In this document: one piece after another, positions 1-31,821 of the stretch
How the letters are laid out: each line of letters begins with the position of its first letter
Numbering within the stretch: position 1 is the first letter of the stretch
Virus record (IMG/VR): IMGVR_UViG_3300042214_000074
Coordinates: 1 to 31,821 of that record
Reading direction: 5' to 3' (one strand)
Source of the DNA: a virus
Taxonomy: Duplodnaviria > Caudoviricetes
DNA: 31,821 nucleotides
Position numbers and translations under genes: made by a program
The notes under the pieces: model-generated
Seen by the model: only the letters and a program-made list of their open reading frames with translations
Database searches by the model: none
Told to the model about the DNA's origin: nothing

Positions 1-1542
1 ATGGCAAAACAGCCCGCCAACCCGATGATCGCCAAGCGCTTCTCGAAAGCATTCATCAAAGAGTTGCGCGAAGATATCCGAGACGGCGCTCAGAGTAAAC
101 ATATCAAAGAAGGTTGCAGCAATGTCGTGTTCAAGGACACCCGAGACAATGGCGCACGACTGAAACTCCGGCTCAGCAAATCCGGGGTTGCAAGCTTTTT
201 CATCATAGAGCGATTTTTGAACAGCGACGCCCCGAACACGGTGAACATCGCAGGCATTGATGCAGACCTCGATGCGGTGACCGAACGGGCGAAGGAAATG
301 CAGAACAACATCGTCAAAGGCTTGCACCCAGAGCACGGCGAAGGACTGACAACGGAACTTGAGAAGCAGTTCCACCCGTCAATTAGACAGCTGCACGAAG
401 AGCGGCTGGCCCACATGAAAAACAGGAAGCCACGAACCAGGAAGGATTGGATCTATTACTTCGACAAGCTGGGCGACTGGCAAGACATCCAGATTAATGA
501 ACTCACGCCCAAAGCCATCCTATTGAAGCACCTCAGGCTCGAAAAGAAACACAAAGGCTACATGGCGGATAACATCATCAAGTATGTCATCACGCTTATT
601 AACAGCGCCATGAAGAACCCAGAGCCGAATTACAATCGACCGGACCGGAACATCGTCTCGGAGACAATGCGCTACAATGACGCCTTTTTTATCAACCACG
701 GGCAAAGCCGCCGAGCCTCTCGCGCATTCCCCGAGGACAAGTGGGCAAGCATCTGGGAAGCGATCAACGACCTCCGGGAAAAGCAGGCCCTGCGCAACGT
801 CCCCACCCTCTCGCGCACTGCCCATTATTATTTTAAGTTTTTGATGCTCACCGGCATGCGGGATGGCACGGTCAAAACGATTGAATGGCACCAAATTGAT
901 TTGGCGAAAGGAACGATATCCTGGGTGAACGCCGAGGACGTTGAAAAGAAAAAGATTGACCAGAAGGTTTTCGACCTGCCCGTCTGTGATTATATCTGGG
1001 ACATGCTCAAGCAGATGCGCGCCGAGATTGTCGATGAAACCGGAAAAGAGCCCGAGGGCTATCTGTTCAAGTCAGCAGGCCGTGGCAAATCCCCCTATGT
1101 GGAGACCGGCATGCCAGACCAATGGCAAGCAATCAGGGAAAAGGTCGGCGGGGTTGTCGCAACCATGCGGGCGAATGACTTCCGCTCCACGTTCATCTCG
1201 GTCGCGGACCTGCTGGCAATGGATCGGCATGCAGTGAAAGCGTTGATTGACCACAAAGAAAACAAGCGCGACGCCTACGATGGGTATATCGACAGAAAGG
1301 ACCCGGTCAAGCGGCAACACGTGAACCGGATCGCGGGCTATATTCTGGAAACGATTGGGGAACAGACCAAACCCAAGGAGTCGACGATCCTGCCTGAGTA
1401 CATCATGAAATTGGCTCAGAACACGGCACTGAAAGAAGACAAGGAGCCGGAGGAGGTTCTGGCACGCTGGGCTCGCATGGGCAGTCAGCTTGATAAGCTG
1501 CAAACCGACGACCCGGAGATCCTGATGATCAAGAACGGGTGA
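1..1542 (+). CDS. int: Tyrosine recombinase/integrase (P4-like, N-terminal arm-binding domain) with C-terminal RHH/ParD-like extension
   Basis: N-terminal 'FKDTRDNGARLKLRLSKSGVASF' arm-binding-like segment; catalytic R in LTGMR, HxxR variant NDFR, LIDH, and Tyr nucleophile in AYDGY. Confidence 0.9.
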   Translation: MAKQPANPMIAKRFSKAFIKELREDIRDGAQSKHIKEGCSNVVFKDTRDNGARLKLRLSKSGVASFFIIERFLNSDAPNTVNIAGIDADLDAVTERAKEMQNNIVKGLHPEHGEGLTTELEKQFHPSIRQLHEERLAHMKNRKPRTRKDWIYYFDKLGDWQDIQINELTPKAILLKHLRLEKKHKGYMADNIIKYVITLINSAMKNPEPNYNRPDRNIVSETMRYNDAFFINHGQSRRASRAFPEDKWASIWEAINDLREKQALRNVPTLSRTAHYYFKFLMLTGMRDGTVKTIEWHQIDLAKGTISWVNAEDVEKKKIDQKVFDLPVCDYIWDMLKQMRAEIVDETGKEPEGYLFKSAGRGKSPYVETGMPDQWQAIREKVGGVVATMRANDFRSTFISVADLLAMDRHAVKALIDHKENKRDAYDGYIDRKDPVKRQHVNRIAGYILETIGEQTKPKESTILPEYIMKLAQNTALKEDKEPEEVLARWARMGSQLDKLQTDDPEILMIKNG

Positions 1543-1570
1543 CCAGGTCGCCGATGTTGTTCATATCTCG

Positions 1571-1852
1571 TTAGTCTTTACCCCAGTCCGGGCGCAGCGT
1601 GTCCTCATCATCGGGGAGGCTGTCGTCTGGGTCTGGGTCTCTGAGTCCGGCTGCCAGCTTTTCCCTCATGCTTTCACCGACTTTTGAAATCACCTCGGCA
1701 TTCGACTCAAACAGCGCCCGCATTTCCGTCGCTGCCTTCACTGATCCAAAAACCTCGGCCATGTTTGAAATGGTTGCTGCTCGATGTGGCTCAATGTTCG
1801 AGCCGGTCCTGGTTCCAACGCCCAGCCGTCTTCTTTTGTTCTCAATACCCAT
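1571..1852 (-). CDS. Hypothetical protein (93 aa, acidic C-terminus)
   Basis: Fills the gap convergent to int; protein-like composition; weak RBS. Confidence 0.45.
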   Translation of the reverse strand: MGIENKRRRLGVGTRTGSNIEPHRAATISNMAEVFGSVKAATEMRALFESNAEVISKVGESMREKLAAGLRDPDPDDSLPDDEDTLRPDWGKD

Positions 1853-1948
1853 TGGACCACGTTCTCAATAAGTAAGGGGCGGCAATTATATCCCATCAGT
1901 CGCAGCGGTGAACGATGGAAAAAAGGATATACAAAACCAGATATTAAT

Positions 1949-1977
1949 TTGACGGGGTAGCATTTTTTGACTACAAT
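1949..1977 (+). promoter_or_regulatory. Sigma70-like promoter TTGACG-N17-TACAAT for putative sRNA
   Basis: 5/6 and 5/6 consensus with exact 17-bp spacer; AT-rich upstream. Confidence 0.7.
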
Positions 1978-1983
1978 GTAAAT

Positions 1984-2093
1984 ATGAGATCGGGGAACGT
2001 CTTCGGTTTCATCGGCGGGTCTAGTCAGCCATGTCGTGACAGTGTCTCTTCTTTTTGTGGTTTCGAGCCCCTCTCCGGAGGGGTTTCTCTTTT
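1984..2093 (+). ncRNA. Putative trans-acting antisense sRNA (~110 nt)
   Basis: Promoter upstream and intrinsic terminator downstream; 5' 12-bp hairpin AUGAGAUCGGGG/CUUCGGUUUCAU with 4 G-U pairs (folds fully only on + strand); no credible ORF; complementary to 6066-6107. Confidence 0.6.
2065..2093 (+). terminator. Rho-independent terminator
   Basis: CCCCTC-TCCG-GAGGGG followed by TTTCTCTTTT. Confidence 0.6.
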
Positions 2094-2206
2094 GTTGGCA
2101 AATGGTTTTTGTAGTCAAACCATTACGGGCGCTGTGGCGTGGATATCGAAAATGCCCGGACGGTGCCGGGGTTTGGTTGGCTCGCCCTTCCCTGGGCGGT
2201 TGCTGG

Positions 2207-5011
2207 TTATGCTGCCTCTACCTCTTTTCTCGCACCACTTTTGCGTTGTGCTTTTTTGTTTCTCCTGGCTCTTGCTGCGTCCTGCATTTCTGCCATTTCA
2301 AGCTGGCGATAATAGTCGCGATTAAGTTTTGACCCCTCCATCTCATGGCTGCGCAATTCCCTACGCTGTTTCAGTTGAGCTTTCAGCTTGCTCTCGCGGT
2401 TGTTCTGCGTTGCCATCTGGGCATCAACTTCGTCGTCCTGAGCGACCTGTTCGTCGCCCCGCTTGTATTCGATCGGGTCAACGTCTGCGGTGGCCATGGC
2501 GTAGCACATCTCAAAATCATCGGTCGCTGTGAAGTTCCAGACGCCGTTTTCGGGCTTTTCAACATCAAGGCCCATCACATCGGTCAATAGCTTCTTGACC
2601 ATGCCAGGGCCCTGCATTCTCGGGCTGATGCGCTTGCTGAATGCCTTCAATGCGTCGCGGTTGCGGATGCTGTGCCCGCTGATTTTCATCTCGCCTTCCT
2701 TGATCCATTTCGCGAACTTGTCGGCCTGCGCCTTGTTGAAAAAGGCCGGGCGGTCTTCCTGATTTTCCAGGCCCATCGGGGCGATGATCAGGCTGTCACT
2801 GTATTTGATCGAGATTGAGAGCTTACTGTCCGCTGCCCATGCTTTCAGGTTCTGAGCCGCAGTTTTGTGGTTCGGCTTGATCGTGTTGATGTTCGTATCA
2901 ATGCAGTCGAACAACTTGCGGATGATGCGGCGGCGCTGCATTTCGTTGACCGTCATGAAGTCGGTGCGCTCTCTTGTTGCCGCTTTCCAGTTCTTGATGA
3001 TGCCACGCATCCAGCCGTTGCGATCCGCCGCAATGAGTTCAAGTGAAAGCTCTGGTGTGCGGTATGCGACGCGCATGTCGAAGTTTTCAAGTTGAACCTC
3101 TTCCTCGCGTGTCTTGCTGCTCTTTTCGCGCAGTTGCTTGGCCTGCTGTTCGCTGATGCGGTTGATGGTTTTGACGGCCTCGGCACGCTCCTGCTCGGAT
3201 TGCAGCTTGCCGTCGTTGAGGCTCATTGCGCCTGTTTTCTTTCCTTCCTGAGCAACCACCCGCTCCATCTCAAAACCCGAATATTTAGCCATGATCAGAG
3301 CCCTGTTCGCGTATTGTTCGCGCATCTTGTTATCGCGTGCGATCTGGTTGATAACCTGCTCAACGCCGGGCTGAGTGCGCAGGTTCTCGATATGGTCGGC
3401 GGAGTATGCTGTGGCCATTATTTCAGTGTGTGCGATGGATTTGAGCACGTCGGTCGGATTGGTTGGCAGCCAACGGTCAACAATCTCGAAAGAAACGTGG
3501 ACCTCTGTCATGGCGCGGAACCGGCCCAGGGTCTGAACGAACTCGGTCGGGAGCACTGTGCCCGAAGCCAGGACGAACACGCCGTCAACGTTGTCCGTGG
3601 TGATACTAAAACCCGAATTTATTGCTGGGGAAATGATAATCAGGTCATGCCCTTCGATGGTCTCATTGATGTTTTTGAGGGCCTGAGCGTTGTCCGGGTT
3701 CTGAACATATTCCTTATTGATAACGAGAACGCGGGCATCGGGCTTGGCTGACAGCATGGTCGGCTTGATGCCGCTGAAATCGTCCTTTTGTGCGCTCTGA
3801 GCCATATCCGCGAACAGAACAACCCGCCCGCCATTTGATAGCAATTCCTGGGCAGTTCGGATGCAGCTCTCGTGGTTCTTGTGCAGTTTGAGCTTGCGCT
3901 TGACCTGCGGCTTGTTGGTGCGGCTGACGATGATTTTCTTGCCGCTCATGCGGGCCAGTTCGTTGATGCTGTGCTCGGATGTCTGGGCATCAACCACAAC
4001 GAATGCGCCGAGGTTGGCAGCGCTCAGGGCCGCGTTGTTTGTGTTGTGAGTGATCAGCCCCCGGTCAAGCAGGGAGCCACTGAGAACCGCTTTTCCTGCG
4101 TTGTGAGTGCGTGTCTGTTCGTATTCGTCAGCAATCAACAGGCTCGCCGCTGTGCGGTATTTTTCGAACTCCGGGAGGTAGCAGATGCTGTTGGGGGTGC
4201 CGACGGCAACCGGGCCTGCGTTGCCTGTTTGCTTGATGATTTGATAATGAGTTGCCTCGCCAAGGTGCTCGACGTGGTGAGATTTACGTGGCGCGAGCAT
4301 TGCCGCCGTTCTGTCTTCGCTCTGGCACTGATTGAGCAGCGTCTGGCAAAACTGTGATTTTCCTTCGCCCAGCTGCCAGGTCATAGCGAACACGCCGCCC
4401 TCTTCCAAAATCATTTTGCGCAGCTCGTCGCGGTCGGCTGGTGCCTCAATAACGTTGGGGTTGCCTGCGCGGATTTGGATGAAGTCGCGGGTTTCAAGAT
4501 CGAACGCCGCAATCGCCTGGTGTAAGTAATCGGCGGCGAGGTCTTTCAGGCTCTTGCCATTGCTGATTTGACGCTCTGGCATCAGGTTGCGGATTTGTTG
4601 CTCTGCATCAGCTGCATCGATTTTGTGCGGAACCAGCTGAGAAAGAAGAGCCGCAATGCTCGGCATGGAGTCAGCCACATCTGAAATGGTTCGGGCGCTT
4701 CGGGCGCGTTCGATTGCATATTCTTGATAGTTGCAGGGGTTAATGATTTGACCATCAACTAAAAGTTGGGCTCGGAAATCTCGGGCTCTTTTTAAAGCGT
4801 CGAATGCGTTGTCTGATGAAACGGAGACCAGAGTGCAGAGGTCGAGACCTTTTTTGTTGTCTTCGCTGATTGATTGCCATGCGTTGTCAGATGTCTCGCC
4901 GAAAACGTTGGCTTTGAAAAGGGTCAGTGGTCCGGTGATGATAAATCTATCGAATTTCATTGTTATCTCGTCAAATTTTTGTGGTTGCAGCTTTTGGTCG
5001 GTCAGAACCAT
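2207..5011 (-). CDS. Replication origin-binding protein / SF2-helicase-like Rep (UL9/CyRepA1-like); alternative start at 4960
   Basis: Walker A-like LGEGKS, Walker B LLIADEYEQ, motif V-like SPAINSGFSI, motif VI-like QTLGRFR; 934 aa. Confidence 0.75.
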   Translation of the reverse strand: MVLTDQKLQPQKFDEITMKFDRFIITGPLTLFKANVFGETSDNAWQSISEDNKKGLDLCTLVSVSSDNAFDALKRARDFRAQLLVDGQIINPCNYQEYAIERARSARTISDVADSMPSIAALLSQLVPHKIDAADAEQQIRNLMPERQISNGKSLKDLAADYLHQAIAAFDLETRDFIQIRAGNPNVIEAPADRDELRKMILEEGGVFAMTWQLGEGKSQFCQTLLNQCQSEDRTAAMLAPRKSHHVEHLGEATHYQIIKQTGNAGPVAVGTPNSICYLPEFEKYRTAASLLIADEYEQTRTHNAGKAVLSGSLLDRGLITHNTNNAALSAANLGAFVVVDAQTSEHSINELARMSGKKIIVSRTNKPQVKRKLKLHKNHESCIRTAQELLSNGGRVVLFADMAQSAQKDDFSGIKPTMLSAKPDARVLVINKEYVQNPDNAQALKNINETIEGHDLIIISPAINSGFSITTDNVDGVFVLASGTVLPTEFVQTLGRFRAMTEVHVSFEIVDRWLPTNPTDVLKSIAHTEIMATAYSADHIENLRTQPGVEQVINQIARDNKMREQYANRALIMAKYSGFEMERVVAQEGKKTGAMSLNDGKLQSEQERAEAVKTINRISEQQAKQLREKSSKTREEEVQLENFDMRVAYRTPELSLELIAADRNGWMRGIIKNWKAATRERTDFMTVNEMQRRRIIRKLFDCIDTNINTIKPNHKTAAQNLKAWAADSKLSISIKYSDSLIIAPMGLENQEDRPAFFNKAQADKFAKWIKEGEMKISGHSIRNRDALKAFSKRISPRMQGPGMVKKLLTDVMGLDVEKPENGVWNFTATDDFEMCYAMATADVDPIEYKRGDEQVAQDDEVDAQMATQNNRESKLKAQLKQRRELRSHEMEGSKLNRDYYRQLEMAEMQDAARARRNKKAQRKSGARKEVEAA

Positions 5012-5086
5012 CCGCTGTTATTATTATTTAATCACTAATTAACTTTATTTTCAAGCAAATTATCCAGCAATCGGCATTTTTATCTG

Positions 5087-5114
5087 GTTATATAAAAAAT
5101 TAAATATTTGTCAA
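5087..5114 (-). promoter_or_regulatory. Putative rep promoter TTGACA-N16-TATAAC
   Basis: Perfect -35 and 5/6 -10 upstream of rep; 16-bp spacer. Confidence 0.45.
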
Positions 5115-5330
5115 GGCCTGAAAATGGGCAAAAATCTCTCCGAATTTCCCATGGGATTTTCGAGCACTTTTTCGAACCACCTGCTCCGCTCTATCCGTTG
5201 TGCTGCAAGGCTTCCCGAGGATTTGAAGGCTGAAAAAAACTTGCAACGCTCCCTTATATAAAACAAACAAAAAAATTTTAGAGAAAATAACCCTCAAAAA
5301 CGACACAACCAAAGAAACCCGAATGGAACC

Positions 5331-5404
5331 TTTTCCGCGACAGCGGAGCCCCAAAAAAACATCAGTTAAATCAATTTTTAGGATGGCTGCGCTGTCGCGC
5401 AAAA
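5331..5404. repeat. 20-bp imperfect inverted repeat around a 34-bp AT-rich spacer; candidate replication origin
   Basis: TTTTCCGCGACAGCGGAGCC (5331-5350) vs reverse complement of 5385-5404 TTTTGCGCGACAGCGCAGCC, 18/20 identical. Confidence 0.65.
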
Positions 5405-5465
5405 ACTGCCCAGGTTGGTCTCTTTCCCTCTGCTGAGGTATAATACCTGAAAATGTATCAACGGA

Positions 5466-5945
5466 ATGATTGCAGGCATCGACCCAGGCGCAAGCGGCGG
5501 CATCGCCCTCCTCTCCCCGGACGGGGCACTGATATCCGTCCACGACACCCCCAAAATGAAACACGACGGCAAAACGGTGCCGGACGCCGCCGCGATATCC
5601 AAAATCCTCGACGGGGTTCAATTCATCACCCTGGAAAAGGTCGGCAGCCGCCCCCGCCAATCCGGCGTTTTTACTTTTGGTATGTCCCAGGGCATCGTCG
5701 TCGCCGTGGCCCGCATGTTGGATATCCCGATCCAGATGGTGCGGCCCCAGGACTGGCAAGATCTGCACGGCCTCAAAAACGGCGAGAAAGACACGAAAAA
5801 GAAGAAAGCACAGATCGCAGAGAAGGCCCTCACCTTTTACCCAGATGCCAATTTATACGGCCCGAAAGGCGGCCTCCGCGATGGACGCTCCGACGCTCTC
5901 CTCATCGCCCGCTGGGGATATCTCCAAAAAAGTGGCGAGCTATAA
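5466..5945 (+). CDS. RuvC-like Holliday junction resolvase (phage type)
   Basis: IAGIDPGASGGIA, TLEKV, PQDW and RSDALLIA motifs carrying the RuvC acidic residues. Confidence 0.85.
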   Translation: MIAGIDPGASGGIALLSPDGALISVHDTPKMKHDGKTVPDAAAISKILDGVQFITLEKVGSRPRQSGVFTFGMSQGIVVAVARMLDIPIQMVRPQDWQDLHGLKNGEKDTKKKKAQIAEKALTFYPDANLYGPKGGLRDGRSDALLIARWGYLQKSGEL

Positions 5946-6030
5946 AAGAGCCAACACTCGCAACCAGGTATGAACAACACGAGCGGCCCGAGGTGGATAT
6001 CCAACCCATCAAAAAAAGATAATAAAATAG

Positions 6031-6059
6031 TTGACCCCATCATGTTATTAAACGATAAT
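6031..6059 (+). promoter_or_regulatory. Promoter TTGACC-N17-GATAAT for gene 6096 (predicted +1 about 6066)
   Basis: Near-consensus hexamers, 17-bp spacer, A-rich UP-like region. Confidence 0.65.
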
Positions 6060-6095
6060 ATAAATAGACCAATAACAAAAAGAAGAGGCAGCGAC

Positions 6096-6473
6096 ATGAC
6101 TACCCGCACCCGCTACGAACACCCGGCAATCATTCACGACTACATGCGCGAACTGTGCAAGGTGATGATTCAAAAGCGCCACCCGCTCATCAAGGCAGGC
6201 ACCTACGCAAATTGGCACGCGCCCAGCCTCCGGCTCTACATCAACCTGCGTGACTACGAAGGCGTAGACATCTATTTCGCATTCCCCCGCGACTTCGCCG
6301 GACACGCCCTCAGAGTTGAAGACAAAAGGGAAAGGCCCGAGGCAGCCAAGGAAAAGACCCAGCGCCTCGCAGCTCAAAACATCAAAAGGATTTGGGGCGA
6401 CCAGGTGGCGGAAATTGGCGATCTCATTTTCGATCAGTTGGAGCGCATTCAAAAAAAATCAGAAAATAAATAA
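6096..6473 (+). CDS. Hypothetical protein (125 aa); predicted target of the 1984-2093 sRNA
   Basis: GAGG RBS before ATG 6096; own promoter; the longer 5970 start runs through the promoter. Confidence 0.75.
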   Translation: MTTRTRYEHPAIIHDYMRELCKVMIQKRHPLIKAGTYANWHAPSLRLYINLRDYEGVDIYFAFPRDFAGHALRVEDKRERPEAAKEKTQRLAAQNIKRIWGDQVAEIGDLIFDQLERIQKKSENK

Positions 6474-6481
6474 AAAAGTTA

Positions 6482-6549
6482 TTGACAACACAACACCGAA
6501 ACACTAAAATATAGGTATAGGGTTGAGAAACAGCCCAGGCAATCAAGCC
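6482..6549 (+). promoter_or_regulatory. Promoter plus double-hairpin leader cassette, copy 1
   Basis: TTGACA-N17-TAAAAT, then GGGTTG-AGAAA-CAGCCC and GGC-AATCAA-GCC. Confidence 0.85.
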
Positions 6550-6578
6550 AACAACAACAAAAAGAAAGGCGCAAGAAA

Positions 6579-6965
6579 ATGACTACAGCAATCGCAACAA
6601 CCAACAAAACCAAATCCGACCTGGAACTCCACAACGCAAACAGCGGCGACGTCCGCCCGCTTCACCCGGACGCAATCAAAAAGGCCGCCACCGAGGCTTC
6701 CGACCACCTCGCCCACATCCTCCCCGAGGAGCAATGGGACGGCCTCTGGCTCCACGTGATGGACCACCCGAAAACCCTGCCAGGCGGATTTGCTGACATA
6801 CACTGGGGCGTCTGTGCAACGCTGCAACGCCGGGGCGGCTACTGGTTCCTGGTTCGCGTGACTCGCACCCGCCTATACGCTGGCAAGCCCAACTACCAGA
6901 TCGTGGGCCTGGAAAAGAAGGTCACCGAAATCCTGAAACACGCCAGCAAGCCAGCAGCAAATTGA
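6579..6965 (+). CDS. Hypothetical phage early protein (128 aa)
   Basis: AAGG RBS; directly downstream of cassette copy 1. Confidence 0.8.
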   Translation: MTTAIATTNKTKSDLELHNANSGDVRPLHPDAIKKAATEASDHLAHILPEEQWDGLWLHVMDHPKTLPGGFADIHWGVCATLQRRGGYWFLVRVTRTRLYAGKPNYQIVGLEKKVTEILKHASKPAAN

Positions 6966-6967
6966 TT

Positions 6968-7059
6968 TGCTATACTCGGGGAAACCTTGCACAAGAGGAG
7001 ACCCCGAGATGGTTGGACCCAAGGTGATTTGACAAGAGCCCCGCCCTGGGGGCTTTTTT
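6968..7059 (+). ncRNA. Putative short transcript (~77 nt) containing a 7-codon minigene MVGPKVI (7009-7032)
   Basis: Extended -10 TG-C-TATACT (6968-6976), GAGGAG RBS, ATG 7009, terminator 7035-7059. Confidence 0.4.
7035..7059 (+). terminator. Rho-independent terminator
   Basis: AGAGCCCC-loop-GGGGCT followed by T run. Confidence 0.8.
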
Positions 7060-7147
7060 GATTACAACCCAACCACATCGTTCACCCCTGCGACTGATCC
7101 ACCTGCCCGTCGTGCGCGGTTATACTGGGTGAAATTGATTACAAAAC

Positions 7148-7348
7148 ATGATTGACCTCAACGAATACCGCGCCGAACGCCAAGACCTGAACCGCCGAGT
7201 AGCTGTCTGCATGTATGAAATGCTGGGCAAGCCTCCTGGGGTTTGTAATCAAAAACTGGCCGATATCCTCGCCTGCGGTGTCATGACTGAGGACTCCGTC
7301 GCCGACCTTGAAGCCGCTGTCCGTCGTCAATCCCTTCGCGCCGTTTAA
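7148..7348 (+). CDS. Hypothetical protein (66 aa)
   Basis: ATG start, TATACT -10-like box upstream, terminator downstream. Confidence 0.6.
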   Translation: MIDLNEYRAERQDLNRRVAVCMYEMLGKPPGVCNQKLADILACGVMTEDSVADLEAAVRRQSLRAV

Positions 7349-7417
7349 CCCCTGCCCCTCGCCCTAGAATGCGTCCGGTTTCTCATGCCGGTATCCAGGG
7401 TCGGGGGTTATTTTTTT
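7346..7417 (+). terminator. Large-loop hairpin with T7 tail, probable terminator
   Basis: TAACCCCTGCCCCT (7346-7359) pairs with AGGGTCGGGGGTTA (7397-7410), then TTTTTTT. Confidence 0.55.
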
Positions 7418-7458
7418 GATATTTTTTCATTATTTTGCCATTTATTTTGTTTTAGTTG

Positions 7459-7527
7459 TTGACAACACAACACCCACCCACTATAATGGGTGTATAGGGT
7501 TGAGAAACAGCCCTCGGCAATAAGGCC
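7459..7527 (+). promoter_or_regulatory. Promoter plus double-hairpin leader cassette, copy 2
   Basis: Perfect TTGACA-N17-TATAAT, then GGGTTG-AGAAA-CAGCCC and GGC-AATAAG-GCC. Confidence 0.9.
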
Positions 7528-7553
7528 AAAACAAAAAGAAAGAGAGATACAAA

Positions 7554-7853
7554 ATGACGAACGAAAACATCAAATTCATCGAAGCAAAGAAAGAAAGCAA
7601 CAGCTCAGTCCGCGCCGAATTTCGAATTGAAGGTCAAAGCGTTTCTGTTGAGTGGAGCAACATCCACGAAGGCACCGGTGAAACGCTCGACACTTTTGGC
7701 CTGACCAACGACGTGAACAGCGTCGACAGCGCCCTGGCCGCCCGAGTGATCGATGCGATCAATGAAGGCGAAGGCGGAGAAGACGACGAACTGTATCTCG
7801 CTATTCGCGACACTTTCGACGCAACTGACGCCGCCGAGCTGGCTGCACAGTGA
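7554..7853 (+). CDS. Small acidic hypothetical protein (99 aa), candidate anti-defence protein
   Basis: About 22 D/E vs about 7 K/R by hand count; own promoter and downstream hairpin. Confidence 0.85.
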   Translation: MTNENIKFIEAKKESNSSVRAEFRIEGQSVSVEWSNIHEGTGETLDTFGLTNDVNSVDSALAARVIDAINEGEGGEDDELYLAIRDTFDATDAAELAAQ

Positions 7854-7859
7854 TAACCC

Positions 7860-7881
7860 AGCCCCTCCGGGGGCTATTATT
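7860..7881 (+). terminator. Hairpin / weak terminator
   Basis: AGCCCC-TCCG-GGGGCT then ATTATT. Confidence 0.5.
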
Positions 7882-7919
7882 AACACAATACAAACGCATT
7901 TATTAATGAGGGCAACAAC

Positions 7920-8243
7920 ATGAGCGGTTTCCAATTATCAGCAGTAAAGCACGCGGGCGGGGATTTCTCTCTGAGGGTTCTGAGTCTTTACTCATACACC
8001 GGACAGAGCACGATGGGCCGGAGCCTTGCCGAGGTTCTTGATGCGGCAGTGATTGAGCTGGGGCTCTCGGTGCATGAGGTTCACGATATCCAGGTGTCAG
8101 CCGTGAAGGGTGAGCGCATTGAGCCCGAGGACCTGGTGTTCGGCAGCTTTTTCGAGAACCGGGTGCGGCTGGTCAGTGAGTCGCGCAACGGCCTCAGAAC
8201 TTACGAAAATGGGCGATTTTACAAGCCAGGCTGGGCTGCGTAA
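7920..8243 (+). CDS. Hypothetical protein, distant paralogue of 8293-8628
   Basis: GAGG RBS; shares Q..KH.G, G..xAE.L, (E/D)(V/I)H, EP and RFY pattern with the neighbour. Confidence 0.7.
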   Translation: MSGFQLSAVKHAGGDFSLRVLSLYSYTGQSTMGRSLAEVLDAAVIELGLSVHEVHDIQVSAVKGERIEPEDLVFGSFFENRVRLVSESRNGLRTYENGRFYKPGWAA

Positions 8244-8292
8244 GCCCTGGCCATTTCCCGCAACGCGGGCCAATCAAACAACAGGAGAGCAC

Positions 8293-8628
8293 ATGCAAAT
8301 CGTAATCACAAAACACTCGGGCACCTACTTCGCCCGCCTTTTCCGATCCGCCCAGAGTATGCCCGGCGAAGCCCAGGGCGAAACCTTCGCGGAGGCGCTC
8401 CAGGGCGTCCTGGTTGCCAACAACGCACGCCCCGAGGATATCCACCGCATGGAGTTCCTGGTGCACTCTGACGAAGGGTTCGAGCCCGGCGAGGACAGCG
8501 ATTTGGGGCCCCTTGCGGGCTTGATTGAGACGACCGGGGAGATGGGCGAGGCGGTTCGGTTTTATCGTTCCAGTGAGTCCCTGAAGCCCTTGCCGCTGCC
8601 GTGGGAGATCAACCCGCCCGATGGCTGA
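8293..8628 (+). CDS. Hypothetical protein with HicB-antitoxin-like N-terminus
   Basis: AGGAG RBS; QIVITKHSGTYFA...AQGETFAEAL resembles the HicB G-x-T-x-E-E-A motif. Confidence 0.6.
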   Translation: MQIVITKHSGTYFARLFRSAQSMPGEAQGETFAEALQGVLVANNARPEDIHRMEFLVHSDEGFEPGEDSDLGPLAGLIETTGEMGEAVRFYRSSESLKPLPLPWEINPPDG

Positions 8629-8654
8629 TGCGTTTCCGTTTTTCTTTAGTTTAG

Positions 8655-8672
8655 TATATAATAAACCAAAGC
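8655..8672 (+). promoter_or_regulatory. Repeated motif TATATAwTAAACCAAAGC upstream of terS (also 15721-15738; shorter inverted copies 11122-11135 and 21353-21365)
   Basis: 17/18 identity between the 8655 and 15721 copies; contains TATAAT. Confidence 0.55.
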
Positions 8673-8687
8673 AGACAGAACGGAACA

Positions 8688-9125
8688 ATGGCAGCGAAAA
8701 GGACTTCAACCGCCAAAAAGACAACCACCAAAACCCATGCCAAGCCCCGGCAGCCCAAGGCGATCACGCCCGAGGTCCGGGCAAGGGTTGCCGAATATGC
8801 AGGTCTGGGCCTCACCTGGTCCCAGATATCCGGCGTGCTCAAAGTCCCGGAGCGAACCCTCCAGCGCTATTGCCAGGAAGATTACAACGACGGAAAGGCC
8901 CAAAAAGGGGCGATTGCCGTGGCCAAGCTCTGGCAACTGGTTGAAGGTGGGCACCCTGCCTCCATTTTCTTTTTTCTCAAAACCCAGATGGGTTGGAAAG
9001 AAACCAGCAAAAACGAGCTATCCGGCCCCGACGGTAAGCCAATCCAGACCGAAGGCAACTTGGAAGTAGAAGTCACGCCCGAGAAAGTCAAAGCCATCAT
9101 GGCCGCCCTCGATAAGGAATTTTGA
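8688..9125 (+). CDS. terS: Terminase small subunit
   Basis: N-terminal HTH (GLTWSQISGVLKVPERTL), 'IFFFLKTQMGWKE' and 'ELSGPDGKPI' segments typical of TerS. Confidence 0.8.
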   Translation: MAAKRTSTAKKTTTKTHAKPRQPKAITPEVRARVAEYAGLGLTWSQISGVLKVPERTLQRYCQEDYNDGKAQKGAIAVAKLWQLVEGGHPASIFFFLKTQMGWKETSKNELSGPDGKPIQTEGNLEVEVTPEKVKAIMAALDKEF

Positions 9126-9130
9126 CAGCA

Positions 9131-9220
9131 ATGAAACCCACCACAGAGGCCGAGCAGCTGGCAGAGCTGCGGCGGCAAATGGATAAGTATCGCCGCGAAT
9201 ATAAGCCATTGACAAAATAA
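9131..9220 (+). CDS. Possible 29-aa peptide MKPTTEAEQLAELRRQMDKYRREYKPLTK
   Basis: ATG 5 nt after terS stop with AAGGA upstream; below ORF-track cutoff. Confidence 0.35.
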   Translation: MKPTTEAEQLAELRRQMDKYRREYKPLTK

Positions 9221-9316
9221 TTTTCATTATTAGTTGTTTAGTATTGATGCCGCCATTAGATATTCACATAATAACCTTGTCCTGTATTTATTAACTCAAC
9301 AAACAAGGCAAATATT

Positions 9317-9715
9317 ATGAGCAACGCACAAGCACTAATGAAATTGATGTCCAGCCTCAATTCTGAATCAGAGCCGGAGAAATGTGAGCGCGCCGAGCTA
9401 ACGGCAAATATCTCTCGCGAGGATGCTCTTCAAGGCACTCTCACTGTGCTGGAAATCCACCAGAAAGGCCGAGAAGGCTGCGATGCGGGCGAGTTTGACG
9501 ACGACCTGGCGCTGGCCTTCTTTCGATTGAGGCATGAAAAAGGCCCATTCCTGGCGTGCTGGAAGCTGTTCGAAGAGTGGTTGAAGTCAAAAGGGACGAC
9601 CGATGAAGGGGTTCTGGACAACCATTTCAAAGAGTTTGACCCGCTGTCGGATGAGCCATGGGTTGTTTTCCTAGCCATCGCATACAACGAAATGAGCGCC
9701 GCCTGGTCGCATTAA
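9317..9715 (+). CDS. Acidic hypothetical protein (moron-like unit)
   Basis: Promoter TTGATG-N17-CATAAT (9244-9272), AAGG RBS, downstream terminator. Confidence 0.75.
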   Translation: MSNAQALMKLMSSLNSESEPEKCERAELTANISREDALQGTLTVLEIHQKGREGCDAGEFDDDLALAFFRLRHEKGPFLACWKLFEEWLKSKGTTDEGVLDNHFKEFDPLSDEPWVVFLAIAYNEMSAAWSH

Positions 9716-9723
9716 CCCATTCT

Positions 9724-9757
9724 ACCCTCGCCGGTGGTCGGTGGGGGTCTTTTTTTT
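9724..9757 (+). terminator. Rho-independent terminator
   Basis: ACCCTCGCCG-GTGGT-CGGTGGGGGT then C and T8. Confidence 0.75.
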
Positions 9758-9766
9758 GGAGTCATT

Positions 9767-10087
9767 ATGAAGCATCAAAAATGGAAGCGCAGATCAAAGC
9801 AAGAGTGGCTTGAAATCGTTGATCGTCAGCGTGCGAGCGGGCTCTATGCGACAACCTTCTGCGAGCAGGAAAGTCTTGAATATCGCAGTTTTTGCCGCTG
9901 GCGTCGGCACTTTTACGGCACAAGGGATACGTTCCGAGCATCAAAAGACCCCCAAATCAATCACTACCGAGAGTCGGTTCAGGTGAATATTGATCTCCCG
10001 GCGCTGATTGAGATGGCTGAGATGGGCAAGAAGGTGTCAATCAATCTGGGCAACGGCGTCGAGATGCGCCTGGGGCTTGTGGCATGA
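9767..10087 (+). CDS. IS66 TnpA-like HTH protein (solitary)
   Basis: RRSKQEW...SGL....FC........FCRWRR and C-terminal INLGNGVEMR; GGAG RBS. Confidence 0.7.
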   Translation: MKHQKWKRRSKQEWLEIVDRQRASGLYATTFCEQESLEYRSFCRWRRHFYGTRDTFRASKDPQINHYRESVQVNIDLPALIEMAEMGKKVSINLGNGVEMRLGLVA

Positions 10088-10362
10088 GCAGCGGCAAAAA
10101 CGATATTGAAACCATCCAGCACCCCAAAATTGAAACGCCCGAACACGGGCAAGTCATCGAAACCCCCGAGGTCGAGGAGCCTCTCCTGGTCCTGTCCCGC
10201 GCTGAGCTGATCGGCGCATTGACGACAATGGGGAATGACCTGCTGTTTCGCCTCAATGCGGGCGATGACGCCATGGACTCGACGATGGAAGTGATTGAAA
10301 ACGCGATCCAGGAGTTGTGCGGGGAGTCTGTTGATGCTGCGCTGGCCTGGTGTGGGGATTGA
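10084..10362 (+). CDS. Acidic hypothetical protein (92 aa)
   Basis: ATGA overlap with upstream gene; short internal repeat IET(I/P).. Confidence 0.65.
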   Translation: MSSGKNDIETIQHPKIETPEHGQVIETPEVEEPLLVLSRAELIGALTTMGNDLLFRLNAGDDAMDSTMEVIENAIQELCGESVDAALAWCGD

Positions 10363-10366
10363 TGAC

Positions 10367-10726
10367 ATGACAGCAATCAATATTGAAAAGATCAACAACA
10401 GCGCAAGCGCCAAGCACCACATGCGGATCGCCGAGATTTTTGAGGCGCTGGACAGACCTGAGGAGGCTGACAGTCATCGGCAAATTGCTGAGTCATTCGA
10501 TGCGCTCGAAAAGGAAAGAGAGGCCAGTATCAGACGACAGGAGCTGTTCAGAGAGTCGTTTCTCGCTGGTATTCAGGCGGAGAATGCAAGGAGTCATGCC
10601 GAGATGATCAAAGAGGAGGCGGAAGAAGCAAGAGACCGCAGGCTGCGCCGGATGTTTGCGATTAATATGGGTCTTCTGTCGGGAGCTTTTGTTCTCCAGA
10701 TGGTCAGTATTTTGGTTTTTCAATGA
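10367..10726 (+). CDS. Hypothetical coiled-coil protein with C-terminal transmembrane segment
   Basis: GGGG RBS; hydrophobic tail MFAINMGLLSGAFVLQMVSILVF. Confidence 0.7.
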   Translation: MTAINIEKINNSASAKHHMRIAEIFEALDRPEEADSHRQIAESFDALEKEREASIRRQELFRESFLAGIQAENARSHAEMIKEEAEEARDRRLRRMFAINMGLLSGAFVLQMVSILVFQ

Positions 10727-11001
10727 TGAGCGACCTCCTCGAATACGCCGCCCATGATGGTCTTATGGTGTTCGAAAAGGATGGATGCCTGATTATCGAA
10801 GATCCGCGACCCTACGAGCCGAGCATTCCCGAGCTGTCGTTTCCGGCTGACGTGCCCAGGCTCGGGCGATTTCAGCGTTGTGCGCTGTCGTCAGCTATCT
10901 CCTCCCGAAATTCGTCCTCAACCTCAGGCCTCGGCTGTTCCATGAGTTCCCTGCCCTTTTTCCCAATCTCTCGCAGCCTCTCGGGCGTCGGCCTGAACTG
11001 A
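10723..11001 (+). CDS. Hypothetical protein (C-terminal half overlaps the antisense gene)
   Basis: ATGA coupling; protein-like N-terminus, Ser-rich shadow-like C-terminus. Confidence 0.45.
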   Translation: MMSDLLEYAAHDGLMVFEKDGCLIIEDPRPYEPSIPELSFPADVPRLGRFQRCALSSAISSRNSSSTSGLGCSMSSLPFFPISRSLSGVGLN

Positions 11002-11042
11002 CCCCGAAAGCCTGGCTGCGGTTGCTTCTGTTTGTCGGTCAT
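10872..11042 (-). CDS. Small charged protein (56 aa) with KGG-repeat-like motif
   Basis: Strong AAGGAG RBS 6 nt before ATG 11042; PERLREIGKKG resembles the KGG stress motif. Confidence 0.55.
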   Translation of the reverse strand: MTDKQKQPQPGFRGQFRPTPERLREIGKKGRELMEQPRPEVEDEFREEIADDSAQR

Positions 11043-11172
11043 CTCCATCTCCTTTTGGTTCCAATCATAGCAAAAAGCGCGTAACGGTGCGGGATTGCGG
11101 GCGGTTATCCAATGTTTAGTATGGTTTAATCTATATAGTTTCGCGTATAATAACTCAAAATGTGCGCGAAAC

Positions 11173-12207
11173 TTGAACAAGTTCAATTTATACCAGGGCG
11201 ATTGCCTTGAGGTTCTGAAAACCATTCCTGATGCCTCCATCGACAGCATCGTCACCGATCCACCCTACGGGCTGAGCAAGCAGCCGGATATCGCAGAGGT
11301 CCTGACAAAGTGGCTCGCTGGTGAGGATTACACCCACCGGGGCAGCGGCTTTATGGGCAAGAGCTGGGACTCGTTCGTCCCTGGGCCTGCCGTATGGCGT
11401 GAGTGCTTCCGCGTGCTGAAACCGGGCGGTCATTTGATTGCGTTTGCTGGGTCTCGGACTTATGACTTGATGGCCATTGCGGTGCGGCTCGGGGGTTTCG
11501 AGCTGAGAGACCAGGGGTTTTATCTATATGGTTCCGGGTTTCCTAAGTCTCTGGATATCTCGAAAGCTCTCGACAAGGCGGCTGGGGCTGAGCGTGAGGT
11601 TGACGGGAAAGCATTTGGCGTAGGCAAACACAGCAACACGTCGATTGAAGGTGGCGCATTTAATAGCTCGTATGACAAAACAAAGCCCGCAACTCCCGCC
11701 GCCCAAAAATGGCAAGGCTGGGGCACCGCCCTAAAACCGGCACACGAACCCTTCGTCATCGCCCGCAAGCCCTTGGAGGGGACTGTTGCCAACAATGTGA
11801 TGAAGCATGGCGTGGGTGGTCTCAACATTGACGGATGCAGGCATGGGGAGCGGTTCCCAGCCAACCTCCTCCACGACAACAGCGAAGCCGTGGCCGATAT
11901 CCTGGGCGATAAAGCTCGGTATTTTTACGGCACGAAGGCCAACAAGCGGGACCGCAATGAGGGGCTGGAAGACGCCAAGAACACGCACCCAACCGTCAAG
12001 CCCACCGACCTCATGGCCTACCTCTGCCGCCTCGTCACACCCCCAGGCGGCACTGTCCTGGACCCCTTTATGGGCTCTGGCTCAACCGGCAAGGCTTGCG
12101 CGGCTGAGGGCTTCGAGTTCATCGGCGTGGAGATGGATGCCGAATACCTGGCCATTGCTTCGGCCCGGATTTCGTTTGCTTACAACCAAGCCGGGGGTGC
12201 GGCATGA
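11173..12207 (+). CDS. DNA methyltransferase, N6-adenine/N4-cytosine, beta class (start uncertain, TTG 11173)
   Basis: GDCL, TDPPY (motif IV), HPTVKP, VLDPFMGSGSTG (motif I). Confidence 0.93.
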   Translation: MNKFNLYQGDCLEVLKTIPDASIDSIVTDPPYGLSKQPDIAEVLTKWLAGEDYTHRGSGFMGKSWDSFVPGPAVWRECFRVLKPGGHLIAFAGSRTYDLMAIAVRLGGFELRDQGFYLYGSGFPKSLDISKALDKAAGAEREVDGKAFGVGKHSNTSIEGGAFNSSYDKTKPATPAAQKWQGWGTALKPAHEPFVIARKPLEGTVANNVMKHGVGGLNIDGCRHGERFPANLLHDNSEAVADILGDKARYFYGTKANKRDRNEGLEDAKNTHPTVKPTDLMAYLCRLVTPPGGTVLDPFMGSGSTGKACAAEGFEFIGVEMDAEYLAIASARISFAYNQAGGAA

Positions 12208-13148
12208 GTTTCGAGCTGCACCTGGGGGATTGCCTGGAAAAGATGAAGGATATCCCGGATGGGTCGGTGGATGCGGTTATTTGTGATCCGCCGTATGGGA
12301 CTATAAATGGCGTGGTTGCTGAAGAGTCTCACCACGGCATGAAGGGAAAAACTGCCTGGGATATCTCAATAGAAACGGCGGCCATGTTCGCGGAATGCAA
12401 TCGAGTCCTGCGCACAAATGGGGCTCTTTTGCTGTTTGCGCAGGAGCCATATACCAGTCACCTGATCACCAACGCCCACGCCAACCTGCCTTTTAGTTAC
12501 CGCCTGACGTGGCTGAAAGATCATTTTGCCAATTCGCTGATCGCAAAGAAGGCCCCGGTCAATTACACCGAGGATATCTGCGTTTTCTTCAAGAAATACG
12601 ACACCCTCGCCCAGCATCCGTTGCGGGATTATTCGAAAACCGTCATGAGTTTCATCGGCAAGGGCCTGAAACAAATCAATACCGAGCTGGGGCATCGTCG
12701 TGCTGAGCATTTCTTCTATGTGGACTCGACCCAGTTCGGGCTCTGCACCCCCAAAACCTACGCCGAACTCTGCGAGCTTTACGGCATCAGCAGCCAGCCC
12801 TGGTTCAAGTCATACGACGAAATGAAGGAGATCGACCGCAGGTTCACCCGCAGGTTCAACCTCCCAGAAGGCCAGAAATTCAAGTCCAACGTCCTGCAAT
12901 ACCGCAAGGACTACACCGGCCAACACCCCACCCAAAAGCCCGTGGCGCTGATGGAAGACCTGGTGCACACCTACACCCGCCCCGGCGATACGGTTCTGGA
13001 TTTCACCATGGGCAGCGGCTCCACCGGCGTAGCAGCTGGCAACCTGGGGCGGCGTTTCATTGGCATCGAGATGGACGAGGGCTATTTCGATATCGCCCGG
13101 TCTCGGGTTGGGGTTGCTTACAAACAAACAGAGGAGGAGGTGGCGTGA
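12204..13148 (+). CDS. DNA methyltransferase, N6-adenine/N4-cytosine, beta class
   Basis: GDCL, CDPPY, HPTQKP, VLDFTMGSGSTG; ATGA overlap with the first MTase. Confidence 0.93.
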   Translation: MSFELHLGDCLEKMKDIPDGSVDAVICDPPYGTINGVVAEESHHGMKGKTAWDISIETAAMFAECNRVLRTNGALLLFAQEPYTSHLITNAHANLPFSYRLTWLKDHFANSLIAKKAPVNYTEDICVFFKKYDTLAQHPLRDYSKTVMSFIGKGLKQINTELGHRRAEHFFYVDSTQFGLCTPKTYAELCELYGISSQPWFKSYDEMKEIDRRFTRRFNLPEGQKFKSNVLQYRKDYTGQHPTQKPVALMEDLVHTYTRPGDTVLDFTMGSGSTGVAAGNLGRRFIGIEMDEGYFDIARSRVGVAYKQTEEEVA

Positions 13149-14110
13149 TTGGATTGATTATTAAGGGCTCGCAAGTGGTGGCTGGTTGTGCGGCGAGAGC
13201 ACTGGGCGTTTTACGCGGTAGCGTGCGCAGCAAGAAAGAGATTTTTATTGATCATGAGGCTGATTTCGATGAGGTCGTTGATGCGGTCGGTAAGCTGGCC
13301 GAGGACCCATCCATAACAATTTCATTTACGGGTGTCAGAAAGCCTCTGTTTCTCGAATTCGTTCAGGATTTCTTCCCGATCATCCATGATTTTGAGTTCG
13401 AGATTGCTGAGCACCACACGAACTATGCAATCGCCCTTGAGCGGTGGTTTCTTGGGCGGGATCGCAAATCGGTCATTAATGCGCCGCATAGATACAGCAA
13501 CACCAGCCTGCTGACGATGGGCATTATCTGGGCGCTTATCAAAAACCCTTCTTCTCGCTTCGTTTATTTGAGCTTTTCCGAGTGCCTTGTCAAAGAGGCA
13601 TTGAGCCAGATCAGCGACCTGGTCAATTCCGAGAAATTCCAGGAAGCGTTCCCGTCTCTCGGTTTCAGGGCTGAGGGCGGACGACTGATAACAAGCCAGG
13701 GCGGCGGCGTTTCTGGGGCCTTCACGTTTGACCTGAAAGCGGTCCGAAGCCAGAAGGAATGGGTTTGCGGGTCTTTTAGGCGCTCATCGACTGGTGGGCT
13801 TGTAGTGGATCACGCCATTCCTCCATCCCACGCTGATGACGTTCCCGAAAGATATCTCCCAATGCTTCAAGAGCTGGTCGGCGGTCGCGGTGAGGGTTTG
13901 CCGGTCCTTCTTTCTTGCCCGCGATTTGGCAAGAACGATCCGACAGCAATCGCCCTGAAATGCTGCGATTGGACTGCTCGTGTCACGCGCTTGCCTGCCG
14001 AGAAGGATGGAGTGCCAACGTGGCCGGGCAAGCTCAACGCGACGGATATCGCAATGAGAAGACAGACAAGCCCGGAATTGTTTTCAAGGCTTTACCAGCA
14101 GGAAGTTTAA
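13145..14110 (+). CDS. Degenerate terminase-large-subunit ATPase-domain paralogue (pseudo-TerL), no nuclease domain
   Basis: Collinear with TerL N-half, but Walker A PHRYSNT vs PPRYGKT and Walker B LVVDH vs IIIDD; ends at LYQQEV where TerL has QYQQTP. Confidence 0.8.
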   Translation: MIGLIIKGSQVVAGCAARALGVLRGSVRSKKEIFIDHEADFDEVVDAVGKLAEDPSITISFTGVRKPLFLEFVQDFFPIIHDFEFEIAEHHTNYAIALERWFLGRDRKSVINAPHRYSNTSLLTMGIIWALIKNPSSRFVYLSFSECLVKEALSQISDLVNSEKFQEAFPSLGFRAEGGRLITSQGGGVSGAFTFDLKAVRSQKEWVCGSFRRSSTGGLVVDHAIPPSHADDVPERYLPMLQELVGGRGEGLPVLLSCPRFGKNDPTAIALKCCDWTARVTRLPAEKDGVPTWPGKLNATDIAMRRQTSPELFSRLYQQEV

Positions 14111-14143
14111 ACACTAAATGGCAAGGATGCCGAGAGCCAAGGA

Positions 14144-15703
14144 ATGGATGCAGTCAGCAGAGCAGTAATCAGAGAGAAGTGCGAGCAGGACTTCATGTTC
14201 TTCGTTCGCTATTTCTTCAAGATGGGCACCGGCTCCCGTTTCGTTGTGAATTGGCATCATCACGAAATCGCCAAAAACATGATGCTGGCGACGACTGGCG
14301 AGGTGCTCCGAATGATCGTGGGCATGCCGCCTCGCTACGGAAAGACTGAGTTGGTTGTCAAGATGTTCGTGGCCTGGGCGATTGCTAAAAACCCCCGCGC
14401 CAAGTTCATCCATCTCTCCTACTCTGACGAGCTTGCATTCGATAACAGCAGCGCGATCAAGGAAATCATTCTCTCCGATGCCTTCCGCGAGTTGTGGCCG
14501 CACATCAAGCTCAAAGACGACGCGAAGAGCAAGAAGAAATGGTATACCGCCCAAGGTGGCGGCCTCTATGCAACAAGCTCCGGGGGTGCGGTCACGGGCT
14601 TCGGTGCGGGCTCAACAGCTGCCGAGGCCGAGGCCGAGGGAGACGACGAACACCTGGAAGAGCTTCGCCGTCTGGGCCTTGAAATCGAATGGGCCGACGC
14701 TGGCAAGGAGGAGCGAGACCCCAACCTTTTCTGGGGTGCGATTATCATTGATGACCCAATCAAGCCCACGGACGCCGACAGCGCGGTGGTTCGAAAGACC
14801 ATCAACAACCGCATGGTCAACACAATCGGGAGCCGGGTGAACAGCCGAAAAACCCCGATTATAGTCGTTATGCAGCGCCTGCATGAGGAAGACACCACCG
14901 GGTTCCTGCTGAACGGCGGAACGGGCGAGAAGTGGCACCACGTTGTCTTCCCGGCCCTCTACGAGGAAAACGGCCAGGAGAAGGCTCTGTGGCCCTACAA
15001 GCACACGGTCGAAGAGTTGAAACAGATGCGCGAGGCCAACGCGTATGTGTTCTCCGGTCAATACCAGCAAACCCCAACCCCAGCAGCCGGGGGCGTGGTC
15101 AAGCTCCAGTGGTTCGAACGCTACAAAGAACCACCCGCCGAGCCCGAGCAAATCATTTTCAGCTGCGACACAGCATACAAGCCAGGACAAATGAGAGACC
15201 CCAGCGTCGTCGGTGTATTCGGGAAGTTCCGCAAGCGTTGGTACCTGCTGCACATTTGGCGCGCCCGAGTGACCTATCCAGAACTCAAGCGGACCACATA
15301 CGCAATGGCGGACAGATGGAGGCCGCACGGGATATTGGTCGAAGATAGGGCCAGCGGCCAGTCGCTAATACAAGACATGCGAGAGGATGGGTTGCCAGCA
15401 ATACCAATCCAGCCCGAGGCAAACAAGCAGATCCGGATGGACAACCAGGCCCCGATGCTTGAAGCCGGGCTAGTGCTGTTGCCAGAGCGTGCTGAGTGGC
15501 TCTATGAGTTCGAGCAAGAGGCAGTGCATTTCCCGAAAAGCAAGCACGACGACCAGATCGACGCCCTCTCCCAGTTCCTGAAATGGTCCCGCAATGCCAG
15601 CCTGGAATTCCTGAGCGTGGGCGGCGACGAGTGGGCCGAGGTGGCAAAAGAGATGGGCGACGACCCCGACGATTGGGACGAGTTCGACGATGATTTCGAT
15701 TGA
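14144..15703 (+). CDS. terL: Terminase large subunit
   Basis: PPRYGKT Walker A, IIIDDP Walker B, MQRLH, YQQxP, nuclease SCDTA, VEDRASG and HDDQIDALSQ. Confidence 0.97.
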   Translation: MDAVSRAVIREKCEQDFMFFVRYFFKMGTGSRFVVNWHHHEIAKNMMLATTGEVLRMIVGMPPRYGKTELVVKMFVAWAIAKNPRAKFIHLSYSDELAFDNSSAIKEIILSDAFRELWPHIKLKDDAKSKKKWYTAQGGGLYATSSGGAVTGFGAGSTAAEAEAEGDDEHLEELRRLGLEIEWADAGKEERDPNLFWGAIIIDDPIKPTDADSAVVRKTINNRMVNTIGSRVNSRKTPIIVVMQRLHEEDTTGFLLNGGTGEKWHHVVFPALYEENGQEKALWPYKHTVEELKQMREANAYVFSGQYQQTPTPAAGGVVKLQWFERYKEPPAEPEQIIFSCDTAYKPGQMRDPSVVGVFGKFRKRWYLLHIWRARVTYPELKRTTYAMADRWRPHGILVEDRASGQSLIQDMREDGLPAIPIQPEANKQIRMDNQAPMLEAGLVLLPERAEWLYEFEQEAVHFPKSKHDDQIDALSQFLKWSRNASLEFLSVGGDEWAEVAKEMGDDPDDWDEFDDDFD

Positions 15704-15752
15704 TTTAGATGCTCATTTATTATATATTAAACCAAAGCGAAATTTATAAAAC

Positions 15753-16133
15753 ATGGGCAAACATTTAAAGGATTTCCGTCAAGGGGATACCTACGTTTAC
15801 GGGGTTGAGCAATTTGCGACTGACGACACAGGAGCAGATGTGCCTGTCGATCTTTCGGGATGTCGCTTGACCCTGTCTCTCACTTCGTCGTTTGACGAGC
15901 CTCCGGTCTTTACGTTCTCCAAAATTGCAGGCGACCACATCACCGACAAGCCCGCCCAAGGGCTCATCAAAATGGTCCTGGAGAGCGAGTTCACGCGCCT
16001 CATACCCGCAGGCAAATACTACTACGACGTGCAATTGGAGATGCCGGACGGCACTGTTTCGACTGTTCTGCCGCCGCTCGAAGACTACAAGGACCGGGTT
16101 CAGGTCATCCCCGATATTAGCGACGAAATTTAA
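15753..16133 (+). CDS. BppU-N-like baseplate/fibre-attachment protein
   Basis: RQGDT...PVDLSG...GLI...AGKYYYDVQL pattern. Confidence 0.65.
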   Translation: MGKHLKDFRQGDTYVYGVEQFATDDTGADVPVDLSGCRLTLSLTSSFDEPPVFTFSKIAGDHITDKPAQGLIKMVLESEFTRLIPAGKYYYDVQLEMPDGTVSTVLPPLEDYKDRVQVIPDISDEI

Positions 16134-16268
16134 CGAAAAACTCCGGGCGTGAGTCCACTCGGAAGAACACAAAGGGATCTGCGAAGCGCCGTGCGTGGCC
16201 AGCGATAAGAGCGAATAGCGCAAAGGGTTGAGAGCAGCAGCCCAGAAATTAACCAATTGAGGCCAAGG

Positions 16269-18107
16269 ATGGCGGAAACTAAAACGATTGTTAACCAGCA
16301 AACCACCCGGATCATCACGAAGGCGGCGGACGTTGTCGTCGTTCAGGGCCAAAAAGGCGAAACCGGAGCCCAGGGCCAGGCAGGCAGCGACGGCGTCGGT
16401 ATCGTCTCGTTGTATGCCTTGAACGGCTTCGTTTATGCGTCATTGAGCGATGGCCGGGATATCAAGATTGCAGAACTGCCACGCGGCCCGCAAGGCCCGA
16501 CAGGCCCCCAGGGAGCCGCAGGCACGAACGGATTGGACGGCGAGGACGGCGTTGGCATCATTGACGCAGGCATCGTTGACGGCGATCTCTACCTGGAAAT
16601 GACCGACGGGATTGTCTACAACGTGGGCCCCGTTGTCGGCCCCCAAGGTCCCCAAGGCCCCACCGGGGCGAAAGGCGACAAGGGCGACCCAGGTGCCACG
16701 GGATTGCAAGGTCCAGCGGGCCCGACCGGCGCTCAAGGCCCTGCGGGTGTTGATGGGGCTGATGGGGCCCAGGGCCCTGCGGGCGTTTCGGTAGCGTCGG
16801 CAAACATCGACCAAAACAACCACCTGATCCTGACTCTGAGCGACGCGACAACCGTGGACGCTGGGGAGTTGCCTGCGGGCTCTGGGGGCGGTTCTGATTG
16901 GCTCACGGACGCCCCTGTGGGCCACTTGCTGCTGCTGCCCGAACTGCCGACAAACGGCAAGTGGATCGCCCGTGATGGGGCTCAGCAGCCGTCCACGAGC
17001 TACCCGGAACTCGCTGGCAAAACCGGATATCCATTGATTTCAATTCCGGACAGCTATGCCAACGTTGCCGCGTTTACCTCGCCGCACGAGATCAAATACA
17101 AGTTCCCGGACTTCGGGCAGACCCTGACCCTCGCCGATGGCACGATCATCATCAACGCCCTCGATATGTTTATATATTCAAAAGATGCGGGCGCAACATG
17201 GCAGACCCCGGCCTTTTTAGCTGAGAACCAAATCTCCTGGGGCCTGTTCGAGCATGCGGGCAAGCTTTACGCCACAAGCAGCTCCACCGGCTCGGTGCAT
17301 ATTTACAACAGCACGACGATGGAGTTCCTCTACACCGTTTCGATATCCTCGGGTTATACCACGTTCAGCATCGTCTACGATGACCGTGCGGGCCTTTTCT
17401 ATGCGGTCGGCGTGAAGGTTGTGAGCACCAGTCAATCGCGCCGCTATGGTGTTTTTGAGTCGGTTGATGGCCAGACCTGGACCTTCAAGTATGACGTCAA
17501 TCCGGGCGGCGTGACAGAGAGCACGCTGATGTCTCGGATATTCATCACCGAGGCCGGGTTCGTTGTTGTTAATACGATTTATGCCCGGAACACGATGCAC
17601 ACCGTCCATTTTTATCCGGATATGGACAGCGCCCACACGGAGCACGCAGTTCCCACCGGCACCGGGCAATCCTATGACAACTTTTTCGCAAATGGCGCAG
17701 TCTCGGGCAACGTTGTCCTGCTTCTGTCGCAATCCCGGCAATATCGCAGCGTAGATGGCGGCCAAACCTTCGAGGAGTTTTTCCCCACAGGACTGGGCAC
17801 CAGCGGCTGGGACCTGGTCTCAATCGGAAATGGCGGCTGGATTGTGGCAAGCACTGCGGACGGCATTCGCTACTCAAAGAACGACGGCGACACCTGGGTC
17901 ACGTATGCAGCCAGCGCACTCACCAGCCCGGATTTGAAGCGCCTGGCGCTTGATGCTGATGACAACGTGTTCGCATTTAGCAACAACACCAACGCCGACA
18001 CCTGCGCGAAATTCCTCGCATTCAAGCCCGCAGATGCCGATTTCCGAGTCCCAACGCTCACCCCTCCGGACAGCTCGGCGAGCTGGTTCGTGAAGGCCAA
18101 ACCATAA
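16269..18107 (+). CDS. Tail fibre / receptor-binding protein: collagen-like stalk, tail-collar-like domain, Asp-box beta-propeller
   Basis: G-X-Y runs with DGVGI linkers; PVG...WIARDG...YPEL collar start; SKDAGATW, SVDGQTW, SVDGGQTF and SKNDGDTW Asp-boxes; FRVPTL...FVKAK end. Confidence 0.85.
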   Translation: MAETKTIVNQQTTRIITKAADVVVVQGQKGETGAQGQAGSDGVGIVSLYALNGFVYASLSDGRDIKIAELPRGPQGPTGPQGAAGTNGLDGEDGVGIIDAGIVDGDLYLEMTDGIVYNVGPVVGPQGPQGPTGAKGDKGDPGATGLQGPAGPTGAQGPAGVDGADGAQGPAGVSVASANIDQNNHLILTLSDATTVDAGELPAGSGGGSDWLTDAPVGHLLLLPELPTNGKWIARDGAQQPSTSYPELAGKTGYPLISIPDSYANVAAFTSPHEIKYKFPDFGQTLTLADGTIIINALDMFIYSKDAGATWQTPAFLAENQISWGLFEHAGKLYATSSSTGSVHIYNSTTMEFLYTVSISSGYTTFSIVYDDRAGLFYAVGVKVVSTSQSRRYGVFESVDGQTWTFKYDVNPGGVTESTLMSRIFITEAGFVVVNTIYARNTMHTVHFYPDMDSAHTEHAVPTGTGQSYDNFFANGAVSGNVVLLLSQSRQYRSVDGGQTFEEFFPTGLGTSGWDLVSIGNGGWIVASTADGIRYSKNDGDTWVTYAASALTSPDLKRLALDADDNVFAFSNNTNADTCAKFLAFKPADADFRVPTLTPPDSSASWFVKAKP

Positions 18108-18120
18108 GGATTTGACGACA

Positions 18121-18336
18121 ATGACACCCAGAGAAAAGGCCCAAGCGCGGGCGCAGCGCAATCGAATGATCAGCGAGACGGATTTCGTGATGCTGCCTGA
18201 CTCGGATTACGCGCAAGCGCAGCGGGACGAAATGAAGGTCTATCGGCAGGCCCTGCGGGACATCACTGCCCAATTTGATGCGGCTGCCACGGCGGATGAC
18301 CTGGTCTGGCCGGTACCGCCCGCCTGGTTTTACTAA
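18121..18336 (+). CDS. Tail fibre assembly chaperone
   Basis: RAQRNRMISETDF..LPD...YRQALRDIT...VWPVPP signature. Confidence 0.85.
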   Translation: MTPREKAQARAQRNRMISETDFVMLPDSDYAQAQRDEMKVYRQALRDITAQFDAAATADDLVWPVPPAWFY

Positions 18337-18368
18337 TTTATATACCCATTTAATAACGGACGGACACG

Positions 18369-20399
18369 ATGAGCGAGACGGAACTCGATTTCGAAAAACG
18401 AAACATGGCAATAGCGCAGAGCCACCTGGCCCAAATGGAGCGGGCGCGGTGGACGGATTGGACGCTGCAAAAGACGGTGAAAGAAGGCGTTCGGGCGTCT
18501 GGTTGGGTGTTTCTTGCTAACAAGCTGATCGGCGACGCGGTCTCCTCGGCTCCGCTGGTTGTTTATAACGCGGACGGCAAAATCGAATGGGAGCACCCGG
18601 TGACGATGCTGCTCCAAAACCCGCACCCTGAATTTTCCAGGGCTGATGTGTTCAGGCTGTTGGCTTCATGGCTCAATTTAACGGGGACCGGCTACTTTAA
18701 AAAAGTGGCTGGGCTCCGTGGCCAAACAAAACAACTCTGGCCCATCTCTCCGGACCGACTCGCCCCTTTGCAATCCAAGGAGGCCGCCTATCTGATCGAC
18801 GGCTATGAGGTGGAAATCAAGGGCGAACGAAAGCTCTCTGTCGAATACACACCCGAGAATGTGATCCGGTTCTGCACCCCCGACCCCGCTGACCCGTTGC
18901 GCGGCCTCTCGCCTCTCCTGGCGGCCTCTCGTGCGGTGGATCTGGACGTGGGCCAGCAGGATTGGAATAAGGCCCTGCTGCAAAACCGTGGCAACCCAGA
19001 CATCGCTATCACGATGAAGGGCGACGTCAACGAGCAGCAGAAGAAATCCATTTTGCGCTCAATAATGAGCAAATTCCGAGGCCGCCGCAACGCTGGCATG
19101 CCCCTGGTTCTGGGTGGCGAGGCGCAGGTCACCCGGCTCGGACTGTCGCAACAGGAGATGGATTTCCTGGCGTCTCGCAAGTGGAACCGCGACGAAATCC
19201 TGAGCATCTACGGCGTGCCGCCTCAACTTGCAGGGGCGCAAGAGTCGAGCACGTATAACAATTTCAACGAAGCGAAGCGGGTGTTCTGGATCAATACCAT
19301 CATCCCGCTTCTGTCGTTGCTGTGCGATGCCCTCAACCGCTCCCTCTCCGACGAACTGGCAGAGGGCTATTACATCGGCCCCGACCTGTCTGACGTTGAA
19401 GCGCTTAGTGAAACCCAGGACGCAAAGCTCGAACGCGCTGAAAAGCTGTTCAAGATGGGCGTGCCGATGAAAACGATCAACGAGCGCCTGGAGCTGGGCC
19501 TGCAAGAGTTTGAGGCCTGGGACAAGCCCTGGGGCGGACAGAAGGCTGCGGGGTTGTCATCAAATGAGAGTTTGAGCGCAAATAGAACCGACGATGTCGA
19601 TGGGCTCGCTACGCGAAAAAAGTCCAATGGCCCCACTCCTAATGGTTGGCAGTTGAAGCCGTTCGAGGTGCGGGCCAGTGAGCAGGAAAAGGAAGAGGAG
19701 AGGCGAGAAAAGCTGGCAAACGGCGCAATGCTGACCACCCTCTCCCAAATGCTGGAGGCCCAAAAACTGGTGGCCCTGGAGGCCGTGGAGGCCGAGCTGC
19801 CCGCCGAGGAGCTGGTCGGGCTGATGGCTGAGGTCTCTGCCGAGTTTCGGGATGAACTGGAAGCCCATGCCGTGGAGGCTGGCGTGCAGGCGGCTGAAAA
19901 TATCGTCATCGAACGCCGGGGCCTGAACCTTCGGGCGGATACCGAAATCATGGACATCGTTGCGAGCAAAATCACCCAGGAGAGGTTGGTCTGGAATGAA
20001 CTCGCGTTGATTGACCAAATCACGGGCGAGCGCATTGCCAATGAATTGATCGCCGGGCTTGAGGCGGGTGAAAGTATTCAGCAAATTCAGGATCGCCTGT
20101 CGAAGGGCTCGGACTTCTCCCCGGTTCGGGCGCTTCGGATATCCCGGACCCTGGTCGGCTCTGCTTCATCGATTGGGCAGTTGGCGGAAGCTGAGGACGT
20201 TGGCTGCACCACCAAAACCTGGATAACCAGCGCAGCCCACTCACGGGACGGACACAAGAACCGGAACGGGGAAACGGTGGCGATTGATGCGCAATTTTCA
20301 ATGCAGTATGGCGGGCGACCTCGTTGGCCTTTGGATCAAGACACAACCGCAGCGGACAGGATCAACTGCCGGTGCGGGTTGGATTTCGGGTTCGATTAA
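18369..20399 (+). CDS. Portal protein fused to a MuF/SPP1 gp7-like minor head domain
   Basis: HK97-like portal motifs (LLQNPHP, GLSPL, YGVPP) in the first ~390 aa; C-terminal KTW...R.GH...INCRC. Confidence 0.88.
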   Translation: MSETELDFEKRNMAIAQSHLAQMERARWTDWTLQKTVKEGVRASGWVFLANKLIGDAVSSAPLVVYNADGKIEWEHPVTMLLQNPHPEFSRADVFRLLASWLNLTGTGYFKKVAGLRGQTKQLWPISPDRLAPLQSKEAAYLIDGYEVEIKGERKLSVEYTPENVIRFCTPDPADPLRGLSPLLAASRAVDLDVGQQDWNKALLQNRGNPDIAITMKGDVNEQQKKSILRSIMSKFRGRRNAGMPLVLGGEAQVTRLGLSQQEMDFLASRKWNRDEILSIYGVPPQLAGAQESSTYNNFNEAKRVFWINTIIPLLSLLCDALNRSLSDELAEGYYIGPDLSDVEALSETQDAKLERAEKLFKMGVPMKTINERLELGLQEFEAWDKPWGGQKAAGLSSNESLSANRTDDVDGLATRKKSNGPTPNGWQLKPFEVRASEQEKEEERREKLANGAMLTTLSQMLEAQKLVALEAVEAELPAEELVGLMAEVSAEFRDELEAHAVEAGVQAAENIVIERRGLNLRADTEIMDIVASKITQERLVWNELALIDQITGERIANELIAGLEAGESIQQIQDRLSKGSDFSPVRALRISRTLVGSASSIGQLAEAEDVGCTTKTWITSAAHSRDGHKNRNGETVAIDAQFSMQYGGRPRWPLDQDTTAADRINCRCGLDFGFD

Positions 20400-20420
20400 A
20401 AAAGGCCCCGCGAGGGGCCT
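20398..20420 (-). terminator. Rho-independent terminator for the reverse moron
   Basis: AGGCCCC-GCGA-GGGGCCT with an A6 run on the + strand upstream (U tract on -). Confidence 0.8.
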
Positions 20421-20429
20421 GGCGGTTGG

Positions 20430-21212
20430 TTATTTTGAGAGCCTGAGCGCTTCCTTCATTGCCTCAACCATGTCGAACCGCCCGCCCTTTTCTGCAAGCT
20501 TTTCGAGATGCATGGCCAGGTCGTTTTCGTCGTTGTGCTCGGATTGAAAATATGCGAACTCCCCGGCCAGTTTGTTGTTCATCGGGTGCTCGGCTGCATT
20601 TACCAGCTCAGCCGCTTCCTCGATGAGCCCCACGTCGGCCATGTCGTTGATGCCCTGCATGTTCGGCTTGCGAGGTGCTCGCAGGCGGTCCGCAAATTTG
20701 ACTGCAAACAGCCGGGGTTGCATGCCGACGATGTCCTCAAGCTCGGCCCAATCGTCGCTGATGAGCTTGAATTCCTCGTCCTCTCGGGCGTTGGAGATGG
20801 TCAGCACTTCGCCGTCGAATTCGCCCCAAATCTCTTGCTCGTCTTCGTTAATCAGGCGGGCAATCAACTGGTGCTGGCATTCGAGGGCGTCGACAAGGTG
20901 GTCTTCCAGATATGGGTCGACATCCATCATGCTGGCCATCTCTTCGATGAACTGAGAGTCGGGCAGTAGGATCAAGCGCTGGGCGTCGTCTTCGTTGTCT
21001 GCAATCGTTGTTGCGTAGTTGTCGCCCTCGCCTGCGAACATCTTGAAGTTGTCGGGGTTGATATAGATGTGGTCATCGAAATAGTTGTCAGTGACTGAGA
21101 GCCCTTGCAGGTCGGCGACCGCGTTGATGATGTCGCTCTCCCCTTCCATCTCCATGAGTTGGGCGGCCAGGGCGTTGCGGGCTTCGATGACTGCTTCTGC
21201 GAATGTTTTCAT
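20430..21212 (-). CDS. Highly acidic hypothetical protein (260 aa), moron; DNA-mimic candidate
   Basis: GAAGGA RBS, ATG 21212; about 59 D/E vs about 20 K/R by hand count. Confidence 0.85.
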   Translation of the reverse strand: MKTFAEAVIEARNALAAQLMEMEGESDIINAVADLQGLSVTDNYFDDHIYINPDNFKMFAGEGDNYATTIADNEDDAQRLILLPDSQFIEEMASMMDVDPYLEDHLVDALECQHQLIARLINEDEQEIWGEFDGEVLTISNAREDEEFKLISDDWAELEDIVGMQPRLFAVKFADRLRAPRKPNMQGINDMADVGLIEEAAELVNAAEHPMNNKLAGEFAYFQSEHNDENDLAMHLEKLAEKGGRFDMVEAMKEALRLSK

Positions 21213-21236
21213 TGTTGTTATTCCTTCGTCTGTTAT

Positions 21237-21303
21237 GGCTGAATTGCCGGGGTTGTTTCTCAACCCATATACCCATATTAACGCTGACGTGTTGGGTTGT
21301 CAA
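21237..21303 (-). promoter_or_regulatory. Promoter plus double-hairpin leader cassette, copy 3
   Basis: On - strand: TTGACA-N17-TAATAT, then GGGTTG-AGAAA-CAACCC and GGC-AATTCA-GCC. Confidence 0.85.
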
Positions 21304-21436
21304 TACTTTTTCATCTTTTTTTTGCTTTATTTTTATTTTTCTGTTTTTTTGCTGGTTTAATATATGATAAAATAAACCCATCGCGAAATTGAAAGCTGGC
21401 AGGACGCTGGCACCAATCAAATCCATGGATGGACCA

Positions 21437-22495
21437 ATGGCGAAAAATTTAGAACTGAGAGCACTGGGCAATTGCGAGGTCCGCGAGGACGCGCCGGGCG
21501 AATTCTCCGGCTATGTCGTGACCTGGGGCACCAACGACAGCTACAACACCTCTTTTAAGCGCGGCGCGTTCAAAAAAACCATCTCCGAGCGTGCTGGCAA
21601 AATCAAATTATTGTGGAACCACGACGCGAAAGCCATGCCAATCGGCTCCGTGCTGGAACTGGTTGAGGATGACACTGGCCTGTTTTTCAGGGCGGCCCTC
21701 GCCCTGGACACCGAAAAAGGTCGGGAAGTTTATAGCCTCATGAAAATGGGCGCTATCAATACGATGTCGTTCGGCTTCCGCACTATAAAGGACGGCGGCT
21801 ACAAGAAAGGCGTCCGCGAAATCACTGAGGTCGCCCTCTACGAAATCAGCCCGGTCAACTTCGAGGCCAACCCAACCGCAACGATCAACGACGTGCGGGC
21901 CACCATTTTCTCCCAAACCATTCAAGACGCCGACCTGCGGGTCCGTGGCAATCGTTTGATGAGCGCACTGGAAGAGACCCTCTGGGATATCCACTGGGAC
22001 ATCGACGCCCCTGACGACCGCGTCCGGGCTGCTGATGCCGCTATCGGCGAGTTCCACACAGCCTTCATTGAGTGGATGCAAGAAATCAACGAAAGAGCCG
22101 AAGAGGTTCGAGGCGCACCTGATGCCAACGCCCTGGCACAGGCCTTTAATCAGTTCCTGGACGGGCGGTCCGCTGCTGATTTTGCTGCCGAGAGTCATTT
22201 CACTCGTGATCAAGTCGAGTCACTCCGTCGGGGCAAGTTAATCCCCGGAGCCGATCTGAAGGGTGTTTCCGAGGATGTCGTGAAGGCATACGAAGAGCGC
22301 CAGGCCGAAGTCGCGCAAGCACTTCACGCCGAACTTGAAGCTCTACCCGAAGACCTGCGCAGCAAGGCCCTTGAAGGCTTCGTTGCTCCCGTCATTGAGA
22401 GCAAAGAAACCCCGGAGCCTGAGCCGGTAGAGGACACACGTGCGCAAGCCATTGCCGCTGCCCTCGCCCGCGTGCGGGAACTTCGTAAAAACTGA
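21437..22495 (+). CDS. HK97-family prohead protease with long C-terminal extension
   Basis: LLWNHD (His), MSFGF (Ser), LYEISPVNFEANP. Confidence 0.92.
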   Translation: MAKNLELRALGNCEVREDAPGEFSGYVVTWGTNDSYNTSFKRGAFKKTISERAGKIKLLWNHDAKAMPIGSVLELVEDDTGLFFRAALALDTEKGREVYSLMKMGAINTMSFGFRTIKDGGYKKGVREITEVALYEISPVNFEANPTATINDVRATIFSQTIQDADLRVRGNRLMSALEETLWDIHWDIDAPDDRVRAADAAIGEFHTAFIEWMQEINERAEEVRGAPDANALAQAFNQFLDGRSAADFAAESHFTRDQVESLRRGKLIPGADLKGVSEDVVKAYEERQAEVAQALHAELEALPEDLRSKALEGFVAPVIESKETPEPEPVEDTRAQAIAAALARVRELRKN

Positions 22496-22535
22496 TTACA
22501 TACCCATTAATTAACCATTGTCAAGGAGTGACAAA

Positions 22536-23645
22536 ATGGACGAGCAAATGAAAGAACTGTTGGCCGAAATCGAAGCAATGAAAACCGAGCTTCGCTCCGC
22601 CAATGACGAACAAGCCAAGGCCCTGAACGACCAGATCGAAGAGCTGCGCGGCCAATTCGAGGCCATGGAGCAGCGTGCGGTTGAAGCCAATCGCCCTGGT
22701 GCTGGTGAATCCCTGCGCGATGCGGACGCAGACAAGCACGGCGAAATGTTCGCACGCTATGCCCGCACCGGCGACATGGAGCTGCGCACTCTGTCTGGCG
22801 CTACCGACGAAGAGGGCGGCGTGTTCCTGCCGACTCAAATGGCTGCCGAGATCAAATCCAAAGCCGCAAACCTGAACGAAATCCGTCGTCACTGCTACGT
22901 TGGCCGCACCGGCATGAACAGCGTGCTGGTTCCGTCTCTGGCGCGTCCGAAGGCTGGCTACGGCACCGTGACCCCGACCGAGCAAGAGCTGAACAGCGGC
23001 TTCACACGCCTCGACGTTCATGACTGCAAGGCCCTGGCGGTTATCCCGGAAAACACTCTGGCCGACTCGTCTTATGACCTGAACGGCAAGCTGACCAGCC
23101 AGTTCTCCGACGCCCTCTCCGAGGAAGAGTCCCGCGCATTCGTGATGGGTTCCGGCGTAAATGAGCCTCTGGGCATCGTTTCCAAAGAAACCAAAGCCAA
23201 TGCCGTGACCACTGCTGCCTCCGGTTCCCTGGGCGCTGATGGCGCTGCTGTTGAGGACATCATCAACAAGGCCCTCTACAGCCTGAAGAAGACCTACCGC
23301 CGCAACGCCAAGCTGATTTGCAACAGCAACACCGAAGCCGAACTGGCCAAGGTTCGCGACGCGAACGGCAACAAGCTCCTGACCAAGGATGGCGACCGCA
23401 CCTGGTTCAACGGCACCGAAATCGTGACCTGCGAGGATATGGATGACGTGGCTGCTGGCAAGTATCCCATCGTTGTGGGCGACCTGCGCCAGTTCGAGGT
23501 TTACGACCGCTCTGACATCTCTGTCAAGCGTCTGACCGGTGGCAACTACGACACCAGCTCAACCGTTGGCTTCCTGCTTAAAGCACGCCATGCCGCTGGT
23601 GTGACCCAGGTCGAGGCCTTCGTTCCGGTGAAGGTCAAGGCGTAA
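22536..23645 (+). CDS. Major capsid protein (HK97 fold, N-terminal coiled-coil delta domain)
   Basis: AAGGAG RBS; EGGVFLP, GSGVNEPLGI and IVVGDL motifs; position after protease. Confidence 0.93.
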   Translation: MDEQMKELLAEIEAMKTELRSANDEQAKALNDQIEELRGQFEAMEQRAVEANRPGAGESLRDADADKHGEMFARYARTGDMELRTLSGATDEEGGVFLPTQMAAEIKSKAANLNEIRRHCYVGRTGMNSVLVPSLARPKAGYGTVTPTEQELNSGFTRLDVHDCKALAVIPENTLADSSYDLNGKLTSQFSDALSEEESRAFVMGSGVNEPLGIVSKETKANAVTTAASGSLGADGAAVEDIINKALYSLKKTYRRNAKLICNSNTEAELAKVRDANGNKLLTKDGDRTWFNGTEIVTCEDMDDVAAGKYPIVVGDLRQFEVYDRSDISVKRLTGGNYDTSSTVGFLLKARHAAGVTQVEAFVPVKVKA

Positions 23646-23714
23646 GCGCTAAGCCATAAAGCCGGGCCCAGGGTGGGCTCGGTTTAACCAAATTATTTTG
23701 CAAGGAGCAAAACC

Positions 23715-24071
23715 ATGAAAGGCGATATCACAAACTTCGAAACCATCGAAATCGCACCAGCCGCATCTCGCATGGATGCACAGGTTCAGGAAATCATTGA
23801 CGTTCAAAACGGCGCAGGCGTTGGCATTGCATTGTCCGTTGGCACCGTTGGCACTGGCATCACGTTCAGCCTCGAAGCCTCTGACGACCAAGTCAGCTGG
23901 GAGCCAGTGGCCGGTCAATTCGCTCTGGATCTGCCCGCTGCCCAGCTGTATTCGCTCGGCGTTTACAAGGCTGAAAAGCGCTACTACCGCGCAACTATCG
24001 ACAACGTCGGCACCTCAGTGTATTCCGCTGTTGCCTCCGTTGGTCCTGCCAAATTCAAAGCTGCTGAGTAA
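23715..24071 (+). CDS. Virion protein, possible capsid decoration protein
   Basis: AAGGAG RBS; beta-rich 118 aa right after the capsid gene. Confidence 0.55.
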   Translation: MKGDITNFETIEIAPAASRMDAQVQEIIDVQNGAGVGIALSVGTVGTGITFSLEASDDQVSWEPVAGQFALDLPAAQLYSLGVYKAEKRYYRATIDNVGTSVYSAVASVGPAKFKAAE

Positions 24072-24135
24072 GTAGCCGAGAGCCCTTTCCCGGCCCCCGC
24101 CCTGGGGGTTGGGATTGGTTGACGCGGAGCCCGAT

Positions 24136-24657
24136 ATGTTGCTGACAACCTTCGAAGACCTCAAAGCATTGCTGAAATTACAGCTGGACAGCCTGAGCGA
24201 TTACCCGGCCCTGTCCGTGATTGCTGAGTCGGTCACTGCTGCCATTCAAGTCTATCTCTGCCGGGATTTGGAGCTGGACTCATACACCGAGCGGTTCGAC
24301 ATGGACGGTGAGCGCTTCATCGGCCTGCGGGCCATTCCTATCAAAAAAATCAAATCTGTCACGGTTGATGGCGTGCCCTTCATTGGATATCGCCAGCGCC
24401 TGGATCGGTTGGAATTTCACTCGCCTGTTAACGGGCTGCTGGAAGTGAAATATCAGGGCGGGCTGGATGACATTCCCGAGGATATCAAGCGGGCTGCGTT
24501 GTTGCAGATTGCGCACGAGCACCAGCGTCACGACCACATCGGAGCCAATTCAGTGAGCACGGACGGCGGTTCGGTCAGGAACCCCGAGCTGGGGCTGCTA
24601 AAGGAAGTGCGCCGGATGCTTGAAAAACACATTAACTACGCCGCCAAAGGGATTTGA
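24136..24657 (+). CDS. Head-tail connector (gp6/gp15-like)
   Basis: TTFEDLKALLK...AIQVYLCRDL...IPEDIKRAALL pattern. Confidence 0.8.
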   Translation: MLLTTFEDLKALLKLQLDSLSDYPALSVIAESVTAAIQVYLCRDLELDSYTERFDMDGERFIGLRAIPIKKIKSVTVDGVPFIGYRQRLDRLEFHSPVNGLLEVKYQGGLDDIPEDIKRAALLQIAHEHQRHDHIGANSVSTDGGSVRNPELGLLKEVRRMLEKHINYAAKGI

Positions 24658-24977
24658 ACGTGGCCGAACAGCAACCCAACAACCCGCAAATAGATTACGC
24701 GCAACTCGCCACCGCCGTGGCCTCTGCATTGCAAAACAGTCAGGCAAACAGCGACTGGGAGACAGAGCACAGAAACCAGCACGCCACGATAGCGGTGTTG
24801 ATCCCATATGCCCCGCTGATTGTCGAAATGGCCGAGGAGCTGCGGGAGCGGCGTGAGCGTCGAAAGCGATTAATCGAAAAGGTCACCGGGTTCGTTGTCG
24901 TTGCCGCTGCGGGCGCTTTTCTCACGTGGCTCGGGGCTGCAACGCTCAAATGGCTGCATATCAGCCCCGGTTGGTAG
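24654..24977 (+). CDS. Membrane protein, putative holin-like lysis protein
   Basis: C-terminal TM segment; directly upstream of the endolysin. Confidence 0.5.
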   Translation: MNVAEQQPNNPQIDYAQLATAVASALQNSQANSDWETEHRNQHATIAVLIPYAPLIVEMAEELRERRERRKRLIEKVTGFVVVAAAGAFLTWLGAATLKWLHISPGW

Positions 24978-24997
24978 CAATCAAAGGAGAGGCAAGG

Positions 24998-25387
24998 ATG
25001 CCGGAGTTCTCAAAACAGAGCCAAGGACGGCTCGACACCTGTCACCCGGACTTGCGCCGGTTGTTTGAAGAGGTTGTGAAGTATTACGACTGTTCAATTC
25101 TGGCCGGGCATCGGGGGCAGCAGGAGCAGGATCAGCTATACCGCGAGGGCAAGTCGCAGCTGCGGTTCCCGCGCTCAAATCATAACGCTATGCCGTCGAA
25201 TGCGGTGGATGTGGTGCCCTATCCCGTGGATTGGAAAGACACCGAGCGGTTCGCCCATTTTGCGGGCTATGTGCAGTGTTTGGCTGACCAGATGGGGATC
25301 GCCATTCGTTGGGGCGGTGATTGGGACCAGGACGGGTTTGTCGCAGATGAGCGGTTCCTGGATATGCCGCATTTTGAGCTGATTTGA
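24998..25387 (+). CDS. Endolysin, M15-family (L-Ala-D-Glu) peptidase
   Basis: EQDQLY..GKSQ, SNHN...AVDV, WGGDW and DMPHFEL zinc-peptidase motifs. Confidence 0.9.
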   Translation: MPEFSKQSQGRLDTCHPDLRRLFEEVVKYYDCSILAGHRGQQEQDQLYREGKSQLRFPRSNHNAMPSNAVDVVPYPVDWKDTERFAHFAGYVQCLADQMGIAIRWGGDWDQDGFVADERFLDMPHFELI

Positions 25388-25443
25388 TTGGCTGCCCTAC
25401 GGGCTAAATCAACCATGGATATTTCCGCGTAGCGGGTACAATT

Positions 25444-26049
25444 ATGACTCAGGCAACGGTTCAACTCATCGGAATGGAGCAGGTCCAGCAGCAGGTCGCT
25501 GGGCTTGATGACTCCATGTTTGAGAGCGCCAAGAAAGAGTTCAATAAATCGGCCTTTATTGTAAAAGGCAAGATGGCGAACCGCTCACGAAACGGCCCGC
25601 TGCATGCCCGAACCGGCGAACTGGCCCGCTCCTGGCGCTCAAAAGTCTACGGCAACACCCTCGAAACCCTTGGCTCGGAGGTGTTTTCAACAAGCCCCTA
25701 CGCACTTATTCACGAAAAGGGTGGAACCATCCGGGCCAAAAATGCTTACAAGGGGTTGCAGGGTGGCCCCTACCTGAATATTCCATCGAGCCAGAACCAA
25801 ACAGCCGCAGGCGTGACGCGCATGACACCCCGCGAGGCATTCAATGCCGGTGCAAATATAATTCCATTAAATAATGCACCAAAGGCCAAATTTATGATAT
25901 TATTAAACGGTCAACCGATGTATTGGCTAGTGAAGGAAGTGACGATCCCGGCGAAGCTTGGGCTCGAAACAACTGCACGGGATGAAGTGCAGCCGCTATT
26001 GGCGAGGTTGACAGCAGGAATTAACGGAGCATGGAATGCCGGAACATAA
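25444..26049 (+). CDS. Neck / tail completion protein (HK97 gp10-like)
   Basis: RTGELARS and PYALIHEKGG motifs; position. Confidence 0.7.
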   Translation: MTQATVQLIGMEQVQQQVAGLDDSMFESAKKEFNKSAFIVKGKMANRSRNGPLHARTGELARSWRSKVYGNTLETLGSEVFSTSPYALIHEKGGTIRAKNAYKGLQGGPYLNIPSSQNQTAAGVTRMTPREAFNAGANIIPLNNAPKAKFMILLNGQPMYWLVKEVTIPAKLGLETTARDEVQPLLARLTAGINGAWNAGT

Positions 26050-26539
26050 GCCAGCACAAACCCAAATAATGGACGCAATACATGCGCGTTTATTAACTAT
26101 CAAGCAATCGAACGGGTATTATTCAACGCCCCGCACGGTTGCGCGTGCTCGCCTTTCCAATTTTGTCTCTTCCGACATGCCCTCCATCAATTTCACGCAG
26201 AACGTGGATGTCTTGCTGGATGAAATCCCAGGCAAGCAGCTCCGCGAGCTGACGGTCATTATAGAGATGTATGACCACCACGAAGAGAGCGTCAAGCCAT
26301 TTCCGGACAGAGCGACAGAGCTGGCCTCGGATGTGCAGATTGCTCTGTGGCGGTCACCAGATGCCCCGAGGCCGGAGGACAGGATGGAGTCCAGGCTTGG
26401 CGGCATCGTCGACAACTTCACGCTTGATCGCGTGCAGCCCGCAATAGACCTGGGTCAAAAGCCCTTTTGCGGGGCGGTTATCAGTCTGACGGTGCGGTAC
26501 CGCGTAGCCGCTGATAATCCATTCCAATTAGTTAACTAA
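26036..26539 (+). CDS. Tail terminator protein
   Basis: Size and position just before the tail tube; MPSINF strand pattern. Confidence 0.6.
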   Translation: MPEHKPAQTQIMDAIHARLLTIKQSNGYYSTPRTVARARLSNFVSSDMPSINFTQNVDVLLDEIPGKQLRELTVIIEMYDHHEESVKPFPDRATELASDVQIALWRSPDAPRPEDRMESRLGGIVDNFTLDRVQPAIDLGQKPFCGAVISLTVRYRVAADNPFQLVN

Positions 26540-26570
26540 ATCACACACACGAGCAAGGAGCGCTCCGAAT

Positions 26571-27536
26571 ATGTCAAACCAACTTTTGCAGTATGAAGCA
26601 GGCCAGGATGCATCCCCGATGCAGGAACTGACCAACACCGGCGACAACAAGCTGTTCGACAGCCCTGCCGACCTTTTCTCCAAGCGCAGCGGCTTCGCCC
26701 CGGTTGTTATGCCGAACGGCCTGCTTACTGGTGCCCAGGTTAAGCCGAAAGTCGGCCAGAACGACCAGGTTGAGATCAGCTCAGCCACCGCAAACCAGGG
26801 CGGCGTAAAAAAGACCATCGCTGGCACAACCCTGACGGTTGCCCGCGCTGCGGTTGATACTCACATCATCGCCTCGATTGTTATCAATTCAGCTGGTGCT
26901 TTTGAAGCCATCGCCGGAGCCGAGGGCACGTCCTTCTCTGAGACTCGCGGCGCTGCGGGCGGTCCTGCCTACATTGAGGTGGACGAGATCGAAGTGGCTC
27001 AAATCCGCCTGGCCTCTGGTGCGGCTGCTGAAATCCAGACCGCCGAGGTGTTCACGGTTCCTGGCCTGCACCGCGAGATGGCCCTCTCCCCGGTTCTGAA
27101 AGTGCTGGCAAGCACTGGCCAGGTTGAGTTTGCTGGGCAGCTGCCGACCATTCACACCGGCGACACGCCGAAAAAGGTTTATGCGTCATTTGCTGAGCCG
27201 ATTTTCGCCGCCGTCGATCTGGCTGCTGATTTCCAGCCGTCCGAGAACACCCACTCTCTGAGTTCAACGCAGGTTTATGGCGGCACTATCGGCTCCACGT
27301 CGATCTCTCTGAACTCCGCAACCTTTAAGGCTTATCTGGAAGATGGCATCTCAGATCCGTTGGCAAAGCTGCGCGACGAGATTCTGTGGTTCAAGTTCAT
27401 GCCGGATCGTCACAAGCTCAACCAAATCCTCGAACAGGGCATCCTCGGCATTCGTCGGTCCTATCCTGCGGGCGGCAAGGTTGAGGCTGACTGCACCATC
27501 TCGCCTGAGCAAATCGGCATTTCGGTTGAGGGGTAA
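26571..27536 (+). CDS. Major tail (tube) protein
   Basis: AAGGAG RBS; position before TAC and tape measure; beta-rich. Confidence 0.65.
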   Translation: MSNQLLQYEAGQDASPMQELTNTGDNKLFDSPADLFSKRSGFAPVVMPNGLLTGAQVKPKVGQNDQVEISSATANQGGVKKTIAGTTLTVARAAVDTHIIASIVINSAGAFEAIAGAEGTSFSETRGAAGGPAYIEVDEIEVAQIRLASGAAAEIQTAEVFTVPGLHREMALSPVLKVLASTGQVEFAGQLPTIHTGDTPKKVYASFAEPIFAAVDLAADFQPSENTHSLSSTQVYGGTIGSTSISLNSATFKAYLEDGISDPLAKLRDEILWFKFMPDRHKLNQILEQGILGIRRSYPAGGKVEADCTISPEQIGISVEG

Positions 27537-27539
27537 TCC

Positions 27540-28004
27540 ATGGGCTTCGATCTGAAAGCGTTTAACCGCTCGAAGTTCGAACCACGTGAAAAGGCGGTCC
27601 CGGTGCAAGTCCTGGCCGCCTTTTTTTCCGAGGGCGATGAGCCCGTTTGGAAGGTTCGGGCATTAACCCACGCAGAGCTTTCGAAGGTCCGGGAGGCCCC
27701 CAAACGGGACGACCTGATCAAGACGGCTATCAATGCCCTGGCGGGCGGCGATAAAGACAAGCAGAAGATGATCACGGAGATGCTGGGCGACGTGAACGGC
27801 GTGCCGGAGCGGACTCGCGTGCGCATTGAGGCCCTGCGGCTCTGTTCCGTTGATCCTGTTTGCGACCAACAAATGGCCGTGAAAATTGCGGAATACTACC
27901 CCGCCGTGTTGGAGCATCTGACGGACACCATTTTCGGGCTCACCGATGAGGGGGCGGAAGTCGCAAAAAAAAAGCGACCGAACTCTGGCACCACGGAGAC
28001 GTAA
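27540..28004 (+). CDS. Tail assembly chaperone (gpG-like)
   Basis: Between tail tube and tape measure; slippery site near 3' end. Confidence 0.75.
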   Translation: MGFDLKAFNRSKFEPREKAVPVQVLAAFFSEGDEPVWKVRALTHAELSKVREAPKRDDLIKTAINALAGGDKDKQKMITEMLGDVNGVPERTRVRIEALRLCSVDPVCDQQMAVKIAEYYPAVLEHLTDTIFGLTDEGAEVAKKKRPNSGTTET

Positions 28005-28156
28005 GGTTTGATTTGATGCTCTGCGAGGATCGCGGGGCGTTCATGTTTCAAATCCGCCCGGACCTCTTTCCCGCTGGCTACATGGATGAAGTCGAGCGGC
28101 AACTGTGGGCCATTTATTACGAAGACAAACAAGCACGGCAGAAGGCCGACAAATAA
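27968..28156 (+). other. Programmed -1 frameshift A_AAA_AAG (27968-27974) giving a gpGT-like extension to TAA 28154-28156
   Basis: In-frame A AAA AAG; -1 frame open for 61 codons (...ATELWHH...ERQLWAIYYEDKQARQKADK); SD-like GAGGGGG at 27948-27954. Confidence 0.85.
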
Positions 28157-28177
28157 CGAGTCAAGGACGACGACACC

Positions 28178-31100
28178 ATGCCATTCGCATCAGCAGCCAC
28201 CTCAACCATCAATATCGCATTTGGAGCCATAAACAACACCGGCACGGCGTTCAGCCAGGTCGGCTCTGGGCTTGATAGCATTGCCCAATCCGCGCAATCA
28301 ATCACCTCTCCCCTGGCCTCGGTCACTGACTCCATCATCAACATGGACCTGGCCCTTGCGGCTATGGCGGCCACTGCGTTGGCGTTTGCGGGCAATGAAG
28401 CGATCAAGTTTGAGGGGGCGCTGATTGATCTCGCGAAGGTCATGGATGACAGCGAGGGCGGTGTTGGCAAATACTCCGATGAACTGAAGAAGTTATCAAA
28501 GGAGTTCGGGGTCTCCGCCGTTGATACCGTTAACGGCGCGGCAGACTTCAAGCAGGCTGGATTTACCATTGAAGACTCGATGTATTTGGTGGAGAAATCC
28601 TTGCTTGCCGTGAATGCTGCGGATATGACCACTGCCGCATCGACTGAGTTTTTGATTTCCACACTGCGTGGTTTCAAAGCTCCTGCAAGTGATGCAGGGC
28701 GAATTCTTGATGTTGTCAACAAGGTCTCGAACCACGCAGGCACGAGCGTTGAGATGCTTGCCGACTCGTTTAAGATTTTGAGCCCCATGGCGGCGGAACT
28801 CGGCATCTCTTATGAGGAGCTGGCATCAACGATGGCTCCAATGATTGAGGTGACCAGGAGCGGCTCAGAAGCAGCAAACGCTATGAAAACCGTCTACTCA
28901 AACCTCATCAAGCCGACGAAAGAAGTGCGCGACATGCTTGAAGGGGAGCTTGGCATTCAGCTGGAGGTCAACGGGCAAAGGAGGCTGGCGTCCGACATTC
29001 TGAAAGAGGTGAGACAGAAGACAGAGGACATGACTGCTGCCGACAGGCTCTCTGTAGCTGCGAAAATTGCAGGCGCTGAGCAAGCGTCTCGATTCACTTC
29101 ATACCTCGGAGCAAGCGCAAGAAGCGCAGAGCTTCACACCCTGGCGCTGGAAGCCGATGGCTCTGCACAGAAAGAGTATGAAAAGAGAATGGAGTCAACC
29201 ACGGCTGCCATCAACAGAATGAAGTCCGCATTTTCAGCAGCTGCCATTTCGCTCGGCGAGGAATATCTGACTGAAACTCAGGAGGTCGTGAAGGGCACCA
29301 CGTCCATGATGGATGCCATTGAGCAGGTCATCAAGGGCAAGAACGCCGAGCAGCTGTTCGACGTGCTCCGGGGTGCCATGTCTGATTTTGCCGCCAATCT
29401 GAATGAGCTGGCTCGGAACCTTCCGGCTGCGTTTGAGCAGGTGGACCTGACTGGGCTGGTTCGGGCGTTTAAGGATGCGGGCGGTGAGATTGACGGCATT
29501 TTCGATATTGATGTGAGCGACCCGGAGGATATCGCCAGGGCCATCCAGTATGTGGTGGACACAATTGAGTCGCTGACTGACGCGACCACCGGCATCATAA
29601 AAGCATTTGATGACTTCCTGGACGATTACGTTGCGGGCGGGATTGAGTGGCTGAACTCTCTGAGCGTCGAAGGCAAAAAGGCATTTGGCGAGGTTGCGGG
29701 CTGGGGCAAGATCGTCAATGAAATAATCCCAATGTTCACTGGGTTCACCGATGCGCTTCAGGGGATTGGTACCGCCCTTTCTGTTATGGCTGGCGCAAGC
29801 GTCGTTTCCAGCATCTCATCGCTCACATCGCTCGCAGGACTTGGCGGCTCAATGGCCTCTCTTGGAACCTCTATCGCTGCCGTGACGCGAGTGCTCGGAC
29901 CCTATGCCATAGCCATCACAGGTGCAGCTCTTGCCGGGAAGGATATGGGGGAGACGATTTACCGAAATAACGAACTGATCCGCAAAGGAACTGACATAGT
30001 TGTGGACAATGCTCTTCAGTTGGCGGGAATGACAAATACTCGCATTCAAATGAAAGAGTCCTATGAGAACCTGACCCCATTGATTGAGAAATATATCAAG
30101 GCGACGGGCGATGAAAACATCACGGTCGAAAACCACATGGAGAAGCTCCAGGCGTGGGGTCGCCAGCGGAAGGCGCAGATCGAATATAACGAAAACCTTG
30201 AGAAGTCGTTCAAGACACTATCCCCACAAATAGAAGCATACACGAAACTAACGGGCGACCAGAACGTCACAGTGGCGAACCACCTCGGAAAGCTTTCGGA
30301 GTATCGCCTGGCAAAAGAAGGCGAGACCCAGGCAAACGTTGACCTGCGCAACAGCTACCTCGACCTATATCCGGCAATAAAGGAGTACGTCGAAATAACC
30401 GGCGACCAGGATATCAACCTGGGCAACCATATCGAAAAGCTGGCCGAATTTGAGAAGCAGCACGGCTACAACCTCGACACCATGGTCAAAGTCCGCGACC
30501 AGATGAAAGGCATGACCGAAGATCAAAAGCTCGCAACCAAGGAGCTGATCGGAGGAAATCTTGCAGCTATTGATGCGAAGAAGGCCCAGGACAAAATGGC
30601 CGAGTCATCCTCCAATGCGGCGAAAGAGCTGGAAAACGTTGGGGACAAAGCGAAGAAGGCGAAGGGGGATATCGAGGAGCTGACGAACGACCAGAAAATC
30701 AAGATCCTGGAAATCGGGGTGGATTTGAAGGTTGAGCAAGTTCGGGCGCAGATTGATATTTTGAAAAGTGAGCTTGACTCCCTCGGCGGTTTTTTTCAGA
30801 AGTCCTCAGAAAATATTGGCCAGCTACTGGAAGGGCTCGGGAAAGAAGACGACTACAATGACGAGCGGCTGGAGTTCCTGGAAAAGGAATACGACATCAA
30901 GCTAAAAATCCTTGATCAGCATGAAGAGAGTGTCAAATATGCTCGGGAGCAGGCCGAACAGCTCAACCTGAACAACCTCTCACTTGAGGATCAGAGGGCT
31001 CTGGCAGAGAAGCTCGTGGAGAAATTTGGGCTGCAAAAGACTGCAACAGAAGGTGTTGCCACAGGTCTCGAAAAAGCGAAAGAGAACCAGGAAGGAGCCA

Positions 31101-31606
31101 AGGATGCGACAGTAGAAACCAACGAGGAGCTTGACAAGACTGCGGACAAGCTCGAAGCCCTCACCTCCGAAGTGTTCATGTTGCAGCTTGAGCTGGATAT
31201 GGAAGCTATCAAGGCCGCCGCCGAGGGTGTTCAGATGGCTATGAAAACCACGGGCAACATGTTCTCTGACACCGGCGAGGTTATCCGGTATGCAATCGGG
31301 CAATACGACAGTTCGATGGATATCTTCGATAAATGGCAGCTCAATGACGTCGTAGATCGGCAGCTGGATTTGCAGGAGAGCGCACAGCGGCAGCAGGCAG
31401 AGCTTAACAAATCGGTGATCGAACAGAACAACAGCGTGACCGAACTGAACAAAGCAAGGGCCCGACAGATCAACGGCGGGCGGCCTGAGATTATTGTCAA
31501 TGCGGAAGGTCTGGAGGCTGAGCTGAAAGCCGTGCTGGGCTCCATTATCGAAGCCGCGCACATTGAAGCCTCGCAGGGCGGTTATGAATATCTGATCGGG
31601 GGTTAA
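28178..31606 (+). CDS. Tail tape measure protein (TP901-type core)
   Basis: 1142 aa, Ala/Glu-rich helical; SGSEAANAMKT core segment; follows TAC. Confidence 0.92.
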   Translation: MPFASAATSTINIAFGAINNTGTAFSQVGSGLDSIAQSAQSITSPLASVTDSIINMDLALAAMAATALAFAGNEAIKFEGALIDLAKVMDDSEGGVGKYSDELKKLSKEFGVSAVDTVNGAADFKQAGFTIEDSMYLVEKSLLAVNAADMTTAASTEFLISTLRGFKAPASDAGRILDVVNKVSNHAGTSVEMLADSFKILSPMAAELGISYEELASTMAPMIEVTRSGSEAANAMKTVYSNLIKPTKEVRDMLEGELGIQLEVNGQRRLASDILKEVRQKTEDMTAADRLSVAAKIAGAEQASRFTSYLGASARSAELHTLALEADGSAQKEYEKRMESTTAAINRMKSAFSAAAISLGEEYLTETQEVVKGTTSMMDAIEQVIKGKNAEQLFDVLRGAMSDFAANLNELARNLPAAFEQVDLTGLVRAFKDAGGEIDGIFDIDVSDPEDIARAIQYVVDTIESLTDATTGIIKAFDDFLDDYVAGGIEWLNSLSVEGKKAFGEVAGWGKIVNEIIPMFTGFTDALQGIGTALSVMAGASVVSSISSLTSLAGLGGSMASLGTSIAAVTRVLGPYAIAITGAALAGKDMGETIYRNNELIRKGTDIVVDNALQLAGMTNTRIQMKESYENLTPLIEKYIKATGDENITVENHMEKLQAWGRQRKAQIEYNENLEKSFKTLSPQIEAYTKLTGDQNVTVANHLGKLSEYRLAKEGETQANVDLRNSYLDLYPAIKEYVEITGDQDINLGNHIEKLAEFEKQHGYNLDTMVKVRDQMKGMTEDQKLATKELIGGNLAAIDAKKAQDKMAESSSNAAKELENVGDKAKKAKGDIEELTNDQKIKILEIGVDLKVEQVRAQIDILKSELDSLGGFFQKSSENIGQLLEGLGKEDDYNDERLEFLEKEYDIKLKILDQHEESVKYAREQAEQLNLNNLSLEDQRALAEKLVEKFGLQKTATEGVATGLEKAKENQEGAKDATVETNEELDKTADKLEALTSEVFMLQLELDMEAIKAAAEGVQMAMKTTGNMFSDTGEVIRYAIGQYDSSMDIFDKWQLNDVVDRQLDLQESAQRQQAELNKSVIEQNNSVTELNKARARQINGGRPEIIVNAEGLEAELKAVLGSIIEAAHIEASQGGYEYLIGG

Positions 31607-31821
31607 CCCTGGAACTGGTCGAGGATAATCGCCAGGGCGTCGTCGCGTTTACGCAGGCCCCTGGCTTCTTTCAGTGCGTCGATTTTTTCGAGGTTGTCGT
31701 CTGACACGTAAAAGTTGACCCGACGAACCCCCTGCTCTGCCAGCTTCTCACGTTGCTCGGCATGCCATCGCGCCTGGGCCTGCCTCTGTTTTTCTTTTGC
31801 TTCTGGGCTCAGTTTTTTCAT
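31603..31821 (-). CDS. Small ribbon-helix-helix-like DNA-binding protein
   Basis: GVRRVNFYVSDDNLEKIDALKEARGLRKRDDALAIIL: beta-strand plus two helices; stop overlaps the TMP stop (TTAA). Confidence 0.7.
   Translation of the reverse strand: MKKLSPEAKEKQRQAQARWHAEQREKLAEQGVRRVNFYVSDDNLEKIDALKEARGLRKRDDALAIILDQFQG

Follow-up and report, generated by a model that had tools for sequence, protein, structure and literature searches.

A provirus record of 31,821 nt, analysed in full and hereafter called the window, carries a predicted small RNA (sRNA) gene just past the end of its replication gene, on the opposite strand, and the question this locus raises is which mRNA the RNA is there to control. 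A preliminary description had answered in favour of gene 6096, proposing an RNA-level switch that would be either immunity-like or a trans type I toxin–antitoxin system; it had missed an 11-nt match between positions 2052–2062 of the sRNA and the leader of the replication gene, repA (4976–4986, minus strand). The analysis reported here confirmed the pairing observation, supported the interpretation in part and redirected it from 6096 to repA. On sequence grounds, the sRNA is quite probably a trans-encoded antisense repressor of repA translation which, in this element, would also cover 6096, 6579 and 7554 (Table 1).

Table 1. Coordinates of the sRNA gene, its predicted targets and neighbouring features in the window
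Feature	Position	Strand	Remarks
Integrase	1–1542		
sRNA promoter, sigma-70-type	1949–1977	+	TTGACG-17-TACAAT
Predicted sRNA	1984–2093	+	~110 nt; –10 box taken to set the start, U tail the end
5′ hairpin SL1	1984–2012	+	4/9 pairs changed on both sides (six elements)
Second hairpin SL2	2014–2035	+	Conserved loop containing UAGUCA
Variable seed	2043–2063	+	Predicted to pair with the leaders of repA, 6096, 6579, 7554 and 11042
Intrinsic terminator	2065–2093	+	Stem 2065–2086; conserved, one double change
Terminator-like hairpin below repA	2155–2170	–	Comparable hairpin, by eye, in L001, L003 and L005
repA-like replication gene	2207–4960	–	Start M18 at 4960; in-frame ATG upstream at 5011
Conserved predicted target, repA leader	4964–4986	–	11-nt exact match 4976–4986 plus SD region
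Gene 6096 promoter	6031–6059	+	
Strongest predicted target in the window, 6096 leader and start	6066–6100	+	
Gene 6096	6096–6473	+	125 aa, hydrophilic, no assigned family
Predicted co-target, 6579 leader	6553–6572	+	Promoter-unit copy 1; –16.7 kcal/mol, rank 4/34
Predicted co-target, 7554 leader	7531–7559	+	Promoter-unit copy 2; –19.6 kcal/mol, rank 2/34
Possible target, start of 56-aa ORF (11042–10872)	11033–11062	–	–16.6 kcal/mol
RHH-like ORF, 72 aa	31603–31821	–	Pfam RHH_1 E 0.01; phrog_536 E 0.004; lies where the record is cut

The window encodes an integrase, a replication protein, a RuvC-like resolvase, small early genes, two methyltransferases, a terminase, and head and tail genes, and ends on the right with a tape measure gene followed by the RHH-like ORF; the completeness of the provirus is estimated at 28%. 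GenBank phages contained no DNA relative of the window, and only one of four genome loci, in Marinobacter flavimaris, had a full-length relative of the integrase (43%). The repA-like gene matches phrog_4913 (replication, E 2e-28) and, below the cut-off, CyRepA1 (NF042913, E 1e-41), and its product, which shares 22% with RepA of VP882 and phiHAP-1, is a distant relative of these proteins and of the CyRepA1 model. The start codon assigned to it, M18, is invariant in nine aligned homologues; if the ATG at 5011 were the true start, the target site would fall in the coding sequence. The sRNA and repA transcripts probably do not overlap, because a terminator-like hairpin sits below repA.

Both the promoter and the terminator stem of the sRNA gene lie where the preliminary description had placed them. 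Close relatives of the locus were reached by Rep alignment (5 metagenome loci, representing 3 distinct elements), through the integrase (L006), and by a DNA search of 191 Marinobacter-genus genomes, two of which matched (locus L025 in genome G169). All five close relatives keep the promoter, the 5′ hairpin, the hairpin with the UAGUCA loop, a variable middle and the terminator, at a constant position between the integrase and the end of repA. Of the six aligned elements, all retain the –10 box and four the –35 box; the consensus fold is made up of three separate hairpins without a closing stem, and 7 of its 25 pairs change on both sides, with a covariation score reached by 0/500 shuffles and slid controls dropping to 30–58% paired. 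In SL2, 97% of the cells are paired and two of the six pairs are changed on both sides. The loop of this hairpin is invariant in 6/6 close elements, and no covarying partner for it was found; the motif CUGACC, conserved in all six close repA leaders and likewise without covariation, could be a second contact for it. A search with the RNA model matched 2/151 genus genomes. Rfam covariance models returned one chance match to the window (E 3.2) and, among six relative loci, nothing beyond a tRNA and a weak rdlD match, with no C4 or IsrK.

The earlier statement that the transcript holds no credible ORF needs qualification, since a leaderless 113-codon ORF (1984–2325) opens at its first position and crosses the terminator, but this ORF is not conserved in the five relatives, and no reading frame is, on either strand. 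The possibility that the minus strand is just a decayed duplicated gene start, which had been named as the case that would overturn the proposal, does not hold up, given the covarying structure and the lack of any conserved frame; read from the matching ATG, the minus strand meets a stop after three codons. An att site at the locus was also rejected, the tRNA-derived junctions of the relatives (read by eye) preceding the integrase. As an independent gene with an intrinsic terminator and U tail, a single-stranded seed and several imperfect targets, the putative sRNA has the sequence features of an Hfq-dependent trans-encoded sRNA.

Within the window, the strongest predicted pairing is that with 6096, and base-by-base inspection bore out the contacts proposed for it: 16 contiguous pairs between 2043–2058 and 6075–6090, eight between 2030–2037 and 6091–6098, and five between 2059–2063 and 6066–6070, with one G–U in each. 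The duplex of 2013–2064 with the 6096 leader (–50.7 kcal/mol) was the best of 3168 genome windows. The energy of a tighter duplex (–50.3 kcal/mol; z about –6) was reached by 0/3000 shuffles of either partner, and the 13-nt Watson–Crick run with 6096 was matched anywhere in the genome by 2/200 shuffled seeds. When 34 curated starts were ranked with accessibility taken into account, 6096 came first (–24.3 kcal/mol) and 7554 second, followed by a terminase-fragment start at 13145 (–17.6), 6579 and, only fifth, repA (–15.5), which places four early targets (6096, 7554, 6579 and repA) within the top five. The 10-mer ACAAAAAGAA was found at 6557 and 7531 as described, and the ranks of 6579 and 7554 make them plausible co-targets. 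The start at 13145 is that of a 321-aa ORF (13145–14110) which has partial similarity to the terminase large subunit and directly precedes the full terL. The minus-strand ORF at 11042 was outside the list of 34; this ORF (10872–11048) has a strong SD and a weak YafN antitoxin match (E 7e-4), and its start region is 73% alike to a stretch upstream of repA (repeat D7).

Comparison of the close elements points to repA. In each of them, the stretch before the terminator pairs with the element's own repA leader: over 11 nt (exact) plus the SD in the window, 11 nt in L005, 12 bp (one G–U) in L025, 8 + 6 nt in both L001 and L006, and 7 nt plus a short SD helix in L003. The leaders of the window and L001 differ at the same position and the seeds differ correspondingly. 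L006 combines a scaffold near-identical to that of the window with a Rep of only 26% identity, and has a seed that matches its own SD region; in G169, the seed was read first and the helix over the repA SD was found afterwards. In a 6 × 6 matrix of seeds against repA leaders, the own pair was the best in 6/6 rows and the diagonal ranked 1/720 permutations; cofolding of the whole RNAs was less clean (2/720 by energy, 14/720 by z). With accessibility included, repA ranked first among 13 starts in L025, 11 in L001 and 10 in L003 (where the top rank stems from the SL2 region, not the seed), first among 33 in the more distant element L028, and only third of eight in L006. Promoter–hairpins–seed–terminator anatomy, compensatory pairs and the matching of each RNA to its own repA through a swap of Rep are thereby established at the level of sequence.

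A Rep profile detected 8/191 Marinobacter-genus genomes, at nine places. Four far elements (L028, L029, L030 and L032), whose Reps share 23–26% identity with that of the window in the aligned part, carry a unit of a –10 box, about 100–135 nt and a terminator, located downstream of repA on the opposite strand. In all four, whose downstream region is intact, the exact matches to the repA start region within 1.7 kb are longest (9, 12, 11 and 9 nt) inside this promoter-to-terminator unit; a further site falls at the SD or close to it. The far RNAs cannot be aligned with the close ones (the model gave E 0.034 for L032, 2.8 for L028 and no match for the other two). When ten elements were compared (the window, L001, L003, L005, L006, L025, L028, L029, L030 and L032), the longest helix averaged 9.5 nt for own pairs versus 6.2 nt for cross pairs, a result reached by 0/200,000 permutations, while the far four alone ranked 1/24 by two helices and 2/24 by longest helix; these figures, like those for the same-size windows below, are somewhat favourable, because the limits of the RNAs, the seed and leader windows and two of the far Rep starts were chosen manually once the pairings were known. 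A match to the own repA leader is present in 10/10 elements and weak in one of them; the L032 RNA has a longer match to the L028 leader (11 nt) than to its own (9 nt). Same-size windows of the locus equalled the match in 0/768 cases for the window, 13/221 for L001, 31/450 for L006 and 111/314 for L003, and in 0/124, 0/334, 0/492, 2/531, 7/444 and 19/498 for the remaining six. The matrix left out L031 (an IS and the contig end lie just past repA), L026 (start uncertain), L023/L033 (weak match), L027 (an 890-bp contig) and L043 (core motif check only); in L026, relaxase-like genes follow repA and no such RNA unit was seen. Searches of viral contigs with 6096, Rep, the integrase and two RNA patterns gave nothing new, one of them yielding only copies of L029/L031; 80 RuvC loci gave only a copy of L031, genome contigs with Rep nothing new, and samples of the order and class (about 400 genomes each) one new long Rep.

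These comparisons bear on what the RNA does in different ways. A dedicated switch for 6096, an antirepressor or toxin gene, with the repA match secondary, would fit the pairing with 6096, which is the longest and strongest in the window (–24.3 versus –15.5 kcal/mol for repA), spanning the predicted +1 through the start codon; moreover, a Rep homologue and the only 6096 homologue both have 7718 as longest contig, which suggests linkage. Such a role is nonetheless unlikely, as the five close relatives keep the RNA and have no 6096 homologue, and L001 has an unrelated gene behind the same promoter as 6096 that its RNA does not match. Loss of 6096 from these relatives is possible because they look decayed, with a frameshifted resolvase and no morphogenesis genes seen in the fetched DNA. 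Type I toxins are usually small and hydrophobic, although soluble ones exist; the 6096 product (GRAVY –0.76, best 19-residue mean hydropathy 0.4) has no membrane helix, gave no match in family searches and only Atlas matches below the usable bar, and a protein search found one other cluster, 88% identical. What is supported in the preliminary description is a conserved non-coding RNA gene, predicted to act in trans on translation starts, with 6096 as its strongest predicted target in the window. A system built around 6096 has no such support, the conserved and covarying match being the one to the own repA leader; nor has the toxin–antitoxin version, given the properties of the protein and the fact that 0/5 close relatives bearing the RNA carry 6096.

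The RNA might instead pair with the repA leader and act by premature transcription termination or mRNA decay. The P4 CI RNA pairs at two sites and causes termination (PMC4825925), and in the far four one site lies 37–50 nt upstream of the repA start, near the predicted mRNA 5′-end, with the second at or near the SD. In most elements, however, the pairing extends to the SD or the start region, the repA leaders are A-rich and the window's repA leader contains no terminator-like match, all of which makes this mode of action improbable. Somewhat less probable still is that the matches reflect generic complementarity between pyrimidine-rich and purine-rich sequences, the real targets being host or helper-phage mRNAs reached through the UAGUCA loop. 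The invariance of that loop without a covarying partner would fit, as would the 5′ module of the L006 seed, unmatched in its own element; yet own pairs clearly outdo cross pairs drawn from those same purine-rich leaders, and dinucleotide shuffles of the leaders reached the two-helix score in ≤2/150 trials for 6/10 elements.

If repression of repA translation is the function, the sRNA would be made in the lysogen from its own promoter, past the end of repA and on the opposite strand, and its seed would pair in trans over the ribosome-binding region of repA, blocking translation. Hfq involvement is possible, given the U tail and the A-rich leaders. With repA off, the integrated element would not replicate. 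The same seed would cover the early genes 6096, 7554 and 6579 and so act as a multi-target brake on the early lytic programme, which would be held down together because one U-rich seed fits the leaders of these genes, which share ACAAAAAGAA. Since the seeds are element-specific, immunity is predicted against the same phage and not against relatives. Relief of repression through titration by 6096 mRNA is a speculation. In L028, two small genes have 9- and 10-nt matches (one ranks 7/33, the other outside the top 7), a hint of multi-target action. The 5′ segment of the L006 seed (12044–12057 region) has no match within its own element and fits, by eye and over 11 bp, an early-gene leader of L025 (6897, window orientation); this segment may be left over from a target since lost, or be directed at relatives.

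By analogy, the sRNA would work like P4 CI and P1 C4 while belonging to neither. P4 CI RNA shuts down P4's own replication genes by contacts with two sites (PMC4825925, PMC3632133). Like the sRNA as proposed, it is a small antisense RNA whose short, imperfect pairings silence the element's replication genes during lysogeny; it is unlike in being processed out of the leader of its target operon, with termination at seqA/seqC, whereas the sRNA described here has its own promoter and terminator past the repA 3′-end on the other strand and is predicted to pair over the ribosome-binding region. In the C4 RNAs of P1/P7, variable loops block the RBS and a few changed bases set heteroimmunity (PMC5320573, PMC12197685). 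A fixed scaffold with variable pairing segments is common to both, and the far elements show a comparable two-site contact; C4, however, derives from the same operon by RNase P processing and acts against an antirepressor, whereas here the replication protein is the conserved target and a single-stranded segment ahead of an intrinsic terminator forms the seed. RNAs of the C4/P4 CI family fold into a three-stem cloverleaf that is closed by a P1 stem and cut by RNase P; the consensus obtained here shows three separate hairpins and no such closing stem. Pairing with the element's own early or replication mRNA by short variable segments is found here too (predicted, and covarying), but an origin in the operon leader is not, the sRNA being convergent with repA and about 2.9 kb from its target.

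Plasmid rep antisense RNAs such as pLS1 RNAII and the pT181 countertranscripts are cis-encoded and perfectly complementary (PMC8383071). Like them, the sRNA would be a constitutive small RNA limiting a rep gene, and would set incompatibility groups; in contrast, the sRNA (1984–2093) and its target (4964–4986) are about 3 kb apart and their pairing is interrupted. Because the RNA is encoded about 3 kb from its target, seed and target must co-evolve, and they do. The phage RNAs sar, OOP and aQ are in cis position. P22 sar, lambda OOP and aQ are antisense RNAs against ant, cII and Q (PMC12197685), and SviR of the V. cholerae PLE acts in trans on several targets (10.1101/2022.04.08.487710); all are phage- or satellite-encoded RNAs controlling early or regulatory genes, and none is described in the available text of these accounts as targeting its own replication initiator. 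Identity with VpdS of VP882 was rejected, as there is no RNA-sized gap after repA in VP882 (only that position was compared). In the full-text literature covered, outside which lie most subscription papers, the primary P4, P1 and N15 work among them, no description of this RNA was found, nor of any trans-encoded prophage RNA against its own rep leader; a review's supplementary list of 38 uncharacterised phage sRNAs could bear on novelty.

The earlier remark that no CI-like repressor is recognisable holds insofar as the window has no HTH_3 or S24 match, but this does not establish that CI is missing, because the completeness estimate is 28% and the record ends in the RHH-like ORF, a candidate protein repressor. 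In four N15-like phages, a CI-type gene precedes repA and coding genes directly follow it; together with the lack of HTH_3/S24 matches in the window, this arrangement fits an RNA standing in for CI, with the reservation that the record is incomplete and has the RHH-like ORF. The prophage of G053 has an HTH_3 gene at its far end. A CI in the relative G060 was rejected: its S24 protein sits in an apparent adjacent lambdoid prophage and is uninformative either way because that prophage has its own replication genes. A bolder and rather doubtful proposal is that the RNA is the main repressor of Marinobacter-type prophages, a fixed scaffold with a re-writable guide in which seeds alone define immunity groups. 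The guide would then be retuned at swaps of the repA module and gain segments for early genes, and induction could come from an mRNA such as that of 6096 out-competing repA.

According to the accounts cited, antisense RNAs that control rep genes are either cis-encoded, in plasmids, or, in the case of P4 CI, excised from the leader of the operon under control; here, a free-standing RNA gene has kept pace with its repA leader through changes of sequence and the exchange of the whole gene. The elements would offer a natural covariation series for sRNA seeds gaining or changing targets, and a testable route to lysogeny control in prophages without a recognised CI beside repA. As Marinobacter flavimaris carries two such elements (L006 and L032), both cognate and cross combinations could be tested in a single strain.

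Several further features of these elements were recorded. L028/L054 (G053:C1, about 521000–551400) is a near-complete prophage beside a tRNA gene, with the morphogenesis gene order of the window and no integrase recognised in its ORF list. An inverted repeat with 20-nt arms (5331–5404) between repA and the resolvase, kept in relatives including L006, is a candidate replication origin. The motif GATGTTGTTCAT, directly after the integrase stop (1546–1572), is kept in all six close elements, and an inverted near-copy follows the resolvase gene (5962–5988). A promoter unit consisting of a conserved hairpin (loop AGAAA) and an A/C-rich leader stands ahead of unrelated small genes in three copies (6477–6563, 7454–7540 and, on the minus strand, 21303–21212) and also occurs in L025 and L003; the leader of the third copy is unmatched by the sRNA (–5.5 kcal/mol). 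Finally, a 23-nt inverted pair with a 96% match (1895–1917 and 7076–7098) has one copy upstream of ORF 1852 and the sRNA promoter and the other upstream of gene 7148; a shared protein-binding site is suggested, because L025 and L003 hold a different but mutually similar pair at the same two places.

Follow-up and report, generated by a model that had tools for sequence, protein, structure and literature searches.

Why does one control sequence stand before three unrelated genes of a single prophage? The window, by which we mean the whole 31,821-nucleotide stretch of Caudoviricetes DNA analysed here, carries the same promoter and predicted leader at three places, and we read the three units as a dispersed, Aca-like anti-defence regulon that is likely repressed in trans (probability about 0.6). 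One near-consensus promoter with a predicted double-hairpin leader would be reused before three single accessory genes; the cargo genes would be switched on together at entry into a new cell, and would later be shut off, likely by a single trans-acting phage protein. It is usually their neighbours that reveal anti-defence genes; here, the shared control sequence would flag three dispersed, unnamed candidates without an adjacent aca marker.

Promoters and predicted start sites

6482..6510, + strand: copy 1 sigma70 promoter (-35 TTGACA at 6482-6487, -10 TAAAAT at 6505-6510; score 11/12)
7459..7487, + strand: copy 2 sigma70 promoter (TTGACA-17-TATAAT; 12/12)
21275..21303, - strand: copy 3 sigma70 promoter (TTGACA-17-TAATAT; 10/12)
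6520..6549, + strand: copy 1 double hairpin (6520-6536 and 6538-6549), from sequence scan and folding
7497..7527, + strand: copy 2 double hairpin (7497-7513 and 7516-7527), from sequence scan and folding
21237..21266, - strand: copy 3 double hairpin (21266-21250 and 21248-21237), from sequence scan and folding

The sequence-only reading had put the cassette at 6482 (+), 7459 (+) and 21303 (-), and all three copies were found there. The spacer is 17 bp in every copy, and the three promoters are among only six sites in the whole window that score at least 10/12. GGGTTGAGAAACARCCC was found three times in the window, always exactly, and the count was still three when up to three mismatches were allowed (0.18 expected by chance; 0 of 100 shuffles reached three); the promoter-half pattern at three mismatches was not above chance in the window. 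Since a contig of run X4 covers positions 6475-7790 (all of copy 2 and most of copy 1) without a differing letter, copies 1 and 2 are not an assembly artefact. An A-rich stretch lies 5' of the copy 1 promoter.

Hairpin 1 had been placed right at +1; with +1 set 7 nt after the -10 box, it actually begins 2-3 nt past this predicted start site, at 8-9 nt from the -10 box. Initiation by the host sigma70 polymerase 2-3 nt 5' of hairpin 1 is very likely.

Conservation and the candidate operator

6486..6496, + strand: copy 1 tandem CAAC(A/C)C repeat, candidate operator, overlapping and abutting the -35 box
7463-7473, + strand: copy 2 tandem CAAC(A/C)C repeat, within the copy 2 promoter
21289-21299, - strand: copy 3 tandem CAAC(A/C)C repeat, within the copy 3 promoter

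Across the three copies, invariant positions number 6/6 in the -35 box, 8/9 in the following 9 nt, 16/17 in hairpin 1 and 9/12 in hairpin 2, and the flanks give 1/8 (remaining spacer), 5/40 (upstream) and 2/12 (ahead of the ATG). This blockwise conservation implies selection; together with the absence of the units from a relative (see below), it supports the proposal of a common, selected expression cassette before unrelated accessory genes. The CAAC(A/C)C hexamer occurs 3, 3 and 4 times per 56 bp in the copies versus 1.8 times per kb, although the motif was picked after the copies had been seen, and hairpin 1 repeats in its arms the hexamer seen at -35. No inverted repeat is common to the three promoters; with half-sites of at least 4 and at least 2 G/C, copy 1 has none and copies 2 and 3 have differing ones. 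We infer that the tandem repeat serves as an operator and the leader as a protein-binding RNA. A repressor probably binds the tandem half-sites at -35, and the same hexamer in the hairpin-1 arms could let it bind the folded leader as well, by analogy with Aca1 and Aca2, which we hold to be somewhat less than an even chance.

It is rather improbable that the control acts on DNA only, hairpin 1 being an inverted-repeat operator just past the start site and acting jointly with the -35 half-sites, while RNA folding is incidental. The identity of the hairpin-1 arms with the -35 hexamer and the perfect DNA palindrome of hairpin 1 in copy 3 would suit such an operator, and there is a precedent in Reg576, a ribbon-helix-helix (RHH) repressor that binds heptamer direct repeats beside -35 (PMC6294495). 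However, the palindrome is broken in copies 1 and 2 exactly where a G-U pair preserves the RNA stem (a single substitution, and weak), and hairpin 2 retains its arms despite a variable loop and a variable linker of 1-2 nt.

Folding of the leader

In six folds of the leader, both hairpins were predicted (z -2.7 to -3.65). When 60 nt of the coding sequence were included, the pair probability was 0.99, 0.97 and about 0.45 for hairpin 1 and 0.92-0.99 for hairpin 2, which has three pairs only, and the region round the start codon was 0.77-0.9 unpaired. The hairpins lie 3' of the -10 box without a U tail, and end 24-29 nt 5' of the ATG. The AGAAA loop, claimed to be invariant, is the same in 3/3 copies. 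The G/A change in stem 1 keeps pairing (U-G to U-A) as had been noted, but it is one-sided and concerns a single pair, and does not amount to covariation. Purine runs are present at the expected ribosome-binding sites (GAAAGG, GAGAGAG and GAAGGA), although they are weak.

The cassette appears to be confined to the window among the sequences scanned, from which records very near the window may be missing. Scans for hairpin 1 produced 88 matches (6 viral, 82 genome), none with both a correctly spaced promoter and hairpin 2; combined promoter and hairpin patterns gave none in viral and metagenome contigs; and the two-hairpin pattern gave five viral matches, without promoter or intact stem 1. The promoter-half pattern had 17 viral matches, many of them promoter-like, and hairpin 1 followed none, so the promoter half alone is not distinctive. 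Only short A-rich matches were obtained by blastn of the cassette against phages, and a relaxed promoter-plus-hairpin scan of 116 sequences (952 kb) returned the window's three copies only. An Rfam covariance-model search of the window left the cassette unmatched, with one chance-level match elsewhere (E 3.2). Covariation was thus viewed in three copies with a single one-sided change, homologous cassettes not having been found in these scans.

Genome context and the units

6579..6965, + strand: cargo 1 (basic protein of 128 aa, pI 9.1; no family)
7034..7060, + strand: intrinsic-terminator-like hairpin ending unit 1, from sequence scan
7554..7853, + strand: cargo 2 (99 aa, pI 4.05; unnamed acidic family; candidate anti-defence protein)
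7860..7875, + strand: GC hairpin 3' of cargo 2 whose A/T tail is weak, a possible leaky terminator
20430..21212, - strand: cargo 3 (260 aa, pI 4.16, no family)
20403..20420, - strand: intrinsic-terminator-like hairpin ending unit 3, from sequence scan

All three units are missing from G001, the closest relative fetched, and the single gene behind each cassette copy lies in a stretch absent from it. In G001, the portal gene adjoins the protease gene (as it does in locus L109), the RuvC-like gene adjoins the terminase small subunit gene, and a same-strand gene follows the tape-measure gene, where the window has an antisense gene for a helix-RHH protein. Further relatives were sought by a terminase scan of metagenomes (0/64 stretches), by alignment of helix-RHH (0/46 viral stretches; 0/401 and 0/401 genomes) and by capsid alignment (0/401 and 0/5). 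At the sequence level each unit has its own promoter and terminator, that of unit 2 being weak; the 7860-7875 hairpin is absent from the terminator-scan listing.

Units 1 and 2 face more ORFans and the terminase gene, an orientation that would suit an antitermination signal of the lambda boxB or HK022 put type, causing read-through of downstream terminators. The leader also resembles boxB and put: its pentaloop, rich in purines, sits on a GC stem, and a single base separates the two stems where the transcript begins. In a lambda-type nut site, boxA lies 5' of the hairpin in the transcript, and put is about 70 nt long. The 2-3 transcribed nucleotides before hairpin 1 cannot accommodate boxA, at 30 nt the element falls far short of put in length, and an Rfam match is absent. 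Moreover, unit 3 is terminated, and read-through past its terminator would be antisense through the portal gene. The boxB analogy of the sequence-only reading fits poorly, and antitermination is regarded as highly improbable.

Cargo 1 is basic and without an informative relative (model pLDDT 43). Cargo 3 is inserted antisense, with the portal and protease genes on either side; Atlas models (pLDDT 0.50 for cargo 3 and 0.54 for cargo 2) gave no usable fold match. Searches of cargoes 1-3 by tblastn against phages were empty, the cargoes themselves matched no named Acr or defence family, and no HTH or RHH match was obtained in the ORFs that follow them. That cargoes 1 and 3 also block host defences is nearly an even chance.

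Cargo 3 seems to be mobile. A cargo 3 of 99% identity and a terminase of 86% identity each list a longest contig of 35,178 bases, and from this shared figure alone they may stand on one contig. P0002 is a mosaic variant of cargo 3 whose first part is identical at 80/115 residues and whose in-frame extension across the leader is identical at 15/16; the latter figure favours the regulon reading. The seeming mobility of cargo 3, and the promoter-stem-loop (PeSL) cassettes with which T4-type phages shuffle ORFans (PMC2839356, PMC4122927), would fit a recombination handle, the copies being kept alike mainly for cargo shuffling. But the P0002 crossover lies within the gene, near residue 115, away from the cassette; copies 1 and 2 match perfectly over 22 nt at most; joints between copies are absent in 8 runs, although low-depth contigs drop rare variants; and PeSL stem-loops are terminators mostly in or over the promoter (PMC2839356), not in the leader. 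The suggested handle thus found no direct support and is very unlikely.

Cargo 2 and its acidic family

The family of cargo 2 comprises 66 proteins at E<=0.001, with pI below 5 in 67/69, and the 48 partner segments of its fusions fall into 30 clusters. Three members, chosen for a perceived likeness, were tested for an AcrIF13-like domain, and one was clear: P0039 (E 7.7e-6), in which the match is in the fused partner and not in the cargo-2 domain itself. The match of P0052 was weak (E 0.022), and P0031 had none. The AcrIF13-like motif is common to 5/65 homologues. In locus L116, a homologue and ArdA (E 2.7e-28) belong to one gene run on the same strand, preceded by a TTGACA/TATAAT promoter; in L118, an antisense insertion that separates the Q-like gene from the terminase gene contains one, with a promoter of its own and a 5' hairpin unlike the window's. 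The cassette sequence is absent from both neighbourhoods examined. With P0084 (1953 aa, repetitive match) excluded, the homologues gave one sub-threshold match for 65 against Pfam, 1/47 against PHROGs (the HTH-like fusion P0076) and 3/30, weak, against NCBIfam. Neither the cargo-2 family nor the cassette sequence motif has a match in the libraries searched.

Since relatives are fused to an AcrIF13-like domain or lie near ArdA, it is likely that the cassette turns on anti-defence genes jointly, and there is good reason to suppose that cargo 2 blocks a host defence, e.g., CRISPR or restriction. With 66 clusters and about 30 fusion partners, the family provides a list for anti-CRISPR and anti-restriction screens.

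Alternatively, each unit could be an unregulated moron, in which expression of three lysogenic-conversion genes is maintained in the prophage by a strong promoter, a 5'-terminal stabilising stem-loop and an A/C-rich leader lacking structure. Morons possess a promoter and a terminator of their own and repressed prophages express them, commonly so where the promoter is strong (PMC3594210). The 2-3 unpaired bases before hairpin 1 (the minimum for B. subtilis RppH is two unpaired 5' bases; PMC3997798), the largely unpaired start-codon region and the different 5' hairpin ahead of the homologue in L118 would agree with a stabiliser. However, a stabiliser needs pairing only, yet the AGAAA loop, AAT of loop 2 and 8/9 bases after -35 are invariant while their neighbours drift. 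The cargo GC content (0.54-0.60, versus 0.52-0.59 in structural genes) lacks the moron-type contrast, and the cargo GC3 (0.61-0.73) is similar to that of core genes. We regard unregulated morons as unlikely, and retain the regulon repressed in trans.

Candidate regulator

31603..31821, - strand: helix + ribbon-helix-helix-like protein (72 aa), candidate trans repressor

This gene is inserted antisense 3' of the tape-measure gene, 10-25 kb from the cassette units; its promoter lies beyond the window edge, and it is the only RHH-like gene. The model (pLDDT 80) has a helix at 6-29, an extended segment at 30-40 and helices at 41-54 and 59-70. The RHH assignment comes from sub-threshold matches (Pfam E 0.016; Foldseek E 0.7-4), the best fold matches being the NikR, MazE and VapB antitoxins (E 0.7-2.5). 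No significant match to it was given by the small ORFs at the end of the runs in L116 and L118. The protein is hence only a tentative candidate for the repressor. The boldest version, in which a stand-alone helix-RHH reads CAAC(A/C)C both as a DNA direct repeat and as an mRNA stem and runs three new anti-defence proteins, with the cargo-2 domain as a new anti-CRISPR family of modular build, joined to AcrIF13 and about 30 further partner domains, is improbable. If true, dual DNA/RNA control would take in an RHH besides the HTH Acas, and each fusion-partner domain would be a candidate inhibitor; RHH binding to leader RNA would answer the question raised in PMC13551039 of RNA-level control beyond HTH Aca proteins.

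Comparison with known systems

The architecture of promoter and leader hairpins is already in print (PMC13551039). In Aca2, the promoter repeat and the 5' UTR repeat have one common core (PMC6765145), and the leaders of Aca1, Aca2, Aca10 and Aca12 have hairpins directly after the start site, with at most three co-regulated operons per phage (PMC13551039). The window resembles these regulons in the strong sigma70 promoter with a conserved motif over it, in 1-2 hairpins (here predicted) right after the start site that end about 20-30 nt before the start codon, in up to three co-regulated units per phage, in a core shared by DNA motif and leader stem, and in Acr-linked cargo (PMC13551039, PMC6765145). 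It differs in that its units lack an aca gene and are spread over 15 kb, whereas Aca units are adjacent; its promoter motif is a tandem direct repeat and not a common inverted repeat; its leader differs, by eye, from the four RNA probes in the supplement of PMC13551039; and no cargo is a named Acr. The Aca analogy of the sequence-only reading thus gains from the links of the cargo-2 family to AcrIF13 and ArdA, but loses in that the units hold no regulator and no common inverted repeat.

Aca14 is an RHH Aca with a long helical extension, as is tentatively predicted here, and represses two anti-defence operons; unlike the window's candidate, it is co-encoded with its targets and uses an AT-rich inverted repeat over -10, with no significant RNA motif (PMC13551039). 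The Reg576 regulon of plasmid p576 (PMC6294495) likewise has one RHH protein, several dispersed promoters, direct repeats beside -35, zygotic-induction logic, and an anti-restriction gene with leader stem-loops among its targets; it belongs, however, to a conjugative Bacillus plasmid, with heptamers 5' of -35 and stem-loops described for the ardC unit only. PeSL (PMC2839356, PMC4122927) also consists of a repeated AT-rich stretch, sigma70 promoter, stem-loop and ribosome site before ORFans, but in lytic phages, in many copies, with a terminator-type stem-loop in or over the promoter and with recombination shown, whereas the window has three copies, leader hairpins and no recombination seen. 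Lambdoid morons (PMC3594210) are similarly single genes with their own promoter and terminator, inserted into a conserved gene order; three unrelated genes under one control sequence and the lack of GC contrast with the core set the window apart. The SAS/ESAS of mycobacteriophages, also invoked earlier, is a 13-bp repeat at the translation start and not at the promoter (PMC3203893), and here only 2/12 pre-ATG bases are invariant.

16225..16243, + strand: promoter-less hairpin-1 variant with a 7-nt loop, 25 nt 5' of the tail-fibre ATG

This variant is a fourth occurrence of hairpin 1, absent from the sequence-only reading; it folds at z about 0, and its place in the cassette set is doubtful.

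Cassette structure and conservation

The sequence-only reading had described three dispersed copies of a promoter with a double-hairpin leader, and these were borne out: three were found in the window, against 0.18 expected by chance. The copies, the genes downstream of them (cargoes) and the other features concerned are as follows.

1-1542: integrase
6482 (+): cassette copy 1
6579..6965 (+): cargo 1, 128 aa
7459 (+): cassette copy 2
7554..7853 (+): cargo 2, 99 aa
20430..21212 (-): cargo 3, 260 aa
21303 (-): cassette copy 3
31603..31821 (-): 72-aa ribbon-helix-helix (RHH)-like protein
Other genes of the window: CyRepA1-type replication protein, terminase subunits, two methyltransferases, tail fibre, portal, protease, capsid and tape measure
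RuvC-like gene of the window: named by eye from the sequence, with no library match

In every copy, TTGACA lies after an A/T-rich stretch and is separated by a 17-bp spacer from a -10 box (promoter scores 11/12, 12/12 and 10/12 for copies 1, 2 and 3, respectively), followed 8-9 nt past the -10 box by a 6-pair hairpin with the loop AGAAA, a second leader hairpin (3 pairs, loop AATnnn) and 24-29 A/C-rich bases before the ATG. The three promoters are among the best six sigma70-like sites across the 32 kb window, the leader folding z-scores were -2.7 to -3.65, and positions 6475-7790 were covered by an independent contig with zero differences. The share of positions invariant among the three copies was high in the -35 box (6/6), the following 9 nt (8/9), hairpin 1 (16/17) and hairpin 2 (9/12), and low in the remaining spacer (1/8), upstream (5/40) and ahead of the ATG (2/12). 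This blockwise conservation implies selection rather than recent duplication. A cargo-3 variant from another assembly (database protein P0002) was identical at 80/115 positions in the first part and at 145/145 in the remainder. The N-terminal extension called for this protein is a translation through the leader and was identical at 15/16 positions, the single change lying just past hairpin 2; at the amino-acid level only, it provides a fourth instance of the leader. Searches of phage, viral, genome and metagenome collections, from which near-identical records may be missing, gave no homologous cassette.

Constitutive moron expression with a 5' hairpin as stabiliser (PMC3594210 and PMC3997798) accounts for the layout but leaves the fixed loops unexplained. 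The evidence for RNA structure in the leader consists of the folding energy and one G-U/A-U change, and an operator acting as DNA only is possible. Antitermination of the boxB type is unlikely. The suggested role as a recombination handle, which would correspond to PeSL-type shuffling (PMC2839356 and PMC4122927), had no direct sign, with 0 joints across 8 runs, and the analogy with mycobacteriophage start-associated sequences had to be dropped, as SAS/ESAS (PMC3203893) do not match the cassette. As a separate observation, a hairpin-1 variant with a 7-nt loop lies before the tail-fibre gene (16225-16243), where the promoter and hairpin 2 are absent; it could subject translation of the tail fibre to the factor that acts on the cassettes, or be due to chance.

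Genomic setting and insertions

The window represents a temperate, siphophage-like prophage in trimmed form. Contigs of the sequencing run X1 extend about 1.8 kb to the left and 23.7 kb to the right beyond it, and contigs bearing the cargo proteins reach 176 kb; thus, the prophage is integrated and the window was cut short. All 24 of the 24 listed runs were bioreactor metagenomes. The sole named close terminase relative (1/10 matches) was from Vibrio parahaemolyticus (65%), which suggests a gammaproteobacterial host.

In the closest fetched relative phage, G001 (capsid 65%), the portal gene is directly followed by the protease gene and the RuvC-like gene by the terminase small subunit gene, the gene after the tape measure gene is on the same strand, and the cassette is absent. 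Because this gene order lacks the inserts, we regard as accessory the RHH-like gene, unit 3 (copy plus cargo) and the block that contains units 1 and 2. Unit 3 is antisense and is closed by a terminator at 20403-20420.

Several other features of the genome were recorded. The replication protein (934 aa, 2207-5011, E 1.5e-41) is of the plasmid-type CyRepA1 family in an integrase-bearing phage, and a distant relative of it is present in G001. Two adjoining ORFs (13145-14110 and 14144-15703) both matched terminase large subunit profiles, a diverged 321-aa copy lying upstream of the intact 519-aa gene (pair, 13145-15703). Two tandem N6/N4 DNA methyltransferases (11095-13148) constitute a further anti-restriction trait.

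Cargo proteins

None of the three cargoes (0/3) had a match in Pfam, PHROGs, NCBIfam, PADLOC or the solved structures. Cargoes 2 and 3 are strongly acidic (pI 4.05 and 4.16, respectively), as are four further small ORFs nearby, and cargo 1 is basic. An exhaustive search gave 66 relatives of cargo 2 (12 at E<=1e-10); of the 65 kept, 18 were stand-alone and the others carried 48 extra segments in 30 clusters, and the pI was below 5 in 67/69 sequences of the family. Three fusions were compared with solved structures: residues 123-187 of P0039 matched AcrIF13 (7FI4, E 7.7e-6), P0052 matched AcrIF13 weakly (E 0.022), and P0031 had no match; the cargo-2 domain itself had no match among solved structures. 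The AcrIF13-like motif was found in 5/65 relatives, and the database protein P0076 has an HTH-like N-terminal part.

In one of 56 DNA stretches (L116), the cargo-2 homologue is the last of several small genes on one strand; this run is preceded by a TTGACA/TATAAT promoter and contains ArdA (one clear match among 11 ORFs, E 2.7e-28). In one of 790 genomes (L118), the homologue is part of an antisense insert that separates a Q-like gene from the terminase small subunit gene; the insert has a promoter of its own and a 5' hairpin of 11 pairs unlike the window leader in sequence. Since the proteins are acidic and modular, are fused to an Acr-like domain and occur in the vicinity of ArdA, cargo 2 is best read, by association, as an anti-defence protein. 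The L116 run (808-4114) comprises about ten small genes including ArdA and the homologue, with a strong promoter ahead and a 64-aa basic ORF last. The L118 insertion (G099:C218, 2028-3469) holds three genes, namely a 252-aa cargo-2 fusion, a 68-aa ORF and a 64-aa basic ORF, and is a candidate acr-aca-like locus; a small structured transcript was predicted at position 2510 on the opposite strand.

Putative operators and regulators

No inverted repeat was common to the three promoters. CAAC(A/C)C occurs in tandem across the -35 edge and is repeated in the arms of hairpin 1, at a density of 3-4 per 56 bp in the cassettes against 1.8 per kb (a motif selected post hoc). The repeats in the promoter and in the 5' UTR of Aca2 operons have a common core (PMC6765145); in PMC13551039, the UTR hairpins are reported to be bound as RNA, up to three co-regulated units occur per phage, and the RHH regulator Aca14 represses two operons but lacks a significant RNA motif. 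Reg576, another RHH protein, represses dispersed plasmid establishment promoters via direct repeats beside the -35 box (PMC6294495). The cassette architecture is already known. The window differs from known acr-aca operons in that its units are dispersed over 15 kb without a co-encoded regulator, in that a direct-repeat half-site is reused in the leader stem, and in that the cargo family is missing from the libraries searched.

The anatomy of the cassettes, the insertions and the links of the cargo-2 family are established from sequence; the timing, the binding and the identity of the regulator are inferred in the following scheme. On infection, or on prophage transfer to a naive cell, the host polymerase would fire the three promoters simultaneously, and the open A/C-rich leaders would allow fast translation; an accumulating phage repressor would then bind the half-sites at -35, and probably also the folded leader, so that expression would be off in the lysogen.

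As to the candidate regulator, the RHH-like protein was modelled as a long helix with an RHH-like part (72 aa, pLDDT 80), and the closest matches to it by fold and by profile were RHH proteins, every one below significance. It is a candidate, tied to the cassette solely as an accessory, putative DNA-binding protein of the same genome; the promoter of its gene falls outside the window, and the part of the prophage beyond the window may encode other regulators. The small ORFs closing the L116 and L118 runs did not match it (hhalign probability 0.35%; 15/300 and 56/291 shuffles scored as well). The database form of the protein (P0008) has 19 extra N-terminal residues, the coding of which could accommodate a -10-like box together with an A/C-rich leader. 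A stand-alone IS66 TnpA-like protein (9770-10087, E 1.2e-12), with no adjoining transposase, is an alternative candidate regulator.

Other repeats and transcripts

TTGA(C/T)TACAA was found at five exact sites (1967+, 2109-, 7058+, 7135+ and 7243-) in two clusters, one around the intergenic region between the integrase and rep genes and one around the gene (66 aa) that separates unit 1 from unit 2; with one mismatch allowed, there were 16 sites against 2.4 expected, and the motif is a candidate second operator. A 23-nt repeat (96%, opposite orientation; 1895-1917 and 7076-7098) lies near these sites, both copies being upstream of a small gene. A second repeated promoter-like motif, TTTA.TATAT.AT.AA..AAA.C, precedes the terminase small subunit gene (8650-8672), the gene at 15753 (15716-15738) and the protease gene (21356-21378); these sites are likely late promoters, the third of which would restart late transcription past antisense unit 3. 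In the region 6970-7060, after cargo 1, an extended -10-like sequence (TGCTATACT) is accompanied by a structured stretch and by a terminator (z -3.69); the region had no match in Rfam and is possibly a small RNA or a structured 3' UTR.
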